In this document: one piece after another, positions 1 through 64,000 of the stretch
How the letters are laid out: each line of letters starts with the position of its first letter
Numbering within the stretch: the first letter of the stretch is position 1
NCBI GenBank assembly: GCA_029856155.1
Contig: JAHQWL010000040.1
Location: 64,001-128,000, forward strand
Direction of reading: 5' to 3'
Length of the DNA stretch: 64,000 nucleotides
From: Promethearchaeia archaeon
GTDB lineage: Archaea > Asgardarchaeota > Lokiarchaeia > Sigyniarchaeales > SOKP01
The notes under the pieces: model-generated
What the model saw: the letters and a program-made list of their open reading frames with translations, nothing else
Databases searched by the model: none
Told to the model about the DNA's origin: nothing
Position numbers and translations under genes: made by a program

Positions 1-452
1 ATTATAGAATTGTTTTAGATAGCAATTTGACGATACCACTAGAATCGAATGTAATTTCCTTTCAACCAGACATTTATCCTACAATAATTTGCATTACTGA
101 CAATGTTCCGTTTACCAAACAAAGAGATTATGAAGAAAAAGGAGTAAAAATAATTAGAGCTGGGGATGGTAAACGTGTGGATTTAATAAAGCTTTTACCG
201 ATCCTAAAAAGTTTGGGAATAAATACTATCTTACTTGAGGGTGGGGGTAATTTGAATTGGAGTTTTATACAAAATAATTTAATTGATGATATAAGGTTAA
301 CTATAGCGCCCTGGATTGTGGGTGGAAAGGAAGCAACAAGCTTGGTAGAAGGAATAGGATTTGAAGAGATAAAAAGTGCACCTAGATTCGATTTATTTGA
401 TGTTAAAATCAGAACTTATTATATTACTTTAAGTTATAAAAAGAGAAAGTGA
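1..452 (+). CDS. RibD C-terminal-type pyrimidine nucleotide reductase (archaeal riboflavin/F420 precursor pathway), 5'-truncated by window edge
   Basis: Frame open from nt 3 (YRIVLDSNLTIP); motifs ILLEGGGNLNWSF and IAPWIVGG; directly upstream of cofG/cofH. Confidence 0.85.
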   Translation, partial: YRIVLDSNLTIPLESNVISFQPDIYPTIICITDNVPFTKQRDYEEKGVKIIRAGDGKRVDLIKLLPILKSLGINTILLEGGGNLNWSFIQNNLIDDIRLTIAPWIVGGKEATSLVEGIGFEEIKSAPRFDLFDVKIRTYYITLSYKKRK

Positions 453-1573
453 TGATTGAAAAGAAAATCAAGCAGTTAATGGGTTTAACTATTAAGAAAT
501 TAAGTATTAAGGTTAAAGATATAAAAGATCAATTACCTGAAGAAGATCGTTATGTAATTACATATTCTAAAAATTTTACACTTTCTCTTTCAAATTATTG
601 TATAAATCAGTGTGGATATTGCGTTTATAATTATAAAATTCCGAAATTATGTAGCGATGACAATGTTACTTTACTTAGTAATGAATGCATTGTAAATTTA
701 ATTCAGAAAGCTCTTCAATACAATTGTAAAGAAGCTCTTATAATGTCTGGAGAATGTCCCGAAAGTTTTCTTGAAGTTAAAAAAGAACTTGAAAAAAGAA
801 ATTGTTCAAATTATATTGATCTTGTAAAAGATATTAGTAGTAATCTTCTAGATTTTAATATTTTACCCCATACAAATTTAGGATATCTAACTTATAATGA
901 ATTAAAGAATTTAAAAAAATATAATGCAAGTATGGGATTAATGCTTGAAAGTACAAGTATGAAACTCTTTGAAAAAGGCGAAGTACATGAGTATTCTCCT
1001 GGAAAACTGCCAAAAAAAAGAATAGAGCATATAAATAATGCAGGAAAATTAAAAATTCCATTTACTACAGGTTTATTATTAGGTATTGGAGAAAGTATTG
1101 AAGATATCATTGGAGATTTATACTTAATTAAGGAGATCAATGATGAATATGGGCATATACAAGAAGTAATAATTCAGAATTTCATAAATAAACAAAATAT
1201 CCCTTACCAGCCCAAAAAGTTAATTACTCTTGAAGAAATGCTTAAAATAGTAGGATTTGCTCGAATTATCTTTAAAAACGAAATGGCTATTCAAGTCCCT
1301 CCAAATCTTATAAAGGGTTTTGAAAGAGAGTTTATCGATATGGGAATTGATGATTTTGGCGGAATTTCCCCTATCACATTAGATTATATAAATCCTGACA
1401 ATCAATGGCCTCAAATAGATGAATTAGGTAAAATTTGTAAAGAGAAAGGTTATAATCTCAAAGAGAGACTTCCTATTTATAACAAGTTTATCAATAAAGA
1501 AGGTTTTTGTTCAGAAAATATTAAAAAAGTAATAGATAATATAAACTTAAATGATAAATACTCCGTTTTCTGA
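449..1573 (+). CDS. cofG: FO synthase subunit CofG (radical SAM)
   Basis: ITYSKN, CxxxCxxC (CINQCGYC), PHTNLG, SMGLMLE, IPFTTGLLLGIGE, GHIQEVIIQNF, IQVPPNL. Confidence 0.92.
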   Translation: MMIEKKIKQLMGLTIKKLSIKVKDIKDQLPEEDRYVITYSKNFTLSLSNYCINQCGYCVYNYKIPKLCSDDNVTLLSNECIVNLIQKALQYNCKEALIMSGECPESFLEVKKELEKRNCSNYIDLVKDISSNLLDFNILPHTNLGYLTYNELKNLKKYNASMGLMLESTSMKLFEKGEVHEYSPGKLPKKRIEHINNAGKLKIPFTTGLLLGIGESIEDIIGDLYLIKEINDEYGHIQEVIIQNFINKQNIPYQPKKLITLEEMLKIVGFARIIFKNEMAIQVPPNLIKGFEREFIDMGIDDFGGISPITLDYINPDNQWPQIDELGKICKEKGYNLKERLPIYNKFINKEGFCSENIKKVIDNINLNDKYSVF

Positions 1574-2681
1574 AAATATCAGTCCAAAAATAAGGAAGAT
1601 TCTAGAGAAGTCTTTAGATTCGGATGAAATAAGTTCAGCAGAAGCCTTAGAACTCTTGAAGGTAAAGGGAAAAGAGTTTTTTGCTTTACAGTATGTTGCT
1701 GATCAGATCTGCTTTGAAAAAAAGCAAAATCTTGTGACTTTTGTTATAAATAGAAATATAAATTTCACTAATATTTGTTATCAATGTTGTAAATTCTGTT
1801 CTTTTAGTTTACCAGCAATACATCCTAAAGCATTCTTACTTACTATTGATCAGATTAGAGAAAAAATAATTGAGGCTAAAAATGCAGGATGTACGGAAGT
1901 TTGTATTCAAGGTGGCATAAATCCTGACGTAAAGTTTGAATTTTATTTAGATATTCTTAAAACTGTTAAAAATATCGATCCAAAAATGCATATACATGCA
2001 TTTTCTCCACAAGAAATATTCTATATGACTAAATTGTTTGAAAATTCGATAATAGACACCCTTAGAGAATTAAAAAAAGCAGGGCTGGATTCTATTCCAG
2101 GAACAGCTGCAGAGATATTAGTTGATGAAATAAGAAAAGTAATTTGCCCAAATAAGGTTAATACTTCTCTATGGAAAGAAATTATAACTACGGCTCACAA
2201 ATTAAAGATTCCAACAACGTCTACCATAATGTATGGCCATATTGAAAGGTTAAGTGATAGAGTTAAGCATTTGGAAATATTAAGAGATATACAAAAGGAA
2301 ACTCATGGTTTCACTGAATTTGTACCATTACCATTCGTTAAAGAAAATCCGATTTTATCTCAGCTTGAAAATTTTCCTTTAAAACCAAACTATGGAATGG
2401 ATGATTTAAAACTATTTTGTGTAGCAAGATTATTCTTAAATAATTACATTGATAATATACAATGTAGTTGGGTAAAATTAGGACCAAATTTTGCGCAAGT
2501 TTCTTTAAATTACGGGGTTAATGACTTCTCTGGAACATTAATGGAAGAAAATATTTCAAAAAGTGCCGGTGCTGAATTTGGTGAGTATTTATCTCCAGAA
2601 GAAATAGTGAAAATAATAAATACCGCAGGAAAAAGACCCGCACAAAGAGATACCATATATAATATTATAAAATACTATTAA
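1551..2681 (+). CDS. cofH: FO synthase subunit CofH (radical SAM)
   Basis: VTFVINRNINFTNIC..CKFCSF, EVCIQGG, PGTAAEIL, NIQCSWVKLG, DFSGTLMEENIS. Confidence 0.92.
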   Translation: MINTPFSENISPKIRKILEKSLDSDEISSAEALELLKVKGKEFFALQYVADQICFEKKQNLVTFVINRNINFTNICYQCCKFCSFSLPAIHPKAFLLTIDQIREKIIEAKNAGCTEVCIQGGINPDVKFEFYLDILKTVKNIDPKMHIHAFSPQEIFYMTKLFENSIIDTLRELKKAGLDSIPGTAAEILVDEIRKVICPNKVNTSLWKEIITTAHKLKIPTTSTIMYGHIERLSDRVKHLEILRDIQKETHGFTEFVPLPFVKENPILSQLENFPLKPNYGMDDLKLFCVARLFLNNYIDNIQCSWVKLGPNFAQVSLNYGVNDFSGTLMEENISKSAGAEFGEYLSPEEIVKIINTAGKRPAQRDTIYNIIKYY

Positions 2682-2720
2682 GATCTTGATCTTTTTATTA
2701 ATTTATATTTGAAATTTTAA

Positions 2721-4589
2721 TTATAAATGGGGTTTTTGGGACTGAAGTAAGTCTAAAACATAACGCTGGGCAATTAGATCTGAGTTAACTTTTCCTAATA
2801 CAATACCTTCTTCCACAACAGGCATTGCTGAGATTTTATACTGTTCCAATTCACGTACTATATCTACAATTGTAAAATTTGGATGAGAAGTAATAACATC
2901 TCTAGACATTATTTTATCAAGAGTATCATTTATATTTCCGTCCGCTGTAGCTTTAGTAATATCCCAATCGGTTACAACACCTACAAGTTTACCACTCGAA
3001 AGAACAGCTATAATATCACTTGCTTCTTTAATAATCAAGGATGCGGCTTCTTGAATTGTGCTTTTAACGTCGATAGTTGGTATTGCTATCATAATATCTT
3101 TAGCTGTACGTTCTCTTTCTTTTGCTGTAAGACGTTGAAGGCTTATTTGTTCAGCAGCAGTGCAGGGTAACATATCAGAATTTTTAATTAAAATATCAAC
3201 TAATTCAATCATGTTATTATGAATTACTTTTTCTCTATATTCCTCACCTGCTAGTAAGCGTTGTTTTGATAATTCAGCAAATTCATTTGTATGATCTTTT
3301 AACCATTCTTGTACTGCTTCACGATTACCTAACATTTCTTCTGGAATTTGTAAGTGATCTGGGGTTTTTATAATATGTTCTTGGGCTGCAAATATTACTC
3401 CCCCCGAATTAACTAAATAATCATTTGCGATCATAACTCCTTTTTCTCGATATACAATCTGTTCCATTCGAATTCGGGCAGTTTTTCTGTTTGGATCAGG
3501 AGAATAAGTATTAGCTCCTTCAATAATTAATGACCATTTTCCCATTCGATCAACGGTCATCGAGGGATTTTCTGAACTTCTAACACATAAGTAATTAAAA
3601 ATTGGAGCGGCAGGAATGAAACAAAATGCATTTTCCAAGAGTAAATTATCTGCATTTGTAGAAAATTTAGTTGGGTGTTTATATCCCTCTGAGATTATTT
3701 GATTTTTAAAATATATATTAGTAACTAATTTTTTTTCTTTCCATAATTTAAATAATTCTCCAATAGGCAATCCAGATTTGTTATATAAATATCCCTCCAA
3801 ATCACTAATTCCTATAACTTTTGCTTCAGGTAATCTTTCTTTCAATATCCGGGCTGCATGTGCACCAACAGCCCCAAAGCCTTGAATCAAAATACTAAGG
3901 TCTTGTATATTAGGAATTTCCAAATTAGCAAATTGATTAAGTATTCTTAATCTTGGCATAATTTTTAACAAAGTTTGTAAAGCAATTATAACTCCTCCGG
4001 CAGCAGCCCCAATTTCATCAATACGATTCCCTCCCATATCAGCGGGTTTAGAGAGAGCATTATCTAACCCATTCTCAATAGCAATAGTCTTCATATCAGC
4101 ATCATTTGTGCCAACATCAGGTCCTGGAAGGTAAATCTCCTTATACCGTCGAATTAATTGGGCGAAACCACGAACAACTTCAGTGTGTTTTTCGGGAGAG
4201 AGGTCCCTTTCAGTCACAATTCCAGCTTTTCCGCCCCCATAGGGGAGATTAGCAGCAGCATTTTTTAATGTCATACCTCGTGCTAAATTATGGATATCAG
4301 ATGGAGTTATATTTGGTAACATCCTAATCCCCCCCATTGAAGGGCGACCTCCCGCGAGAGAATCCACGACTACATATCCTCCGATTTCAAGTGGTGAATC
4401 TTCATCCCATATACAGGCAACTAGGTGTGGACCTACTTTATCACTAATAATTCCTAAATGTGATAAAAGATGGACATCTAAATTACTAAATTCTATATAA
4501 CATTTTCCTTGATCTTTCTTAAGCCGAGCCTTAAAAGTATCTTTCGGAAGATATTCATTAAGAAATGACTCCATATTTTTTGGGATCAT
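2721..4589 (-). CDS. Glu/Leu/Phe/Val dehydrogenase family protein fused to C-terminal CBS pair
   Basis: GGIRM, LARGMTLKNAAANLPYGGGKAGI, PGPDVGT, IQGFGAVG, EGAN, DYLVNSGGV; last ~120 aa are two CBS repeats. Confidence 0.88.
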   Translation of the reverse strand: MIPKNMESFLNEYLPKDTFKARLKKDQGKCYIEFSNLDVHLLSHLGIISDKVGPHLVACIWDEDSPLEIGGYVVVDSLAGGRPSMGGIRMLPNITPSDIHNLARGMTLKNAAANLPYGGGKAGIVTERDLSPEKHTEVVRGFAQLIRRYKEIYLPGPDVGTNDADMKTIAIENGLDNALSKPADMGGNRIDEIGAAAGGVIIALQTLLKIMPRLRILNQFANLEIPNIQDLSILIQGFGAVGAHAARILKERLPEAKVIGISDLEGYLYNKSGLPIGELFKLWKEKKLVTNIYFKNQIISEGYKHPTKFSTNADNLLLENAFCFIPAAPIFNYLCVRSSENPSMTVDRMGKWSLIIEGANTYSPDPNRKTARIRMEQIVYREKGVMIANDYLVNSGGVIFAAQEHIIKTPDHLQIPEEMLGNREAVQEWLKDHTNEFAELSKQRLLAGEEYREKVIHNNMIELVDILIKNSDMLPCTAAEQISLQRLTAKERERTAKDIMIAIPTIDVKSTIQEAASLIIKEASDIIAVLSSGKLVGVVTDWDITKATADGNINDTLDKIMSRDVITSHPNFTIVDIVRELEQYKISAMPVVEEGIVLGKVNSDLIAQRYVLDLLQSQKPHL

Positions 4590-4878
4590 AATATTAAACC
4601 ATTTGAGGATGTTTAGTTCATAAGCGTATGCTATATAAGTTTATTAATTATTTAAATTTCTACTCATAAATTAATTATAAAACATATAATATTAATAAAT
4701 GGGAATCCTTAGAATTTTAAAAAGACTAATTTTGTTAATTTTAGTTCACAAATGAAATTTATTAAATTCTAATAAATAAAAACTAACAAATTTAATTCTA
4801 AATATCAAAATTTTAAAAACTAATAAAATTATTTTTTGATTAAAAATTAGAATTAATATTAAAATTATAAAGAAAGAA

Positions 4879-5178
4879 TTGGTGATTGTTATCCCGATAA
4901 CCCTAATAGCAACTGTTCGAGTGAAAAATGGAAATATGGAAAAGGCTATTGAAGCTTTAAAAGAAGTTGTACCTAAAATAAAAGAATCAGAATCAGGATG
5001 TTTACAATACATTCCTCACACAATAAAGGGAGAGGAAAACTCAATTATTTTTTATGAAGTATATGCTGATTCTGATGCATTGAAACTACATAATAAGAAT
5101 TTAGGTAAGAACATGGCAAAACTAGGTCCACTTCTAGAACCTGGAATGGACGCAAAGATATGTCATGAAATAGTTTAA
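4879..5178 (+). CDS. Antibiotic biosynthesis monooxygenase (ABM)-like small protein
   Basis: ESESGCLQYIPH..IIFYEVYADSDALKLH pattern; exact start uncertain. Confidence 0.8.
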   Translation: MVIVIPITLIATVRVKNGNMEKAIEALKEVVPKIKESESGCLQYIPHTIKGEENSIIFYEVYADSDALKLHNKNLGKNMAKLGPLLEPGMDAKICHEIV

Positions 5179-5193
5179 TAAACAATTTTTTTT

Positions 5194-6765
5194 TTATTCA
5201 TCTTGGATATAAGGTTTTCCAAAAAATAAAAAAATTTCTGCTTTTTTCAGTTCTCTACCTAAATAATTTAAATGAGATATATCTTTAGTTAAGTCATTTT
5301 GAATTATCTTTTTATTTAAAGCTTCAGCATTTTCCCCTATAAAAGTTTGAAGTAAATTGTCATCATAAGAATAGAAATGAACAAAAATTTTTTTAGAATA
5401 GTTATCTGTATAAATTCTAAAATATCCATTAGGATCGGGGATATAATCTTGTACGGTTTTATCTACTAATATCACATTAGCTTGATTTATAGTAGGTAAT
5501 TCTTGACTTGTTTTTCCTTTAGCCTTTAATATTGAGATTCCTTGGTTTATTGGGGGAGTTTTATTATGTTGGGCAATATAATTTAATTTTACACTATCTT
5601 TTAATTCTCTTACCCCTCCCATTAATTTTGCACTATGTTCAACAGTAAAAAGAATTCCCATATCTAATTCAATTGCAATACTAGCTAAAAGTCCATTAAT
5701 TCCGACAGAATCAATATCCATGAGTTCTACTACGTTTGAAATTCCAAAAAACATTGGTAATTCAAAAGGTTTATACTTATTTTCAATAACTTTCTTTTTA
5801 TATAGAAAATAAGCTTCCAAAGAGTTGCAAATTCCTGGACTAATTGGTGTTTCTAATAAAGGATCAGCTATTAATTTCTTGAATCCATTGCTAAATAATA
5901 TCTTTGTTAATTTAAATAAATTTTTAACTCGAGTCTCGGGATCTTTAGGAAAATAGGCTTCCTTAACATTTGTGGGGAGTATAACAATAGGAATGTTTTT
6001 AGGCAGATTTAACATTTCTTCATAATTGCCAAGATCTAAACTTAAAATGAGGTCAATGTTTTCATCTGCAGCAGCATTTATCTCTTCTGGGACCATTGAA
6101 TCGATACTTATCAAAACATTATATTTGGACCTTATTAATTTAATTATCTCTTTGATTCTTTCGGGTTTTGGTTTATTAGATATACATCCAATATCTATAA
6201 TATCCGCTCCAGAATTTATATAATGTTTTGTTTTTTTAAGAATATGCTCATTGTTTTTTTCAGTACAATTGACTATCTCAGCAATTATAGGGGGTGGCAT
6301 ATCCCTTCCAATTATGATATTGGGGGTTTTTTCATTAATGTAAAATGTATGAGAACCAAGTTGATTTTTAGCTAGTTCTAATTGTTCCTTTACAATATCA
6401 GTATATTCGTTTTCTCCTGAAATCTCTAATAATCTATTTGCCGGTATTGTATTAGATAAGTTGAAATTTTCTAAATTTTTTAAAGTAATAGACAAATCAG
6501 AGGCAAATTCTGGTCCCTTTCTAATATTTATAGAAAATTTTTCTTCTAAATTTGTAGAATCCCACTGGATAAAACCAGGTAATAATATCAAATCATAATT
6601 AGAAATTTCTATCTGTTCTAAAATAGTAGTTGTTATAGATTCTGTGAGAAATGCAGAAATAGATATTGGTGCTTTTATAATGTTTATCTTATGCTCTTTT
6701 ACGTGTTCAACTATCTTTTCTATTATGTCATAACTCTGTAGGCCAGTAATTATAAGAATTCTAAT
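5194..6765 (-). CDS. Dihydropteroate synthase-related protein (archaeal, C-terminal DUF4346-like region); probable ATT start
   Basis: Frame extends beyond ORF-track start (6591) to ATT at 6765 (xRILIITG...PISISAFLT...YDLILLPG); GADIIDIG, ISIDS, IADPLL, D.NGYFRI, HLNYLGRELKKAE. Confidence 0.85.
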   Translation of the reverse strand: MRILIITGLQSYDIIEKIVEHVKEHKINIIKAPISISAFLTESITTTILEQIEISNYDLILLPGFIQWDSTNLEEKFSINIRKGPEFASDLSITLKNLENFNLSNTIPANRLLEISGENEYTDIVKEQLELAKNQLGSHTFYINEKTPNIIIGRDMPPPIIAEIVNCTEKNNEHILKKTKHYINSGADIIDIGCISNKPKPERIKEIIKLIRSKYNVLISIDSMVPEEINAAADENIDLILSLDLGNYEEMLNLPKNIPIVILPTNVKEAYFPKDPETRVKNLFKLTKILFSNGFKKLIADPLLETPISPGICNSLEAYFLYKKKVIENKYKPFELPMFFGISNVVELMDIDSVGINGLLASIAIELDMGILFTVEHSAKLMGGVRELKDSVKLNYIAQHNKTPPINQGISILKAKGKTSQELPTINQANVILVDKTVQDYIPDPNGYFRIYTDNYSKKIFVHFYSYDDNLLQTFIGENAEALNKKIIQNDLTKDISHLNYLGRELKKAEIFLFFGKPYIQDE

Positions 6766-7855
6766 TTAAATCACTTATCAATTTGTCTTTTTCAAATGGA
6801 ATAAAAATATCATCTAAAATTGATCCATTAGCTTCTCTAATTTTTAAATTACTAATAATAGGTTCAAATCTACCACCCAATAATCCATTGGCTATAAAAG
6901 CTGCACCCTGAGCAGCACGTTTTGCTATTTGACTAAATGAATTCATTATTCTTACAGGAGCAACATCAATTAAACCACGAATCATTTTCTCTCGAATATA
7001 TGCTAAATTTGATCCTCGGCCCGCCAATAATACTTCTTTAATTTTTTCTTTGGATGAAAATGACGAAGATATTCCAAAAACAGCTTTTTTTACGCTTGAT
7101 AAGTAAGCTTTTAGAGCAATCTTTGTTTGTTCATCCTTCTCAGCTAAAAGTGTAATTTCTTTCAAACTCAAATCGGAATAACCAGAAATATAGGCTACTC
7201 CACCTTTATATATATTTTTTTTATGAATATTTTTAATTAGATAGGCTAATTCTCCATCAAGACTGCCACAAGCTCTAAAACCCATTATGTTACTTCCTCC
7301 AATTCCATCTATTATTTGGCCATTTTCAATTGCTAAAACTGCTGTAAATCCATAACCTATCTCCACCATAATAAAATTTGTATTTTCCGGACCAACTTTA
7401 AATCTTTCCATCTGGTCTTTAATTCCAGTAACAGCAGTGCAAATCTTATCTGCTGTACCCATATCGATTTTATTAATTTTTCGATATTTTGGAACAGTAG
7501 GTAGATGCTTAACTCCAGGTACAATGATACCAGGTATCTTTTGAGCTTTTATTAATCTTAGAACTTCACCAAGTCCAACCAATTTATCTTTTTCTTTCTG
7601 ATCAAATTTTAATAATGTAAAAAAAATATCTTGCTCTGTTAACTCTTGTACATTTTTTAAAGGAAGCCCAAACCCACTTGGAGCAACCATTAGATCAATA
7701 TTTTTTACAGAATTAATTATAGTAATAGCTTTCTGAGGATTCGCAATTAGTTCTTTAGTGGGTAAAGATGTGTCAAGAATTGTTTTATTATCCTCAATAC
7801 CGAAGAAATCCCACGATAAACTACCAGGATCTATGCCTAGAACTCGATAAATCAT
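6761..7855 (-). CDS. DUF1464 family protein (ASKHA/butyrate kinase-like, associated with C1-carrier cofactor genes)
   Basis: GIDPGS, APSGFGLP, PGVKHLPTVP.YRKINKIDMGTADK, DGIGG, LDGELAY, AAQGAAFIANGLLGG. Confidence 0.85.
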   Translation of the reverse strand: MIYRVLGIDPGSLSWDFFGIEDNKTILDTSLPTKELIANPQKAITIINSVKNIDLMVAPSGFGLPLKNVQELTEQDIFFTLLKFDQKEKDKLVGLGEVLRLIKAQKIPGIIVPGVKHLPTVPKYRKINKIDMGTADKICTAVTGIKDQMERFKVGPENTNFIMVEIGYGFTAVLAIENGQIIDGIGGSNIMGFRACGSLDGELAYLIKNIHKKNIYKGGVAYISGYSDLSLKEITLLAEKDEQTKIALKAYLSSVKKAVFGISSSFSSKEKIKEVLLAGRGSNLAYIREKMIRGLIDVAPVRIMNSFSQIAKRAAQGAAFIANGLLGGRFEPIISNLKIREANGSILDDIFIPFEKDKLISDLN

Positions 7856-8076
7856 TTCAAAGATTAAATATATTAATGCTTTTTATAAGATTCTATAATT
7901 CTTTTTATATTCTATTTTTTTTTAATAATTGCATTTAACTTTTAAAATTTTTAGAAATTAAGTTAAAACTATAAAAACTGTGAAAATTTTTAATAATTTA
8001 ATCTAAATTTGAAATCTTATACTAAGTTGTAAGAAAATAATAGGAAAAAAATTAATTATAAAAGTGGTGAAAAAAG

Positions 8077-8607
8077 ATTTTTGTTAAAGTATTTGTATGT
8101 AAAATATGTGGAGAAGCATATATTGGAGAAGAAGCCCCAAGTCGATGCCCTTTTTGTGGCGCATTTAAAAAATATTTTGTAGAATCGACAGAATATGATG
8201 ACGCTGGTGCTTGGGATGTTGAATTAAACGAAACCGATAAGACTAATGTAGAAAAAGCTTTAGAAGTCGAAATATCGAACAATATCTTTTATAAATGTGC
8301 AAGTAATAAAACTCCAGAATTAGATGGTCAAAAGATATTTAAAATCCTTGCTAAAGTGGAAGGTGAACATGCTTCTGTTTGGAAGAAAATTTTAAAGTTA
8401 GACAAAATAGAATTTCCAAAATATGACAAATGTGCGGCTAAATATAATCCAAACCTAAAGGAATCTCATAGCAGAGAGGACAGAGCAATAAAATTTTACG
8501 GGCAAGCTGCTGCTGATGCTCAAAATTCAAGAGTGAAAGAAATTTTTCAAGCTTTTGTAGAAGTCGAAACAGACCATCTTCATCTCTCTGAAGCAAGACT
8601 TAAATAA
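8077..8607 (+). CDS. Rubredoxin-ferritin (reverse rubrerythrin-like) protein; non-canonical start
   Basis: Frame open from 8071 with no ATG/GTG/TTG before 8356: VKVFVCKICGEAY..EAPSRCPFCGA, then ExxH motifs (EGEH, ETDH); GGTGA at 8066-8070. Confidence 0.85.
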   Translation: MFVKVFVCKICGEAYIGEEAPSRCPFCGAFKKYFVESTEYDDAGAWDVELNETDKTNVEKALEVEISNNIFYKCASNKTPELDGQKIFKILAKVEGEHASVWKKILKLDKIEFPKYDKCAAKYNPNLKESHSREDRAIKFYGQAAADAQNSRVKEIFQAFVEVETDHLHLSEARLK

Positions 8608-8791
8608 ATTAAGTCTTTCTATTTTTTTTTAGTTTATTAAAATTAATATTCGCTTTGGAAATTATTGTTATTAAAAATAAATTGAAAATTTAAAACGTTA
8701 GTTAGTTTAAATAAAATTAAGAGAAGATCTCTTAAATTAATAAGAGACTTAAAATTATTTATTATTAATCAGATTAAATAGGTTCAAAGTC

Positions 8792-11296
8792 ATGAGTAAA
8801 ACCAATGTAAATTATTCTGACCAAAAAAGGGAGACAAAATTCCCTATTGCTGAATCTCATGGTCTTTCTCCTCGATCTAAATGGCTTAGAGATTATTACT
8901 TTAGGGGACTAGAGCGAGAATGGAATAATCAATTTATGCCATTTACAACTGGAACAGATTGGGATATCGTGTTTCATGAGGGAGATTGGTATATTAATCC
9001 TGAAGTATATTACTATATCCAAGTATTAGGAAAAAATGATAAAGGTGTATTTGCATCATCATATAGATCAATGGCTATACCAGTTGAATTGCCAGATAAT
9101 TTTTGGGAATTATCTCTACCAGAACGTAGAGTCACCTTTCTCGAAAAAGTTATGCTTGATTATATTCCTCACGAAATTATTTCTGAAAATGATTTAATTG
9201 CAGGTGGGAGATTTAATACTCAATTAAGCAGATGCTTTAATGAGGAAGAAGCAAAAGAATATTGGAAGAAAAATGTAAGAAATAGAGAAGCTGTTTTTAA
9301 GTACCATAAATCTGGATTTGGAAATCTAGGAGCAGTTCCAGGTCATATTATACCTGATTATGAAACTGTAGTTAAAAAAGGATTTAAATATATCTATGAA
9401 AAAGCTCGCAAAACCTATGATGAACTTACAGAAGAGGAAAAAATTGGACCAAAAGGAGGAGAACTCAGAGCAATCATGACTGCAGCTAAAATTCCAAAGA
9501 AATTAGCAAAGAAATATGCTGAAGAGAGCCGAAGATTAAAAACTGAAACTAATAATCCTAAGAAAGCTGAAGAACTTGAACAAATGGCAATGAATTTAGA
9601 AAAAGTACCATGGGAGCCTGCTGAGACTTTTTGGCAAGGAGTTCAAACAGTTTGGCTAACTCATATGTTAGTAATGGCTGAAGAATCATACCCTGGAGCA
9701 GGCCTCTCTTTTGGTAGAATTGATCAGTATCTATGGGATTTATATAAAAAAGATGTTATTAAGCAAAAAACATTCAGTAAAGAATTTGCAAAAGACATAT
9801 TAAGCAGTTTCTGGTTTCATTGTAATACTGTGTATGATGCAATGATTAGAGTTGGTAATCAGGGATTATTATCAGGATTCGGTCAAATTATAACACTTTC
9901 TGGATGTGGTTCAAATGGAGATGATTTAACAAATGAACTTACTTACACTATGCTTGAAGTCATAGATTCATGGTATCCGAGTCTTGAGCCTAAACCTAAC
10001 GTAAGAATTCATAGAAATTCTCCAGAAAGACTTTTGGATATATTAATAGATATGATTGCGAGAGCTCAAGGAGCTCAATTCATTCTGAATTTTGACGAGA
10101 GAAGTATTGCTGGAATGGTTAAAGAAGGTATACCTAAAGAAGAAGCTTGGAATTATGGAGTAGTAGGTTGCCTAGAAAATACTATGCAAGGTAATGATAG
10201 AAGCGGAACTGTAAATTGCAATCCTAATTTATCTAAATCTATTGAATTAACATTATGGAATGGTAAAAATATGCCTAGAAATGATATTGTTACTAAACCT
10301 GGCGAACAAATCGGACCAGAAACAGGAAATCCTGAAGATTTTCAATCATGGGAAGAATTTTATAACGCTTGGAAAGGACAGGTTGAATTTATTATTAGAT
10401 ATACTGTGGATATAAATAATTTATGCGAAGAACTTCGAGGTGATTTTATTCGCACTCCATACCTATCTTCGATCGTTCGAGGATGTATAGAGCAAGGTTT
10501 AGATATTATAAATGGAGGTCCTGAATTGAGATTTATTACTGTTGAAGGAGTGGGATATGCTACGACAGTTGATTCATTACTATCAATTAAGAAGCTTGTA
10601 TATGAGGATAAAAAATACACAATAGCACAAATCAAAAATTCCATTATGAATGACTTTAAAGGAAACGAGGTAATGCAAACTTACTTAATGAATAAAGCTC
10701 CTAAATATGGGAATGATGAAGATGATGTTGATGAATTTTCTAAAATGGTAATGGAAACATGGGCTGAAGAATGTTGGAAATATAAAACACCAACCAACTA
10801 TCAATATCGTCCAGGAATGTTATCATGGAACTACTGGGCTGGAGCAGACGCTAGTTATACAATAGCAACACCAAATGGACGGAATAAGGGATCATTTCTA
10901 TCAAATGCAATCTGTCCTACCAATGGAGCTGATAAAAAAGGGCCTACAGCAGTTACTAATTCTATTGGTAAAGTATTAGGAGGAAAAACTGAATCTGGAG
11001 AATACCTTAATTATTTACCCAATGGAGCAAGCCATACAATTACTTTTAATCCGTCTATAATTAAAGATCCAGAACATAAAGAGAAATTTAAAGCTTATTT
11101 ACGAGGATACATTGAAAATGGAGGGACTTCGTTACAAGTTAATATGCTTGATGCTGAAATGTTGAAGGACGCTCAAAAACATCCCGAAAATTATAAGAAT
11201 CTTTTAGTTAGAGTAACGGGTTATAATGCATATTTCACCACCATAGGTAGAGAATTACAGGATGAGATAATTGCAAGAGAATCTCATAGAATTTAG
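8792..11296 (+). CDS. Glycyl radical enzyme (PFL2/eliminase-like, substrate unknown)
   Basis: SFGRIDQYL, Cys loop GVVGCLE, PKYGND, ATPNGR, glycyl loop LLVRVTGYNAYF. Confidence 0.92.
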   Translation: MSKTNVNYSDQKRETKFPIAESHGLSPRSKWLRDYYFRGLEREWNNQFMPFTTGTDWDIVFHEGDWYINPEVYYYIQVLGKNDKGVFASSYRSMAIPVELPDNFWELSLPERRVTFLEKVMLDYIPHEIISENDLIAGGRFNTQLSRCFNEEEAKEYWKKNVRNREAVFKYHKSGFGNLGAVPGHIIPDYETVVKKGFKYIYEKARKTYDELTEEEKIGPKGGELRAIMTAAKIPKKLAKKYAEESRRLKTETNNPKKAEELEQMAMNLEKVPWEPAETFWQGVQTVWLTHMLVMAEESYPGAGLSFGRIDQYLWDLYKKDVIKQKTFSKEFAKDILSSFWFHCNTVYDAMIRVGNQGLLSGFGQIITLSGCGSNGDDLTNELTYTMLEVIDSWYPSLEPKPNVRIHRNSPERLLDILIDMIARAQGAQFILNFDERSIAGMVKEGIPKEEAWNYGVVGCLENTMQGNDRSGTVNCNPNLSKSIELTLWNGKNMPRNDIVTKPGEQIGPETGNPEDFQSWEEFYNAWKGQVEFIIRYTVDINNLCEELRGDFIRTPYLSSIVRGCIEQGLDIINGGPELRFITVEGVGYATTVDSLLSIKKLVYEDKKYTIAQIKNSIMNDFKGNEVMQTYLMNKAPKYGNDEDDVDEFSKMVMETWAEECWKYKTPTNYQYRPGMLSWNYWAGADASYTIATPNGRNKGSFLSNAICPTNGADKKGPTAVTNSIGKVLGGKTESGEYLNYLPNGASHTITFNPSIIKDPEHKEKFKAYLRGYIENGGTSLQVNMLDAEMLKDAQKHPENYKNLLVRVTGYNAYFTTIGRELQDEIIARESHRI

Positions 11297-11350
11297 TAAT
11301 TTTTATTTATTTTCCAATTATTATTAAAACTAAAGAAAAAATTTAAGATT

Positions 11351-12352
11351 ATGGCATTATCTGAAGCTTTAATCTTCCAAATTCAGAAATTTTCAACTGA
11401 AGATGGTCCAGGAATCAGAACAACTGTGTTTTTTAAACATTGTCCATTAAAATGCATATGGTGCCATAATCCTGAATCTATACTTAAAATTCCTCAACTT
11501 GAATGGTTTAAACATAAATGTATTGGATGTAATACATGCATAGAAACATGCCAACAAAAAGCATTATCATTTTACAAAAATGGCCTGAATATTGATAGAA
11601 AAAAATGTAATGGATGCGGAGAGTGTGTAGAGGAATGTCCTTCTACGGCATTAAATATGCTAGGTAAATTGTGGAATTTAGAGGATCTCTACTATGAGAT
11701 AGAAAAAGATAAGATTTATTATACTAAATCAAATGGAGGAATAACGGTTTCTGGTGGTGAACCTACCCAACAACCTGATTTTATAACTAATTTTTTGAAA
11801 AAATGTAAAGATAATGGAATACATACTGCTATAGACACATGTGGATATGCATCCAAAATTGTTTATGAACGTATTCTACCTTATGTCGATTTAGTACTTT
11901 TAGATATAAAGCATATAGATTCAGATAAGCATAAAGAGTATACTGGTGTTCCTAATGAAGTAATATTAGAAAATGCCATTTGGATTTCTAATTATTTAAA
12001 AGAAAATGATAAAAAAATGTGGATCAGAACTCCAATTATCCCCCATTATACAGCTACTGATGAAAATGTTAAAGAAATCGGAGAATTCATTGTAAATAGA
12101 TTAGATAATTTTCCTGAAAGATGGGATCTTCTTTCTTTTAATAATCTTTGTAGCTCAAAATATGAAAGATTAGATATGGAATGGTCCTTAAAGGATGAGC
12201 CATTAATGAAAAAAGAAGATATGGAACATTTTCTTAGAATTGCAGAAAGTACAGGTGTTCAAAACTCATGTTGGTCAGGATTGACAAAGAGGTCGGAGGA
12301 TGATGACACTAATACCAATAAAAGTAAAAAATCAACAACACCGTCTTGTTGA
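11351..12352 (+). CDS. Glycyl-radical enzyme activating enzyme with ferredoxin insert
   Basis: IQKFSTEDGPGIRTTVFFKHCPLKCIWCHNPES; two CxxCxxCxxxC; GGITVSGGEP. Confidence 0.93.
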   Translation: MALSEALIFQIQKFSTEDGPGIRTTVFFKHCPLKCIWCHNPESILKIPQLEWFKHKCIGCNTCIETCQQKALSFYKNGLNIDRKKCNGCGECVEECPSTALNMLGKLWNLEDLYYEIEKDKIYYTKSNGGITVSGGEPTQQPDFITNFLKKCKDNGIHTAIDTCGYASKIVYERILPYVDLVLLDIKHIDSDKHKEYTGVPNEVILENAIWISNYLKENDKKMWIRTPIIPHYTATDENVKEIGEFIVNRLDNFPERWDLLSFNNLCSSKYERLDMEWSLKDEPLMKKEDMEHFLRIAESTGVQNSCWSGLTKRSEDDDTNTNKSKKSTTPSC

Positions 12353-12397
12353 TAATATCAAATAACAATTTAAATAAATTAAATAACTTGATAAAAT

Positions 12398-13276
12398 ATG
12401 AGTGAAGATAATAGTAAATTTGGTTGGGATTCTGAATTTTCAGATAATCTTATTGCATTTACTCAACCAGAAATAATGGTAAAATTAGTTTCTACAATAG
12501 ATTCAAGGGGTTGGCCCCATATTACAATTATTACATCAAATCGGGCGAAAAGCAGAGATCAAATAGTATGGGGTCAATTTTTTGCAGGTACGAGTAAAGA
12601 AAATGTGCAAAAAAATCCAAAACAAGGAATTTTTTATATGACTCCGGAAGCTCCATTTAAGTTCATTCAAGTTAAAGCTGATTTTACCCATACTAAAAAA
12701 GAAGGTGAAGACCTTGAATATTTCAATCAATTAGATTTTTTCCGATATTTAACTTATATTAATGTTTATAAAGTTTTTTATAACGATCTTGTTGCTGTAA
12801 CCCATATTAGAGATTTGCCACCTGGTAGTATCCCAAGAAAAATTTTTAAAGCTATTATTAAAGAAGCAAAAACTAATCTAGAAGAAAAAAGACTAAATGT
12901 TATAGGGTATAAGCTATTTACAGATAAAATAGGTATAAGAGCGATAGCATATATCGATCCCTCTGATGGGTATCCCGTAGTTATTCCGCATCTTCAACTA
13001 AATGCTGTTGATCACAATAGACTCTATTTCCCATTGACAGCATTAAAAGAGGATTTTTTAAAGATTCCTGTTAATTCAAAAGTTGCTGTAATTGCCGCTA
13101 ATTTCGATATGGCTAGCCAAGTAGTGAAAGGAACCTTTACAGGTATTCAATCAGTTGAAGATATCGAATATGGATTAATAGATATTGAAGAGATTTATAA
13201 TAGTTCTCCACCTATAGTTGGTAAAATTTATCCTGAAATTGAAACAAGACCTAAGGTAAATAAATTTACTCTTTAA
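12398..13276 (+). CDS. Tandem pyridoxamine 5'-phosphate oxidase-like (FMN split-barrel) protein
   Basis: VSTIDSRGWPHIT...SKENVQKNPK and second repeat AYIDPSDGYPVVIP. Confidence 0.6.
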   Translation: MSEDNSKFGWDSEFSDNLIAFTQPEIMVKLVSTIDSRGWPHITIITSNRAKSRDQIVWGQFFAGTSKENVQKNPKQGIFYMTPEAPFKFIQVKADFTHTKKEGEDLEYFNQLDFFRYLTYINVYKVFYNDLVAVTHIRDLPPGSIPRKIFKAIIKEAKTNLEEKRLNVIGYKLFTDKIGIRAIAYIDPSDGYPVVIPHLQLNAVDHNRLYFPLTALKEDFLKIPVNSKVAVIAANFDMASQVVKGTFTGIQSVEDIEYGLIDIEEIYNSSPPIVGKIYPEIETRPKVNKFTL

Positions 13277-13347
13277 ATTTTTTCTTTAGAGAAGAATCTT
13301 AAAAAGATCAAAGAAAAATAATAATATAATCTTATTAACGGATCAAA

Positions 13348-14046
13348 ATGTTTAACTATAAAGATTTTGGGCTAAAAGAAGGTAATCTATATGAAATTAT
13401 AGCCACCACTTATTCTATAGCAAAAAATGGTATGGAAATTAAACCCAATGCTTCTTGTATGGGCATTAGAATGATAGAAGGAGAGCAAATACAAATATCT
13501 CCTTTCTACAGTACTAGTACTTATAAAAATTTGAAGGAGTATAATACAATTGCAATCAATTTTGTTGATGATGTATATTTATTTGCTCTAGCTGCATTAA
13601 AAGAAGCAGAGTCTCCTATTGATTTAACAGAATTTCCCTTAAAATATTATGGTTTTAAAAATATAGAATCTCGTGCTATGGATATGCCATACATAAAAAA
13701 AGCATGGGGAATTCTAATAGGCGAAGCTTCACAAGAATTTCAAAAAACCAAAACCGATAATCTAGGAGAAGTAGTTATACCTATATTTAAATTAGATGTC
13801 ATTTTTACTGAAAAACTTCAAGAAACTCATAAATTGTTTAATAGAGCTGAAAATTTAGCGCTAGAAGCAATAATTCTAACAACTCGCTTGAAGATTGCCA
13901 GAGAAAATCAAAACCAAGCTCTATTTTCTAAGATAAATGAAAAAATAGAAGGATTAATAGAAAATATTGAAAGATTTGGATATAATAAAAGAGCATTAAA
14001 AACTATTAAATTAGTAAAGAACTATATAAATAAATTATTGATTTAA
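13348..14046 (+). CDS. DUF447 family protein
   Basis: YEIIATT...PNASCMGI...STYKNL...INFVDD...FNRAENLALEAII.TTR. Confidence 0.8.
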   Translation: MFNYKDFGLKEGNLYEIIATTYSIAKNGMEIKPNASCMGIRMIEGEQIQISPFYSTSTYKNLKEYNTIAINFVDDVYLFALAALKEAESPIDLTEFPLKYYGFKNIESRAMDMPYIKKAWGILIGEASQEFQKTKTDNLGEVVIPIFKLDVIFTEKLQETHKLFNRAENLALEAIILTTRLKIARENQNQALFSKINEKIEGLIENIERFGYNKRALKTIKLVKNYINKLLI

Positions 14047-14438
14047 TCCTTATTTTGAATTTTTTCAATAAACATTAAAGGATATTCCAATTCATCAACC
14101 CATTCTACTTTTGCTACTACGTGTATAGATTCATATTCAATATTTATTTCTGCTTGTATTATTCTGCCTGTAATCTCATCATAATCAAATTCTGACTGTT
14201 TTTTCCCTAAAACTTTTTCCCTATCTAAATGAATTTTTACAGATTTAACATAAGGTTGGCATGAAATTGCTGATTCAATACCTCTTTCTATCGAATTAAT
14301 TATATTTTCATCACTTTGAATAGGAATTCCACATAGAATATGATATAACGCCCCTAATTTGATACCAGTTTCAAAACAAGCTCTTTCTCTATCACTTAGA
14401 TCAGATGAAAAATAAATTTTATTATTAGTTTTGGGCAT
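14043..14438 (-). CDS. mptD: Archaeal dihydroneopterin aldolase (MptD)
   Basis: SDRERACFETGIKLGALYH...IESAISCQPYV...ELEYPLMFIE. Confidence 0.85.
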   Translation of the reverse strand: MPKTNNKIYFSSDLSDRERACFETGIKLGALYHILCGIPIQSDENIINSIERGIESAISCQPYVKSVKIHLDREKVLGKKQSEFDYDEITGRIIQAEINIEYESIHVVAKVEWVDELEYPLMFIEKIQNKD

Positions 14439-14444
14439 TTATAA

Positions 14445-15455
14445 TCAATCTATAAATTCTATTTTTGCACCTATATTATTAGGTTTACATATATAGATAT
14501 GTCCTCCACTATTTTTCTGATTCTTTTGGACGTCTCTTAATAAAATTTCTGCTTCTGAGTCAGATTCTACAACCCCAACAACACTAGGTCCAAAAGATGA
14601 CATACCGTATGCCTTTAATCCATACTCTTCAAAAAATTTTAAAAGATCTTTGACAATTTCGTGTTGCAAATCAATTTCGATTTTTTTAAATCCAATATTC
14701 TGAATTCTTTTTAATCCTTCTCCAAAACAATATAAATCATTTTTTATAATCCCGGGAATAACCTTCATAATAATTTGGTGAGAAACTTCATTTACTTCAT
14801 CTCTAGGAACTGGTGCATAATTTTGAAAAACACTAACTTCTTCATCTCCATATGCTCCTTTCTTTACATTAGGAATTACTAAGACGAACCTCCAATTTTC
14901 AGGTATATTATACGCAAAAATTGTTAATGCTGGGTTTGCTGAAATTGAAGCGGATGATGGTAAAAAAGTTTCCTTTTCTTTTCCTTTCCCAAAATCGTGT
15001 CCTCCATCTAATATAAAACCTCCTGTTTCAAAACCTCTCCACCCGATTCCAGAGGTACCTCCTCTTTCTACTATTTTTGTTAAATCACTAGTAGTTAAAT
15101 GAGAATAGTTCTTCAATTTCGTTATGGCGGTAGCTATAGCTAAGGATAATTGCGTCTTTGAGCCCAATCCTACGTGGGATGGAAAATATCTTTTAAGATT
15201 GAAGTGAAAGTTTTTATTACTAATATTAAATATTTTAAATACTTTTGAAGCTATTTCATTAATAACTTCAATTGATTCTCGATAATACTTATGAGCTTCA
15301 ATTTTAAATTCTTTAGCACTATTAGACGCTTCAAAAACTACGTTAGGTCGGTCTAACATAAGTCCAATACCGCCGTCTACCCTACCCGTATATCCATTTT
15401 CATCGATTAAAGAAAGATGTATCCGACAAGGCGTAGTTATTCTAAGAGATGTCAT
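14445..15455 (-). CDS. mptG: Beta-ribofuranosylaminobenzene 5'-phosphate synthase (GHMP fold)
   Basis: TPCRIHLSLID.NG..GRVDGGIG, HVGLGSKTQL, RGGTSGIG, GGFILDGGH, GMSSFGP. Confidence 0.9.
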   Translation of the reverse strand: MTSLRITTPCRIHLSLIDENGYTGRVDGGIGLMLDRPNVVFEASNSAKEFKIEAHKYYRESIEVINEIASKVFKIFNISNKNFHFNLKRYFPSHVGLGSKTQLSLAIATAITKLKNYSHLTTSDLTKIVERGGTSGIGWRGFETGGFILDGGHDFGKGKEKETFLPSSASISANPALTIFAYNIPENWRFVLVIPNVKKGAYGDEEVSVFQNYAPVPRDEVNEVSHQIIMKVIPGIIKNDLYCFGEGLKRIQNIGFKKIEIDLQHEIVKDLLKFFEEYGLKAYGMSSFGPSVVGVVESDSEAEILLRDVQKNQKNSGGHIYICKPNNIGAKIEFID

Positions 15456-15571
15456 ATTAGTCTTTTTTAAAAAAACGAATTCTCAACTATAAATAAGAAT
15501 TTTCAAAATAATTTAAATATATGATAAACTTTAATTCAGAGTTTTTAGAGATTTAGAAGGATTTGAGCAAT

Positions 15572-15685
15572 TTGAGCGATTTAGAAGGATTGACTAGGAA
15601 TTTAATAAAAAAAGAATATTCTGAACTAGAAATTCTTCCAAGATTTTTATATCAAAAATTAAAAATACAAAACAATAAAAATTGA
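15572..15685 (+). pseudogene. 5' relic of the AIR-synthase-related gene
   Basis: TTG AGC GAT TTA GAA GGA TTG ACT AGG gives MSDLEGLTRNLIKKEYSELEILPR, matching MSDLEGLTRRLMEKGFRKEEIILR at 16980, then degenerates. Confidence 0.75.
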
Positions 15686-15727
15686 GTAATAATTTAAATT
15701 AATATTAGAAATCATGTGAATAGAATT

Positions 15728-16858
15728 ATGTATGATGTTGTAATTAGTGGAGCTGGTCCATCTGGTTCACATTGTGCTAGAATTATTGCTGAAGCGGGAT
15801 TTAAGGTAGCTTTATTAAAAAAAAATACATAATGGCGAAAACCTTGTGGAGGTTCAGTGTCCTCTGAAATTCTTGCACTATATCCCGAAATAGAAAACTT
15901 AAACATTGCAAAAATCACCGGCACAAAGATTTATTCTGCAAATCTTCATAGTCTCGAACAGAGGCGTACGGATAATTTATATTCTGTAATTGTTGATAGG
16001 TTAGATTTCGATGATTTAATAAGGAACATTGCTGTAGATAAGGGAGCTGAATTATTTGATAAGAATTTATCATATGATTTTGTAATAAAAGAAGGAAAAA
16101 GAATAGGAGTAAAGACAAAAACGCCAGAAGAGATTAAAGAGTATTATGGAAAAATTATTATTCTTGCTGATGGAATGAGTTCAAAATTAGCTATAAAATC
16201 AGGATTGCGTTCAAAATGGGAGCTTAAAGATATCATTGTTAGCAAATGTGCTATAATGGAAGGAGAAAATAAGTTAGATTATAATTTAGGTTATGTTTTT
16301 TTTCAAAGCTATATGGGATATGGTTGGATTTTCCCATTGGGTAAAAAAAGATTCAATATTGGTTGTGGTTCACCTGCTGAGATTGCGTTAAAAGTTAATT
16401 TAAACAAGATGTTTGGTAATTTTATTAATGATCAATACATAAAGACCCATTATCTTACTTCTGATTATAAAACTATTTGGTCAGGATCATATCCACTTGC
16501 TAGAAATGGAATTTTAGAAAAATGTTTGTTCTCTGATAATCTATTGTGTATTGGTGATGTTGCCGGCTTCGTCTCACCTATAACGGGTGAGGGAATTCAT
16601 CAATCTATGCATTCTGCAAAAGCAGCAGCTGAAGTAGCTGTGAATGCTTTGGAAAAGGAAGATTATTCTAAAGATACTCTAAAAGCATATAGAAACCATC
16701 CAGATGTTAAAAATTTAAGAAGAGTTTTTAAATCACTTTTACGTTTAAGAGATTTTTTCTTTGAAGAGAATGGAAAAAATCTAAATGAAATGCTAGAAAG
16801 AGCAGAAAATGACCCCGAATATAGAGAAAAAGCTTTGAATATATTTTTTGCAAAATAA
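15728..16858 (+). pseudogene. Geranylgeranyl reductase-family flavoprotein with in-frame TAA at 15830-15832
   Basis: ATG 15728: MYDVVISGAGPSGS...VALLKKNT*WRKPCGG continues in frame into the 15857 ORF (ADG, GYGWIFP, GDVAGFVSPITGEGI). Confidence 0.8.
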
Positions 16859-16979
16859 GAATGAAATAAAAGAGATTTCTCTTTTAAAAAAAAATAGATT
16901 TCATGGGGAAATATATTTTATAATCTCTTTATTTAATATAAATTAATATTGATTGATTTATATACAAAAGGTTTTCTTT

Positions 16980-18392
16980 TTGAGTGATTTAGAAGGTTTA
17001 ACTAGAAGGTTAATGGAAAAGGGTTTTAGAAAGGAAGAAATTATTTTACGGCTTGTTAAGGAATATATGGATTTTAAAGACATTAAACAAGAGTCCGCAA
17101 CTCTTCTTGCTGAAGCGATTTATGAAGAATGTAAAAAGAGTGATATTAGGATTGTTTCAGATCCCTTTATGAGATATTTATTAGATATTAATAAGTCAAA
17201 TGTGACCATTGGAAAACAAGGAGTGGGTTGTAGGGGGTCAGGCGACTTTTTTGTTCATAAGCTCATTGCAGAGCTATCTGAAACAGAGAAGAGAGCATAC
17301 TTATCACCTAGCTCTTTAGATGATGCTGGTGCTGTGAGAATTAGTGATATTGAAGGTTTTAAAGCAGAAGATGATTTAATCATTGTATCTAAAATGGAAG
17401 GAATTCATAGTCGCTTAAGCGACTTTCCATTCTTGTGTGGTTTTCACGTAATTTCATGCAATACATTTGCGTGAAGCGTATCGAGAGCCGCACTACGAGA
17501 TCTCTATGTCAAAGGAGCAAAACCAATTTCCATTATGGTTGATGTTCATTTAGGAGATGATGCTGATGTTGGTAAACTCTTAGATTTTATGGCAGGAATT
17601 TCCACAATTGCAGAACTTACTGATGTACCTATAACGGCAGGCTCAACTTTAAGAATTGGAGGTGATATGGTTATTGGAAATAGACTTGTAGGAGGGATTG
17701 GGGCCGTTGGTATTGCTGAGGGTAAACTATTTGCTCGAAGGAATATAAAAAAAGGAGATAAAATACTTATGACTGAAGGTGCAGGAGGTGGAACAATCAC
17801 AACCACTGCAATTTATTCAGGAAACCATCATGTTGTTAAAGAAACGTTGAATATTAAATTTCTTGAAGCTTGCAAAGTAATCTTAAATTCAAATTATATA
17901 AATGAAATTCATGCAATGTGCGATGTGACGAACGGAGGGCTCAGAGGAGATCTCTATGAGATTAATTATGAAGCTAAATGTGGAGTAACAATTTATGAAC
18001 AAGAAGTAAGAAAACTTGTAAATCCGATTGTTCTTGAATTACTTGAAAAAGTATCGGTTGATTATTTAGGGGTTTCTTTAGACGCACTGCTAATTTATTG
18101 TTCTGAGGATGTTTCCAATAAAATAATTTCAGATTTAAGAGAAAATGGTATAAAATGTTCTGAAATTGGGTATGTTGATGATTCGAACCAAATAAAAATG
18201 ATTTTTGCGAAAGATAAACAAGAAAATATTTTGCCTCGATTTCGGGAATCAGCTTACACCAAAATAAAACAAGAAATAGGAGAACAAGCACCAGAATCTA
18301 AAGAAGAAATGGAAAATGATATACAAGTGACTGCTTCAAATGCGATAAAGAAACGAAATAAGATAATAAAATATATAAAAAGTCAAAACTAA
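16980..18392 (+). CDS. AIR synthase-related (PurM/HypE/SelD-fold) protein, two exons 16980-17451 and 17482-18392, 460 aa after splicing
   Basis: GVGCRGSGDFFVH, LDDAG, EGIHSRLSDFPFLCGFHV|TRAALRDL, DVHLGDDADVGK, GSTLRIGGDMVIG, DVTNGGLRGD; both halves in the same frame and joined by removing the BHB intron. Confidence 0.9.
17452..17481 (+). other. 30-nt bulge-helix-bulge intron in mRNA
   Basis: Outer helix 17435-17445/17483-17493, central ACGU/GCGU, bulges AAU and AUC, inner 9-bp stem with 5-nt loop; contains the in-frame UGA. Confidence 0.9.
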
Positions 18393-18398
18393 AGCTAA

Positions 18399-19226
18399 TT
18401 ATAAATCTAAATTGAGAACTTGATTCATAGAACCCGAGCGAAATCCTGCTAGATCTACCGTAACATAAATAAATCCAAGATTTCTTAACTTTTCTCTAAT
18501 TTTTTTCATATTTTGTTCAGTTAAGACTTTTGGGAGATCGCTTTGTAGAAATTCAATTCTCCCTAAATTGTTCTCATGTAATCTGACTCTCAACTGCTTT
18601 AAGTTGAATTTATTTTTTAGGAACCTCTCCGCTTCTCTTATCATCATTAATTTTTCTTCATTTATAATTTGCCCATATGGAATTCGAGAAGAGAAGCATG
18701 CCATTGATGGTTTAGATTGAACATATAAATTATAAAATCTGCAAATCTCTCTTATCTCATTCTTATTAATTTTGAAATCAATATATGGTGTAGATATTTT
18801 TAGCTCTTCTAGGGCTTGCATTCCAGGCCTATAATCCGAAAGATCATCAATGTTTGAACCATCTAATATTATATCAAAATGTTTTTTGTTTTTTATTTCA
18901 AGGATATCATTATATAATACAGTTTTACAAATATAGCATCTATTTGAAGGATTACATTGGAATTCTTCGTTTTTTAAGGGATCTCGTTCAAGGATCATAT
19001 GATTTATATCATAATTATTAGCAAATTGTATGGCCTCATTGATTTCTTCTTCAGGATAAAGAACTGAACTTTCAGTTATAAGAAGAGTGTCTCTAGCATA
19101 TTTTTTTGAGAGAAAGGCTAAAAGGGAACTATCAACACCCCCAGAAAAAGCTACTATTACCTTTTTTCCTTCCAAAAAAGATATGATATTCTTTAACTTT
19201 TTTTCTATTATATTAGGCAAATCCAT
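18399..19226 (-). CDS. larE: LarE-like ATP-dependent sulfur transferase (PP-loop)
   Basis: VAFSGGVDSS, NPSNRCYICK, DGSNIDDLSDYRPG, KPSMACFSSRIPYG, QLRVR, DLAGFRSGSMN. Confidence 0.88.
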   Translation of the reverse strand: MDLPNIIEKKLKNIISFLEGKKVIVAFSGGVDSSLLAFLSKKYARDTLLITESSVLYPEEEINEAIQFANNYDINHMILERDPLKNEEFQCNPSNRCYICKTVLYNDILEIKNKKHFDIILDGSNIDDLSDYRPGMQALEELKISTPYIDFKINKNEIREICRFYNLYVQSKPSMACFSSRIPYGQIINEEKLMMIREAERFLKNKFNLKQLRVRLHENNLGRIEFLQSDLPKVLTEQNMKKIREKLRNLGFIYVTVDLAGFRSGSMNQVLNLDL

Positions 19227-19412
19227 AATTAATTGTTATATTATTGAGGTTAATATCTAATAAAAGGAACCCAAGGTTTATAACTTCACAATTTTAATTG
19301 ATAAGAGTTTTAATAAAAATATTAATAATTTAGTATGAATCTTAAAAATAAAAGAATATACATGACGCTATTGCAATAAGCTTTATATATATAGAATATA
19401 ATAAGTTATAAT

Positions 19413-19550
19413 ATGGACAAAAAATGGTATATCTTAATTGGAATTATTATAGTAGTTATTATAATTATTATTGTTCTATTTGCTACCAAGGTTGTTTTGA
19501 TACCGGGTATAAACGACGGTGGTGGCGGTGGTGGTGGAATTTTTGGTTGA
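19413..19550 (+). CDS. 45-aa single-pass membrane microprotein with poly-Gly tail (below ORF-track cutoff)
   Basis: MDKKWYILIGIIIVVIIIIIVLFATKVVLIPGINDGGGGGGGIFG; TATA-like TTTATATA about 30 nt upstream; Gly run uses mixed synonymous codons. Confidence 0.65.
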   Translation: MDKKWYILIGIIIVVIIIIIVLFATKVVLIPGINDGGGGGGGIFG

Positions 19551-19598
19551 TAAAAGTAGATGATTATTAGATAATAGGAAAAAAAATTGATAAAGATA

Positions 19599-20888
19599 TC
19601 AATAAAAATCTGATTTAAATTTTTGAAGTTTACTTACTTTGTAAAAATTCCCAATCATGCTCCCTAATATCGCAATTATGATTCCGATTATTACCCAGAA
19701 ATATATAATATAAGCTAAATTATTGGTATCATATGGAATTTCAGTAATGAGTCTCCCTGAAAACAGAGAAATAGGAAATATCTCAGGATTGTTTAAAAGA
19801 ATTAATAATATTGGGATAAATGTTAATGAAAAAAGAGCTTCTAGTACTAACATCACTTGCTGTCCCGTATAATTCCTCACTCCAATAATTAAGCGAATTA
19901 AGTTAATTAATCCACCAATAACTATAAATAATCCAAATATCTTCAACCAATCCAAGAATTCTATCTTAAAAAGGCCTGGAATTTCAGCAAAAGGCTGAAT
20001 TATAATAATTAATCCAAAGATTAAACCCGCAATAGCTCCAAAAATTAATTCTCCTACTGTAACTGGCTGTTTTTTTCTTAATTCTCTTTTCATTTTGGCT
20101 GCTTCTTTTCTTTCCTCTCTACGTTGTTTAGCTCTTTCTAATTTTTCTTCTCTTCGCATTTTTGCTTCTAGTAGCTTTTGTTCTGTTCGTAATTGTGCCG
20201 TTGCTAGTTTTTCTTTTGTAACTGCTTTAATTTCAGCTAATTTTTCTTTTGTACGAATTCGGGCTCCTATAATAGTTTCTTTAGCTTTTTGTTTTGCTTC
20301 TTCTAATTTAATTTTTGTATATTCTCGAGTTTCTTGAAGTCCTTTTTCTGATATATGGAATGGGAATATTAAAGCCAATCGTGAAGGAATTACACCAAAA
20401 TCTTCGGGTAAAAATCCCTCCATAGAAAAATAAACAAATATGACTGTTATTACAAGAGCAGTAATCAAACAACCAATCCACATTCCTGAAAACATTTCTC
20501 CTAAGCTTATTAACCAATTTAAAGGTTGAAAAATAATCTTAAAAATTGAGACAATGATATTAATAGCAATGACAATTAGGAAGAAAAAAAGCATCGTTCT
20601 TATGTAAAAGTCAAAAATTTCTCCTGTTATATATAGTTTTGGTGTACCTCGGCTTTTGTATATTTTAGCAATACTTTCTGGAGTACCAATTTGTAAAAGT
20701 GCTTGCTGTATATCAAAATCAGATGGCTCACGTCCTTCAGCGATATTTCTTGCTTCATCTAGAATTTGAGTTTCTAAATCTTTTAAAATTTTATCAGTTT
20801 CTTCTTTTTTTAGTTTTAACCATTCAGGAAGTTTTTTATATACCTGAGTAAGATAGTTATTTATCATTTCATGCTCAGAATAGTTCAT
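19599..20888 (-). CDS. HAAS-domain membrane protein with internal coiled-coil insertion (paralog of 24306)
   Basis: INNYL..V.KKLPEWLK, IGTPESIAKIY..RGTPKLYIT, SMEGFLPEDF, multiple TM segments. Confidence 0.75.
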   Translation of the reverse strand: MNYSEHEMINNYLTQVYKKLPEWLKLKKEETDKILKDLETQILDEARNIAEGREPSDFDIQQALLQIGTPESIAKIYKSRGTPKLYITGEIFDFYIRTMLFFFLIVIAINIIVSIFKIIFQPLNWLISLGEMFSGMWIGCLITALVITVIFVYFSMEGFLPEDFGVIPSRLALIFPFHISEKGLQETREYTKIKLEEAKQKAKETIIGARIRTKEKLAEIKAVTKEKLATAQLRTEQKLLEAKMRREEKLERAKQRREERKEAAKMKRELRKKQPVTVGELIFGAIAGLIFGLIIIIQPFAEIPGLFKIEFLDWLKIFGLFIVIGGLINLIRLIIGVRNYTGQQVMLVLEALFSLTFIPILLILLNNPEIFPISLFSGRLITEIPYDTNNLAYIIYFWVIIGIIIAILGSMIGNFYKVSKLQKFKSDFY

Positions 20889-21023
20889 TTTAAATCCTCT
20901 AATTTTTAAATAAGATGATGAAAATTATGTTTTAACTAGTTTAAATCCTAGGTGTTTATTAAACTATTGGAGTCCATTTTTCAATAAGTAATCTCTAATT
21001 CAGGAAAAAGAAAAAAATCTGGT

Positions 21024-21803
21024 TTACCATTTAAAGTCAGGATTGAAAAAGAGAAGTGAATTTAACTTTTGTAAAGTAATGAAAACAATAACATAATACC
21101 ACGCAAGTGAGCTAAACATGAGTATCCACTCAAGAAACTGTCTTGTTAATGGTGCTGGGGATATTATGTATAAGATAGACGCAGTAGATGGTCCTAATAT
21201 CATGAAATACCCTACGACTTTCGGAAATATTCTTTTCCTTAATACAATTGCTAAACCCGTAAAAAATGCGCCGAAAGCAAATCCACCAAATGCTGATGTT
21301 GAGAAATAATAATGTAAATCAAATGGAGATCGTTCTAAACTAAATACTCCTACAAAAAACATACCAATAACACCAACAAGAAGACATACGACTCCTGTAT
21401 AACCAAATATTCTTCTAAATAAGATTGTATAATATTCCTTCTTTGAGTTGTCTAATTTATAATTTTGATGTGTACTATATAATCGACTTAAATTCAGAAT
21501 TAAAGGGACGATAAAGATTGCACTTAATATACATGTTAAGTCTAATATAAAGGGAGCGGGAGTATATATAAGAGATCCTAAATCACTTATCCAATTATAC
21601 CATACACTATATTCAAGAGAACCAAAATTAATTGCAACGATTAATCCCGTAATTAATCCTGGTAAAAATGTGATCAAACTAACATAAATTGAAATCTTAA
21701 CAATTTTTGGCTTAGTAAGCGTATCATATATATATTTACTGTTCTTTTTCATTTTTATGATAATCGGATCTATGAATTCCTTATATGAACTTTTTTGGCC
21801 CAT
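21024..21803 (-). CDS. DUF998/Frag1-like membrane protein
   Basis: YSVWYNWISDLGS, VGVFS, LHYYFS, FLEW; about 6 TM segments. Confidence 0.7.
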   Translation of the reverse strand: MGQKSSYKEFIDPIIIKMKKNSKYIYDTLTKPKIVKISIYVSLITFLPGLITGLIVAINFGSLEYSVWYNWISDLGSLIYTPAPFILDLTCILSAIFIVPLILNLSRLYSTHQNYKLDNSKKEYYTILFRRIFGYTGVVCLLVGVIGMFFVGVFSLERSPFDLHYYFSTSAFGGFAFGAFFTGLAIVLRKRIFPKVVGYFMILGPSTASILYIISPAPLTRQFLEWILMFSSLAWYYVIVFITLQKLNSLLFFNPDFKW

Positions 21804-22061
21804 ATTATAATACCCTTCTTATAATATTATTAACATTTTGTAAATTTAAAATTTATTCTACTCGGAAACTGAAATAAATTTTATCTTAACCCGTCTCCTT
21901 ATATATAAAATCAAATTACCGATATTTAATTGTTTTGATCTCCATAAACTAAATTGTTCTGATATTATTATTATTTAAAATTAGTATTGTATAAATAAAT
22001 ATATTAAATCATATACTGAATCTAAAGTAAGTTTCTCATATTAATAATTAATTGAAAGGCC

Positions 22062-23573
22062 TTAAGACTCAATTATTAGATTATTTTGTTTTGTTTCATT
22101 ATTATATTTAACCAAAAAAGTTTTTCCTACCAGTTCTTCTTTCTCTAGCTCTAAAAGAGTTTTTGAATCTGAGGGGAGCAGAGCAAAAGTACGTTCTCCA
22201 CTCTCTAACTTTCCCATTACGACACCCACTTCTGGGAAGCCCTTTCTGTTATATATTATTGAATATGCCTCTATTGTAAGATCTCCATTCGCTTTTTCAA
22301 TAGGTTCTGGCAGAATTTTCGCATTAATTTTTTGTTGTATATCATCATATTCATTTTCTTTCCAACCTATAGCAGGAGGTCTATTTCCATATATCCCAAT
22401 CGATTCTGATGTATTATATCCTCCATTTGCTAATATCATTATTTTCATCTTTGGATTTCTTTGAATTAATTCAATTGCAGAAACTATTGGATGCATTGAA
22501 TAACTACTGAAAGGTCCTCCAAAAAATGAAAGTCCTCCAGTTATTGTTAAATCACGTTGATCATCATCAGGAATTCCAATTTCTTGCCTAGCAATTTCAA
22601 CCATACAAGGAAAACAACTATAGAGATCAAAAGCATCTATATCCTCTAATTTTAGATCAGCTTGCTTTAATGCAAGTTGTGATGCTTTTCTTATTGCTGG
22701 TGAATCATATAACTGAGGACGTTGAGTCATATAAAAAATATTATGAAGATCAGCACCCCCCATTAGATAAACCCAAAATTTTCGATCAATCCCAAGATTT
22801 TGTGCAGTATTTTCATTTGTCATAATTATTGCTGCTGCTTGATCTACATAAAGGTTGGCAACCATACGTTTTGTATATGGATGACAAACTATGCGGTTAT
22901 CAGAACTAGGGGTAATTATTTCTTCTGCACTAAACTTATTTTGTATCCAAGCATAAGGATTTTGAGAAGCTATGCTAGAAAAACATTCATATCGCTTACC
23001 TATATGAACTGAGTGCTCTTTTAAACTTCTGCCGGAAGCAGCTCTTAGGGCAGTTTCGATCAGAGCATAGATATATGGGGGATTAGTAAGTTTATAACTG
23101 TTTTCAAACTTGCTTAGATAGAAAATAATTGCTTTCCGAGCTTTATTTGTTGCTTCTGGAGGTGGTTTTGGCCAATCCAAGATAATTTTATCCTTGTTAG
23201 CACGATATTTAGAATAAGATGCCTCTCCTCCGGCAATAAGAATAGCTTTACTTTCACCTAAAGAAATAGCTTTAGCAGCCTTATTGACTAATAATTGAGG
23301 TGTATTTCCACTTATAGGGGCGGTATAATATTGAACTGGTTTTATTCCAAGGAGTTGACTCAGTTTCCCTGGAGCATCCTCATAAATCCAACTAGAAATA
23401 GTTGACATATATATGGTGTCAATTATTTCTTTCAGACTATCTGCTTCTGAGATTATAAGGGCATTTTTACATGCTTTAGCAACTAAATTAAGTGGATCAA
23501 GCGGTATACGTTCATCTTTTTGTTGAGTAATTTGAGCGGCTCCAATGATAACAGGTGTATTTTTTTGATGCAT
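22062..23573 (-). CDS. Thiolase-like (acetyl-CoA acetyltransferase family) protein
   Basis: TPVIIGAAQ, GNTPQ, VDQAAAII, FDLYSCFP, LTITGGLSFFGGP..SYSMH, ANGG. Confidence 0.85.
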   Translation of the reverse strand: MHQKNTPVIIGAAQITQQKDERIPLDPLNLVAKACKNALIISEADSLKEIIDTIYMSTISSWIYEDAPGKLSQLLGIKPVQYYTAPISGNTPQLLVNKAAKAISLGESKAILIAGGEASYSKYRANKDKIILDWPKPPPEATNKARKAIIFYLSKFENSYKLTNPPYIYALIETALRAASGRSLKEHSVHIGKRYECFSSIASQNPYAWIQNKFSAEEIITPSSDNRIVCHPYTKRMVANLYVDQAAAIIMTNENTAQNLGIDRKFWVYLMGGADLHNIFYMTQRPQLYDSPAIRKASQLALKQADLKLEDIDAFDLYSCFPCMVEIARQEIGIPDDDQRDLTITGGLSFFGGPFSSYSMHPIVSAIELIQRNPKMKIMILANGGYNTSESIGIYGNRPPAIGWKENEYDDIQQKINAKILPEPIEKANGDLTIEAYSIIYNRKGFPEVGVVMGKLESGERTFALLPSDSKTLLELEKEELVGKTFLVKYNNETKQNNLIIES

Positions 23574-23680
23574 ATTTAGATTTAAGGGCTATTTCTAAAA
23601 ATTTAGGTTTTAATTAGTAAAAATTGGTGAAAATTTAAAGTTTTAAAAATTTTTACTTTGAAAAGAATAGTAAACTTTAA

Positions 23681-23715
23681 ATACTATACGTTGCATAGTA
23701 TCCATAGAATACTAT
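23681..23715. promoter_or_regulatory. Candidate PadR operator: ATACTAT-N7-ATAGTAT-N7-ATACTAT
   Basis: Three alternating perfect 7-mers overlapping TATA-like TTTAAATA (23676-23683), 40 nt upstream of padR. Confidence 0.65.
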
Positions 23716-23755
23716 ATTATTAAATAAATTAAAAATTAAACTAAAAATTGAAACA

Positions 23756-24313
23756 ATGGAGTTGAAAAATTTGATAAAACGTGTAAGAGAATTAGATTCA
23801 AATGCATTAATAGCTTCACAGGAGTTCAGAGATTATGTAGAAAGACAAGAAACTGAGATTAATAGAGGAATAAGTTCACTTTGTATATTATCAATAATTA
23901 TTCAAGCAGGTGAAGAAGGTTCACATGGGTATAAAATTCTGAAAAATTTAACAGACCAAACAAATGAAATGTTAGTTATAGAAGAAGGAACACTCTATCC
24001 TATATTAAGAAAGTTAGAAGTCGATAATATTATAAAATCTGAAAGAGAAGAATCAGGAAGAAGGAGAAAATTTTACAGAGTTACTGATTATGGTAAAAAA
24101 GTCTTTAATCACCTTGCTGGATTTTATAGTAAATTAACTGAAGCTATTGCACCTTTATATGATATAAGCATTAATTTAAAATCAGAAAAATATTTATTTT
24201 GTCCAATGTGTGCCAACAAAATCGAATTTTCAAATTTAGAAGTTAGGTTTTGTGATGTTTGTGGAAATAATATTGAAAAAGAATTAAAAGAAAGAGGTTT
24301 AAGAAATGAGTGA
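23756..24313 (+). CDS. PadR family regulator with C-terminal zinc ribbon
   Basis: HGYKILK.L...EEGTLYPILRKLE...RRRKFYRVT..G; CPMC...CDVC. Confidence 0.9.
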   Translation: MELKNLIKRVRELDSNALIASQEFRDYVERQETEINRGISSLCILSIIIQAGEEGSHGYKILKNLTDQTNEMLVIEEGTLYPILRKLEVDNIIKSEREESGRRRKFYRVTDYGKKVFNHLAGFYSKLTEAIAPLYDISINLKSEKYLFCPMCANKIEFSNLEVRFCDVCGNNIEKELKERGLRNE

Positions 24314-25361
24314 AAAAGAAATGACAAATTTAATAAAAGGATATTTAAAGGAAGTTAAATCAAAATTACCCGAATGGCTTAAAGATAAGAAGGAACATAA
24401 GGAAATCTTGGCTGAACTTGAAGAACATATAAGGAGTAAGGCAGAAGAGTTATCTGAAACGGGTCAACCTACATTGGGATCTGTTCAAATGGCAATTTCC
24501 CATATGGGGAGCCCACAAAACATTGCGAAGGAATATAAACGACGAGGAACTCCAAAAGTTTATATCACTAAGGAAATGTGGCCATCTTATCTCAAAGTAC
24601 TAGGAATTGTGTTTGCTGTAGTTATTGGAATTACACTTATCTCACAAATTGTAGATTTCATTTTTGGGAATGTTGATTTTTGGCAATTATTCGGAAATAT
24701 AATTCAGGGAATACAAATTGGATGCCTTTCAACCTTTGCGATAATTACTATAATTTTTGTAGCGTTATCGATGGAGGGTTATTTTCCTGAAGACTTTAAA
24801 TCAAAGAAAATTCGAGAGAAGGAAAAACAACAAATTGAATTAGCACGGGAACAAGGAATTCCGATTTCAGTAATAAAGAAAAGACCGGTAAAACCCTATA
24901 TTAAACCCATTGGAGTTATTATTGGTGGTGTAATCGCTATAATTGTAGGGATTTTCTTTATAGTACTACCAATTCCGGCTATAACAAGCTTGATTGAAGC
25001 GGAATTTCTATTATACCTACAATTCGCAGGTCTATTCATTTTAGTTGAAGGGATCTTGGATTTAAGCAGAGGATTAATAGGAAATAGGCAATTCTTTACT
25101 CATCAGATTCTTCATGGAATTACAATAGGTGTAAAACTCGCATCAATATCAGTAGTAATCTTCATGATGATGAGACCAGAGATATTTCCAATATTATTCG
25201 TTAACGAACCTGGGGACAACCTTATAAATATAGGAGTTGCTCCAGAATACTATGCTATTTTCAGAGGAATTGCCGGTGTAATTATAGCTGTAATAGTACT
25301 AACTACAATTGAAGACTTCTATAGAATTTATAAGGCTGAAAAATACAAATTTTTGAAATAA
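24306..25361 (+). CDS. HAAS-domain membrane protein (PadR partner)
   Basis: IKGYLKEVKSKLP..KEILAELEEHI..MGSPQNIAKEY, then TM helices; overlaps the padR stop. Confidence 0.8.
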   Translation: MSEKEMTNLIKGYLKEVKSKLPEWLKDKKEHKEILAELEEHIRSKAEELSETGQPTLGSVQMAISHMGSPQNIAKEYKRRGTPKVYITKEMWPSYLKVLGIVFAVVIGITLISQIVDFIFGNVDFWQLFGNIIQGIQIGCLSTFAIITIIFVALSMEGYFPEDFKSKKIREKEKQQIELAREQGIPISVIKKRPVKPYIKPIGVIIGGVIAIIVGIFFIVLPIPAITSLIEAEFLLYLQFAGLFILVEGILDLSRGLIGNRQFFTHQILHGITIGVKLASISVVIFMMMRPEIFPILFVNEPGDNLINIGVAPEYYAIFRGIAGVIIAVIVLTTIEDFYRIYKAEKYKFLK

Positions 25362-25454
25362 ATAATATTTTTTTTATTTTTTTTTATTTTCTCATTCTAT
25401 ACTATTTTAGGATTATTTTTGGTTAAATCCGTCTAAAAAAAAAAGGAGTTTTTT

Positions 25455-27698
25455 TTAATATGAAACGTGTGTTGCACTCATATTAACTAATCGTGGTAAA
25501 ATTATACAGGAAGGATAATCTGGACCCGTTAGCAGTGTATTATTCGCAATATTATATTTTAGATAATTGTTTGCTAAGGGCGCTCCTGTATTTGGGTTTG
25601 CCGCAAAGCGTGCATAATTGGAACTCGATATTGCCACACGTATTCTATTTCCTGGAGCGAATACATAAGCAGTAGACCAGCAATCAACTAATAATTCGTA
25701 AACATCTTTTTGGTCCCCTGTCATAAATACATCAGTAGTATAATTATATCTTGATCTAACGGTTAAGGACCCATCTGTTATTAACATCGAACGGCCATCT
25801 GGATAAACATCAGTTAATTTAACAGTGAAATCAGTATCGGTACAGTTAGAAGTTACGAATAAGTTACCCCAAATTCTTCCAACAATTTCAATAGATTCGT
25901 TTAATATAGATGTTTCAAAAATTAGTACATCTGCTCTATTTTCAATTGAACTCTGATCCATTGGGCCTTCGAGATCGAAGGGTTCATTTTGACCCCCTCT
26001 ATTTGGTACTGGATTTCGAGGATCATAGAGATAAGTGAAATTTTTATTTGTTGATGGATAAGAGCTATTGAGTAAACCACCTATAGATGTAAAATACCAT
26101 TTATCATTCACATAATCCAAAGGCCAATCATAAGCGTATCTCCAATAGTTCCACTCACTTGAAGGAGTATCAACGTCTCCCATTAAATAATACGCAACCC
26201 TAGCGCCATCCCAATTTGTAGATTTACCAAGGAGAGCGTAATCAAAAACTTCCTGTTCCCAACTGAATGCTAAATCAAACCCTATTGAATTTTTAGGATA
26301 CGTTAATTCACCCTGTTTTGTAGAATCAAACAAATTTACATGCGTCCATGGTCCCATTATTAACCTTTGTTTTCCACGAGCAGTAGGAGCTCCATAATCA
26401 TCATATCCAATATAACCATCGATTGTACCTTGAAGAAAGTGGTCATACCATCCCCCAACGTGAATTGCAGACACCGAGACGTTCGAATAGTGTGGTCCAG
26501 CTGATATCGATAAAGATGTAGAATTATATAATACCTCATTTTTTGGAAATAAACTAAACAATGTATCTATCTGATATTGGAAATTTTCAGGCGCGACACT
26601 TTCTATCCATGTTTCAGTCAATGATTTATGATAAGAACCCTGGTATATAGCGTGATCGAATAATTCTGGAGTACCAAACCATAATTGTTGTGCGACTAAT
26701 CCTTCAGGGGCCATTCCTGCATAAAAGTATTGATTAATACAAAGAGCAGAAGCACCAGCACTCGCTATTTTACCATTACTCCAACTTTGGTTTAGTATCC
26801 AATTAAGAGTATCAACACCATCTTGATATGATTTAGAAAATAGTAAGAATCTGTCTCCTCCTTCAGAATCATGTGTTCCCCTTAAATCTTGAATGACTAA
26901 GTGATAATCTTGCGTTGAGTAAAATGTTCTATAAATATCCATACCATTTTTTCCATAAGGAGTTCTAATTAGGATTACTGGCTTTGGTGTACCGAATGAA
27001 GCGGGAGCAAAATAAACATCGGTAGCTAATCTAACGCCATCTCTCATTTTAATCATATAAGTTTTTTTATCTGGAGGTTCATAAGCCGTAGATAGGGATA
27101 GAATTGCGGTTGGTGTTGCGATTAATATGGACATCAGTATAATTTGAACAGCTCTCGGAAATTTGTTAAAACTTCGTTTGTCATATTTTTCTATTAATTT
27201 AGAAAGAGAGAGGAAAGAATTTTTCATTCCATAGTGTAAATAAGCTAATAAACTTATTCCTACTGCCGCGATTGAATAGTAGTTTACTTCAATTAAAAGA
27301 AACCAAATAATTCCAATTAATGGAGCAAGAATATTGATTAGTTTTGCTATGATTTTCACTGGTTTTAAGCGAAAATTTTCTCCGATTTGTTTAATATAGT
27401 TGCTACTCACTAAAAGTGAATAAAAGCATATGAAAACGGTTATTGGGAAGTAGATCATTCCAAAAAGTACGATAGATATTTGTTTAATACTAAAGTAAAT
27501 TTTCTCATTTTTAGTGAATAACTTTACACCTTCTCCCAACTCTTTATTTCGATCCTTAAAATAATTGAAATAGTAAGTTACGATGTATAATCCGCGGAAA
27601 ATCAGCAATAAAATCAGATTAGAGATAAATATCTGTTCAAGATTTAGATACCCTAAAGTATAAAGTTGATAAAATATCATTATAATCCAATCAATCAT
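25455..27698 (-). CDS. CocE/NonD (peptidase S15) hydrolase with N-terminal membrane region
   Basis: MRDGVRLATDVY, RTPYGK, QDLRG..DSEG, WSNGKI..GAS, GGWYDHF, GPWTH, DTDFTVKLTDVYPDG. Confidence 0.9.
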   Translation of the reverse strand: MIDWIIMIFYQLYTLGYLNLEQIFISNLILLLIFRGLYIVTYYFNYFKDRNKELGEGVKLFTKNEKIYFSIKQISIVLFGMIYFPITVFICFYSLLVSSNYIKQIGENFRLKPVKIIAKLINILAPLIGIIWFLLIEVNYYSIAAVGISLLAYLHYGMKNSFLSLSKLIEKYDKRSFNKFPRAVQIILMSILIATPTAILSLSTAYEPPDKKTYMIKMRDGVRLATDVYFAPASFGTPKPVILIRTPYGKNGMDIYRTFYSTQDYHLVIQDLRGTHDSEGGDRFLLFSKSYQDGVDTLNWILNQSWSNGKIASAGASALCINQYFYAGMAPEGLVAQQLWFGTPELFDHAIYQGSYHKSLTETWIESVAPENFQYQIDTLFSLFPKNEVLYNSTSLSISAGPHYSNVSVSAIHVGGWYDHFLQGTIDGYIGYDDYGAPTARGKQRLIMGPWTHVNLFDSTKQGELTYPKNSIGFDLAFSWEQEVFDYALLGKSTNWDGARVAYYLMGDVDTPSSEWNYWRYAYDWPLDYVNDKWYFTSIGGLLNSSYPSTNKNFTYLYDPRNPVPNRGGQNEPFDLEGPMDQSSIENRADVLIFETSILNESIEIVGRIWGNLFVTSNCTDTDFTVKLTDVYPDGRSMLITDGSLTVRSRYNYTTDVFMTGDQKDVYELLVDCWSTAYVFAPGNRIRVAISSSNYARFAANPNTGAPLANNYLKYNIANNTLLTGPDYPSCIILPRLVNMSATHVSY

Positions 27699-27761
27699 AA
27701 ACTTAAATTTATACTAAGTTATTTATAAAATTATCTATAAGTTCTAGAGCGTCAAACAAAT

Positions 27762-29201
27762 ATGGGAAACAATATAGGAGATTCTATAGAGATTAATCAT
27801 CGAAGATCATTAGGTGTTCATTTAACTTCAAAAGATATTTTTATAAATTATATATTTCCTGAAATTCAAGATAAATTGTGGGAATATAAATGGATAGATT
27901 TGTTCGCTGGGGAAGGTAATTTAATTCTACCAATTTTAAATTCAATTTCCCCCAGCAAACGAATTCAATTTTTTAAAGATCACATTTATTTATATGATAT
28001 TCAACCAGTAATGGTAAAAAATTGTGTTATAAATGCTAAAAATTACGGTATCCCCTCAGAAGTAGCCAATAAAAATATCAATTTGAGAGATAATTTAGAG
28101 AGCTTCCCTGACTTTTTGAATAACACAAAATTTCCTGTATTTCATATAACAAACCCACCATATCTCTATTTAGGATATATACAAAAGCATAAAGAAACTC
28201 AAAAATACTTAGAATTTTTTAAAGGCAAAAATAATGGTTATCAAGATTTATATCAAATTGCTATGATAAACGATCTAAGAAATGAAATTACGAATTTGAT
28301 TTATATTATTCCATCGAATTTTTTATATGGTGCATCTGTTTCAAATAAATTTCGTAAAGATTTCCTTAAATATTATAATATAACAAAAATGACAATATTT
28401 GAAACAAAAGTGTTCGAATACACGGGGACAAACATCTGTATTGGTTTCTTCAAAAGGAAAAAAGCTCCTAAATCTGAAAATCTAAAATTTAAGGGTGTTA
28501 AAATTAAAAAAGAAAATGTTATACTCGAAAAAGAGTATGAACTTAAAACAGAATTTAATTATCGTGCTGGTTCTGAAATAGATGAGTTTCTTAAAAAATT
28601 TCTTGTTCAAAAACCCTTAAAAGTAAATTATTACCTATTAAAACAAGAAGTTCTGCAAAATGATGGAGATAATGAAATTACGGTCATAGACGCTAATAAT
28701 TATCAAAATAATAAATATCAGAAAATAATTCTCTTTATAAATGACGAGCTTAAAGAGAGAATCAGATCAAATATTTTATACGTTCGAACTGTCGATACAG
28801 GTTCTTATAAAGGTAGGGTTGGATTAGGAATAATTTCTGAGGATTTTAAAGTTGATGGAATTTATGTATCAGGGAACACTTATCGAACTCATCCAATCCA
28901 AGTATTTTTTGAACCTAAAATTACACCAGATGAACAGAAATTACTAAAAGATTATTTTAATTTTATTTTAGAATCTTTTAGGGAGAAATTAGACAGTGAG
29001 TTCCTTACAACCTATAAATATTCTGATGCAGAGTATACAAGAAAATATCTAGGTTTAACTCAAGTAAGAAAGTTAATTCAAACTTTTCCTTACAGTAAAT
29101 TAAATTATAATTTCAAGGAAAAATTAAAGGATTTAATTGTAAACAAAAATTTCAACAGTATTTTAGAATTGTTAAAAGCTAGCAAAGATAAAAGCAATTA
29201 A
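27762..29201 (+). CDS. N6-adenine DNA methyltransferase (orphan)
   Basis: LGVHLT, DLFAGEGNL (motif I), TNPPY (motif IV), DLYQ, YIIPSNFL. Confidence 0.8.
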   Translation: MGNNIGDSIEINHRRSLGVHLTSKDIFINYIFPEIQDKLWEYKWIDLFAGEGNLILPILNSISPSKRIQFFKDHIYLYDIQPVMVKNCVINAKNYGIPSEVANKNINLRDNLESFPDFLNNTKFPVFHITNPPYLYLGYIQKHKETQKYLEFFKGKNNGYQDLYQIAMINDLRNEITNLIYIIPSNFLYGASVSNKFRKDFLKYYNITKMTIFETKVFEYTGTNICIGFFKRKKAPKSENLKFKGVKIKKENVILEKEYELKTEFNYRAGSEIDEFLKKFLVQKPLKVNYYLLKQEVLQNDGDNEITVIDANNYQNNKYQKIILFINDELKERIRSNILYVRTVDTGSYKGRVGLGIISEDFKVDGIYVSGNTYRTHPIQVFFEPKITPDEQKLLKDYFNFILESFREKLDSEFLTTYKYSDAEYTRKYLGLTQVRKLIQTFPYSKLNYNFKEKLKDLIVNKNFNSILELLKASKDKSN

Positions 29202-30044
29202 TCCCAGAAACATGGATGTTTTTAATAATAAACTAATTCTTTTAAAATCCTTTTTTACTAAATTGGGTTTTAACATTAATGTTATAGTATATACTGCTAG
29301 AGCTAATCCAAAAAACATCGAAATCAAAAAGAACATTTGATTTAAAATATTAGTGAAATTTGGTAAAATAAAGAAAACTACGGCTAATATTGCAAATATA
29401 AGAGATAAATTTTTTGATTTTTTAATCCCAATCTTAATTGCTAATGTTTTTACACCTTCATTTTTATCTCCTTCAATATCTTCGCACCCCTTGATAATTT
29501 CTCTAGAGAGTAGAAGGAAGAATGCCGTTAAGAAAAAGAAATATATATATGGAGGAATGTTCGAATTGTTTAAAACAGCTCCGTAAATAAGTCCAATCGA
29601 AAAGGATACACTGACAATTATATTTCCGATAAATCCACTTTTTTTACCCCAAGCTGCGTATAACCAGCCTATAAAAACAAAAAAAAAAGCTATAATAATA
29701 TTCAGATATCCAATATTAAAAAAAATACTATGAAAAATAGCAATTGCAATGCCTACTAAAGAAGTTGCTATCCATAAGATCTTTGCTTGACTTAATGTTA
29801 TTGAACCTCTGGGTATAGGTCTTTCGGGACGGTTTATTTTATCAATTTCAATATCATAATAGTCATTAATGACCATCCCTGAACCTGCGATAAAAAAGTA
29901 AGTAAGAATTCCTAAAATTAGATTCAAAATTAACTTAAAAGGATCTATTCCTAATCTTGTATTTAGAATTCCTATAATAACAGTTAAACTTCCCATTAAA
30001 TCATTAATAGGTCGAAGAATTTCGATGGCATCTTTTAATTTCAT
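29172..30044 (-). CDS. Digeranylgeranylglyceryl phosphate synthase (UbiA family)
   Basis: NDYYDIEIDKINRPERPIPRG, REIIKGCEDIEGD..G.KTL; adjacent to GGGP synthase. Confidence 0.9.
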   Translation of the reverse strand: MKLKDAIEILRPINDLMGSLTVIIGILNTRLGIDPFKLILNLILGILTYFFIAGSGMVINDYYDIEIDKINRPERPIPRGSITLSQAKILWIATSLVGIAIAIFHSIFFNIGYLNIIIAFFFVFIGWLYAAWGKKSGFIGNIIVSVSFSIGLIYGAVLNNSNIPPYIYFFFLTAFFLLLSREIIKGCEDIEGDKNEGVKTLAIKIGIKKSKNLSLIFAILAVVFFILPNFTNILNQMFFLISMFFGLALAVYTITLMLKPNLVKKDFKRISLLLKTSMFLGLIAFIFASF

Positions 30045-30057
30045 TAAAATACACTCT

Positions 30058-30876
30058 TTATCTTATTGCAAAATTCTTTTTCTGATATTTCCCAGCGTTT
30101 TTAATTTCATCAACTATGCCTTTTAATGAGTTTCCATTATCTTTAAGAATATGATTTTCGATATAAGTACCCATTACGATGATATCTGCTCCAGCGTCCA
30201 CGAAAGCTCTTGCATCTTCTTTATTGTCAACGCCACCACCAGTAATTATTGGAATATTTAGAACTGATGAACATGTTTTTATATGGTCAACAGGAATTTT
30301 TTCTCCTCCCGAACCTGCTTCTAAATATACAATTTTGAAACCAAACATTTCTGCCGCTAAAGCATAAGCTGCTGTTAATTTAGGTTTCTTTCTAGGTAAT
30401 AATCTCGCATTACCTATCCATCCCGCACTACCTCCAGGTTCTATTATTAGGTATGCCATCGAAATATATTCTAAGTTATAAGATTTAATTGTATAAGAAG
30501 CAAGGGCTTGTTGACCAATGATTGAATAAGGATCAGATGAGTTTAATAAAGACATAAAAAAAATCGCATCAGCATGTTTAGAAACATTACTAATACCTCC
30601 AGGAAAAATAATAATTGGGACCGAGACTTTATCTTTTATTGCCACTATTGTATTATCAACAAAGGTTTGATCAAACACAGTACTTCCTCCTATTAAAATG
30701 GCATCAGTACCAGCCTCTTCAGCATATTTTGCCATTTTTCCCGCTTTGGATGGTCCTTGTCTTAATGGATCAGGATCTATTAAAGAAAAATGCAAGGCTC
30801 CTTCAGTATTGATTTTTTTAATTAAATATTCATAAGTACTTTTTTCAATATACTCATCAATTATTATATCAACCAT
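30058..30876 (-). CDS. Geranylgeranylglyceryl phosphate synthase
   Basis: HFSLIDPD, TDAILIGGS, FPG, ADAIFFMSLLNS, YLEAGSG, TGGG. Confidence 0.92.
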   Translation of the reverse strand: MVDIIIDEYIEKSTYEYLIKKINTEGALHFSLIDPDPLRQGPSKAGKMAKYAEEAGTDAILIGGSTVFDQTFVDNTIVAIKDKVSVPIIIFPGGISNVSKHADAIFFMSLLNSSDPYSIIGQQALASYTIKSYNLEYISMAYLIIEPGGSAGWIGNARLLPRKKPKLTAAYALAAEMFGFKIVYLEAGSGGEKIPVDHIKTCSSVLNIPIITGGGVDNKEDARAFVDAGADIIVMGTYIENHILKDNGNSLKGIVDEIKNAGKYQKKNFAIR

Positions 30877-30899
30877 AAAATTCACATCTTTTAAGTTCT

Positions 30900-32291
30900 T
30901 TATTTCTTTTTTGTATTTACAATCATTCTTTCAATATTATCATATATTGCAATAACATTTTCTTTCCAATTAGAAAATTGATCTAAATTTTTCGCAAATT
31001 TTTTATAAAGTTTAGCGATCTCGTTCATTTTTATCCTAAGATAATTTAGATCTAATAATAATTTTGGTTGGGAAATCCCTTTAACAGCTTTAACCGCCAT
31101 ATTAATTAAAGATAAATTTAACCCCCCCGTTGAGGAAATTTCTAAAATTTCTTCTCCTTTCAACAAATCTCGTTCTAAACCAAAATTTAATTCCTCATTT
31201 GAAAGATTTTGCAGAACAATTCTTAATAAATCTAATGAGGCAAATTCAGCTCCAAAACTTGTCATTATATTATAATTATAATCCCATAACTCGTTTATGG
31301 AATTATCATTATTTTCTATTGCATGAACCGCTGAATTTGCAGCATGAAATCCCGCTCTCATAGAGGGATCAATCCCACCACCATGAAGTGGATTAACTTG
31401 ACAGGCAGCATCTCCTACTAACATAAACCCGTTATCCGCACAGGACCATAGTGGCCTTCTTACAGGAACTACACCACCTCCAGTTGAGAGAATTTCAGCT
31501 TTGGATGTTTTAATAAATTCTTGAAATACATTTGTTTTATATAAATCCTTTACTTTGCCTCGATAATCCATAAAGGTACCAATTCCTATATTAATGGAAG
31601 TCTCGTTTTTTGGAAAATACCAGATGTATCCTCCAGGAGCTTTTTCTTGATCTAGAATTATTGTAATGTATTCGGGATCATCTACTTGTTGATCTATAGG
31701 TGAGAATTTTACAATCTCACGATAACATAAAATACTATCGTTTTTTGATATCTTTTTTTCAATTAGGGAACTTCTTACATTTTTTCTTAAGGGAGAATAA
31801 AATCCACTCGCATCAATAACGATTTTTGCATTTAGGTTTATCTTTTCTCCATTTTCTAATTTAACGTGAAGTCCATTTACAGTTCCATTTTTATATAACA
31901 AATCTAATGCCAGTGTTTTATCTAAGAATTGTTTAACACCAGCATCAAGAGCTTCATTCAATAATCTTTGTCCAAATTCTAATCTATTAACGATATAACC
32001 TGCTTGTTTTGGATCTAAAAGAATAATACATTTCTTAAGATTTGGAGAATATAATTTTGCACCTTTTATATGACAAGATAATTCTTCATTTTTTGGATGG
32101 TTAATCTTTAAGAAATCAAAAATTTCATTTCCTACAGCATCACCGCATATTTTATCTCCAATATCTCCTCTTTGTTTTCTATCTATTAAACATACATTTA
32201 AACCCTTCTTTGCGGTAAATCTTGCGGCGCTGGTTCCGCCTGTACCAGCTCCGACTATTATAACATCAAAGGATTTTTCTATGTTTTCCAT
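30900..32291 (-). CDS. Digeranylgeranylglycerophospholipid reductase (geranylgeranyl reductase)
   Basis: GAGTGG, KICGDA, DASG, PGGYIWYFPK, GDAACQVNPLHGGGI. Confidence 0.88.
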   Translation of the reverse strand: MENIEKSFDVIIVGAGTGGTSAARFTAKKGLNVCLIDRKQRGDIGDKICGDAVGNEIFDFLKINHPKNEELSCHIKGAKLYSPNLKKCIILLDPKQAGYIVNRLEFGQRLLNEALDAGVKQFLDKTLALDLLYKNGTVNGLHVKLENGEKINLNAKIVIDASGFYSPLRKNVRSSLIEKKISKNDSILCYREIVKFSPIDQQVDDPEYITIILDQEKAPGGYIWYFPKNETSINIGIGTFMDYRGKVKDLYKTNVFQEFIKTSKAEILSTGGGVVPVRRPLWSCADNGFMLVGDAACQVNPLHGGGIDPSMRAGFHAANSAVHAIENNDNSINELWDYNYNIMTSFGAEFASLDLLRIVLQNLSNEELNFGLERDLLKGEEILEISSTGGLNLSLINMAVKAVKGISQPKLLLDLNYLRIKMNEIAKLYKKFAKNLDQFSNWKENVIAIYDNIERMIVNTKKK

Positions 32292-32349
32292 AATAAAGGA
32301 TCTTATATTGTTAATTAATTTTTGAGTTAAAATAAAAGATTTTTTGATG

Positions 32350-33099
32350 TTAGAGTAAAGTTAAAAGGTATATGATTAAAGTGCTACCTATGGGAACTGT
32401 TAAATCATCATATGTACTCGGAGAAATTAGTTCGATTATGGTTGCAATTGCACTGGTAATTAATGAATATACTAGTATAGTAGGTAAATTCAAAGGGTCT
32501 TGAAAAGTAGGGATTAGCAAGCCAAATAGGTAAAACGAGAGAAAACATAACAGATATGCAGTCCCAAAGAAAGTTAAACTTCCTTCTAAGGTTCTTTTTG
32601 AATTAGTATATTTAAGACACAAACTTATCTTTCCCCAACGTTTTCCTATTATTGAAGCTAAAGTATCAGCAACTATCATTATCAATACTCCTGCGATTGG
32701 AAAATAAAATTGATCTGAAGCGAAAATTCCAAAAATAAATACTAATAATGTAATAGAAATACAATAAAAAAAGGGACCTTGAAGAAAAGCTCTCTTTAAA
32801 CCATTTTCTTGTTCTTCAGAAATTGCATCATATAAATCTTTTAGTTGTTTTACTTTTGATTCTTTTGAGCTAAAATATACTAATATAGTTAAAATACCGG
32901 CTATAATGGTTGACCAAAACGGCCAAAAATAAAACGGTGAGCTTAATATTGCTAAACCAGCAAACATATGGACGGACTTACGTGCTGAGAATTTTGAGAT
33001 TTTTTCCTTTTTGTATAATATCAGAGGTATAAAAATCGCTAAAATCACATAAAAGAAGGTAATTCCAACAATTCCAAGATCAGTGAGAATCCAATTCAT
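32350..33099 (-). CDS. Dolichol/phytol kinase-like membrane protein
   Basis: ARKSVH, ADTLASIIGKRWG, KRTLEGS, IELIS..DDLTVP. Confidence 0.8.
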   Translation of the reverse strand: MNWILTDLGIVGITFFYVILAIFIPLILYKKEKISKFSARKSVHMFAGLAILSSPFYFWPFWSTIIAGILTILVYFSSKESKVKQLKDLYDAISEEQENGLKRAFLQGPFFYCISITLLVFIFGIFASDQFYFPIAGVLIMIVADTLASIIGKRWGKISLCLKYTNSKRTLEGSLTFFGTAYLLCFLSFYLFGLLIPTFQDPLNLPTILVYSLITSAIATIIELISPSTYDDLTVPIGSTLIIYLLTLL

Positions 33100-33254
33100 T
33101 TTAGTATCATTTTGTTTAATTAATAAACCAAAAAAGTATTCTTACTTTAAAGACTTTTTTACCACGTAAGATTTTATTACAAATAAGAATATGAAAGTTC
33201 TTATATTGAAGGGAATTTATTATAAATCAATAATTACTATTATATCTTCTAAAA

Positions 33255-35921
33255 ATGTCGAAGAAATCATTTGGTTCTGGTTATTTTGGTCAATGGTTTT
33301 ATGATGATTTTGGATTACCAGCATACCGATATACTTGCGATCAAATCAATGACCATAAAGCGATCACACCGATGAATGAAGTGTGGCATGCTAAAACTGA
33401 TCATTGGCACCAAGTAGGGAACGATCGATTAGTTGCCGTGGCATCTAATTATGGTCATCTTCAGGTCAGACAAGATGAGGGAGGTCCTAAGTTTCTCAAT
33501 GTTTATGATCCTGAATATAGACATTATGCGGGAGGATTTGGGTACTTAACAGATGGAAATAATGTTATTTCTACTTTTTATTCTAAGCGGTATTCATTGT
33601 TTGAACGAATATTTGGAATAGGATACTACCAAAAAATAGTCGAGGATAAAGGATATAAAGCAGATCAAGTGATTTTTGCTCCATTTGGGAATGATCCAAT
33701 ACTAATTTCACAAATTACAATAACTAACAAACGTGAAATAGCTGTGGATTTGGAATGGATTGAATATTGGGGTTGTTTCATGTATCAATTTTCATTATTA
33801 TCTTTTGGTAGAGGTTTGCAAGTAAAAGATCAATCGTTCACGAGGAAACTCCGAAGAGATTTTAATAAAAAATTTAAAAATAAATTTCAAATTGTAGAGA
33901 ATAATATAGGATTGTTGGTAACTAGATACACCGACTCTGGAGTTAATAAAACGGATTATAAAACTAAAACTAAAAAGCCTACGTTCGATGATAATCACCC
34001 ACCTTCAACCTTTCTAATTTCCCTTGATGCGGTTGCAGATGGTTTAAGCACGAATGAATCCTTATTTTTTGGGAATAATAACATAGAATCCCCCAATGGT
34101 ATTTTTTCAACATTTAAATCCAAATTATCTATCCTAGATAATGAAAATGCAATGTTTATTAAACGAAAAATTCACTTAGAACCTTCAGAGAGTCAAACAT
34201 TGTATTTTGCATACGGTTATCTTCCAGACGACTTCGACCTAAATTTACTTTTGAATAAATATAAAACAGATATTTTTCATTTATGGAGAAAATCTAGCGA
34301 AGCTTGGAAAGAAAAACGTATGCAATTAAATGTTCCGGAAGATCCTTGGATAATTAGAGAAATTATATGGCATAATTATTATTTACGAAGTGCAATGACT
34401 TACGATAGTTTCTTTCAAGAACACATCCTTTCACAAGGATTAATATATCAGTATATTATGGGTTTTCAAGGTGCTGTTCGTGATCCGCTCCAGCATGCTA
34501 AACCATTTCTATTCATTGAACCAAATATTGTAAAAGAAATTCTTAGATATACGATGAAGGAAGTAAAGGAGGATGGAGAATTACCTTATAGTATAACTGG
34601 TTTTGGTATGGCATTTGATCCAATCAAATCAAGTGATTTTGAATTATGGCTTTTATTGTTAGCTAGTGAATACATTCTTGTGACTCGAGATGTAAATTTT
34701 CTTAATGAGGAAATACCAACATACCCTCTTTATGGTAGAAAAGCTGGAAGGTCAACAGTGCGAGAATTATTATATAGATGTTATAAACATTTTACAGAAA
34801 TTACTGGAACTGGTCCACATGGAATTCAACGATTATCAGTTGGAGATTGGAATGATACGATTTTGTTAGGTTTAGTACCTAATGAAAAATTAGATGAAGT
34901 TCGAAAAAATGGAGAGAGTATTTTAAATTCAGCTATGGCTACTTATACTCTTAGACGATATGCTGAAATATTGAATTTAAGTGGTGAAAGTGATACAGCA
35001 GAACAAATTCTAAAATATGTTAAAAAACAGATAGAAGCCGTTCGTGCTCAATGGACTGGTAAGTGGTTTAAACGAGCTTGGTTAACAGAAGATATCGGAT
35101 GGTTTGGAGAAGATCAGATATGGTTAGAGCCCCAACCTTGGACAATTTTAGGAGAAATTACAGATCAAGAACAAGCAGAAATTTTAATTAAATCTATAAA
35201 TCAACTCTTAAGAGAATCATCACCAATTGGTGCTATGCTCCATAATAGGGGTTTTAAAGGTAAAATCATAGGTATGGGAGCAAATGCAGGGATCTGGTAT
35301 TCTATAAATGGTACATTGATATGGGCTTTGTCTAAAGTAGATGGAGATATGGCTTGGGAGGAGTGGAAAAAAAATACTCTAGCTTATCATGCTGACAGTT
35401 ATCCAGATATATGGTATGGGATATGGAGTGGACCAGATACATATAATTCTATATTATCTAAATACCCAGGTCACGTTGTGTTTAACCCATTTTACCTCAC
35501 AGGAGATATTAAAGATGAATCAGAAATTCTTACATCAACGGGTTTAAATTTCACAGATTTTCCAATTATGAACCTCCATAGTCATGCATGGCCATTATAT
35601 AATACAATACATTTAATTGGTGCTGTATTCAATGTTGAAGGTATAGAGTTTACACCTATTATACCTAAAGAAGAATATGAATTTTCATCTCCGTTATTAG
35701 GATTTAAAAAATCACGTGATGGATATTCTGGTTGGTACGCACCCTTAGTTGAAGGGAATTGGAAAATTTCCCTGATAGTAGATAAAGATGAATTAAAAGA
35801 ATTTAGAAATATTGAAATTAACGGTAAAGAAGTAGAATTACTTATTGAGAATGATAAATTAGTATTATTTGGTAGAACTGCTCCAAATAATCCATTAAAT
35901 TGGATAATTAACAAATATTAA
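33255..35921 (+). CDS. GH94-like glycoside phosphorylase/hydrolase ((alpha/alpha)6 catalytic domain)
   Basis: GAVRDPLQ, GPHGI....GDWND, GESILN, W.GKWFKRAW, IWLEPQPW, NAGIW. Confidence 0.65.
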   Translation: MSKKSFGSGYFGQWFYDDFGLPAYRYTCDQINDHKAITPMNEVWHAKTDHWHQVGNDRLVAVASNYGHLQVRQDEGGPKFLNVYDPEYRHYAGGFGYLTDGNNVISTFYSKRYSLFERIFGIGYYQKIVEDKGYKADQVIFAPFGNDPILISQITITNKREIAVDLEWIEYWGCFMYQFSLLSFGRGLQVKDQSFTRKLRRDFNKKFKNKFQIVENNIGLLVTRYTDSGVNKTDYKTKTKKPTFDDNHPPSTFLISLDAVADGLSTNESLFFGNNNIESPNGIFSTFKSKLSILDNENAMFIKRKIHLEPSESQTLYFAYGYLPDDFDLNLLLNKYKTDIFHLWRKSSEAWKEKRMQLNVPEDPWIIREIIWHNYYLRSAMTYDSFFQEHILSQGLIYQYIMGFQGAVRDPLQHAKPFLFIEPNIVKEILRYTMKEVKEDGELPYSITGFGMAFDPIKSSDFELWLLLLASEYILVTRDVNFLNEEIPTYPLYGRKAGRSTVRELLYRCYKHFTEITGTGPHGIQRLSVGDWNDTILLGLVPNEKLDEVRKNGESILNSAMATYTLRRYAEILNLSGESDTAEQILKYVKKQIEAVRAQWTGKWFKRAWLTEDIGWFGEDQIWLEPQPWTILGEITDQEQAEILIKSINQLLRESSPIGAMLHNRGFKGKIIGMGANAGIWYSINGTLIWALSKVDGDMAWEEWKKNTLAYHADSYPDIWYGIWSGPDTYNSILSKYPGHVVFNPFYLTGDIKDESEILTSTGLNFTDFPIMNLHSHAWPLYNTIHLIGAVFNVEGIEFTPIIPKEEYEFSSPLLGFKKSRDGYSGWYAPLVEGNWKISLIVDKDELKEFRNIEINGKEVELLIENDKLVLFGRTAPNNPLNWIINKY

Positions 35922-35925
35922 ATTG

Positions 35926-37134
35926 TTATCTCAAACAACAATTTTTATATTTTTTTCCACTCCCACAAGGACATGGTGAATTACGACCAATTTTTTTTAA
36001 ATTAACTTGGATATTTGAATTAATTTTATTCCTTCTTTTTATTTTATCAGCAATTATTTTAAATCGCGGTAAAGTATACGTATAGAATCTTTTCCATCCT
36101 TTACATAAGTTACTTAAAGGATTTGAATCCATAGAGCTTCCAATACGGAATTTCTGGCAATCACCATGGCATAAACTAATGAAAGGACAAGAATTACAAT
36201 TTTCATGCCAGTTAGCTTTTTCTCGTCCGAATTTATGATAAATTGGAGATTTTAAAATATCTTCCCATTTATCATGAAGAACATTTCCTAATAATAGATC
36301 CTCACGAACAAAAAAATCACATGGATAAACACTTCCATCGTACTCAATTACAAAATATTGGGAACAATTTTTACCCATATAACATACGTTATAGCGTCCA
36401 TACACTAAATATTCCAATATTGAATCAAAAAGTCGAATAGAAATTTTATTTATATCTTCTTTTATCCATTGATCAAATAGATCACAAAGAAAATTTCCCC
36501 ATTCTTCTCCTGTTACTGAAAAGGATTCCGGAATATTTCTTTCATTATATTCAACACATGGGATATATTGATGATAATAAAAACCTTGTTCTTTTAGATA
36601 ATGATAAATTTCATTCGCTTTTTTTACATTTTCATTGTTCACAAGAATTAAAATGTTGAATTCTACCTTATTCTCTCTCAAATACTCAATACCACGTATA
36701 ACTAAGTGATGAGTGGGATTTTTACCTATAGTTTTTCTATAGTAATCATGTATATAAGCAGGTCCGTCAAGACTTACTCCAATTAGAAATTTATATTCTC
36801 CAAGAAATCGCGAAAAATCATCAGTAATAAGAGTACCATTTGTCTGTAGCCCATTACTTATGACAGCTCCAGAAGGAGCATAAAGTTTTTGAAATTCTAC
36901 CGCTTTTTGAAAGAATTTTAGCCCCATTATCATCGGTTCCCCTCCTTGCCACCCAAAAGCATAATTATTATTTTGATTTGTCTTCATATAGCTTGCAATC
37001 ATTTTTTCTAATACCTCATTTGACATTCGAGGTGTGCCGTTAATCTTTTCAAGGTGATCTATATAGAAACAGTACTTACATCTTAGATTACAATCGGCTG
37101 AGGCTGGTTTTATCAATAATGAAAAAGTCTTCAT
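35926..37134 (-). CDS. Anaerobic sulfatase maturase (radical SAM/SPASM) with SEC-C tail
   Basis: LIKPASADCNLRCKYCFY, WQGGEP, LQTNG, SLDGP, YPCDFFV, SPASM cysteines, GRNSPCPCGSGKKYKNCC. Confidence 0.92.
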   Translation of the reverse strand: MKTFSLLIKPASADCNLRCKYCFYIDHLEKINGTPRMSNEVLEKMIASYMKTNQNNNYAFGWQGGEPMIMGLKFFQKAVEFQKLYAPSGAVISNGLQTNGTLITDDFSRFLGEYKFLIGVSLDGPAYIHDYYRKTIGKNPTHHLVIRGIEYLRENKVEFNILILVNNENVKKANEIYHYLKEQGFYYHQYIPCVEYNERNIPESFSVTGEEWGNFLCDLFDQWIKEDINKISIRLFDSILEYLVYGRYNVCYMGKNCSQYFVIEYDGSVYPCDFFVREDLLLGNVLHDKWEDILKSPIYHKFGREKANWHENCNSCPFISLCHGDCQKFRIGSSMDSNPLSNLCKGWKRFYTYTLPRFKIIADKIKRRNKINSNIQVNLKKIGRNSPCPCGSGKKYKNCCLR

Positions 37135-37300
37135 TTTCTTATAAATCAATTTTTTTATTTTTTTGTCTAAAACATATCAAAATAGCTTTTATCTGCAATT
37201 AATTTCTAATTTTAATACTCAAAGCAAATTAAGGATAATTCTTATAATTATTTTACATGATTAAACATTAATAGATTTATCAAATAGATATCGTATTATC

Positions 37301-38728
37301 ATGAAAATTTTTTTAATAATATTTGATACATTGAGGAAAGATCATACTGGAAGGACTTATGGAAATGAATGGATAAAAACCCCAAATTTTGATGAATTTG
37401 CTAAAGATTGCATTATATTTGATAAAGCTTATCCTGAATCATTACCAACAATACCTGTACGTAGAGCTATTCATACTGGAATTCGTACTTTCCCGTTTAA
37501 CCATCAGAGACCAAAACTTCGAACTGATGATATAGTTAAGGCTCCAGGATGGCATCCAATCCCTCCTCAACAGAAACATCTTTCTGAGTACTTAAATAGT
37601 TTCGGATACAAAACGGCATTTATAACAAGCGCATATCATCAATTTAAACCTAATATGAATTTTCATCTAGGGTATGATCAATGGAATTGGATTAGAGGTC
37701 ATGAAAACGATAAATTTAGGGCAATTTTAAGGAAAGGTAAATCTGAACTTAATCAGATGATGAAAGAACATACTGTTAGTGGAGACCTTGCTGGTAGAGG
37801 GTATCAAAAACTTATATTAAATAGATATTTTCCAAATATTCAAAATAGAAAAACAGAAGAAAATTATTTTCCAGCTAAAACTTTTAAGAAGGCTATTGAA
37901 TTTATAAAAGACACTCAGGCAATTAATAAAACTTTTTGCTTAATTGATGAATTTGATCCACATGAACCTTGGGATCCTCCTCAAAAATACCTTGATCTTT
38001 ATGTGGATAAGAGTTACACTGGTAGAAAAGTAATTACGCCTGCTTATCGCCATGATATCGATTATCTTACTGAAGGAGAGTTAAAATATATGAGAGCTTG
38101 TTATGCGGGAGAAGTTTCGTTATGTGATGCGTGGTTTGGATATTTTATAAATGAATTAAAAAGTATGGAATTATATGAAGATTCTTTAATAATTTTTATC
38201 AGTGATCATGGACATTCCATCGGAGAACATAACGCAACAGGAAAGATCCCTTATTATTTGTATCCGGAATTGGTTGATATTCCTTTTATGATTAAACCAC
38301 CTCATGAGATTAATAAACCTAAAAGAATAAAAGAGCCATATGTTTATGATTTTGATATTTTACCTACAATCTTCGGTTTTTTAAATAAAGATAAACCCGA
38401 TATATTTGATGGAATAGATCTTTCAATATTTATTGAGGAAGATGATCAAGTTGTTGAAGATCGTAATTACATTACATGTGGTTTTCATGCTTGTACGTTA
38501 TATAAAGACGATAAATTTTCTTTTATTACTTCTAATAATAGATTATATCAACGACTCTTTGATTTATCAAAGGATCCGGAGTGGAATGTAAATATTGCTG
38601 AAGATAATCCTGAAATTTGCGAGAGAATATTTGATATAATCAAAAAAGATGCAAAGGGAGAGCTTCTCATAGAAGATAATACACAATTATTTGAAATGAA
38701 AGATTGGTACGAAATGAAGGAAGGATAA
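37301..38728 (+). CDS. Sulfatase-like protein, Thr at the nucleophile position (TxPxR)
   Basis: IIFDTLRKDH, TPNFD, PTIPVRRAIHTG, FDPHEPWDPP, SDHG. Confidence 0.85.
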   Translation: MKIFLIIFDTLRKDHTGRTYGNEWIKTPNFDEFAKDCIIFDKAYPESLPTIPVRRAIHTGIRTFPFNHQRPKLRTDDIVKAPGWHPIPPQQKHLSEYLNSFGYKTAFITSAYHQFKPNMNFHLGYDQWNWIRGHENDKFRAILRKGKSELNQMMKEHTVSGDLAGRGYQKLILNRYFPNIQNRKTEENYFPAKTFKKAIEFIKDTQAINKTFCLIDEFDPHEPWDPPQKYLDLYVDKSYTGRKVITPAYRHDIDYLTEGELKYMRACYAGEVSLCDAWFGYFINELKSMELYEDSLIIFISDHGHSIGEHNATGKIPYYLYPELVDIPFMIKPPHEINKPKRIKEPYVYDFDILPTIFGFLNKDKPDIFDGIDLSIFIEEDDQVVEDRNYITCGFHACTLYKDDKFSFITSNNRLYQRLFDLSKDPEWNVNIAEDNPEICERIFDIIKKDAKGELLIEDNTQLFEMKDWYEMKEG

Positions 38729-38796
38729 AATAAAACAATTTCCTTTTATAGATGAATCTAATATATAATTAAATACAATTTGGAAATTTTGAGAAT

Positions 38797-40062
38797 ATGT
38801 TAAGGGTCGGAATAATTGGATGTGGCGATATCGCCAATTTGAATGTGTTAGGTTATCTTCATTCCCACGATACAGAAATTGTTGCCGTTTCTGATACTGA
38901 TATTAAGAAAGCTAGAAATAAATTAGAACAATGGAGCTTAAGAACGATAAAGATATATCCAGACTATCGAGAGATGGTTAACCAGGAAGATTTAGACATC
39001 GTAGAAATTTTAACTCCACATCATCTTCATGGAACTATGACAGAATATTGTGCGAAAGCAGGAATTAAAGGAATTTCAGTTCAAAAACCAATGGCTCATA
39101 CAATAACAGATTGTGAAAACATGGTAAGGGTCTGTGAAGAAGAGAGGGTGAAATTAAAGGTATATGAAAATTTTCGATTCTATCCAGTGTATTTAAGAGC
39201 AAAGGAATTGTTAAATAATGGAATTATTGGAGAATTGTTAAATTTTAGAATCAATTCAATTAATGCAGGAGGCCCTAGTATGCCAAGAGATCTTAAATCA
39301 ACTGGATGGCGTCAAAATTTTGAGATTTGTGGTGGAGGTCCATGGGTTTACGATGATGGTATTCATAAATTTTCAATGGCACTATGGTTAATGGGTCAAG
39401 AAAGAGTTGAAAAAGTTTATAGTTGGATTGATTATTTTGCAGCAGTTTTTGATGGACCTAGTTATATACTTTGGAGATATCCAAAAGGAAATGTTGATGA
39501 ACCTCCCAAATTTGGCATTTTTGAGATTACTATAGCTCCAAATCTATATTATCCTACCAACTATTATGTATGCGATGAATTTATTGAAATCTCTGGTACA
39601 AAAGGTTTAATGTGGATAAATCAATGTACTTGTGGAGGGAATTATGTTTCAAAAAGTCTCCAATTCCCTCCTATTATAGTATATACTAATGGAGAAGCAA
39701 AAACATATGGGAATGACCTTCCAAGAGATTGGAGATATTCTTTTATAAATTCAACTGAACATTTTATTGAAGTAATGAAGAGTGGAGGAAAACCAATTTA
39801 CAATGGAGAACAAGGAAAAAACCTATCAATTTTTGCTAAAATGGCACACCTCTCAGATCAGCAAAAAAGAGCTGTTTTTTGGGAAGAAATGACTTCTGAA
39901 AATGAGAAAGACCGTTCCTGCTTAGTTGAGGCACCTAAAGATATTAATGGAGCGGGATTACATAAATATTTTATGAGGATTAGAAAGGATTTCAAAAAAG
40001 GCATAAAAGAAGGTTTAATTCATAAGGAATTGAAATATGATAAGGATTTATTATTAGAATAA
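38797..40062 (+). CDS. Gfo/Idh/MocA oxidoreductase
   Basis: VGIIGCG.IA, LDIVEILTPHHLH, VQKPMA, ENFRF, DDGIH. Confidence 0.9.
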   Translation: MLRVGIIGCGDIANLNVLGYLHSHDTEIVAVSDTDIKKARNKLEQWSLRTIKIYPDYREMVNQEDLDIVEILTPHHLHGTMTEYCAKAGIKGISVQKPMAHTITDCENMVRVCEEERVKLKVYENFRFYPVYLRAKELLNNGIIGELLNFRINSINAGGPSMPRDLKSTGWRQNFEICGGGPWVYDDGIHKFSMALWLMGQERVEKVYSWIDYFAAVFDGPSYILWRYPKGNVDEPPKFGIFEITIAPNLYYPTNYYVCDEFIEISGTKGLMWINQCTCGGNYVSKSLQFPPIIVYTNGEAKTYGNDLPRDWRYSFINSTEHFIEVMKSGGKPIYNGEQGKNLSIFAKMAHLSDQQKRAVFWEEMTSENEKDRSCLVEAPKDINGAGLHKYFMRIRKDFKKGIKEGLIHKELKYDKDLLLE

Positions 40063-40066
40063 TTTT

Positions 40067-41167
40067 TTAATCAAGATATATCTCTTTCCCTTGCTCAACG
40101 GACTTAATAGCAGCTAGATTAAATTTTAATATAGATCTTGCTTGTTCACCAGAAAGTATTGGTTCTTTATTATTTTTTACTACATCTATAAAATAATTCG
40201 TTGCGTTAATAAAACTATGTTTCCAGTCTTTTTTGAAGTCCCTATAAGTTTCTACCTTACCATCTCTTATAACTACGATAGGAGGAAAGATTTCAGAATC
40301 TGACATCTTATTTCCTATTGAGGTACCTTGGTTTATCTTCAATATTCCACGACTAGCTATAATTTCAATAAATTCATCAACAGGATAGTATTTTGAACCC
40401 GAAAAATTCATCTCAGGCATTAACGCAAATTCCATATTACCATATTGAGGAACTACATGTTCTTTACTTTGCTTATATTTAAACATTACATAAGCGGGAG
40501 CATCTATACCTTGATAATTACCTGTCCATGCAAAAACTTTTTCAATTTCTTCTTCAAAAAACCACCATGCTAAAGAAAAAGCATGCCATCCATTATCGAA
40601 GAGAATTGGAGAACCATCAAGCCCTCCACCAATTTTTTTAGGGTCTTTTCTCCATATTTCTGCACCTTCTGGGATTTTCCAACCATCTTTAGCGCCTATT
40701 GCGGTCTTAATCCGAATTGATGAGGGATCACCAATGTAATCGTTATCTAATAATTCTTTTGCTTTCATTATATGAGGGGCAAAAACGAAATTCTCATAAA
40801 TCGAGAGAATTGATCCTGATTTTTTACATGCATTAATCATCTTATCAGCTTCTTCTAAAGTTAAAGCCATTGGTTTTTGAACAGAAATTCCTTTTATTCC
40901 TTTCTGAGCAGCATGAATAGTAGCATCAGCGTGGAGATAATGAGGCAAAAGTATTTCTATAATATCTAAATCCTCATCATCTATCATTTTCTTATAATCA
41001 GAATATATGGAAATATTAGAATCTAAATTGAATTTTTCTCTTTTTTGTTTAGCTTTTTCAATAGTCCTATTGCATAAACAAGTAATTTTTATATCCTCTC
41101 GATTTAAATATCCTAAAATATTTAGGTCAAAAATAACACCCGTTCCAATTAACCCAACTTTCAACAT
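40067..41167 (-). CDS. Gfo/Idh/MocA oxidoreductase (paralog, convergent)
   Basis: VGLIGTG, LPHYLH, GIKGISVQKPMA, DNGWH. Confidence 0.9.
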   Translation of the reverse strand: MLKVGLIGTGVIFDLNILGYLNREDIKITCLCNRTIEKAKQKREKFNLDSNISIYSDYKKMIDDEDLDIIEILLPHYLHADATIHAAQKGIKGISVQKPMALTLEEADKMINACKKSGSILSIYENFVFAPHIMKAKELLDNDYIGDPSSIRIKTAIGAKDGWKIPEGAEIWRKDPKKIGGGLDGSPILFDNGWHAFSLAWWFFEEEIEKVFAWTGNYQGIDAPAYVMFKYKQSKEHVVPQYGNMEFALMPEMNFSGSKYYPVDEFIEIIASRGILKINQGTSIGNKMSDSEIFPPIVVIRDGKVETYRDFKKDWKHSFINATNYFIDVVKNNKEPILSGEQARSILKFNLAAIKSVEQGKEIYLD

Positions 41168-41257
41168 GAAATATTCAAAAGTAGAATAATTAATTAAATT
41201 TATAAAATTACTTTTAGTAAATATAGTTATCTAAAGCAGATTAAGAGGAAAACAATA

Positions 41258-42160
41258 TTGATAGAGGATTTATATGATTATCTCAATTTGTTTTTTGAAA
41301 CAAGTGAGCTCAATCGCCTTCATGAGAATTATGGAGGTGGAAAAATTTTCAATAATCCTTTAATAGGGATAGCTAAGGGAGACGATCCAATTTTTCAAAA
41401 ATTTAAAGAGGTTGTTGGACCTGAACACTTAACTCCTCTTGAGTTATGGTTAGCAGATGATCTAGAAATGATAGATGCTTCAAAGCTTCGAATTGTTTCG
41501 ATTGTTTTTCCTTATGTTGATAGAATCCGCAATGAAAGTAAAAATATAAAAAAGTTATCAAGAATATTACTTCCCGCTGAAATTTATTCTGTAGGAAGGA
41601 ACTATGCTAATTCTTTTAAACAAGAAACTTGTAGACAAATTATTGGATTTTTTAAAGAAAAAGGCTATAATGCTATAGCTGGGATGCTGAGTAAGTCATT
41701 TTCTATAATAGTAAAGGGAAATTTTTACTCAACGTGGTCAGAACGGCATATAGCATTTGCTGCAGGTTTAGGAACTTTTAGTTTACATGAAGGGTTAATT
41801 ACTGATGTTGGTTGCAACATCAGATTAGCTTCTGTTGTTACTGACACTCCACTCAAAATTACTCCAAGAAGGAGTGATAATCCTTACGGAAATTGTTTAT
41901 ATTATTCAAAAGGGATTTGTAGAGAATGTGAAGAGAGATGTCCCGCTAATGCTATCGATGAAAATGGGCATGACAAAATAAAATGTTATGAATATGGGCA
42001 AAAAGTAGCAAGAAAAATGATAGCAAAAATGGGGCAAATATTGAAACCACATATCCGTTGTGTGAATAGGAAATTAAGACCTCCTTCCTATCCAGTTGGA
42101 TGTGCATTTTGTCAATTTGGAGTTCCTTGTATGGATAAAAATCCAACAGCAGAAATGTGA
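41258..42160 (+). CDS. Epoxyqueuosine reductase-like / reductive dehalogenase-like Fe-S protein
   Basis: WSERHIAFAAGLGTFSL..GLIT..G...RLASVVTD, CxxCxxxCP, CAFCQ.GVPC. Confidence 0.8.
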   Translation: MIEDLYDYLNLFFETSELNRLHENYGGGKIFNNPLIGIAKGDDPIFQKFKEVVGPEHLTPLELWLADDLEMIDASKLRIVSIVFPYVDRIRNESKNIKKLSRILLPAEIYSVGRNYANSFKQETCRQIIGFFKEKGYNAIAGMLSKSFSIIVKGNFYSTWSERHIAFAAGLGTFSLHEGLITDVGCNIRLASVVTDTPLKITPRRSDNPYGNCLYYSKGICRECEERCPANAIDENGHDKIKCYEYGQKVARKMIAKMGQILKPHIRCVNRKLRPPSYPVGCAFCQFGVPCMDKNPTAEM

Positions 42161-42197
42161 GTTATTCGATTTAAATTATAAATTTTTTAAATATATT

Positions 42198-42959
42198 ATG
42201 TTTAAACACGCAATTGTGAGAAAACCGGGGAAGAATTTTAAAGAGGGTATTACTTCTTCTAAATTAGGGAAACCAGACCTTGATTTGGCAATTCTTCAAC
42301 ATTCAAACTATATAAAAGCATTGAAGAAGTGTGGTTTGACTATTATTGAAATGGATGCTGACGAAAAATTTCCTGATTCCACTTTTGTCGAAGATACTGC
42401 TATTGTCAATACTGATGTCGCAGTAAGCACAAATTTAGGCGTATTAAGTAGAAAAGGTGAAGAATTAGAAATAAGAAGAATTTTAGAGAGATTTCATGAA
42501 AATATTGAGTGCATTAAAAATCCTGGAACACTTGAAGGTGGAGATATTTTAAAAGTAGGTAATCAATATTATATTGGCCTATCAAATCGAACAAATAAAG
42601 AAGGAGCGAGGCAATTAACAAAAATCTTGAAAAAACATGGATATTCATGCTTAACTGTGCAATTAGCCAAACTTCTTCATTTAAAATCTGGAATAGCTTA
42701 TATAGGAGATAATAATTTAATTGTATCAGGAGAACTTATTGACAATCCAATTTTCAAGGATTTCAATATTATTGAAGTCGATAAGGATGAGAGTTATGCA
42801 GCAAATTGTATAAGAGTGAATAACTATATTCTAATTGCTAAAGGCTTTCAGAAGTTAAAAAATTCAATATTAAATTTGCGATATAAAATAATTGAAATTA
42901 ATTTGTCAGAATTTAGAAAGATGGATGGAGGTCTTTCTTGTTTATCTATAAGATTTTAA
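42198..42959 (+). CDS. Dimethylarginine dimethylaminohydrolase (amidinotransferase family)
   Basis: ATG 42198 MFKHAIVRKP; FPDSTFVEDTA, SRKGE, LEGGD, HLKSG, SEFRKMDGGLSCLS. Confidence 0.9.
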   Translation: MFKHAIVRKPGKNFKEGITSSKLGKPDLDLAILQHSNYIKALKKCGLTIIEMDADEKFPDSTFVEDTAIVNTDVAVSTNLGVLSRKGEELEIRRILERFHENIECIKNPGTLEGGDILKVGNQYYIGLSNRTNKEGARQLTKILKKHGYSCLTVQLAKLLHLKSGIAYIGDNNLIVSGELIDNPIFKDFNIIEVDKDESYAANCIRVNNYILIAKGFQKLKNSILNLRYKIIEINLSEFRKMDGGLSCLSIRF

Positions 42960-43042
42960 GAATATTTAATTAAGAGAAAATTACGTTTTCCAATTTTTAT
43001 CAATTAATTTTATATAATTTCTATTTGTAAGATAAATTAAAC

Positions 43043-44710
43043 ATGTCAATTAAGAAAGAAGAATTAGATCCAAGAAGAGCTTATGAAAGAGCATTATATT
43101 TAGGATGTGGTTATTCTTATAATGATTTAAAAAAACCTAAAGTTGCTATAGTGAATTCTTGGAATGCTATAAATCCCGGTCACGTACATTTACTTAAATT
43201 GGCTGAATTTGTTAAGGATAGCGTAAAGGAGTCTGGTGGTACTCCCATGGAATTTAATACCATTGCAATTTGTGACGGAATTGCTAATTCAGGAAATTTT
43301 TCTAAATATGTTTTACCTTCTCGAGAGATTATTGCTGCTTCTGTTGAATGTACAATAAAAGCTTACAATTTTGATGGGATGGTAATGTTATGCTCTTGTG
43401 ATAAGATAATACCTGGGATGCTTTTAGCAGCAGCCAGATGCAATATTCCAACTATTTTTTTAACTGGAGGAATTATGCTTCCTAAAACATTTCAAGATGG
43501 ACCTCTTAAAGGTAAAACCTTTGTAACATCTGATATTAAAGAGGCGATTGGAAAGTATAATGCAGGGTTAATATCAAAGGAAGATTTTTTTCTCATTGAA
43601 TCAGAAACATGTTGTTCTCCTGGAGCTTGTAATATGATGGGTACTGCCAATACTATGGCTTGTATCGTCGAAACTATGGGACTTTCTTTACCAGGTTGTG
43701 CAACAATGAGTGCAGTTAGTGAGGAACGAATAGAATTATGCAGAGACACAGGAAAGTCGATAATGAACTTAATTGAAAAAAGAATAAGGGCTTTAGATAT
43801 AATCACTCATGATTCAATTGAAAATGCAATTAAGGTTGCACTATCATTTGGTGGTTCTACTAATATGGTACTACATTTATGTGCGTTATCACATGAATTA
43901 GGTGGTAATCTAAACCATTTTGATTTTGATAGAATTAGCAAAACAGTTCCTCTACTAGCCAAATTCAAACCCGCATCAGAATATAATCTCTCAGAGTTTC
44001 ATGAAGCTGGTGGTGTAAAAGTTTTAATGAAAAAATTATCAAAACTTTTAAATTTATCAACAAAAACAGTTCTGGGTTTAACTCTTAAAGATTATCTTAA
44101 AAATATAGAATTTGAAGATTTCCAGATTATAAGGAACTTAGAAGATCCTATCTCAAGTGAAGGAGCGATTGCAGTATTAAAAGGAAATTTAGCACCTGAA
44201 GGTGCTATAATAAAACAAAGTGCTGTTGATCCCAAAATGAGATATCATAAGGGTCCTGCTAAAGTCTTTGAATGTGAAGAAGACTTGAAAGATGCTTTAA
44301 TATCAAATATTATTGAAAAAGGGGATGTATTAGTGATACGTTATGAAGGACCTAAGGGTTCTCCAGGGATGAGAGAATTGTCAATTCCGGCAGCAATTTT
44401 AATTGGTATGGGTTTGGGTGATTCAGTAGCAATGATAACGGATGGAAGATACTCTGGAGCTACGAGAGGTCCTTGTATAGGGCATGTTTGTCCTGAAGCA
44501 ATTGAGGGTGGCCCAATTGCAATTGTTCAAAATGGTGATATAATAGAAATTGATCTTGATAATCGAAAATTAGACTTATTAATCCCTCAAGCAGAAATAG
44601 AGACCCGTTTAAACATGTGGGAAAAACCTGAAGTAAAGTTTAAAACGGGTTATTTAGGCATTTATAGAAAAATCGTAAGCTCAGCAAAGTATGGAGCATA
44701 TCTACAATAA
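43043..44710 (+). CDS. ilvD: Dihydroxy-acid dehydratase (IlvD/Edd family)
   Basis: [61 protein letters not shown]. Confidence 0.9.
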
Positions 44711-44721
44711 ATTGTTAAATT

Positions 44722-45882
44722 ATGATTGATGAAACGCGTATATTAAAAAATTTAAAAGAATTTTCTTTTCCAAGGTTATCTGGAACTGACTTTGAGAAGA
44801 AATCGTTCATAATTGCTAAAAAGAAGATAGAAGATCTAAGTTTTTCACCAATAGTTCAACAATTTTCTTTTAGTATTTTTTATTCAAGAATTTATCCTAA
44901 AGTTGCTTTAACATTACTAAGTTGGCTTCTTATGGTTTTAGTTTTGAATTTTAATTTAGTTTTCAATGTAGTTAATCTATTTTTGATATTCATTTTAATT
45001 TTGATTCTAATTATATATACTCGGAATCCAGAGACAATTAAAGTACAGCATGAATATCATTCTCAGAATTTATTTGTGAAACTATCATCTCAGGCTAAGA
45101 ATGGAAGCTCAGATTATAATATTTTCCTACTTTCACATTTAGATTCAAAAGGACAGACATTCTCGATAAAAATTCGCATCCAGTTGTATTATATATGGAT
45201 TATTACTTTTTTCTTAGGTCTTTTAATTACAATCCTAAATTCTATTTTCTTAACTGAAGATTTCTTATTAATAGATATATTCGCAATTTTGATCATAAGT
45301 ATTAATTTTGGAGCTACTGTTGTAATTTGGATAAATACAACTAATAATAAATCTAAAGGAGCTATAGATAATGCTTCTGGAATATCATGTGTTTTAGAAC
45401 TGCTACATTATTATTCAAATCCAAAAAATATGCTCAATAATTATGATTTGTGGTTTGTGTTTACCGGCGCAGAAGAATCTGGGACTATGGGTGTAAGAAA
45501 TTTTTATAATAATATTAAAGATTTTGATAGAGATAAGACTTTCATAATCAACTTTGACTCTATCGCTAAAAAAGTAAATCTATGGGATCATGGTCTACTT
45601 AATAATAAAAATTATAAATCTTTTAATTATATTTTAGAAAATAAAGATATAATGAGTTTAGAGAAGAAAACACATAGGTTTTACATTGGTACATATAGTG
45701 ATGGATTATTTCTATTAAATAAGAGATTCAAAGGACTTGGTAATGGAGACAAAAGCACTTATAATTATGTTCATTCTGAAAACGATGATCTGGATAAAAT
45801 TGATATAAATGTATTGAAGAAACTCTGCCAATTTTATACAGTCCTATTAAATGAAGTTGATATTAATTTAAATAAACAATAA
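44722..45882 (+). CDS. Membrane M28-family peptidase-like protein
   Basis: FSFPRLSGT, SHLDSKGQ, GAIDNASG, TGAEESGTMG, NFD, H..ND. Confidence 0.8.
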   Translation: MIDETRILKNLKEFSFPRLSGTDFEKKSFIIAKKKIEDLSFSPIVQQFSFSIFYSRIYPKVALTLLSWLLMVLVLNFNLVFNVVNLFLIFILILILIIYTRNPETIKVQHEYHSQNLFVKLSSQAKNGSSDYNIFLLSHLDSKGQTFSIKIRIQLYYIWIITFFLGLLITILNSIFLTEDFLLIDIFAILIISINFGATVVIWINTTNNKSKGAIDNASGISCVLELLHYYSNPKNMLNNYDLWFVFTGAEESGTMGVRNFYNNIKDFDRDKTFIINFDSIAKKVNLWDHGLLNNKNYKSFNYILENKDIMSLEKKTHRFYIGTYSDGLFLLNKRFKGLGNGDKSTYNYVHSENDDLDKIDINVLKKLCQFYTVLLNEVDINLNKQ

Positions 45883-45893
45883 TAGAGTGCTGA

Positions 45894-47438
45894 TTAGTTA
45901 TCCAGTATAATAATAAGGATTTAGGAATAGTTATTACTCCTCCTAATACTGTAGAATATATTATATCAAGATTAGGAAGAATTCAAGAAGATCACAAAAT
46001 TATGGACCCGTGTGCAGGACCTGGCATTTTTATAAAGAAGTTACTAGAATCTGGAATTAATAAAAATCAAATATTTGCTTATGATATAAATTCAAACTTT
46101 AAAAGCGAAATAGAAAAATTAGGTCTTTTCTTTAAGGAGCAAGATACACTTCTAGCTTTATATCCTGACTCATATAATGAATTTGATTTTATTGTGGGCA
46201 ATCCACCATATTTAAACAAGGCAAGTAAATATGTTCGTAAAAACAAAGCAAAACTACGAAAAATATATGGGAAAATAAATGCTCATGAAACATATGCAAT
46301 GTTTATTGTTAATAGTATTTGGAGATTAAAAGATGGAGGAAAACTTGGTTTTATCACCAGCGATTCGTTCTTAACTCTAAGTACCCATAAAAAGCTAAGA
46401 AGATTTATCCTTAATACCTGTAAAATTAACGAGATTCTTTTAGCACCAAAAAATTTGTTTTCTAATCAAAATGTAAGTACAAGCCCTGCAATTATAATTT
46501 TAACAAAATGTTCTGGTCAGAAAAATAAAGTTAACAGAGATAATAATTTAATGAGGATAATTCCTCGAATAAATAATGAGGAAGACTACCAATCTCCTCC
46601 AAATGTTAATCAAATAAAGCAATTCAAGTATAATTTTTTACCATTTAACATTTTTTATACCGATGTTGATGAAAAAGTTATTGAATTATTTGAAAAAGCT
46701 CCTAAATTAGAAGAATACTTAAAGGGTTTTATAGGAATGCACACACATAATAATAGAAAATACATTGCTGCTATTGAGGGCACAGAACTAGCTGAGTTGT
46801 TTAATAATAGAAACATGAAGATTAATGATTCGCAAAATAAATTCAAAATTATTAAGAGATCGGGTTTAGAAAACATTAAATGGAAACCTTATTTAAAACG
46901 AGGTGGCGCCGACCAGTATTATCGACCAATCATGGAAGCCTTAGATTGGAGTGAGGAAGCTATAAAAATTTATGATATTCCAAAAAATGTACCGTTTGAA
47001 GAAGAAGGGATAATAATAAGCGGAGTAAGTTCAAGATTAGCAGCACGTTATATGCCAAGGGGATGCTATTGGGATTCTAATAAAGCAATTGGATTTATAA
47101 TTAAAAGTAAATTTGTTTCAATTGGCTATATGTTAGGTTTGCTTAATAGCTCGTTATATAATTACCTTGCCAAGGGAATTATCAATAATACTAGTAGTAT
47201 CCAAATTACTGGAATCCATGCCATCCCTTTTATAGAACCCGAAAAGGAAATTAAAGAAACAGTAGAAAAATTAGTGGAAACAATTATTAAATGTAAAGAA
47301 AAAAACTCTAAGTATGATTATAATAAAGAGCAGAAAGTAATTGATGATACTATTTTTGATTTTTATGCTAGAAAATTTAACCTTCCTAACAATTTAAAGA
47401 AAGTTTTAGATGATAAATATTCAATTTATCAGAATTAG
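45894..47438 (+). CDS. N6-adenine DNA methyltransferase (gamma class, TaqI-like C-terminal region), orphan; true start probably upstream of ATG 46002
   Basis: KDLGIVITPP (motif X) in frame upstream of DPCAGPG (motif I); GNPPY; GGKLGFITSDSFL; YMLGLLNS. Confidence 0.85.
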   Translation, partial: LVIQYNNKDLGIVITPPNTVEYIISRLGRIQEDHKIMDPCAGPGIFIKKLLESGINKNQIFAYDINSNFKSEIEKLGLFFKEQDTLLALYPDSYNEFDFIVGNPPYLNKASKYVRKNKAKLRKIYGKINAHETYAMFIVNSIWRLKDGGKLGFITSDSFLTLSTHKKLRRFILNTCKINEILLAPKNLFSNQNVSTSPAIIILTKCSGQKNKVNRDNNLMRIIPRINNEEDYQSPPNVNQIKQFKYNFLPFNIFYTDVDEKVIELFEKAPKLEEYLKGFIGMHTHNNRKYIAAIEGTELAELFNNRNMKINDSQNKFKIIKRSGLENIKWKPYLKRGGADQYYRPIMEALDWSEEAIKIYDIPKNVPFEEEGIIISGVSSRLAARYMPRGCYWDSNKAIGFIIKSKFVSIGYMLGLLNSSLYNYLAKGIINNTSSIQITGIHAIPFIEPEKEIKETVEKLVETIIKCKEKNSKYDYNKEQKVIDDTIFDFYARKFNLPNNLKKVLDDKYSIYQN

Positions 47439-49264
47439 AGCTTTTCTCCTTTACTTTCTTGCTCATATTTCTTTCTTCGGTCTTCTATATACTCTGGTAT
47501 TGGAACATCCCACCAACCCACAGCGGGAGATCCTGTATAGGGATATTCCCTTTGAACTTCAATTTCTATTACTGCTGGTTTTCCTGATTTAGCAGCTCTT
47601 TCAAGTGTAGGAATAATCTCTTTTTTGCCAGAAATTTTTTCAGAATAACACCCAAATGCTTCACCGATTTTAGCAAAATCAGGAGAATATGTTTTTCCCT
47701 TAATATCTTGAAAAGCTGTACCATAAGCCCTATCCTCTCCAAACGCAGCTTGTTGTAAGTCCTTAATTGCAATCCAACCATGATTATTAAGAACAATAAA
47801 GAAGATATTATCTAATCCGAGTTGGACTGCCATAGATAATTCTGATATAGTCATCATAAAATCTCCATCTCCAACAAGCGCAACAACTTGTCTATTAGGT
47901 TTTCCAATATCAATTGACCCCAATTTAGCTCCAATTGCTGCAGGAACACAATATCCCATTGTTGAGAATCCTCCAGCGGTAAGACATGTGTTAGGTTCAT
48001 AAAACACTAATTCTTGAAGCATCTGAGCTTGCACATTTCCAGAACTAGTTACTATTACAGCATCTCTGTCAAAAAAGTTTCTTACTTCTCTTAAAACTGT
48101 AGATATCATAACAGGTATTTTTGAATCATCTCGATTCTCATCAAGAAATTTGAACCATCTATGTTTCTCTTGTTGAATTTCTTTATAGTATTCTGTATTC
48201 TTATAATCTCTTGAATAATTTCCTAATTCTTCCAAAATTTGGGTCAGACAAGCTTTAGCGTCACCAACTATTCCTACAGAAACAGGATAATTCTTACCTA
48301 TTTCATGTGGATCGATATCAATTTGAATTAGTTTTGTTGGTGGAATGGAAAAGCTTACGCCATCTTTATATGAACTCGCAGTTTGATCAGCAAATCTACA
48401 ACCAATTGCGAGAATAACATCTGCATTTGAAGTCATTTTTAGTCCAACTGTCGTACCTTTGGAACCCGCTGACCAGCAATAAAGTGGATGAGAATTATCA
48501 ATAATATCTTTTCCCATCATGGTAACCACTATTGCTGCACCTATTCTTTCTGCTATACTTTTAACTTCTTCACTTGTATTTGAAGAAATTGCTCCTCCGC
48601 CTATGAATAAAACAGGTCTTCTTGAGTCTTTAATTAACTGTACAGCTTTTTTTATAATTTCAGGATCACCCCTCATACGTCCAACTGATCTCCTCTCTAG
48701 AGGCTCTGGAATTTCTACATCAATAGAATTCGCTTGTACATCCATAGGAAGATCAATATGAACAGGTCCTCTTCTTCCTGTTAACATAATATTAAAAGCT
48801 CTCTGCATTATCGTTGCTAGTTGCCCTACAGTATCAACCTCGAAACTGCGTTTTACAATAGGTTCTAAAATTTTAGGCATATTAGAATTTTTTTTTCTTT
48901 CAATTTCTTGGAGTACACCTTTACCTCTCATATGAACATGAGTATCTCCAGTAATAATAAGGCAAGGAAAAGAATCAACAAAAGCATCGGCAACTCCAAT
49001 AGCAGTGTTAATTGCTCCAGGTCCAATTGAAGTAAAAACACATAAGGGTAGTCCTGTAACTCTATAATATCCTACTGCGAGATGAACTCCTGCCATTTCC
49101 TGCTTAGGTTGAATCAACTGGATTTTCTCCTTATTTTTGAAGAAAGCATCTACAAGAGGAAGATTTCCATGACCAGGAATCCCGACAATATATTTTACTC
49201 CCTCTTTTATCAGATATTTGGTGATAATCTCTCCACCAGTGTATTTAGACATTTTTAATTCCAT
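47435..49264 (-). CDS. Thiamine diphosphate-dependent enzyme, acetolactate synthase large-subunit-like
   Basis: GIPGHGN, QE, TSIGPGAIN, GPVHIDLP, GGFSTMGY, GDGDF...NNHGW. Confidence 0.88.
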   Translation of the reverse strand: MELKMSKYTGGEIITKYLIKEGVKYIVGIPGHGNLPLVDAFFKNKEKIQLIQPKQEMAGVHLAVGYYRVTGLPLCVFTSIGPGAINTAIGVADAFVDSFPCLIITGDTHVHMRGKGVLQEIERKKNSNMPKILEPIVKRSFEVDTVGQLATIMQRAFNIMLTGRRGPVHIDLPMDVQANSIDVEIPEPLERRSVGRMRGDPEIIKKAVQLIKDSRRPVLFIGGGAISSNTSEEVKSIAERIGAAIVVTMMGKDIIDNSHPLYCWSAGSKGTTVGLKMTSNADVILAIGCRFADQTASSYKDGVSFSIPPTKLIQIDIDPHEIGKNYPVSVGIVGDAKACLTQILEELGNYSRDYKNTEYYKEIQQEKHRWFKFLDENRDDSKIPVMISTVLREVRNFFDRDAVIVTSSGNVQAQMLQELVFYEPNTCLTAGGFSTMGYCVPAAIGAKLGSIDIGKPNRQVVALVGDGDFMMTISELSMAVQLGLDNIFFIVLNNHGWIAIKDLQQAAFGEDRAYGTAFQDIKGKTYSPDFAKIGEAFGCYSEKISGKKEIIPTLERAAKSGKPAVIEIEVQREYPYTGSPAVGWWDVPIPEYIEDRRKKYEQESKGEKL

Positions 49265-49437
49265 TTAGTTTATTGGTTTTTATTAAATATAATTTGCTAA
49301 TATAAAAATAGATTTTAGTTTGTTTATCATTCATGGATAGCTAAATTAATTTAAAATTTCGAGAAAAATCGATAATATGTACATATTATTCTTATTTAAA
49401 TTATCTCATAATTTGAGATCTTTCTTGGAATATAATA

Positions 49438-49716
49438 ATGCAAACAATAACTCATGTAAGCAATAGATTAAACCTCTTGCAAACAAAACGAGAAAAATTA
49501 AGAAAGTTGCTTCTGAATTATATAAATTTTCTAATTAAATGTCTTAATAGTACAGAATCAAAAAACGAAGCAAAACGGGTCCTAGCGTCACTAAAGGCAC
49601 TTGAAAACAAAATGTGGATTCAAAACCATTCTGATGAAGATTTATCCCATAATTCTTATTTAAGTGAAGAGAGAAAAATCTATCAAGCAATAGAAAATTT
49701 ATACTTACCTTATTGA
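49438..49716 (+). CDS. Hypothetical protein
   Basis: 92-aa ATG ORF filling an intergenic gap; no recognisable motif. Confidence 0.45.
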   Translation: MQTITHVSNRLNLLQTKREKLRKLLLNYINFLIKCLNSTESKNEAKRVLASLKALENKMWIQNHSDEDLSHNSYLSEERKIYQAIENLYLPY

Positions 49717-49772
49717 AAAAGATGATTGTTATTTCTTCCTATTTTGATTAGTGGTAATTTTAAAAATATATT

Positions 49773-49824
49773 CTACTATTTCTCTACTACAAACATTTAA
49801 ATATTATAGTAGATATTATAGTAG
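49773..49824. promoter_or_regulatory. Candidate operator: 2x CTACTA facing 2x TAGTAG around a TATA-like box
   Basis: CTACTA at 49773 and 49784; TTTAAATA at 49796; ATATTATAGTAG twice at 49801-49824. Confidence 0.55.
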
Positions 49825-49838
49825 TAAGTGAGAATATT

Positions 49839-50264
49839 ATGCCAAAAAAAATTGATAAAGAGAAATATGTACGTATTCTTGAAAGACTTGAAAAAGGAGA
49901 AAAACAATCCTCTATTGTTATTGATGAAAAGTGTTCATATGGCACAATCTCAGCAGCTAAACAATGGGATAAAGAAGGAAGACCTTCTACTATTATATCT
50001 TCTACTAAATCAGTAGCAAATACAACAAGAATAATTTTTTCAATTCCAACTTTCTGGCTCGATCTTTTAAATGAAAATATTGAAGCAGGGATTTGGATGG
50101 ATTATTCTGATGCAATCGTAGACATAATTCGTACGCATTTTCGAATAAGAATGGATTCACATAAACCTGCTCATGGGGATATCCCTACTTTTGCTGATAA
50201 AGGTGAAAATTTTGGAAAAATAAGGAAAAGTATTCTTAAAGACTTAAAAAATAACAAGAAATGA
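49839..50264 (+). CDS. Putative DNA-binding protein (N-terminal HTH-like, central ribbon-helix-helix-like)
   Basis: ILERLEKGEKQSSI...CSYGTIS; IIFSIP...LL...IEAG...DYSDAIVDIIR. Confidence 0.6.
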   Translation: MPKKIDKEKYVRILERLEKGEKQSSIVIDEKCSYGTISAAKQWDKEGRPSTIISSTKSVANTTRIIFSIPTFWLDLLNENIEAGIWMDYSDAIVDIIRTHFRIRMDSHKPAHGDIPTFADKGENFGKIRKSILKDLKNNKK

Positions 50265-50381
50265 AGTAATATTTTTGTAAACTAAAATTTTATTGAAAAT
50301 TCAATATCCCCTCTCTTTTTATAAGGAAAATTTCAAGATTTAAACATATACCACATAAAGGTATGATATTCTAGTTAGTGG

Positions 50382-51680
50382 ATGGGTAAAGTGCCTTCTG
50401 TTTTAGAAAAGATTCGTATCTTAGGAGAAAATTCAAAATATGATATTTGTGCAAGTACCGCTTCCAGTCGTACCGATAAATATCCAAAGCTTTTTGGAGA
50501 TTCAAAAGAATGGATTGGAGCTACGGCAAGTGCAGGCATTTGCCATTCTTATACCCCTGATGGACGATGTATGAGTCTTTTTAAAACACTTTATACGAAC
50601 AAATGTATTTATAATTGTAAGTATTGTTTTTCTCATAGTGCAAAGCGGAAGATGAGTTTTACTCCAGAAGAGTATGCTCGAACATTCATGAAGCTCTATT
50701 CGATGAATGTTGTGGAAGGAGTATTTATTTCATCAGGAGTATGTGGTAGTGCTGATAAGACAACCGAAGAAATGTTAGAAGCAATTCGACTTCTCAGATT
50801 CAAATATAAATTTCGAGGGTATGTTCATTTTAAATGTTTACCAGGTGTGAATCAATATTTATTGAAGGAAGCAATAACTCTGTCTGATCGCATATCAATT
50901 AACTCTGAGGCTTCCACTAAAGACCATCTAGCTGAAATCGCTGACCAGAAAGACTTCAACAATGACATTATAACACGCCAACGTTGGTTAAAACAAATTC
51001 GAATTAAGCATAATGATGAAGCGCTTAAAGCTATGCGAGATTTTAAGCAAGATAATCAATTGAAATTCCAAGAAAGAATGATTAAGGATCGACGAGAAGA
51101 TGGATATAAAAAATTTAGATGGGATGGAGCACCAATTCTTAACAGCGGGCAAACAACACAATTTGTAGTAGGTGCTGCCGAAAATGAGACTGATTATGAG
51201 CTTCTTAAAAGGATTGATTGGGGATATAAAGGAATTGATTTAAGGCGAGCATATTTTTCTTCATTTATTCCTATAGAAGGAACACCCTTAGCTGGAAAAC
51301 AAGCAGCGCCATTAGCAAGGGAGCACAGGCTATATCAAAGTGATTGGTTATTACGGATCTATCATTATAAACTAAAAGATTTAAAAGAAATACTAACTGA
51401 AGAGGATAATTTACCTAAAGGTGATCCTAAAATGCACTTAGCAAGAAAGCATTTTAAAGATCATGGCCTTGTAGATCCCAATCAAGCCTCTTACCAAGAA
51501 TTAATTCGAGTTCCTGGAATTGGTCCGATTTCTGCTAAAAGAATAATTAACCTGCAAACTAGAAAATTTGAATTTAGGCATAGGAAAGATCTAAAATCGG
51601 TTGGTGTAGTTTTAAAGAGAGCTGATCCATACCTTTTGATAAATAAAGGAAGTCAAACAACTCTGAACAATTTTATTTAG
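50382..51680 (+). CDS. Putative DNA modification/repair radical SAM protein with C-terminal HhH
   Basis: SKYDICAS, GICHSYTPDGRC.SLFKTL.TN.CIYNCKYC, GQTTQFVVGA, REHRLYQSDWLLR.Y, RVPGIGP. Confidence 0.9.
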   Translation: MGKVPSVLEKIRILGENSKYDICASTASSRTDKYPKLFGDSKEWIGATASAGICHSYTPDGRCMSLFKTLYTNKCIYNCKYCFSHSAKRKMSFTPEEYARTFMKLYSMNVVEGVFISSGVCGSADKTTEEMLEAIRLLRFKYKFRGYVHFKCLPGVNQYLLKEAITLSDRISINSEASTKDHLAEIADQKDFNNDIITRQRWLKQIRIKHNDEALKAMRDFKQDNQLKFQERMIKDRREDGYKKFRWDGAPILNSGQTTQFVVGAAENETDYELLKRIDWGYKGIDLRRAYFSSFIPIEGTPLAGKQAAPLAREHRLYQSDWLLRIYHYKLKDLKEILTEEDNLPKGDPKMHLARKHFKDHGLVDPNQASYQELIRVPGIGPISAKRIINLQTRKFEFRHRKDLKSVGVVLKRADPYLLINKGSQTTLNNFI

Positions 51681-51715
51681 TTAAGTGAGAATAAAATTAT
51701 GGGAAGAGAAATCTA

Positions 51716-52378
51716 ATGAAAAAAATAAAAGAAGTTCAAGATCCATTAGAAGTTGTTGGGTGTGCTAAAGGTCACTCATATAATGAATTGATTCAAAATC
51801 TTCCTCGTCATTGCAAATTTTCTCCCATCCTAATCAAACAAATTAAAGAAATTCCAGAAGTCGTTTTACGTAATTTAGGTACCCCATTTGCGAGGAAAAT
51901 CAACCTAATGATGCGAGAAGTGTCTACTGAATCATATCGTGCAAGACAATTTACACGAACGCAGATAAATAATCGCGGTGTTTTATATGGAGTGGTTTTA
52001 TTGAAACATCATGTAATTGATATTATTTTAGAATATTTCCATGAAAGATGGCCGCAATGTATAATTTGTTTATATAATGAATACAATCATAAAACAACGA
52101 TAATAGATGAAAAGGGGAAAATCGAAGCATTTGATTCCCCTTTAAAAAATGTAGTGGAAAAAGTTAGTAAAAATAGGGATGTTATCCCTTATTTCAATGA
52201 TATTCAATTTTCAGGAGAAAGGATTTTCGAGACACTATATAATTCACAATTTATATCTGAACGAGAAAACCAAAGCTATTTCAAGCGAATGGTTCCAGAC
52301 AAATGCTTTGAATTACCTGGGATGAGAAGTGGAGTAGAAAAACGTTTTCGAAATAAAAAGATTAATGATTATCTGTAA
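51716..52378 (+). CDS. DUF4130-like partner of the DNA repair radical SAM protein
   Basis: REVSTE.YRA.QFTR, HHVI....YFHERWP, FETLYNSQFISEREN..YFKRMVP; canonical adjacency. Confidence 0.75.
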   Translation: MKKIKEVQDPLEVVGCAKGHSYNELIQNLPRHCKFSPILIKQIKEIPEVVLRNLGTPFARKINLMMREVSTESYRARQFTRTQINNRGVLYGVVLLKHHVIDIILEYFHERWPQCIICLYNEYNHKTTIIDEKGKIEAFDSPLKNVVEKVSKNRDVIPYFNDIQFSGERIFETLYNSQFISERENQSYFKRMVPDKCFELPGMRSGVEKRFRNKKINDYL

Positions 52379-52382
52379 TTTA

Positions 52383-53162
52383 TTAGACTATTTTCGCAAA
52401 TAATTCTTTACTTGTTATATATGCTTCACTTTCATTTGGCAAGTTTAGGAGATTTTCACCAACTATATTCATTTTACTTATTTCATCGCTATTAGCAATA
52501 AAACCAAGAAGTTTTACGTATTCTTGTTTGATTTTGGCGACTTCCTTTTCTAAAATATCTCTTATATTTTCTGGAAACCGATTCCCAAGTATCCAAATAT
52601 TCTCAAATTTTAGATCGACCTCCTTAGAAACTTCTAATATGCGGTTCATAGTATGAATACCCATTTTGCTTGGATCACTTACTATAACTAAGTCTGTGAC
52701 GTTTCGACCCGTTTTTCGGGCAAAGTATTCCAATCCTGCGGGGGCATCTATTAACGTCACATCATAATTTTTAGAGAGGATGTCAATCACCCGCTTTAAG
52801 GTGTTATTTACACTGCAATAGCACCCTTCACCTTCGCTACGCCCCATTTCTAAGATATCAAAGTTGTCCATTTCGATTAAAGCATCAAAAACCTCAGATT
52901 CAATGATCTGAGCTTTCGACACGTTAAGGGGGATCTGTCGTTTTTGTATCTGGTCTTTCAAAACCGTCATTTTTCCGCCGATAGTTTCTTTAAAATGGAT
53001 TTCTTTTCCGATAATATCTCCGATATTTGCATCGGGATCTGCATCAATTACGAGAATGTTGAGATCTTTAAATTTTTCAAGGAGAAATTTGAGCATTAAG
53101 ACAAGAAGCGTGGATTTTCCAACCCCGCCCTTTCCAGAAAATGAGATAATTTTTTTCATCAC
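52383..53162 (-). CDS. cooC: CooC/AcsF-type nickel-insertion ATPase
   Basis: SGKGGVGKS, IDADPDAN, MGRSEGEGCYC, DAPAGLEYF.R. Confidence 0.88.
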   Translation of the reverse strand: MMKKIISFSGKGGVGKSTLLVLMLKFLLEKFKDLNILVIDADPDANIGDIIGKEIHFKETIGGKMTVLKDQIQKRQIPLNVSKAQIIESEVFDALIEMDNFDILEMGRSEGEGCYCSVNNTLKRVIDILSKNYDVTLIDAPAGLEYFARKTGRNVTDLVIVSDPSKMGIHTMNRILEVSKEVDLKFENIWILGNRFPENIRDILEKEVAKIKQEYVKLLGFIANSDEISKMNIVGENLLNLPNESEAYITSKELFAKIV

Positions 53163-53429
53163 TAAAACACTTAAAATAAGTAATATTTCTCTATGTAAAG
53201 GTAATTGATTTAAAATTAAAAACTTATTATAAATAATTCAAAAGAATAGGACTTGTTAAAATAAGAATTATAAGTGGAAGTAATATGGATATTAATAATT
53301 AATAACTTATCTTCTTTTTTACTTTAATTTTAAAAAAAGGAAAAAATTCCTTTTGTGTGAATGAGTTTTTATACAAAAATGTATTAAAGTAAATTACCTA
53401 CTTACACATTATAATAGAGGTCGAATGAT

Positions 53430-53726
53430 ATGATTTATATGGTAACAGTGTGGTATCCGTGCGATCAGGCAAAAAATGTAATAGAGGCAACTAAAAAAGC
53501 CCCTAAATTGCCTGATTATATTAAAAAGTGGCTACTTTATGGCACACCTGATGGAAATAATGGTTATAAGGTTTACAATCTTATTTATGTTAAGGAAGGG
53601 ATTTCAGATGAAGCCGTTATTTTTATTGGGAAAATGCAGCAATATTTTATTGAAAATATCAATGGATATCATTGGAAGGCGGAACTGGTTTTAGGAATGA
53701 AAGATAGCATGAAATTATTTTTATAA
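53430..53726 (+). CDS. Conserved hypothetical protein
   Basis: GAGGT SD-like motif upstream, clean 98-aa ORF, T-rich tract downstream. Confidence 0.7.
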   Translation: MIYMVTVWYPCDQAKNVIEATKKAPKLPDYIKKWLLYGTPDGNNGYKVYNLIYVKEGISDEAVIFIGKMQQYFIENINGYHWKAELVLGMKDSMKLFL

Positions 53727-53881
53727 TTTACAAATCTTCATTTTTTTTTTTAATTTCTTTTTTTCTAATTAAAGAGCAAATACTCTTTGATACGTCAAAA
53801 AAACCTAAATAAGACTTATTCAACAAAATTAGGGAGTTGCTAGTAAGAAATATAAAATTGGTAAACGCAGATATTAATATT

Positions 53882-54751
53882 TTATAAATTATCTTCTTGT
53901 TGACTTCTTGTCTGACTTCTTGTCTGACTTCTTGTCTGACTTTGCTGTTCTTGACGGTACACAGGAACAATTTTTGAAGTAAAATCGTCTAGTGAGTATC
54001 GAAACTCATCTTCACTTGATATTTTACCTAACTCTAACAAAATTTGTCGTGCTAAAAGCCAGAATGCTAACCCTAATGCTTTTTTACCGCGATTATTAGC
54101 TGGGATCGCAAGATCTATGCCTGTAAGAGTGTCATCGGTATCAAATAGAGATACTACAGGAATTCGAGCTAATTTAGCTTCTCGTAAAACTACTTTATCT
54201 GCATGAGGATCTACAATCACTACAACACTTGCGTCTTTAATATAGGTATCAATGATAGGATTAGTAAGTGAGCCTGGAATAAACCTTGTAGTTATTGCTC
54301 TACATCCTAAGACTTCACAAAATTTTTTTACTGGTTCTTTCCCATATCGTCGAACTGAAGTAACAATGACTCTATCGCTTCCTTCTTCAACATATTTGCT
54401 TAAATATTTAGCAGCAATTTTAAGTCGTTCGTCGGTTTGAGTTAAATCAATAACATATAATCCATAATTAGTCTGCCTATAGATGAATCTTCGAGCATCT
54501 CCAGTTAACAATTTAGTTCCAATATGTATCCCACAACTTAAATAAAGCTGTTTTCTCTCCTCGTCTTTATCAATTAATTCTTCTTTTATCTCAATTCCTG
54601 CTTCTATATCGTTAGCGTCTAATAAATCAAGTTCCTCTTCTAAATCTAAATCTTCTTCAAAATCAATATCGAATTCTTCGCTAAAATCTTCTAGATCGTC
54701 GTTTTTTTTCGTACTTTCTGGTTCTTCAGTTTTCTTTTTCTTTCGAGCCAA
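53882..54751 (-). CDS. rps2: 30S ribosomal protein S2 (uS2) with acidic N-terminal extension
   Basis: YLSCGIHIGTK, RFIY...GLYVIDL, RFIPGSLTNP, DPHAD, DTD, IPANNRGKKALGL.FWLLAR. Confidence 0.95.
   Translation of the reverse strand: MARKKKKTEEPESTKKNDDLEDFSEEFDIDFEEDLDLEEELDLLDANDIEAGIEIKEELIDKDEERKQLYLSCGIHIGTKLLTGDARRFIYRQTNYGLYVIDLTQTDERLKIAAKYLSKYVEEGSDRVIVTSVRRYGKEPVKKFCEVLGCRAITTRFIPGSLTNPIIDTYIKDASVVVIVDPHADKVVLREAKLARIPVVSLFDTDDTLTGIDLAIPANNRGKKALGLAFWLLARQILLELGKISSEDEFRYSLDDFTSKIVPVYRQEQQSQTRSQTRSQTRSQQEDNL
53901..53942. repeat. 12-bp tandem repeat TGACTTCTTGTC x3.5, encoding (SQTR)n in the uS2 tail
   Basis: Directly visible, perfect copies. Confidence 0.9.
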
Positions 54752-54981
54752 ATTAGTAGCCTTACTTTTTTTTTCTGACGTTAATTAAATTAAAATATAT
54801 TTATGTCTAACGAATTTATGAATATATTATTGAATACATAATAACTTTAATATTTTATTGAGCAGATTTTTCTAAACCCTTAAGAACTAAAGTTTTAATA
54901 TAGCAAAATGATTTTAATTATTAATATAACTTATTGAATATAACTATAATATATTCATTTAGATCGGTTTTGGTTTTAGTC

Positions 54982-55467
54982 ATGACTTCCTATCGATTAA
55001 TTATTGGCATCATTGTTGGTATAGTATTTAGCTTCTTTACTGTTTTTTTCTTTAACATGACGGTTATTTTAAACCAAATTCAATTATATGCAAAAACTGA
55101 CATAATAAGGATAGCTTCTTTATTAGCTGGAGCAAATTTTAATTTTAATATGATTTCATATATTACAGGAACACCAACTATCCTAGGTTTTTTTGCACCT
55201 GAAATTTTAGCATGGATTTTCATTGGTTATATCACAGGCTCAATAGCAAAAGGTTTAAGAAGAGGGACAATAGCCAGTTCATTAGTTGTTGTAATAGTAT
55301 TGTTGATTTGGATCATACTAAGCATCTTTTCTCAGGTGGATTTAATGGCTTTATTCCAAGGAACTCAATTAACTGAAACGCTAGGGGGAATAATTAGTGC
55401 ATTTTTAGGAGTCTTAATAGGAGGAGTAGCTGGTGGATTAATTAGTGGTCCTTATGAGGAGTTCTAA
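54982..55467 (+). CDS. Hypothetical 4-TM membrane protein
   Basis: Gly-rich hydrophobic helices; ATG at 54982. Confidence 0.7.
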   Translation: MTSYRLIIGIIVGIVFSFFTVFFFNMTVILNQIQLYAKTDIIRIASLLAGANFNFNMISYITGTPTILGFFAPEILAWIFIGYITGSIAKGLRRGTIASSLVVVIVLLIWIILSIFSQVDLMALFQGTQLTETLGGIISAFLGVLIGGVAGGLISGPYEEF

Positions 55468-55639
55468 TAAAAATCTATTAGCAACCACATCTTTTCTTAC
55501 AAATTAGAAACTATATTCTATTATTAATGATCTATATATATTTATATTTTAAAGATTGCAGATATCTTGGTTAGAGTAATTATTTACGGATTTTTATAAT
55601 AACTCAAACTTAAAGTAAATTGGTTAATTATAAAAAATA

Positions 55640-56176
55640 ATGGTGAATAAAGAAGATATTTTGCCCGATCGAGAGTTTGCATTAGATCTATTAAGAAGAT
55701 TGAAAACCCCACTCTCAGTTAGACGCCATTCTGAAAAAGTTGCTGATAAAGCCATAGAAATAGCAAATAAAATAAAAAAAGCAAAATTAGATTTAAATTT
55801 GATTGAAATCGGGGCTTTATTGCATGATATTGGGAGATCTAAAACCCATGGTTTTGACCATGCATTAATAGGGGGTAAAATCTTAAGACAGAAAGGTTTT
55901 TCAGATAAACTCGCGAGAATCTGTGAAACTCATATTTTAGGTGGTTTAGATGAACAAGATGCTAAAAAAGTAGGATTACCTGAAAAAGATTATTTACCTA
56001 TTACTTTAGAAGAAAAAATAATATGTTTAGCAGATAAACATATGGCTGGTACGAGAGAAGTTTCAATCCAAGCCAGATTTAATAGATGGTTTCAAAAATA
56101 TGGAAGAAGTAAGATCTTGTTAAAATCAAAAAAAAGAATCGAAACTATTCAAAAAGAAATTGAAGAATTAATGTAG
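55640..56176 (+). CDS. HD-domain (HDIG) protein, archaeal TIGR00295-like
   Basis: RHS..V, GALLHDIGRSKTH..DHA..G, ETHILGG, DYLP.TLEEKII.LADK. Confidence 0.88.
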   Translation: MVNKEDILPDREFALDLLRRLKTPLSVRRHSEKVADKAIEIANKIKKAKLDLNLIEIGALLHDIGRSKTHGFDHALIGGKILRQKGFSDKLARICETHILGGLDEQDAKKVGLPEKDYLPITLEEKIICLADKHMAGTREVSIQARFNRWFQKYGRSKILLKSKKRIETIQKEIEELM

Positions 56177-56208
56177 CGAGTTATTTTAATGACTTGTTCT
56201 ATGGTTAA

Positions 56209-57519
56209 TTAACTAATATCGCAAAATAATTCTTGGTTTTTACATAAAAGCTCATAATCTTTATCTAATGAAAAGATTACATTTCGGATTATTAAACATG
56301 CATCCAATAATACTTGAGGGTCCACTTTCTCAGGTGTATCTACTTTATTATGAGTATATTTACCTCCCGCTCTTGTAACAATATCAACAGAATCATATCC
56401 CCTTAAATGAAATGGAACAGAATCAGTATGTGCTCCAGTAGACAGATGGAATCCTTTAATCTTCACGTTTTCTTCCATTGCTGCCTTATCTAGGTATTTA
56501 CTAAGTAAAGGAGCTATTTTTTTCCTAGGTAAAACCCCATACGATTTTAAATATTCTACCTGATTTTTTTGTTCATGAGCACAAGAAATCATATCTAAGT
56601 TAATTTGAAATACTCTACCCTTTATAAATTCGTCTTGATGGTCATTTACAAAAATCCTAGACCCCATTGTTCCTAGTTCTTCAGCAGAGAATTGACAGAA
56701 CCAAATATTGAAGTTATCAAGTGTGTTTTCTTTAAAAAACTCACTTAATTCAAACACTACTGCCATTCCTGAAGCATTATCTAAAGCTCCGGGTGAATTA
56801 TTAGAAGTATTTAAAAACATTAAAAATACATTTGAAATTGAGATTAGTATGGTAAAACTCCAGATACCACTCCCTATCACCAAGAGGTTTATATCAATTA
56901 TCGTATATGCATGAATAAATAAAATAATAAAAAAACCTCCAAGAAAAATTCCACCATATAACCACACTCTATATAAAAAGACTCTCCAATAAGTTTTGAA
57001 TGATTGAGATTTAGAATCTAAGTGAGCAGAAATAATAATATTACCCGCAGTATCTGCTGGCAAATTTTTTGCTGGCAATTTTATAACGACATTTGTTGCT
57101 GAAATAGTCTTTCCATAATATTCTCCCCAAAATCCCGGATGTTCAGGATGTTGTAAACCTTTAATAATTAAAAAAAATACGATTATCATAATTACGCATA
57201 TGATAATTGTAAAAAGTAAATTTATATAAGTAAACATTAAGATAAAAAGAGAAAATGTTAGGTTAATTACCATTATTAATTTTATAAGTGTAGTCGAGTA
57301 GAAATCAGAAAATTTAAAAGTTTTTTTTTGGATTTGTTGTTCATTAAATCCAATATTTTTAAAAGTCTTCTCTGTTAATTTAACAGCTTTTATTTCTCCG
57401 CTTGTTCCAGCTAGGCGTGGAAAACTGAAACTCTTAACATAATTAAATAAACGATCGACTTTAAACGAAAGATCTTTAATAGAATTCCCAGTTTTCAACT
57501 TTTTTAATAAAACTATCAA
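56209..57519 (-). CDS. Membrane M28-family peptidase-like protein (paralog of 44722)
   Basis: FSFPRLAGT, AHLDSKSQ, GALDNASG, SAEELGTMGS, NLDM, HTD, H..VDT. Confidence 0.82.
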   Translation of the reverse strand: MIVLLKKLKTGNSIKDLSFKVDRLFNYVKSFSFPRLAGTSGEIKAVKLTEKTFKNIGFNEQQIQKKTFKFSDFYSTTLIKLIMVINLTFSLFILMFTYINLLFTIIICVIMIIVFFLIIKGLQHPEHPGFWGEYYGKTISATNVVIKLPAKNLPADTAGNIIISAHLDSKSQSFKTYWRVFLYRVWLYGGIFLGGFFIILFIHAYTIIDINLLVIGSGIWSFTILISISNVFLMFLNTSNNSPGALDNASGMAVVFELSEFFKENTLDNFNIWFCQFSAEELGTMGSRIFVNDHQDEFIKGRVFQINLDMISCAHEQKNQVEYLKSYGVLPRKKIAPLLSKYLDKAAMEENVKIKGFHLSTGAHTDSVPFHLRGYDSVDIVTRAGGKYTHNKVDTPEKVDPQVLLDACLIIRNVIFSLDKDYELLCKNQELFCDIS

Positions 57520-57588
57520 TTATGATTTGAAATTTTCAATTTACATTATAGTATTGAAAATAAATGTTTTGTTACTTTTTTTTATAAT

Positions 57589-58194
57589 TTAGCTCAAATC
57601 TTTTAGTTTATCAAATATAATTTTCTGAATCTTTTCTTGAACAAATTCTATAATATCATCAGAATTAACAATAGAATAGCCTTCTTGTTTAGCACGGCTG
57701 AGATAAAGATTTCTTACTTTATCTAAGAACGAGTTATCCTCAAATTTTTCCAAAACATCTTCTTCTTTCCTTGCTAATGCCGTTTTTGGATCGATATCTA
57801 AAATAATTGTTATATCGGGTAATTCTACAAATTTATTAATTTCTATAACCCATTCAACAGAGATTTTATCTGATTGTAACGATTGATATACTATAGAAGA
57901 TTCCAAATAACGATCGGATATAACGATATACCCTTCTTCTAGTTTTTTCTTGATTTCGTTATGATAATGCAAGTTTCTATCAGTAGCAAATAATAACGCA
58001 TCAGTAGCAGGTGGGACATTTTTATCTTTTAAATATTTCCTGACTAATTTCCCAATATCGCTTTCAGACGGTTCCATCGTTAAATAAACTTTAAACCCCT
58101 TGCTTTCTAAAAAACCTTTAAGAAGGTGACTATGAGTGCTTGTGCCTGATCCATCAATCCCTTCTAATGCGATAAATAAAGATTTTTGCTTCAA
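57589..58194 (-). CDS. tmk: Thymidylate kinase
   Basis: FIALEGIDGSG, EP, LLFATDR..H, VISDRY..SSIVYQ, PDITIILDI. Confidence 0.92.
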   Translation of the reverse strand: MKQKSLFIALEGIDGSGTSTHSHLLKGFLESKGFKVYLTMEPSESDIGKLVRKYLKDKNVPPATDALLFATDRNLHYHNEIKKKLEEGYIVISDRYLESSIVYQSLQSDKISVEWVIEINKFVELPDITIILDIDPKTALARKEEDVLEKFEDNSFLDKVRNLYLSRAKQEGYSIVNSDDIIEFVQEKIQKIIFDKLKDLS

Positions 58195-58395
58195 ATTAAA
58201 TCAAAAAATAAATTATATTTTAGCTATAATTCAACTAAGATTTTGTAAATTATTATCAATAAGAACTTATTTGTTTTATTTTTAATTAACTCATTTTATT
58301 AAATTTTTAACAAATTAAAGCACAAGGGAATATTATAATAAATTCTTATAGAATCCTACCACAAAAATTAAAATAATTAAATATTCTTATTTAAA

Positions 58396-58785
58396 ATGAG
58401 AGCAATGCGTAAACATAATAAATTCGCATATTGCAAGAATTGTGAGAAAGAAATTTTAAGACCTAAAAGAAAATCCATAGAGAATATGTACATTAATATC
58501 TGGATTCTAGCATTTATTTCTTCATTAGGTTTTGCAATAGTTCCCTTTCTCATTTATCGTTATGTAATTTTAAAAAGAAATATTTGCCCAAATTGCCAAA
58601 ATCAACTAAGTATTTATAATTCTCATGAAGAGATTCCAGATCCAAAAGCCCAAATTAGCCGAATACTTCAAAAAATTGAAGATGAAAAAAAAGAATATGA
58701 CAAGGTTTACTGTCCATATTGTAAGCAAGAAATATTAAAAGAATTAAAAAACTGTCCAAGTTGTGGTGCACACCTAATAGAATAA
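58396..58785 (+). CDS. Zinc-ribbon membrane protein (CxxC-TM-CxxC plus C-terminal zinc ribbon)
   Basis: CKNC...hydrophobic hairpin...CPNC; CPYC...CPSC. Confidence 0.75.
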   Translation: MRAMRKHNKFAYCKNCEKEILRPKRKSIENMYINIWILAFISSLGFAIVPFLIYRYVILKRNICPNCQNQLSIYNSHEEIPDPKAQISRILQKIEDEKKEYDKVYCPYCKQEILKELKNCPSCGAHLIE

Positions 58786-58861
58786 AAATTTAAATTAATA
58801 TTTATATTCATAATCTTAAAGCCTAAAGGAATAAAATAAAAATCAAATATAATTACGTAAA

Positions 58862-59239
58862 ATGACAACTACAAATCCTACAGGATATTGCAGCCGCTGT
58901 AACCAAGAAGTTTTGTTGAAACGTGAAGAGATTGATACTTGTCTCGCAATAGTATTGTTGATTTTTACAGCGGGAATTGGTTTACTAATTTACCTCGCAA
59001 TCTATTACAGTAAACCTGAAGATAGATGCGTTCATTGTGGAACAAAAATTACTGTTTTTCAAACTCCAAGCCCCTATACTTATCAACCTCAACCTCAACA
59101 ACCATCATATTCAGCACCTTTAAATATATCCGAAGAAATAACAGGCTCTAGACCTAATTTTTGTTCTCTTTGTGGAGAAAAATTAGACTCAGGTATAAGT
59201 TATTGTCCGAACTGCGGGAGTAAAATTTCTGAAAATTAG
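58862..59239 (+). CDS. Zinc-ribbon membrane protein (paralog)
   Basis: CSRC...LAIVLLIFTAGIGLLIYLAIY...CVHC; CSLC...CPNC. Confidence 0.8.
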   Translation: MTTTNPTGYCSRCNQEVLLKREEIDTCLAIVLLIFTAGIGLLIYLAIYYSKPEDRCVHCGTKITVFQTPSPYTYQPQPQQPSYSAPLNISEEITGSRPNFCSLCGEKLDSGISYCPNCGSKISEN

Positions 59240-59371
59240 TTTTTTTATGATTTTTTACTTAGTACAGACGTTTTTGCATACTAATTTTAAAAATTGGACT
59301 CCCATTTTTTTTAATTCAATTAAAATCTTCTTCTAATTAAATAAAAATAAAAAAATTTGGGATGATAAAAA

Positions 59372-59737
59372 ATGTATTGTCCAAAATGTAATATGAATGT
59401 TTATACAAAAAAGAATGAATTTAATATTGGCTTGGCGATTATTTTAGCTATTTTCACAGGGGGTATTGGCCTATTGATTTATGTTGCGATCTATTTAGAT
59501 AAGGAACATAAACCTCGTTGCATTCATTGTGATTCAGTATGTTATGATCAAAAAGAAACTGACCAACAAAGTTCAAATTATCAAGTAATAAACGTTTCTC
59601 ATCAACCAGAGAGTCCAAAAGTTAGTGGAAAATCGCAAAAAATTGAAGAGAAATCATTCTTTTGTTATAATTGTGGAACTGAATTAGACAAAAGTGAGAA
59701 TGCTAAATTCTGTGCACTTTGTGGAAGTTCAATATAA
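59372..59737 (+). CDS. Zinc-ribbon membrane protein (paralog)
   Basis: CPKC...LAIILAIFTGGIGLLIYVAIY...CIHC; CYNC...CALC. Confidence 0.8.
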   Translation: MYCPKCNMNVYTKKNEFNIGLAIILAIFTGGIGLLIYVAIYLDKEHKPRCIHCDSVCYDQKETDQQSSNYQVINVSHQPESPKVSGKSQKIEEKSFFCYNCGTELDKSENAKFCALCGSSI

Positions 59738-59821
59738 TAATTTTTTTAATTTTTTTTTCTTTTAAAATCTTTTTAAATTTATCAATTTTATTGCTATAAT
59801 TAATCAAAATTTTAACCTTTA

Positions 59822-60691
59822 TTAGCTCTCCCCAAGAAATTCAATTACTTTTTTTCTCATTAAACTAGTATTAGGTTTTTTGTTTGTCCACCATTCAAAT
59901 GCTAAAGCTCCCTGATTAACTAACATATCTAAGCCTCCTAGTGTTTTGCATCCTTTCTGAGCAGCATCAGTTATTAATTTAGTTTTTAATGGGTTGTACA
60001 CTACATCATAGACAATTAAATCTTCATGCAAAAATTCTTCAGGTATTGGTGATATATTTACATTTGGATACATACCAACTGGAGTTGCATTAATAATAAT
60101 ATCGGCTTTTTTAGATTCATCTTTTAAAACATTATTACTCATTTGCTTCGCTTCAACATTTATCCCACTATATTTTTTAATTTGATTAGAAAGTTTCAAT
60201 GCTCGTTTTTCAGTTCTATTTACTATAACTAATTTGTTAACTTGTTCTGCCATTATATAGCTTAAAGCTCTTGCTGCTCCACCAGCTCCTAATAATAAGA
60301 CATTTTTTCCTGAAATTTTGTACCCTGCATTTAATAGTGCTCTCATAGCTCCTTCCGCATCTGTATTTTTCCCAGTTAAGTACCCCTTATCATTTTTTAT
60401 TGCATTTACGGCTCCAATTTTCTTTGTAATAGGATCAATTTCATCTAAATATTTCATTATTTTTTGCTTAAAAGGAATTGTCACATTAATTCCGATGATA
60501 TTAAATGTTTTAATTCCCTTCACAGCAAGCTTCAAATTAGAAGGAAAAATATTGAATGCTAAATAAATATAATCAAGGTGTAATTCACGTATCGCAGTAT
60601 TATGCATAATTGGACTCATAGAATGTTCAATTGGATACCCAATAATACATAGAACTTTTGTATGAGCAGTAACAAAATCCTTGTCGATCAT
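59822..60691 (-). CDS. aroE: Shikimate dehydrogenase
   Basis: GYPIEHSMSP.MHN, NVTIPFK, GAVN, NTD, GAGGAA, NATPVGM, GLDMLVNQG. Confidence 0.95.
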   Translation of the reverse strand: MIDKDFVTAHTKVLCIIGYPIEHSMSPIMHNTAIRELHLDYIYLAFNIFPSNLKLAVKGIKTFNIIGINVTIPFKQKIMKYLDEIDPITKKIGAVNAIKNDKGYLTGKNTDAEGAMRALLNAGYKISGKNVLLLGAGGAARALSYIMAEQVNKLVIVNRTEKRALKLSNQIKKYSGINVEAKQMSNNVLKDESKKADIIINATPVGMYPNVNISPIPEEFLHEDLIVYDVVYNPLKTKLITDAAQKGCKTLGGLDMLVNQGALAFEWWTNKKPNTSLMRKKVIEFLGES

Positions 60692-60716
60692 ATTAATTAT
60701 TTAAGATATATTTGCC

Positions 60717-61337
60717 TTAATCTATTATCTCATCATCAAAATGGCTCTCAAATTCTTTTGAGCGAACCATCGTAACTTGTCTATATCTTTCAAAGCGATT
60801 CTCCCATTTTGCATCAGCATTAAACGCAATCTTAGCAAATTCAATTGATTTTATTGCTTTAATCAATCCTTCTTTCTCTTTAGGACTATAAATTCTAATA
60901 GGATCTCCAATAGCTATGTTATTTGGAGGAATAAAAGAATTTGCGGGAACAACTGTATTTGCATGAACAAAAGCCCCAACGGCTATTGCGGCACCAGATT
61001 GAACAATAGCACCTTGTAAAACAGTGGCCCCCGTTGCTACATATGAATTAGACTCAACCTCACAACCAATAAGAGTTGATTGTGGTGAGACAAAAACATG
61101 AGCCCCAATTATTACTGGATGCTCGCGATTTCCCGATGCTGTAGCTCTAAGAACAGCATTTTCACATATTATTGAGCATTCACCAATTTCGATCTTAGAA
61201 CCTTCTGAATCAAGGACAGAACCGTACATTATCCTTGAATCTTTTCCAATCAAAATATTACCTATAACTGCTGCTGTGGGTGCTATAAATACAGAGGAAT
61301 CAAATTTAGGTTCGAAACCCCGATGTTTTATTATAAT
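60717..61337 (-). CDS. Gamma carbonic anhydrase-like hexapeptide-repeat protein; probable ATT start
   Basis: Frame extends to ATT at 61337 (xIIKHRGFEPKFDSSVFIAPTAAVIGNILIG), preceded by GGTGA whose TGA is an in-frame stop. Confidence 0.85.
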   Translation of the reverse strand: MIIKHRGFEPKFDSSVFIAPTAAVIGNILIGKDSRIMYGSVLDSEGSKIEIGECSIICENAVLRATASGNREHPVIIGAHVFVSPQSTLIGCEVESNSYVATGATVLQGAIVQSGAAIAVGAFVHANTVVPANSFIPPNNIAIGDPIRIYSPKEKEGLIKAIKSIEFAKIAFNADAKWENRFERYRQVTMVRSKEFESHFDDEIID

Positions 61338-61497
61338 TCTCTTTCACCTTATATTATTTTCAACGGATTTTGATTACTTACTAATTTTTTATTATTTAAG
61401 AGTTTTATAGGAAAATTTGATAATATTCAAATTAAAACTATTTAATAAGTTAAAAATTAAAATAATTAATAATTCAAACTAATAAAATGATATTAGA

Positions 61498-62061
61498 ATG
61501 AAAAAAGTAGACTTAAGTCCAAAAATCTCAACTTTTCCTATGCCCGTGGCAGTTATTTCTGTAGGAACAGGCGAAGACGCTAATTTAATAACATTAGCAT
61601 ATGTAGGAAAAGTTTGCTTTGAACCTCCTATTATTGCTATTTCTATACAACCTAAGCGACATTCTTTTCATTTAATTGAAAAACACAGTGAATTTGTTAT
61701 TAATTATCCGACCCTAGACCAATTAAGAGAAACTGATTATTGTGGAACACGTTCTGGAAGAGAAGTTAATAAATGGAAAAAATTAAATCTAACAAAGCAA
61801 GATGCTTCTGTTGTAAAAATTCCAATGGTAAAAGAGTTTCCATGGAACATGGAATGTAAAGTTATTAAAAGAATAGAACTTGGTTCACATATATGTTATT
61901 TTGGTAAAGTTGTTGCTACACATTCTGATCCTATCTATGTAAAAAATGAAGCTTTGGATCCAGGAAAATTTAACTTTCCCGCATATATATCAGGTAACTA
62001 CCTTGAATTAAAAAAAGGTGTTTTAGAAAAACATGGATTTACATTAGAATCATCATTCTAA
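61498..62061 (+). CDS. Flavin reductase (flavoredoxin-like)
   Basis: PMPVAVIS, NLITLA, EFVINYP, DYCG..SGR..NK, P.NMECKV, GSH. Confidence 0.88.
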   Translation: MKKVDLSPKISTFPMPVAVISVGTGEDANLITLAYVGKVCFEPPIIAISIQPKRHSFHLIEKHSEFVINYPTLDQLRETDYCGTRSGREVNKWKKLNLTKQDASVVKIPMVKEFPWNMECKVIKRIELGSHICYFGKVVATHSDPIYVKNEALDPGKFNFPAYISGNYLELKKGVLEKHGFTLESSF

Positions 62062-62107
62062 AAAGACATGTATAAAGCACTCAATAAAATAATGAATGTA
62101 ATTTAAT

Positions 62108-62638
62108 ATGCTTAAAGATTCCATTGCTCTTATTGGTTTTATGGCTACTGGAAAAACAACCGTAGGCAAAGCGTTAACTAAATATCTTGGTGATGATTAT
62201 CAATTTATTGAAACAGATCAGCTTATAATTCAAAAAATTGGTAAAACAATTCCACAAATATTTGATGAAGATGGAGAAAGCAAATTTAGAGAATATGAAA
62301 GTTCTGTGTGTGAGAAAGTTTCTGAATTACACAAAGTAGTGATTTCATGTGGGGGTGGCGTAGTTTTGAATAAGAGTAATATTGACAATTTAAAGAAAAA
62401 CAGTTATATTGTCTTATTAAAAGCTAATTTAGAGGAAATTTATAAGAGATCAAAAAAAAACGGAGTAGAAATAAGGCCAATCATTAATAAAGAAGATTTT
62501 AAAAGAGAAATAAAAAAAATTCAAAATATTCGAAAATCCAATTATGAAGAAGCGGCAGAAATTGTTATTGATACAACTAAAAAAAAAGTGAAGCAAATTG
62601 TAAGAGAGATTGTTATAAAAACCCACTTAAAAACCTAA
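62108..62638 (+). CDS. aroK: Shikimate kinase, bacterial AroK type
   Basis: LIGFMATGKTTVG, D..I, IF..DGE..FR..E, VISCGGG, RP. Confidence 0.92.
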   Translation: MLKDSIALIGFMATGKTTVGKALTKYLGDDYQFIETDQLIIQKIGKTIPQIFDEDGESKFREYESSVCEKVSELHKVVISCGGGVVLNKSNIDNLKKNSYIVLLKANLEEIYKRSKKNGVEIRPIINKEDFKREIKKIQNIRKSNYEEAAEIVIDTTKKKVKQIVREIVIKTHLKT

Positions 62639-62696
62639 ATTTATATAAATATAATCTACAAATTATGTAAAATAATTTAAATAGAGTTAGGCTAAT

Positions 62697-62896
62697 ATGG
62701 CTGATTATAAAAGAGTAAAATGTCCTAAATGCGGAAATGATAATCCACGGATGCTTCATGAAGAACCGGATAAGAGTATTGTACTTTACTATAGTATAAG
62801 TATCGCTTTTTCAGCATACTGCTAACGCAGGGTACTCCGGTTTATGCAAAAAACATGAAGTGTGGAGGATGCGGAAATCTTTTTAAAAAGGAGTAA
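62697..62896 (+). CDS. Intron-split 56-aa zinc-ribbon protein (exons 62697-62797 and 62827-62896)
   Basis: Spliced product MADYKRVKCPKCGNDNPRMLHEEPDKSIVLYYSMQGTPVYAKNMKCGGCGNLFKKE; the two CxxCG knuckles are in different frames in the DNA. Confidence 0.85.
62798..62826 (+). other. 29-nt bulge-helix-bulge (relaxed outer helix) intron in mRNA
   Basis: Central UAGU/GCUA, bulges AUA and ACG, inner hairpin AGUAU-C-GCU/AGC-AUACU, exon pairings GUACUUU/AGGGUAC and AACCGGA/UCCGGUU. Confidence 0.85.
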
Positions 62897-62986
62897 TTCA
62901 TCAAAGAAAAATATCTATTTTTCAATTTTCTTATTTTTTAATTTTCATTTCTTAGAATTAAAAATAGAATAAGGGGGATTAAAATA

Positions 62987-63125
62987 TTGAAACCTATTTT
63001 GATTGTTGAAGATAACGAGGAAAATATGTATTTTTTGAATTATTTTTAGAAAAACATAAATATAGAGAATTTCAAGCTTGGATTGGTTATAATGGCTTAA
63101 AGACTACCCTAAAAGATAGATTCTG
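62987..63125 (+). pseudogene. Relic of a response-regulator receiver domain
   Basis: MKPILIVEDNEENMYFLNYF*, then frameshifted LEKHKYREFQAWIGYNGLK; the rest is missing. Confidence 0.65.
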
Positions 63126-63129
63126 TTCT

Positions 63130-64000
63130 TTACATTAAAGATAAAACAATCTTGTTCTGTGCTTTTAGCATATCTTTCATTATGAGTTCCATAGCCTCTT
63201 TAATATCTGGATTATCTTCAGGAATACTACGCTTTGCATTCACACTTGCCATTAAGACTTCATTTAATCCGCGTAAAATCATATCAGGGCTGTACCAGGG
63301 GCGTTTCGATGCCCACCATTGCTGACAGCTGTGAATTCCACGATCCAACAAGTTTCTTGCATTATCAAATATTCTTTTCTTCTCTTCATTCATACCATCG
63401 CGATATTTTGCTGCTAAATGAATTAATGTAAGGGCGTACATGAAAAATCTATGTTGTTCTATATGAATTTCATTATTTGGGTCGAGCCATAAAGGGAACG
63501 GGATGTCACTAGCAATATCGTAGGGCATTGTGGACCAACTAGAATCTCGTGGAACCTGAGTAAACCCTTTAGGAAATTTATCCACTATTTCCGAAACGGT
63601 ACATAATTTCACATCGTCTCTATGCGGTAGAGCTTGAAAAAGAGGTATGAGGAAGTCCTTTATTGCGTGTTTTACGTGATGCCCAAAAGTTTCACCGTCC
63701 ATCGCAAGGAGACTATATGTGTCCTCAGGACTATTCGTATATTTTAACCTATTGGTAAAAGCATCTATATTGTTAATCTTATCAAAAGCGCAGTCAATTG
63801 ATGTATAATCATCTCTAAACAGCACTCTTAATCCATTTGGATGCACGGATATATGGTTTGTAGGGAATTCTGGCAATGTATTAGCAATACCGCTCATGAT
63901 CATCCAATCAAAACCCTCCTTCTTGACGGTTTTAAACACCTCTTCTGAAACAGCCATTTCGGGTGGAAAAAAACCACGAGGTTTAAAAAGCTTCCCGAAA
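63130..64000 (-). CDS. Glycoside hydrolase family 57 protein, 5'-truncated by window edge
   Basis: FGKLFKPRGFFPPEMAV, LFRD, LAMDGETFGHH, SSWS, SCQQWWAS. Confidence 0.88.
   Translation of the reverse strand, partial: FGKLFKPRGFFPPEMAVSEEVFKTVKKEGFDWMIMSGIANTLPEFPTNHISVHPNGLRVLFRDDYTSIDCAFDKINNIDAFTNRLKYTNSPEDTYSLLAMDGETFGHHVKHAIKDFLIPLFQALPHRDDVKLCTVSEIVDKFPKGFTQVPRDSSWSTMPYDIASDIPFPLWLDPNNEIHIEQHRFFMYALTLIHLAAKYRDGMNEEKKRIFDNARNLLDRGIHSCQQWWASKRPWYSPDMILRGLNEVLMASVNAKRSIPEDNPDIKEAMELIMKDMLKAQNKIVLSLM

What the first reader, a model, noticed from the sequence alone, without database searches (positions are those of the whole stretch)
17431..17500. Canonical bulge-helix-bulge intron inside a protein-coding gene (AIR-synthase-related protein)
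Seen in the sequence: the two ORF-track pieces (16953-17474 and 17535-18392) are in one frame, separated by a TGA. The junction folds as a textbook BHB: 11-bp exon-exon helix GUGUGGUUUUC (17435-45) / GAGAGCCGCAC (17483-93); 4-bp central helix ACGU (17446-49) / GCGU (17476-79); 3-nt bulges AAU (17450-52) and AUC (17480-82); 9-bp intron stem UUCAUGCAA/UUGCGUGAA with a UACAU loop. Established: the archaeal tRNA splicing endonuclease EndA cuts after the second nucleotide of each bulge and RtcB ligates. Applying that rule removes 17452-17481 (30 nt, including the stop) and gives TTT CAC GTA A|CG AGA GCC = GFHVTRAALRD. The junction creates a Thr codon absent from the DNA, and GFHVTRA is the motif I recall for this archaeal family. 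Inference: this is a spliced mRNA (460 aa spliced, 164 aa unspliced). Archaeal mRNA introns are known mainly from crenarchaeal cbf5.
Basis: partly seen in the sequence, partly recalled or inferred. Interest (0 to 1): 0.96.

Follow-up and report, generated by a model that had tools for sequence, protein, structure and literature searches.

The report
tRNA-type mini-intron in Asgard enzyme gene
A conserved enzyme gene of an Asgard (Loki-type) archaeon is interrupted by a 30-base insert shaped exactly like a tRNA intron, so the protein can almost certainly be made only after the messenger RNA is cut and rejoined; in print this is known for one archaeal protein gene (cbf5).

Summary
Window 17435-17493 folds into a textbook helix-bulge-helix-bulge-helix. 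Cutting after the second base of each bulge removes 17452-17481 and rebuilds GFHV-T-RAALRD, the sequence of 26 uninterrupted orthologs.

- **Recurrence:** the same insert sits at the same codon in 15 distinct sequences, including 10 of 54 species genomes of the genus.
- **Structure is kept:** 97.5% of pair cells are paired, and four pairs show compensatory changes.
- **It blocks translation:** every copy has an in-frame stop. One copy is 29 nt long, so it also shifts the frame.
- **The gene is under selection:** both exons give dN/dS of about 0.07-0.16 at dS 0.3-2.5, and it is the only ortholog in the genome.
- **The machinery is present:** two EndA paralogs and RtcB are encoded.

No RNA data set holds this organism, so splicing is inferred, not seen.

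New here: exon 1 plus the intron has a different history from exon 2, the downstream gene and RtcB. This suggests the intron-bearing 5' segment moved between species by recombination.

The scan has reported the same kind of intron before in other Asgard genomes, some with RNA support. In the papers I could search, only cbf5 and one Haloferax 5' UTR are reported.

The parts
16980..17451 (+). Exon 1 of the AIR-synthase-related gene: 157 codons plus the first base (A) of the Thr codon. The start TTG at 16980 is placed by alignment to the M/L-SDLEGLTR start of homologs; an upstream TTG at 16953 is also open.
   Evidence: dN/dS 0.07-0.16 among intron-bearing genes
17452..17481 (+). 30-nt BHB mini-intron: the third base of the 5' bulge, a 9-bp hairpin with a 5-nt loop, the 3' strand of the central helix, and the first two bases of the 3' bulge.
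   Evidence: Absent from 26 orthologs. Present at the same codon in 15 distinct sequences. Its removal gives open frames of 464-497 codons in every copy that lies wholly within its contig; four copies cut by a contig end stay open to the end.
17482..18392 (+). Exon 2: the last two bases (CG) of the Thr codon, 302 codons and stop TAA at 18390-92. Carries the rest of the AIRS N domain (from profile position 43) and the AIRS_C domain.
17435..17445 (+). 5' strand of the 11-bp exon-exon (outer) helix.
   Evidence: 98.8% of cells paired in 15 sequences
17483..17493 (+). 3' strand of the outer helix.
   Evidence: G-C to A-U double change in two sequences
17446..17449 (+). 5' strand (ACGU) of the 4-bp central helix.
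   Evidence: C-G to U-A double change in L001
17476..17479 (+). 3' strand (GCGU) of the central helix.
17450..17452 (+). 5' bulge AAU; predicted cut between 17451 and 17452.
   Evidence: Column 21 (exonic A) is invariant, while column 22 (first intron base) shows all four bases.
17480..17482 (+). 3' bulge AUC; predicted cut between 17481 and 17482.
17453..17475 (+). Intron hairpin: 9-bp stem and 5-nt loop. The loop varies freely and the stem varies with pairing kept.
17472..17474 (+). In-frame TGA inside the 3' strand of the intron stem; it ends translation of unspliced RNA.
   Evidence: present at the same place in all 14 30-nt versions

Best explanation
Window 17452-17481 is a genuine bulge-helix-bulge (tRNA-type) intron in the mRNA of the genome's only ortholog of a conserved Asgard AIR-synthase-related (PurM-superfamily) protein.

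The proposed mechanism:
1. The transcript folds so that exon bases 17435-45 and 17483-93 pair.
2. That fold presents a 4-bp helix flanked by two 3-nt bulges.
3. The splicing endonuclease EndA (two paralogs here, probably an alpha-beta heterotetramer) cuts after the second base of each bulge.
4. RtcB joins the exons, creating the Thr codon A|CG and a 460-aa reading frame. The 30-nt intron is released, probably as a circle.

Unspliced RNA gives only a 164-aa fragment that ends at the intron's UGA.

Shown: the structure, its exact register with the gap in orthologs, its conservation with covariation, purifying selection on both exons, and the presence of the enzymes. Inferred: that cutting and joining happen in the cell.

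The intron lies at the 3' edge of a segment of about 0.6-0.7 kb (5' end of the gene) that appears to have been exchanged between species of the genus by homologous recombination.
For: 1. **Canonical fold.** The structure is the minimum-energy fold, z = -5.8. RNAalifold predicts the same consensus on 15 sequences.
2. **Register with orthologs.** 26 orthologs in related genomes read GTN ACN CGN GCN (VTRA) with no insert. Only the canonical cut (second | third bulge base) gives Thr; a shift of -1 gives Ser and +1 gives Met. None of the 26 intronless orthologs has Ser or Met there; two have Ala.
3. **Conservation and covariation.** There are 15 distinct intron-bearing sequences, and 10 of 54 species genomes of the genus carry the insert. 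97.5% of pair cells are paired, against 31-56% when partners are slid by 1-3 columns. Four pairs show compensatory changes, the loop is free, and the first intron base is free while the last exon base is invariant.
4. **Every copy blocks translation.** All have an in-frame stop. The G024 copy is 29 nt, so only excision restores the frame. Every copy that lies wholly within its contig opens to 464-497 codons once spliced, and the four cut by a contig end stay open to the end.
5. **Selection on the gene.** dN/dS is 0.08-0.15 overall and 0.07-0.16 in each exon, at dS 0.3-2.5. G000 and G024 have no second copy.
6. **Extra constraint on the exon flanks.** Synonymous codon diversity in the flanks is 0.17 against 0.41 gene-wide in intron-bearers. 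In intronless orthologs it is 0.45 against 0.45.
7. **Enzymes present.** Two EndA paralogs (198 and 202 aa) and RtcB are encoded. Half of the detectable tRNA genes carry introns.
8. **Linkage.** An independent Logan contig bridges exon 1, intron and exon 2 without a difference.
Against: - No RNA evidence: no junction read and no circular intron.
- All genomes are metagenome-assembled.
- Two copies (G052, G061) have an A.G mismatch in the central helix and weaker stems. Those would need a relaxed-specificity enzyme, or may be decaying.
- The shape alone is not rare in the genome at a looser threshold.
Confidence: 0.87

Rival explanations
1. Translational bypassing (a ribosome hop, as in phage T4 gene 60). 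The peptidyl-tRNA-Val leaves GUA at 17448-50, skips the hairpin and the stop, and lands on GUA at 17478-80. The product would read GFHV-S-RAALRD.
For: Matching GUA codons lie 30 nt apart, with a hairpin and a stop between them. The hop would also work for the 29-nt version.
Against: - In L001 the landing GUA is lost (GCAUAUCG), while the helix is kept by a compensatory C-G to U-A change.
- In G059 the take-off codon is GUU.
- The product would carry Ser, which none of the 26 intronless orthologs has at that position.
- The repeated CGUA follows from the symmetry of the BHB.
- The 11-bp exon-exon helix and its covariation have no role in hopping.
Confidence: 0.03
2. A stop-codon read-through or TGA-recoding insertion: the 30 nt are translated as 10 extra residues, with TGA read as an amino acid.
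For: Database proteins P0008 and P0011 are annotated this way, with W. The window's insert is a multiple of three.
Against: - Those proteins translate only under TGA=W.
- The G024 insert is 29 nt. L266 has an extra TAA and G058 an earlier TGA.
- The 'peptide' varies freely while RNA pairing is kept.
- The insert splits the AIRS N domain, which is continuous in the intronless homologs P0001 and P0007.
Confidence: 0.02
3. A pseudogene, or a gene split into two separately made polypeptides (164 aa, and 285 aa from ATG 17535).
For: Under table 11 two separate ORFs are called.
Against: - Both halves are under strong purifying selection across dS up to about 2.5, with no other lesion in 15 copies.
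- The 17 codons between the junction and ATG 17535 (RAALRDLYVKGAKPISI) are among the most conserved in the family.
- It is the sole ortholog in the genome.
- The break always has the same BHB shape.
Confidence: 0.04
4. EndA cuts the site but the ends are not efficiently rejoined: the BHB acts as a cleavage or decay switch for the mRNA, not as an intron.
For: EndA also processes non-intron BHB sites, for example in rRNA precursors (PMC7714728).
Against: The gene would then never yield a full-length protein, yet exon 2 stays in frame with exon 1 after exact excision in all 15 copies and is under selection. RtcB is present.
Confidence: 0.03

Closest known systems
BHB intron in the cbf5 (pseudouridine synthase) pre-mRNA of Crenarchaeota (Watanabe 2002; Yoshinari 2006; Yokobori 2009, PMC2738675)
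   Same: - A small BHB intron inside a coding sequence.
- Cut sites between the second and third bulge bases.
- Phase-1 position: between the first and second letter of a codon in a conserved motif.
- Patchy presence among related species, read as gain and loss.
- A host with a two-subunit EndA.
   Different: - A different gene (PurM-superfamily enzyme) and a different phylum (Asgard/Promethearchaeota).
- The motif here is the strict canonical hBHBh' with an 11-bp exon helix, whereas most cbf5 introns have relaxed motifs.
- cbf5 splicing is shown by cDNA; here it is not.
- Here there is evidence that the intron-bearing 5' segment crossed species boundaries.
BHB intron in the 5' UTR of Haloferax volcanii HVO_1309 (PMC7714728)
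   Same: An EndA substrate in an mRNA, released as a circle.
   Different: It lies in the untranslated leader (46 nt) and does not interrupt the reading frame. It was shown by circRNA-seq and in vitro cleavage.
Archaeal tRNA and rRNA BHB introns (EndA/RtcB pathway)
   Same: The same structural motif, the same predicted enzymes and the same size range. The host genome is rich in tRNA introns (bioRxiv 10.64898/2026.10.13.758758).
   Different: The context is an mRNA with no tRNA body, and the exon-exon helix is built from synonymous and conserved codon positions.
Unconventional HAC1/XBP1 mRNA splicing in eukaryotes (IRE1 cut, RtcB/Trl1 joining)
   Same: Protein-only cut-and-join of a small mRNA intron at stem-loops. 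The ligase is of the same family (RtcB in metazoa). Splicing is needed to make the full protein.
   Different: The endonuclease (IRE1) and its recognition motif are unrelated. HAC1/XBP1 splicing is a regulated stress switch, and no regulation is shown here.

Membership tests
Archaeal bulge-helix-bulge (EndA/RtcB-spliced) intron | Two 3-nt bulges on opposite strands separated by a 4-bp helix, flanked by helices (hBHBh') | tested here: met
   Minimum-energy fold and RNAalifold consensus
Archaeal bulge-helix-bulge (EndA/RtcB-spliced) intron | Excision at the canonical cut sites yields the mature sequence seen in uninterrupted homologs | tested here: met
   It gives GFHV-T-RAALRD, matching 26 orthologs. 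Other registers give Ser or Met.
Archaeal bulge-helix-bulge (EndA/RtcB-spliced) intron | The structure, not the sequence, is conserved among relatives (covariation) | tested here: met
   15 sequences, 97.5% of cells paired, 4 pairs with double changes, slid controls 31-56%
Archaeal bulge-helix-bulge (EndA/RtcB-spliced) intron | The host encodes the splicing endonuclease and RtcB ligase | tested here: met
   PF01974 twice (103.5 and 72.6 bits) and PF01139 (570 bits) in G000
Archaeal bulge-helix-bulge (EndA/RtcB-spliced) intron | Spliced RNA and/or circular intron observed; cleavage by EndA in vitro | not testable with these tools
   No RNA holder listed for this sequence
cbf5-type archaeal pre-mRNA intron | Lies in the cbf5 gene at the catalytic Asp codon | tested here: not met
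   The gene carries PF00586 + PF02769, not a TruB/Cbf5 domain. It works like this intron but is not homologous to it.
cbf5-type archaeal pre-mRNA intron | Host with a hetero-oligomeric (alpha-beta)2 EndA | tested here: inconclusive
   There are two separate ~200-aa paralogs. One keeps the Y..H..K pattern and the other lacks the His. The (alpha-beta)2 type is reported for Asgard in PMC5829648. The subunit assignment is by eye only.
PurM / AIR-synthase superfamily protein | AIRS N-terminal and AIRS_C domains | tested here: met
   Exon 2 holds PF02769 and PF00586 profile positions 43-97. In the intronless P0001, PF00586 runs unbroken across the junction. No NCBIfam equivalog cut-off is reached, so the exact function is unknown.
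Programmed translational bypass (T4 gene 60 type) | Matched take-off and landing codons conserved among copies | tested here: not met
   The landing GUA is absent in L001 and the take-off codon is GUU in G059
Mobile archaeal intron with homing endonuclease | An ORF for a LAGLIDADG endonuclease inside the intron | tested here: not met
   The intron is 29-30 nt. No other copy exists in the genome within 9 substitutions of 37 nt.

The most novel reading that the evidence does not exclude
This intron is a mobile genetic trait. A segment of about 0.6-0.7 kb (leader, exon 1 and intron), whose 3' end coincides with the BHB, has spread between species of a Promethearchaeota genus. The spread could be by plain homologous recombination or by a process tied to the splicing intermediate, such as a cDNA copy of '5' exon + intron'. 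It is one of many EndA-spliced mini-introns in Asgard mRNAs. The strictly kept in-frame UGA makes production of the enzyme depend on EndA/RtcB activity, which would be a gate like HAC1/XBP1 splicing.
Probability: 0.15. Interest if true: 0.9.

Novelty: new member of a known kind. Interest (0 to 1): 0.74.

Why it matters
In the papers I could search, splicing of archaeal coding sequences by the tRNA-splicing enzymes is reported only for cbf5 of Crenarchaeota.

A strict, conserved and covarying BHB intron in a different gene of an Asgard archaeon shows that this pathway acts, or at least is selected for, on ordinary mRNAs. Asgard archaea are the closest prokaryotic relatives of eukaryotes.

Practical consequences:
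- Gene callers split such genes or rescue them with a wrong genetic code, as with P0008 and P0011 under TGA=W. This distorts annotation and metabolic reconstruction of Asgard genomes.
- The presence/absence polymorphism within one genus, together with the discordant history of exon 1 + intron, gives a concrete system for asking how protein-spliced introns are gained, lost and spread.
- The very clean substrate (11+4+9 bp) is well suited to a biochemical test with recombinant Asgard EndA and RtcB.

Tried and rejected
- **RNA evidence:** no RNA holder is listed for the gene.
- **Laying DNA contigs of four studies:** only X1, probably the source sample, bridges the intron. The other three leave the place uncovered, so they say nothing.
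- **First collection scans:** A stricter filter pulled five further real intron-bearing loci out of them.
- **Genome-wide census:** I scanned for a BHB whose removal merges two ORFs of at least 60 aa. It showed no excess over control bulge geometries (79 against 67-92 hits). This intron is the only strong hit, and relaxed cases such as psmA are missed. The scan cannot count mRNA introns in this genome.
- **Structure-only counts:** no excess over controls.
- **Rfam:** no family matches.
- **Other copies of this intron in the genome:** none, so it is not a repeat family.
- **Whole-protein tree:** poorly resolved. It was replaced by separate exon trees.
- **Upstream synteny with the window's geranylgeranyl-reductase-like gene:** not found in any related locus.
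- **Read-through, recoding, hopping, pseudogene and split gene:** considered and rejected as set out under the rival explanations.

Full report
**What is in the sequence**

The window is AT-rich (about 30% G+C). Between 16953 and 18392 the + strand carries two ORFs in one frame, separated by TGA at 17472-74.

- an 11-bp helix between exon bases 17435-45 and 17483-93;
- a 4-bp helix, ACGU with GCGU;
- two 3-nt bulges on opposite strands (AAU and AUC);
- a 9-bp hairpin with a 5-nt loop.

The fold has -29.4 kcal/mol, holds 69% of the ensemble, and has z = -5.8; none of 200 shuffles folds as well. It persists in a 167-nt context.

**What the gene is**

- Exon 2 carries the second part of the AIRS N domain (profile positions 43-97) and the AIRS_C domain.
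- Homologs are 458-474-aa 'AIR synthase-related proteins' of Promethearchaeota, Hod-, Thor- and Odinarchaeota.
- In an intronless homolog the N domain runs unbroken across the junction.
- No NCBIfam equivalog cut-off is reached: ThiL, SelD, HypE and PurL all score far below threshold. The protein is a PurM-superfamily enzyme of unknown specific function.
- The organism belongs to a genus of Promethearchaeota. One intron-bearing relative is titled 'Promethearchaeota archaeon isolate H2M.194'.

**Register with homologs**

Read through with TGA=W and aligned to 14 homologs, the window has exactly 10 extra codons between GFH and VTRA/SRA.

In 26 orthologous loci of related genomes the DNA reads ...TTY CAY GTN ACN CGN GCN... 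with no insert.

The published rule places the cut between the second and third bulge bases (PMC2738675). Applied here, it removes 17452-17481 and joins GTA A|CG AGA, which reads V-T-R. Shifting both cuts by -1 or +1 would also keep the frame but give Ser or Met. None of the 26 intronless orthologs has Ser or Met there; two have Ala.

**The apparent counter-example**

Two database homologs, P0008 and P0011, seem to carry a translated 10-residue insert with W. Their contigs have TGA at that place, and the proteins translate only under TGA=W. They are further intron-bearing genes that were miscalled.

**Recurrence and covariation**

Pattern scans and a genus-wide search found the insert at the same codon in 15 distinct sequences. 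10 of 54 species-level genomes of the genus have it, with zero matches to the reversed control pattern.

On their alignment:
- 97.5% of the 360 pair cells are standard pairs, against 31-56% when the 3' partners are slid by 1-3 columns.
- Four pairs carry compensatory double changes: outer helix G-C to A-U, central helix C-G to U-A, and intron stem C-G to U-A and A-U to U-A.
- Many further changes are one-sided but keep pairing.
- The loop varies freely.
- RNAalifold predicts the same structure on its own.
- The last exon base of the 5' bulge is invariant (A), while the next base, the first of the intron, shows all four letters.

Two copies (G052, G061) have an A.G mismatch in the central helix and weaker stems.

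**The insert must come out**

- Every copy blocks translation: UGA at the same place in the 14 30-nt versions, plus an earlier TAA (L266) or TGA (G058).
- The G024 copy is 29 nt long and so shifts the frame as well.
- After excision by the BHB rule, every copy that lies wholly within its contig opens to 464-497 codons. The four cut by a contig end stay open to the end.
- Intron-bearing genes differ by dS 0.9-2.2, yet dN/dS is 0.08-0.15. The same holds for each exon alone, at 0.07-0.16.
- G000 and G024 have no second copy of the gene.
- In intron-bearing genes the codons that form the exon-exon helix have much lower synonymous diversity than the rest of the gene (0.17 against 0.41). Intronless orthologs show no such dip (0.45 against 0.45). 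The RNA helix itself is therefore under selection.

**The machinery**

G000 encodes two EndA-family proteins at separate loci, of 198 and 202 aa. One keeps the Tyr/His/Lys pattern and the other lacks the His. This fits the (alpha-beta)2 enzyme reported for Asgard archaea (PMC5829648); the assignment is my inference.

RtcB is present.

ARAGORN finds only 28 tRNA genes, 14 of them with introns. This agrees with a 2026 preprint on heavily interrupted Asgard tRNA genes.

**Rivals**

- **Read-through or recoding:** excluded by the 29-nt copy and the extra stops.
- **Pseudogene or split gene:** excluded by selection on both exons, and by the conserved 17 codons upstream of the first ATG of 'ORF 2'.
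- **Ribosome hop from GUA (17448-50) to GUA (17478-80):** formally possible in the window. However, the landing codon is lost in L001 exactly where the helix is kept by a compensatory change. The product would also carry Ser, which none of the 26 intronless orthologs has at that position.

**What is missing**

No RNA data set holds the sequence. A Logan contig from the probable source sample bridges exon 1, intron and exon 2 without a difference. Splicing in the cell is therefore inferred.

**An unexpected history**

Synonymous divergence between G000 and several intron-bearers is four to five times lower in exon 1 than in exon 2.

Sliding windows show the pattern. Eight intron-bearing genes are 83-94% identical to each other through all of exon 1, but only 62-78% identical to 18 intronless orthologs. 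This excess ends within 30-60 nt after the junction. Beyond that point, intron-bearers are no more alike than any two genes of the genus.

The DNA trees agree:

| Partition | Changes of the intron label | Test of intron-bearers as one clade |
|---|---|---|
| Exon 1 | 2 | not rejected, AU p = 0.36 |
| Exon 2 | 9 | rejected, delta lnL 432, p = 7e-51 |

Exon 2, the downstream LarE-like gene and the unlinked RtcB all name G066 (intron+) and G005 (intronless) as G000's nearest kin. Against G005, RtcB is 97% identical and exon 2 is 90%, but exon 1 is only 68%.

G024's upstream kilobase is collinear with that of intronless species.

The simplest reading is that a segment of about 0.6-0.7 kb, holding the 5' end of the gene with the intron at its 3' edge, has replaced the resident intronless segment in several species by homologous recombination. 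Chimeric metagenome assembly is a caveat. Two points argue against it: the exon-1 copies differ from one another by 6-17%, and the junction is bridged by an independent contig. Why the block ends at the intron in all of them is unexplained.

**Context and novelty**

In the library searched, papers up to 2025 cite only cbf5 for introns in archaeal coding sequences, plus a Haloferax 5' UTR intron.

Earlier notes of this scan list many similar candidates in this genome and in at least 58 other genomes, some with RNA support according to their own follow-ups. I re-examined three in G000:
- **psmA** is split at C1:~10072-10100. The canonical cut removes 29 nt and reads VFTQN|AGVRPFG.
- **uL11** lies in three frames, separated by inserts of about 36 nt.
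- A 30-nt ACGU/GCGU hairpin with two TAA sits at **C72:105996**.

This finding is thus a very clean new member of a known kind (a BHB intron in an mRNA), in a lineage and gene where it is not published. It adds evidence on how such an intron spreads.

Noticed in passing
G000 contig C1:~10072-10100 (+), outside the window: The proteasome alpha-subunit gene is split into two frames: PF00227 profile 1-98 and 95-189. The gap is CUCA/aaa/hairpin/UGAG/aua. The canonical cut removes 29 nt and reads ..VFTQN|AGVRPFG. The outer helix is only 2 bp, so this is a relaxed BHB.
   Followed up: partly
G000 contig C44:~135900-136180 (+), about 8 kb beyond the window's end: The N-terminus of ribosomal protein uL11 lies in three frames (..KALVTGGSA / ASGGPPI / GPSVGPTGINI..), separated by two AT-rich inserts of about 36 nt. 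Pfam L11_N matches only profile positions 17-58.
   Followed up: partly
G000 contig C72:105996 (+): A second 30-nt insert has the same central helix ACGU/GCGU, an 8-bp hairpin and two TAA stops. This is the Roadblock/LC7 candidate of the first-stage notes. Its intron sequence is unrelated to the one studied here.
   Followed up: partly
window 17472-17474 and alignment A3 columns 42-45: UGA is in frame at the same place in all 14 30-nt versions. At stem pairs 25-43 and 26-42 all variation is on the 5' strand (A/G, C/U), never on the UGA side. The stop may therefore be selected in its own right, to end translation of unspliced RNA.
   Followed up: partly
P0008 (L001:319-1743) and P0011 (L002:127-1503): Public protein predictions of intron-bearing copies were made under TGA=W, so they show a false 10-residue insert with Trp. 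Such entries hide mRNA introns and suggest a wrong genetic code.
   Followed up: yes
window 16980-17500 compared with 17510-18392; loci L003-L022, L280-L289: Exon 1 plus the intron and exon 2 have discordant phylogenies. The shared intron-bearing block ends within 30-60 nt after the junction in all eight closely related copies. G002 (L007) has an exon 1 of the intron-bearing class but no intron.
   Followed up: partly
whole genome G000: ARAGORN finds only 28 tRNA genes in a 97%-complete 4.1-Mb genome, 14 of them with introns. Many tRNA genes are probably too interrupted to be detected.
   Followed up: no
window 15857-16858 (+) and 18399-19226 (-): Neighbours are a geranylgeranyl-reductase-like FAD protein upstream and a PP-loop ATPase of LarE type downstream, both named by eye from the sequence. 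The upstream neighbour was not found next to the gene in any relative. The downstream one is syntenic in most relatives.
   Followed up: partly
L282 (G052) and L286 (G061): Two intron copies carry a U-to-G change that puts an A.G mismatch at the outermost pair of the central helix, and their intron stems are weaker. They are either relaxed substrates or decaying introns. The G061 gene still opens to 497 codons once spliced, and the G052 copy is open up to the end of its contig.
   Followed up: no

Follow-up and report, generated by a model that had tools for sequence, protein, structure and literature searches.

In the literature searched, bulge-helix-bulge (BHB) introns in archaeal protein-coding genes are documented for one gene only, crenarchaeal cbf5 (pseudouridine synthase), whose pre-mRNA carries such an intron (Watanabe 2002; Yoshinari 2006; Yokobori 2009, PMC2738675). 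Archaeal BHB introns of tRNA and rRNA, and the processing stems, are substrates of the tRNA-splicing endonuclease EndA (Marck and Grosjean 2003; PMC5829648). The IRE1-dependent splicing of HAC1/XBP1 also removes a small mRNA intron non-spliceosomally by a structure-recognising endonuclease, with a change of reading frame, and in metazoa the ends are ligated by RtcB. The XBP1 intron has a length of 26 nt.

Here we describe two short inserts of an Asgard (Promethearchaeota) genome, located within a window of 64 kb (the whole stretch of DNA analysed), which are most probably BHB introns of pre-mRNAs cut by EndA and joined by RtcB. This archaeon thus very probably splices messenger RNAs, because insert-free relatives read exactly as excision predicts. 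Like the cbf5 intron, the inserts are short, lie within protein-coding sequence and form a BHB motif built partly from the exons; they would be removed by a hetero-oligomeric (alpha-beta)2 tRNA-splicing endonuclease, show lineage-specific gain and loss, and cause gene callers to mispredict the gene. However, cbf5 is one gene of one phylum (Crenarchaeota, in Desulfurococcales/Sulfolobales), whereas the Asgard genome has at least seven unrelated interrupted genes with up to two introns per gene. The two hosts in the window are an AIR-synthase-related and a zinc-ribbon gene with relatives in Promethearchaeota; the mechanism class is the same and the intron a different one. The insert lengths (27-37 nt) and the turnover of presence and absence within a genus also set the Asgard inserts apart. 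Splicing of cbf5 was demonstrated experimentally, while that of the Asgard genes is inferred from comparative sequence data.

The inserts share with the tRNA and rRNA motifs the 4-bp helix and the predicted cut after the second bulge nucleotide; the two 3-nt bulges on opposite strands are complete in the AIRS-related gene, while the zinc-ribbon insert corresponds to the relaxed HBh'/BHL forms that (alpha-beta)2 enzymes accept. Unlike the tRNA and rRNA motifs, they sit in an open reading frame, where the exon sequence that makes up half of the motif has to code for protein as well; in the zinc-ribbon gene, synonymous sites of both exons covary, keeping the outer helix. The resemblance to HAC1/XBP1, including the proposed ligation by RtcB, is one of logic and not of membership: the IRE1 kinase-RNase cuts twin 7-nt stem-loops in a single regulated target that acts as a stress switch, whereas the Asgard motif is a BHB that EndA would cut.

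Coordinates of the two interrupted genes in the window (introns and motifs as predicted)
Feature	Position	Strand	Basis
Exon 1, AIR-synthase-related (PurM-superfamily) gene	16980..17451	+	Translation; Pfam AIRS / AIRS_C across gene; orthologs
Putative 30-nt BHB intron with in-frame TGA 17472-74	17452..17481	+	Fold; exact stretch missing in 28 + 49 orthologs
Exon 2, AIRS-related gene; CG start would complete ACG = Thr, then RAALRDLYVKGAKP...	17482..18392	+	Translation; orthologs; open frame after removal
Complete hBHBh' motif, AIRS-related gene	17435..17493	+	MFE z = -5.4; covariation
Exon 1, 56-aa zinc-ribbon gene (CPKC...), 3' end ...LYYS + AU	62697..62797	+	Translation; orthologs; intact family members
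Putative 29-nt frame-shifting BHB/BHL intron; TAA 62823-25 stops read-through	62798..62826	+	Frames; orthologs
Exon 2, zinc-ribbon gene; G would complete AUG = Met, then QGTPVYAKNMKCGGCGNLFKKE + stop	62827..62896	+	Frames; orthologs
Relaxed BHB, zinc-ribbon gene	62781..62835	+	Pairing in 17 genomes; covariation

The AIRS-related frame (16980-18392) is interrupted by a single in-frame TGA, and its exon 1 ends with ...GFHV followed by A, the first base of a Thr codon. The region 17430-17500 folds with -30 kcal/mol (z = -5.4), a value equalled by none of 200 shuffles. The strict hBHBh' form is present in full, with an outer helix of 11 bp (17435-45/17483-93), the central helix ACGU 17446-49 / GCGU 17476-79, two 3-nt bulges (5' AAU 17450-52; 3' AUC 17480-82) and an intron stem of 9 bp (17453-61/17467-75). 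The ten insert codons are lacking in 77 orthologs, of which 72 read ACN (Thr) at the junction; GCG/GCA (Ala) is found in 3 of the 28 members of one ortholog set, and the second set (n=49) shows a gap of a single codon. If each bulge is cut behind its second nucleotide, the joined exons would read A|CG, hence ACG (Thr), while a shift by one base would give Ser.

Twelve other Promethearchaeota genomes carry the AIRS insert, as 30 or 29 nt; the 29-nt, frame-shifting version occurs in three carriers and coexists with the 30-nt one. Removal of the insert leaves the frame open over 463-482 aa in all 12 carriers. Across the 13 genomes, 98.7% of the motif cells are paired and the central helix does not vary. 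Four compensatory pairs (three in the intron stem, one in the exon helix) give a covariation score reached by none of 500 shuffles. The exons show dN/dS values of 0.06-0.13 at saturated dS in six gap-free carrier comparisons; the other six of the 12 carriers were left out because indels make an ungapped comparison invalid.

In the zinc-ribbon gene, the ATG frame starting at 62697 ends at the TAA, and the C-terminal half, which extends to 62896, is in a different frame; public data contain intact family members of 55-57 aa. The central helix (UAGU 62792-95 / GCUA 62821-24) and the 3-nt 5' bulge (AUA 62796-98) fit the strict form, and the intron hairpin extends from 62799 to 62820. The 3' cut site, however, lies inside a 4x4 internal loop (ACUA 62788-91 / ACGC 62825-28) instead of a strict 3-nt bulge, and beyond this loop the exon helix has 7 bp (62781-87/62829-35). 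Judged by MFE only, the fold does not reach significance (z = -0.5), whereas the covariation does. The insert was found in 16 other Promethearchaeota genomes, and at the same position in 17 of 21 same-genus orthologs with both exons found; the four that are free of it all read S-M(atg)-Q. Consistent with this, the predicted cuts AU|G would restore AUG (Met), and a one-base shift would give Thr. In the 17 genomes, 94.4% of the cells are paired, and nine compensatory pairs are present (seven in the intron stem, one in the exon helix; 0/500 shuffles reach the score). The central helix is paired in 100% of cases, UAGU/GCUA here covarying with CAGU/GCUG elsewhere, and one compensatory pair joins third codon positions of both exons (columns 6/56). 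Among public proteins, no match to the exact spliced product was found; the public annotation of this gene holds only a truncated 42-aa exon-1 product (P0039-P0043).

For both inserts, pairing collapsed to 23-54% in slid covariation controls. The initial annotation had described two hairpin inserts of 29-30 nt with a premature stop, four bulges that all begin with A and an outer helix supplied by the coding exons, and all of this holds at the two loci. Its central helix of the form NNGU/GCNN is present in both as well but is not a general feature, since UAGC/GUUA, CUCA/UGAG and AAGG/CCUU occur in other introns of the genome. Its view that the intron sequences are otherwise unrelated is nearly correct, except that the second intron of the ribosomal protein gene uL11 has 10 nt in common with the AIRS intron and 11 nt with the zinc-ribbon intron. 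Rfam and tRNA scans of the 64-kb window gave no matches.

Comparison with one complete relative genome revealed six more inserts in the genome, in the genes of AMP phosphorylase, proteasome alpha, a Roadblock/LC7 protein and uL11 (two), plus one weaker case. For four further genes, the peptides across the predicted splice junctions have 92-98% identity to uninterrupted ORFs of the relative (G023), with six true matches versus one decoy; one of the six is a tRNA intron, which serves as a built-in positive control. The ancestral codon would be exactly restored in 6/6 genes, and the same cut rule is right in AMP phosphorylase, proteasome alpha, Roadblock and uL11 intron 2. Two Pfam profiles are split exactly by the insert, Proteasome (positions 1-96 and 95-189) and Robl_LC7 (positions 2-37 and 42-90). 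The inserts of uL11 and dodecin are less like the canonical motif. The interrupted uL11 gene is probably the only one of the genome, and its exact spliced product has no match among public proteins (best, 90% identity). The insert lengths cluster at 27-37 nt, and the inserts come and go within a genus. In total, about eight inserts in seven genes were verified in 4.1 Mb; half of them are on this one contig, and 4/8 fall within 75 kb. Cores of 10-11 nt are common to three introns of one contig and, in the genome G016, a second intron lies 15 nt from the first with a near-identical motif sequence. A 25-nt candidate (G000 C44(-), oriented position 152398) and 'extra' stretches of 42-140 nt on C14, C21, C82, C83 and C87 were dropped for want of a convincing BHB.

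The whole genome was also scanned. A relaxed descriptor, which asked for a 4-bp central helix, a 3-nt 5' bulge and at least 4 bp in the intron stem (L 15-117) and was followed by an ORF-restoration filter, gave 550,455 matches. The initial annotation had named an excess of frame-restoring motifs over controls as a check. With this simple descriptor, motifs that restore a frame were as numerous as the +1/+2 decoys whatever the threshold (e.g. 13,041 versus 13,344 and 13,313 in the whole genome), and only strict motifs showed a weak excess (31 versus 15 and 13 decoys). Because junctions of neighbouring same-strand genes swamp the signal, this result is powerless and not a refutation. The simple descriptor was rejected as a test for this gene-junction dominance and because the real introns of uL11 and dodecin break it. 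A search by BHB junction peptides with long open flanks for introns common to G000 and G023 gave 26 cases versus 15 and 19 decoys, no clear excess; the same search without the long flanks was discarded since conserved off-frame translations swamped the signal. No stop-free introns of length 3n were found: of the 238 in-frame insertions with a length of 5-40 aa (G000 versus G023), five had a BHB, compared with 7.8 expected from displaced controls. The initial annotation had foreseen many introns per genome. More do exist, but two per 64 kb extrapolates too steeply, and the total in this genome is tens at most and not >100.

The enzymes that the initial annotation proposed to look for are encoded in the genome. 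There are two EndA paralogs (PF01974 / TIGR00324; G000 C13:4082-4306 and C52:107149-107397), one of which is closest to the crenarchaeal catalytic alpha subunits 3p1z_B/2cv8, and one RtcB (G000 C83:60896-62203); the tRNA genes are intron-rich. The endonuclease is presumably an (alpha-beta)2 enzyme. Asgard archaea have an (alpha-beta)2 EndA of broad specificity, and this type cuts the relaxed HBh'/BHL forms (PMC5829648), which fits the relaxed 3' site of the zinc-ribbon insert. The junctions, conservation and covariation, purifying selection and the presence of EndA and RtcB thus strongly support the original proposal of BHB introns in Asgard mRNAs that are removed by the tRNA-splicing machinery. 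Cleavage and ligation of both inserts, and their efficiency, are what we infer from these data. The transcript would fold so that the exon outer helix and the 5' central strand pair with the intron hairpin and the 3' central strand to form the EndA substrate. EndA would then cleave each bulge or loop behind its second nucleotide, the 2',3'-cyclic-phosphate and 5'-OH ends would be joined by RtcB, and the excised 29-30-mer would probably be circularised by RtcB. Only the spliced mRNA would encode the full protein, while translation of the unspliced form would end at the stop codon inside the intron.

Hairpins are known to stimulate ribosomal bypassing and frameshifting. Both inserts are stable hairpins, and thus translational recoding might replace splicing, either by a ribosome hop (T4 gene 60 type), by a -1 shift or, in the AIRS gene, by reading TGA as selenocysteine; a tRNA-SeC gene indeed lies on the contig that carries the inserts. 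Furthermore, the frame of zinc-ribbon exon 2 is already open at 62795 and stays so downstream, and a ribosome slipping by -1 within the insert would thus make an unbroken product. We nevertheless regard recoding as highly improbable. A hop from GUA to the next GUA in the AIRS gene would yield V-S-R and not the conserved V-T-R, and the zinc-ribbon insert is devoid of matching take-off and landing codons. The loop with the sole U-run of this insert varies among orthologs (GCTATTTCAGC, GCTAATTCAGC, GCAATATCAGC), so there is no conserved slippery site, and the 29-nt frame-shifting AIRS variants are beyond rescue by Sec read-through. Moreover, the 9-10 extra residues are missing from insert-free orthologs, and the covariation also backs the central and outer helices spanning the insert, with which recoding signals can dispense.

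Cleavage of the motifs by EndA could also occur without productive rejoining. In that case the inserts would act in processing or decay, dividing the message or lowering gene expression, and each gene would function through two separate polypeptides or be without function. A precedent is reported for Haloferax (PMC7714728), in which BHB motifs act in processing outside of coding regions, a substrate in a 5' UTR among them. This explanation appears very unlikely, since the inserts interrupt domains that are single and compact (the motif GFHV-T-RAALRD of the AIRS N-domain, Proteasome, Robl_LC7), the exon-2 pieces are without a conserved start codon, RtcB is encoded in the genome, and a site of cleavage alone would not be expected to restore the ancestral codon exactly. 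Decaying genes with inactivating insertions, or artefacts of assembly or sequencing, have the least to commend them and hardly any probability. The 42-aa public product of the zinc-ribbon gene and the nature of the genome (a 104-contig MAG with 5.7% contamination) would suit such pseudogenes. But the same sites are occupied in 12 (AIRS) and 16 (zinc-ribbon) independently assembled genomes with varying sequence and preserved pairing, the exons on either side have remained open, with purifying selection acting on them at saturated dS, and among the interrupted genes are a proteasome alpha gene and a uL11 gene that is probably the sole one.

Excision and ligation of BHB introns by the tRNA-splicing enzymes would mean that at least seven unrelated Asgard genes, including those of uL11 and proteasome alpha, need these enzymes for their expression, whereas archaeal genes are treated as uninterrupted in the literature searched. 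Such introns arise and disappear within one genus, and gene callers truncate or miss the genes that bear them, as the zinc-ribbon stubs in public records illustrate. This raises the question of how splicing is reconciled with coupled transcription-translation in the lineage nearest to eukaryotes. It also provides a manageable system in which introns are gained, lost and possibly mobile with neither spliceosome nor homing endonuclease, and makes an RtcB dependence of protein expression like that of HAC1/XBP1 testable in archaea. A regulatory switch through these introns, drawn by analogy with HAC1/XBP1, would be pure speculation. We consider it rather unlikely that BHB mini-introns form a mobile, expanding population that gates dozens of genes, ribosomal and proteasome genes included, by EndA/RtcB capacity. 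Hints of mobility are given by the paired introns of G016, the short cores common to three introns and the clustering of half of the verified introns.

The AIR-synthase-related (PurM-superfamily; AIRS) frame is broken by a single in-frame TGA (17472-74), within a 30-nt insert (candidate 1) whose RNA fold (-30 kcal/mol, z = -5.4, 0/200 shuffles as good) forms a strict hBHBh' motif of the bulge-helix-bulge (BHB) kind. Its removal joins A to CG, and the predicted protein reads ...GFHV-T-RAALRDLYVKGAKP.... In the zinc-ribbon gene, the second CxxC half, which extends to 62896, lies in a different frame from the initial ATG. The 29-nt insert found there (candidate 2) is a relaxed BHB, and its thermodynamic fold taken by itself reached no significance (z = -0.5). 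Removal joins AU to G, giving a predicted product ...LYYS-M-QGTPVYAKNMKCGGCGNLFKKE of 56 aa.

Coordinates of the inserts and their structural elements (window positions unless a contig, C, of the genome under study or the relative G023 is named)
Feature	Position	Strand	Remarks
AIRS-related frame	16980-18392	+	Pfam AIRS, AIRS_C
Candidate 1 exon helix	17435-45/17483-93	+	11 bp
Candidate 1 central helix	17446-49/17476-79	+	ACGU/GCGU
Candidate 1 bulges	17450-52; 17480-82	+	AAU; AUC
Candidate 1 intron stem			9 bp, 5-nt loop
Candidate 1 intron	17452-17481	+	30 nt; cuts after second nucleotide of each bulge
Zinc-ribbon exon 1 ATG frame	from 62697	+	MADYKRVKCPKCG...; 42 codons, then TAA 62823-25
Candidate 2 central helix	62792-95/62821-24	+	UAGU/GCUA; canonical
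Candidate 2 5' bulge	62796-98	+	AUA; canonical
Candidate 2 intron hairpin	62799-62820	+	canonical
Candidate 2 3' site	exon helix 62781-87/62829-35	+	4x4 internal loop, then the 7-bp exon helix
Candidate 2 intron	62798-62826	+	29 nt; cut rule as for candidate 1
AMP/thymidine-phosphorylase-like insert	C98:57026-57055		30 nt; between DKHS and TGGVPGNK; G023 uninterrupted
Proteasome alpha insert	C1:10074-10102		29 nt; G023 uninterrupted
Roadblock/LC7 insert	C72:106002-106031		30 nt; central helix ACGU/GCGU as candidate 1; G023 uninterrupted
Zn-ribbon/LOR gene insert	C71:124479-124505		27 nt; weaker case; G023 uninterrupted
uL11 inserts (two)	C44:135957-135993, 136013-136048		37 and 36 nt; G023 uninterrupted
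G023 own BHB insert (L061-L174)	1930036 (oriented)	-	
G023 own BHB insert (L061-L174)	1382049	+	

Comparison of the AIRS gene with 40 relatives yielded 28 insert-free orthologs, all with a single codon between GFHV and RA.LRD, which encodes Thr (ACN) in 25 cases and Ala (GCG/GCA) in the other three. In a congeneric genome, G024, this position holds an insert of 29 nt that shifts the frame, and 61 further Promethearchaeota loci hold a single codon (49), a 30-nt insert (9) or a 29-nt insert (3), all at the candidate 1 site. The zinc-ribbon gene follows shikimate kinase across the whole genus; both exons were located in 21 orthologs of the genus, 17 with the 29-nt insert and four without, the latter reading ...LYYS-atg(M)-QGTPVY. 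Given these one-codon and atg junctions, the canonical cut rule of the tRNA-splicing endonuclease (EndA) predicts the exact ancestral residue of each gene; moving the cuts by a single base would replace Thr and Met by Ser and Thr. The observation made in the initial annotation is confirmed. Intact zinc-ribbon proteins of 55-57 aa are common among public Promethearchaeota data. The intron carriers are annotated as 42-aa stubs with the read-through end ...LYYSIGKTISVHR, a direct sign of mis-annotation.

The motifs were evaluated by covariation. In the 13 genomes that carry intron 1, 98.7% of cells were paired and four pairs had changed on both sides, and none of 500 shuffles attained the covariation score; sliding the partners by 1-3 columns reduced pairing to 29-54%. 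For intron 2 (17 carriers), 94.4% of cells were paired and 9/19 pairs showed compensatory change (0/500 shuffles). In one covarying pair, the third base of an exon 1 Val codon pairs with that of an exon 2 Gly codon some 50 nt away. The motif constrains the coding sequence here. The interrupted genes are still alive. Without the insert, the AIRS gene is a single open frame of 463-482 aa in all 12 other carriers, and its dN/dS was 0.06-0.13, with dS above 1, in six carrier comparisons free of alignment gaps.

Other readings of the broken frames were considered. Ribosomal hopping would insert Ser rather than Thr in candidate 1 and finds no landing codon in candidate 2. A -1 frameshift in candidate 2 has no conserved slippery site to act on, and its extra residues are missing from the insert-free orthologs. 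Because the inserts recur across independently assembled genomes and show covariation, and because the genes are under purifying selection, pseudogenes or artefacts are excluded. Cleavage by EndA with no subsequent ligation fits poorly, since the inserts sit inside single domains and the codons are restored exactly. Read-through of the candidate 1 TGA as selenocysteine is ruled out by the 29-nt variants. ARAGORN called a tRNA-SeC gene beyond the window (C44:153205-153297, - strand), so the organism probably uses selenocysteine, a point that bears on nothing but this reading of the TGA.

The genome under study (4.10 Mb, 30% G+C, 104 contigs) is archaeal, with intron-rich tRNA genes; the window occupies positions 64001-128000 of its contig C44. 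Among public genomes it is most closely related to MAGs under the names Promethearchaeota or Promethearchaeia (Loki-type Asgard), so the host had been correctly described as Asgard-like. The machinery that was to be sought is present: two EndA paralogs of ~200 aa each, one nearest to the catalytic (alpha) subunits of heterotetrameric crenarchaeal enzymes (3p1z_B, 3ajv_B, 2cv8) and the other to the M. jannaschii enzyme, and a single copy of the RNA ligase RtcB. Asgard archaea are reported to have an (alpha-beta)2 EndA with an L1 insert, conferring broad specificity for relaxed motifs (PMC5829648), which fits the non-canonical 3' site of candidate 2. Exact junctions, covariation, selection on the exons and the presence of EndA and RtcB support the core proposal of EndA/RtcB-dependent mRNA introns; we infer excision from these sequence data, and consider it very probable that both inserts are spliced out by EndA/RtcB. 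The regulatory switch envisaged in the initial annotation would be speculative. The predicted spliced zinc-ribbon and uL11 products had no identical protein among public proteins.

A genome scan for frame-restoring BHBs, suggested in the initial annotation, gave no excess over the +1/+2 decoys (frame-restoration controls) with a simple descriptor and ORF restoration, but in this form the test was powerless because junctions of adjacent genes yield about 10^3-10^4 false restorations. As an alternative census, all ORFs were compared in both directions with the complete genome of a relative, G023 (2.27 Mb). Extra ORF-breaking stretches, against one ORF in G023, were found in the AIRS gene (30 nt) and in the five further genes tabulated on C98, C1, C72, C71 and C44. 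Spliced junction peptides matched uninterrupted G023 ORFs at 92-98% identity (six true against one decoy, a tRNA intron accounting for one of the six), and Pfam profiles run on across the breaks (Proteasome, 1-96 then 95-189; Robl_LC7, 2-37 then 42-90). With candidate 2, about eight inserts in seven genes are verified, and the genome probably holds tens, rather than the >100 implied by two in 64 kb. Stop-free introns of length 3n, also envisaged, are not evident, since BHBs occurred in 5 of 238 in-frame stop-free insertions that distinguish the two genomes, against 7.8 in displaced controls. A stop was present in 5/5 of the 30-nt introns in this comparison (chance expectation ~0.06), which is only suggestive. 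Conversely, G023 has two 30-nt BHB inserts of its own in genes uninterrupted in the genome under study, so the presence of introns turns over within the genus, and does so in both directions. A further candidate is a dodecin-like gene (C71:27574-27800, +), whose ortholog is absent from G023; it reads MTVYKSIQLVG-T-SDKNWADAV once a 31-nt insert (UUGG AA/A ... CCAA AA/C) is removed; a bulged U in the intron stem caused the BHB descriptor to miss it.

BHB splicing within archaeal coding sequence is documented for cbf5 of Crenarchaeota (PMC2738675; PMC5829648), the only case found in our literature search, which returned nothing else for Asgard protein-coding mRNAs; a preprint from 2026 that deals with tRNA introns in Asgard archaea makes no mention of mRNAs. 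The present introns are of this known kind, a BHB in pre-mRNA, but in a new lineage and on a new scale: unlike those of cbf5, they would affect many genes, essential ones included, with up to two introns per gene.

The uL11 gene (C44:135903-136470), about 8 kb past the window end, has its two inserts flanking a 19-nt exon (ASGGPPI); without them it encodes 164 aa, the length in relatives. Both motifs are relaxed, and intron 2 (GCCU/AGGU, 3' bulge AAA, 8-bp exon helix) has extra unpaired bases opposite the 5' bulge. A stretch of 10 nt, AAGCGTATCG, is common to this intron and candidate 1 (17473-17483), and one of 11 nt, GTATCGCTTTT (only five occurrences in the genome), to this intron and candidate 2 (62800-62810); two pairs with a common stretch of 10 nt or more arose in 0/300 shuffles. 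All three introns lie inside 55 kb of one contig, C44, which makes up 4.6% of the genome and carries 4/8 verified introns.

Some members of the genus have a second intron after ...PVY in the 56-aa zinc-ribbon gene. In the relative G016 (L036, about 1205-1331, - strand) it is 31 nt long and lies 15 nt downstream of the first; the nearly identical motifs (CAGU AU/A ... GCUG AG/A and CAGU AU/U ... GCUG AG/G) suggest a local duplication. In G017 (L052, about 3040-3075) it is 30 nt long and contains TAA; one of the G023 inserts, like this intron, has an A-G mismatch in its central helix (UGCA/GGCA). Three public zinc-ribbon proteins (P0024, P0038, P0041) are truncated at the second site, where P0033 carries an in-frame insertion of 12 aa.

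Follow-up and report, generated by a model that had tools for sequence, protein, structure and literature searches.

The zinc-ribbon locus and its two reading frames

The window (the whole stretch of 64,000 nucleotides that was analysed, positions 64,001 to 128,000 of contig JAHQWL010000040.1 of a Promethearchaeia archaeon, assembly GCA_029856155.1) encodes near its end an AroK-type shikimate kinase (P-loop; 62108-62638, + strand) and, immediately downstream of it, a gene for a small zinc-ribbon protein. This pair of kinase and zinc ribbon is kept throughout the genus and extends to neighbouring genera; a gene for a flavin reductase lies farther upstream. The zinc-ribbon gene is distributed over two reading frames, one of which runs from MADYKRVKCPKCG to VLYYSISIAFSAYC before it is closed by the TAA at 62823-62825, while the other reads QGTPVY...CGGCG...KKE and ends with its stop codon at 62896. 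The parts of the gene are as follows:

62697 (ATG) to 62823-62825 (TAA), + strand: open reading frame of 42 amino acids in the list of open reading frames, with the knuckle CPKCG
62697-62797, + strand: exon 1, encoding Met1 to Ser33 and the AU of the Met34 codon, with the first zinc knuckle, CPKCG
62798-62826, + strand: predicted intron of 29 nucleotides, containing the in-frame TAA at 62823-62825 and putatively removed at the RNA level
62827-62896, + strand: exon 2, consisting of the G of the Met34 codon, then QGTPVYAKNMKCGGCGNLFKKE and the TAA at 62894-62896, with the second zinc knuckle

An earlier note on this DNA had described a CPKCG frame that stops after 42 amino acids and a second frame downstream, and all of its coordinates and strings for them are present in the sequence. 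Its further claim, that removal of 29 nucleotides (62798-62826) unites both knuckles in a protein of 56 amino acids with four cysteines, is exactly what deletion of this segment yields. The predicted exon joint reads TATAGTAT on the side of exon 1 and GCAGGGTAC on the side of exon 2, and the tryptic peptide predicted to span the spliced joint is SIVLYYSMQGTPVYAK. The same note had held that gene callers miss the gene; it is not wholly missed, but is called only as a truncated hypothetical protein of 42 amino acids. Upstream of the ATG by 8 to 14 nucleotides, the heptamer AGAGTTA (62683-62689, + strand) is invariant in six aligned sequences that represent three distinct alleles, and the non-coding bases around it vary among the same six sequences; it is a possible signal for translation or transcription.

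The spliced product, and only the spliced product, has the layout of a generic C4 zinc ribbon, with two CxxC knuckles and a beta hairpin between them. In an AlphaFold2 model of the orthologue P0001 (pLDDT 84.9), strands occupy residues 20-32 and 38-46 with a knuckle at each end, and the joint SMQG falls in the turn between the strands. No family of Pfam or NCBIfam reaches its cut-off for the spliced protein, and a Foldseek search of the PDB returned no significant match, its hits being generic zinc ribbons at E values above 0.2. A profile search places the protein in a narrow family, of which 13 representatives have an E value no higher than 1e-10. The label "Ribosomal protein S27ae" that is attached to some orthologues was rejected, the scores being 24.8 bits against a cut-off of 54 for NF001669 and 14 against 22.3 for PF01599.

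Uninterrupted orthologues and the boundaries of the insert

A protein search with the 56-residue spliced product found 43 relatives, about 38 of which are uninterrupted proteins of 55-68 amino acids from Lokiarchaeota- and Promethearchaeota-labelled assemblies and from metagenomes, 61-81% identical to the query with 93-100% of it covered. Exon 1 aligns with residues 1-33 of the uninterrupted orthologues, all of which (about 38) show VLYYSMQGTPVY (YYSMQGTPVY) exactly over the predicted joint of AU and G, and S33, M34, Q35 and G36 are invariant in an alignment of 36 sequences. Three of the 43 relatives are stubs of 42 amino acids, the window's own among them, the identical truncated call having been made in other genomes. 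The earlier note had singled out orthologues longer by about 10 residues at this site as the sign of a simple frameshifted pseudogene; the orthologues found are uninterrupted and have no extra residues there.

By DNA search, the zinc-ribbon locus is present in 76 of the 154 genomes of the order. Within the genus, at least 34 species-level genomes match without gaps through the insert, at 77-93% DNA identity to the window, and the insert is 29 nucleotides long in every intron-bearing allele. Assembly error as a source of the insert is excluded, since more than 34 independent assemblies contain it. Nine species within the genus (G061, G063, G084, G075, G064, G081, G100, G074, G058) are intronless, as are species of other genera. 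The intronless alleles of the genus read AGTAT followed directly by GCA(A/G)GG, with exactly 62798-62826 absent at the DNA level. Because the intronless DNA of the same genus has this form, the boundaries of the insert are unambiguous, and they are base for base equal to the cuts predicted by the RNA structure rule. Intronless orthologues, for which the earlier note had proposed a search, were thus found, and they include alleles of the same genus without precisely this segment.

An exact look-up of the spliced 56-residue products of three alleles in a collection of 15 billion proteins gave no match. A degenerate junction pattern run over metagenome contigs found nine loci, all of them intronless alleles of other lineages and none more than 87% identical to an intron-bearing allele. 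Intron state is clustered on a tree of the C-terminus of the neighbouring aroK (3 changes, versus 11.5 when shuffled), a tree with too poor a resolution to tell one gain with losses from several gains. One metagenome contig (Ga0180432_10003759) carries two intronless zinc-ribbon paralogues about 370 nucleotides apart (L067:5544-5575 and 5916-5947); the family can therefore be tandemly duplicated in other lineages.

Selection on both exons

The spliced reading is intact, with 56 amino acids, in every intron-bearing allele except the alleles with a further insert. Selection was measured on 30 distinct intron-bearing alleles, with the following results:

exon 1, codon positions 1 and 2: mean column entropy about 0.2; pN/pS of exon 1, 0.142
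exon 1, codon position 3: mean column entropy 0.79
insert: mean column entropy 0.52; pN/pS not applicable
exon 2, codon positions 1 and 2: mean column entropy about 0.2; pN/pS of exon 2, 0.140
exon 2, codon position 3: mean column entropy 1.0
flanks, 20 nucleotides per side: mean column entropy about 1.3; pN/pS not applicable

For exon 2, the spliced frame is the only one that shows variability at third positions and a pN/pS of 0.14. By these measures of sequence variation, purifying selection acts equally strongly on the two exons when they are read in the spliced frame.

A conserved RNA fold around the insert

The predicted fold of the precursor consists of three helices, a bulge and a loop, listed here in order along the RNA:

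62781-62787, + strand: GUACUUU, 5' strand of the exon-exon outer helix, pairing with AGGGUAC at 62829-62835
62792-62795, + strand: UAGU, 5' strand (exon) of the central helix of 4 bp, pairing with GCUA at 62821-62824
62796-62798, + strand: AUA, the 5' bulge of 3 nucleotides, unpaired in single-sequence and alignment folds, with a predicted cut after U62797
62799-62820, + strand: intron hairpin (inner helix h'), with 5 bp, a one-base bulge, 3 bp and a loop of 5 nucleotides
62821-62824, + strand: GCUA, 3' strand (intron) of the central helix, pairing with UAGU at 62792-62795
62825-62828, + strand: ACGC, the 3' splice-site loop, part of an internal loop, with a predicted cut after C62826
62829-62835, + strand: AGGGUAC, 3' strand of the exon-exon outer helix, pairing with GUACUUU at 62781-62787

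The minimum-energy fold of the 61 nucleotides 62780-62840 reproduces the full helix-bulge-hairpin architecture with a z-score of -1.37, and a fold of 91 nucleotides differs from it in part, the z-scores across both folds being -1.37 and -2.33; the folding energy of one sequence is not exceptional, and a single sequence does not prove the structure. Covariation was counted over the 19 pairs of the three inner helices in an alignment of 31 alleles. In this alignment of distinct alleles 93.9% of cells hold standard pairs, a share that drops to 23-52% once partners are displaced by 1-3 columns; 9 of the 19 pairs show change on both sides, and the observed pairing or covariation was reached by 0 of 500 shuffles. 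In the hairpin (62799-62820), seven of eight pairs are compensated, for example by replacement of A-U with G-C at 62799/62820 and of U-A with A-U at 62803/62816. The central helix is 99.2% paired across the 31 alleles, with U-A, U-G or C-G at 62792/62824, and the exon-exon outer helix is 94.9% paired, with covariation between A-U and G-C at 62783/62833, both of which are synonymous third positions. The A and U of the AUA bulge are invariant across alleles. RNAalifold, to which the structure was not supplied, recovers the central helix, the bulge of 3 nucleotides, the hairpin and the outer helix. Conservation over the 31 alleles shows that the fold is more than chance, and the pattern of substitution indicates that it is maintained by compensatory change. 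Searches of the locus with Rfam families and for tRNA (ARAGORN) gave no match.

Most of the fold had been anticipated: the UAGU/GCUA central helix, the AUA bulge, the inner hairpin and the GUACUUU/AGGGUAC helix of the earlier note are all recovered by folding and conserved. A second exon helix that it had proposed, AACCGGA/UCCGGUU, is unconserved, with 73% pairing and a central G-C pair that 22 of the 31 alleles cannot form, and the bases ACG (62825-62827), which it had drawn as a bulge, lie instead within a 4x4 internal loop or in weak consensus pairs.

The 5' half of the motif is canonical by the strict hBHBh' definition, with a helix of 4 bp, the bulge AUA of 3 nucleotides and the intron helix h'. 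On the 3' side, four bases per strand separate the central helix from the 7-bp exon helix (the 4x4 internal loop), and in the RNAalifold consensus weak U-A and C-G pairs form there in most alleles beside a 1x1 mismatch. In the canonical register at the 3' site the first pair is A-C, followed by only 2 bp, in agreement with the earlier note, which had called the motif relaxed and BHL-like on account of an A-C pair next to the 3' bulge; the three-nucleotide bulge that the strict definition places directly before exon helix h is absent. Each strand of the central helix is followed on its 3' side by unpaired bases, and in both cases the predicted cut comes after the second of them; the two positions equal the boundaries given by the intronless alleles. 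This is the relaxed BHB geometry (HBh', or bulge-helix-loop) known from cbf5 and from crenarchaeal tRNAs, in which one side has the canonical bulge and helix and the other cut lies in a symmetric loop. As judged from predicted pairing, the motif is a relaxed helix-bulge-helix or bulge-helix-loop with the symmetric cut geometry expected of the splicing endonuclease EndA. The strict definition does not hold on the 3' side, and cleavage there would depend on the assumed broad specificity of this EndA.

Splicing enzymes and proposed mechanism

Asgard EndA has been described as an (alpha-beta)2 enzyme with a broad-specificity L1 loop (PMC5829648), and the cbf5 pre-mRNA introns of Crenarchaeota, which often have relaxed motifs, are cut by hetero-oligomeric EndA (PMC2738675). 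The genome that contains the window carries two genes of PF01974 (EndA), at L056:1177-1773 and L057:1219-1827. The best solved relative of the first paralogue (198 aa) is the catalytic alpha subunit of A. pernix (3p1z_B, E 1e-34), and in alignment this paralogue keeps the residues Tyr/His/Lys and a stretch GxPLxxxKPR that matches the crenarchaeal loop. The second paralogue (202 aa) aligns best to the EndA of M. jannaschii and has Ser at the position of the catalytic His; it would be the structural subunit. RtcB is also encoded in the genome (570 bits), and the host of this relaxed motif has, with subunit roles read from alignments, both a predicted broad-specificity EndA and an RNA ligase.

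In the proposed pathway, the exon sequence UAGU of the pre-mRNA would pair with GCUA of the intron to form the 4-bp central helix, flanked on one side by the AUA bulge and the intron hairpin and on the other by the internal loop and the 7-bp exon-exon helix. The heteromeric EndA would cut after U62797 and after C62826, and RtcB would ligate the exons to create the codon of Met34 from AU and G. Joining of the exons would shift the reading frame such that the second CxxC knuckle is translated. On the comparative evidence, 62697-62896 is very probably one live C4 zinc-ribbon gene of 56 codons with a relaxed BHB-class intron of 29 nucleotides that is excised at exactly these bonds by splicing of the EndA type; from the same evidence we infer cleavage and ligation, with EndA and RtcB as their agents.

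Alternative explanations of the split gene

The locus might instead be a pseudogene in decay, left behind when an insertion of 29 nucleotides inactivated a zinc-ribbon gene, as could be supposed from an unspliced frame that ends after 42 amino acids and from annotation pipelines that call only a 42-residue stub. Purifying selection on exon 2 equals that on exon 1 in the 30 distinct alleles, the length of the insert is invariant, no allele has further damage to the frame (additional intron-like inserts aside), and the structure of the insert is kept by compensatory changes. A pseudogene is excluded because the region past a true frameshift would lose such constraint; this reading has next to no probability left, and is effectively refuted by the intact alleles, the selection and the covariation taken together. 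Only slightly more credible, and still very improbable, is a programmed -1/+2 ribosomal frameshift within the insert, which would produce a protein of about 66 amino acids with 10 extra residues in the turn of the hairpin. Every allele does have some stretch in which both frames are open; however, these stretches do not overlap among alleles (for example 62774-62802 in L031, 62810-62811 in L010, 62819-62823 in L020), so that no conserved site of shifting is possible. A slippery heptamer is conserved nowhere, substitutions in the insert track base-pairing rather than codons, and no orthologue has extra residues at the site.

The alternative with the most in its favour, although it too is improbable, accepts that the 29 nucleotides are precisely removed or skipped and dispenses with EndA, assigning the task either to another activity at the RNA level or to ribosomal bypassing (hopping) over the hairpin, of the kind known from gene 60 of phage T4. 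It would account for a 3' site that is non-canonical and for the position of a stable hairpin and a stop codon downstream of the region where a ribosome would take off. Bypassing requires matched take-off and landing codons, however, and none flank the gap; the codon of Met34 arises only by physical joining of AU and G, both halves of which are invariant in all alleles; and the conserved element is a geometry of a 4-bp helix and a 3-nucleotide bulge, which has no role in hopping. Against removal by any other activity stands the exact match of the cut sites to the EndA rule. Excision by EndA-type splicing is the reading preferred here.

A resemblance to spliceosomal introns was examined separately. 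Most alleles show AG/GUAAAG...CAG/G at 62800-62830 (+ strand), like the spliceosomal signals of yeast, with GU at 62800-62801, AG at 62829-62830 and a branch-like box UGCUAAC ahead of the CAG. Removal of the corresponding 31 nucleotides (62800-62830) fails to restore the orthologous frame, and the resemblance of GU...AG and UGCUAAC is treated as a coincidence of sequence.

Further inserts and possible copying of the intron

A second insert of 30 nucleotides in the window has the strict hBHBh' shape and splits a gene of the AIR-synthase family:

17452-17481, + strand: insert of 30 nucleotides inside the N-terminal domain of the AIR-synthase-family gene, with central helix ACGU/GCGU, bulges AAU and AUC, a 9-bp hairpin and the 7-bp exon helix GGUUUUC/GAGAGCC

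This insert is found in about 10 genomes of the genus, many others having an exact gap of 30 nucleotides, and it is absent from G056, the closest relative of the window at the zinc-ribbon locus. Polymorphism of presence and absence within the genus is common to it and the zinc-ribbon intron, and this parallel counts in favour of splicing of the latter.

The zinc-ribbon gene itself contains further inserts in some species. One of them lies in G073, 17 nucleotides downstream of the first intron:

L048:377-407, - strand: second insert of 31 nucleotides in the zinc-ribbon gene of G073

It follows a second native CAGUAU, within the codons for PVY, and is homologous to the first intron, which it matches at 24 of 29 bases and with which it shares the GCUG end and the AUA bulge; the alignment score is 16, versus a maximum of 6 in 5000 shuffles. 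It looks like a copy of the intron that moved to a site able to form the same central helix. No further copies of the intron were found in the G073 genome beyond the zinc-ribbon locus, and a blastn-short search found no copies of the zinc-ribbon intron elsewhere in its own genome. Inserts of about 30 nucleotides (in frame and with a TAA) in G090 (L029) and of about 32 nucleotides in G079 (L044) occupy a different position, between the codons for PVY(A)K and KCG, and are unrelated to the first intron, which G079 does not have. Three database proteins, P0037 with 12 extra residues and P0040 and P0041, which are truncated, suggest inserts at the PVY/KCG site in other lineages as well.

In a motif scan of the 4.1-Mb genome, the frequency of motifs is no higher than in the reversed genome. 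A filter for rescue of open reading frames, with the 3' cut shifted by -6 to +6 nucleotides, gave, for strict motifs, an excess that was 3-periodic but only weak (about 39 versus 23) and, for relaxed motifs, no excess, even with start codons excluded. A broader reading, possible and on balance rather doubtful, is that the zinc-ribbon intron is one visible member of a population of mini-introns that is active in the protein genes of this Asgard genus, depends on EndA and can copy itself to new sites that mimic the exon half of the motif; the reasons for entertaining it are the paralogous copy in G073, the inserts of G090 and G079 and the polymorphic insert at 17452-17481. If it were true, gain of mRNA introns via the tRNA-splicing machinery, possibly by reverse splicing, would be ongoing in relatives of the ancestor of eukaryotes.

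Comparison with known systems

Endonuclease-spliced introns in archaeal protein genes are rare, the standard case being cbf5 of Crenarchaeota, and to our knowledge splicing of archaeal protein genes by the tRNA enzyme is documented essentially only in cbf5. The crenarchaeal cbf5 intron is reportedly treated by Watanabe (2002) and Yoshinari (2006), and non-canonical archaeal tRNA introns by Marck and Grosjean (2003). A literature search, with most subscription journals outside its scope, found no report of endonuclease-type introns in Asgard protein genes; it yielded the cbf5 precedent and Asgard tRNA introns. The zinc-ribbon gene offers a clean comparative case, with exact boundaries, compensation in more than 30 alleles, equal selection on both exons and, at a site that resembles the first, a paralogous copy. 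Asgard EndA probably accepts relaxed-motif mRNAs among its substrates; gene callers truncate or miss such split genes in Asgard genomes; and how introns are gained can now be tested directly in the prokaryotes closest to eukaryotes.

Unconventional splicing of the HAC1 and XBP1 mRNAs, in which IRE1 acts together with tRNA ligase or RtcB and the XBP1 intron is 26 nucleotides long, resembles the zinc-ribbon case in that a very short intron is excised by a protein enzyme rather than a spliceosome, with a shift of reading frame and ligation of the RtcB type. It differs in that IRE1 recognises two stem-loops, whereas EndA would act on a BHB, and in that XBP1 is a regulated stress switch.

Splicing of the cbf5 pre-mRNA intron of Crenarchaeota has been demonstrated on RNA, and this intron, like that of the zinc-ribbon gene, is present or absent among related species and restores the reading frame by its removal (Yokobori 2009, PMC2738675). 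The two differ in phylum (Asgard here) in gene (a zinc ribbon of 56 amino acids here) and in the kind of evidence, which is RNA for cbf5 and comparative for the zinc ribbon. One species, moreover, carries a paralogue of the zinc-ribbon intron elsewhere in the zinc-ribbon gene. The non-canonical tRNA introns of Asgard archaea and Thermoproteales share with the zinc-ribbon intron the presumed enzyme, the helix-bulge-helix logic, a similar size, frequently relaxed motifs and repeated gains within lineages (PMC11291895; bioRxiv 10.64898/2026.10.13.758758). In contrast to these tRNA introns, the outer helix of the zinc-ribbon intron covaries through synonymous sites. The assignment of the zinc-ribbon intron to the archaeal class of BHB mRNA introns, represented here in an Asgard lineage, is well supported by the comparison of alleles.
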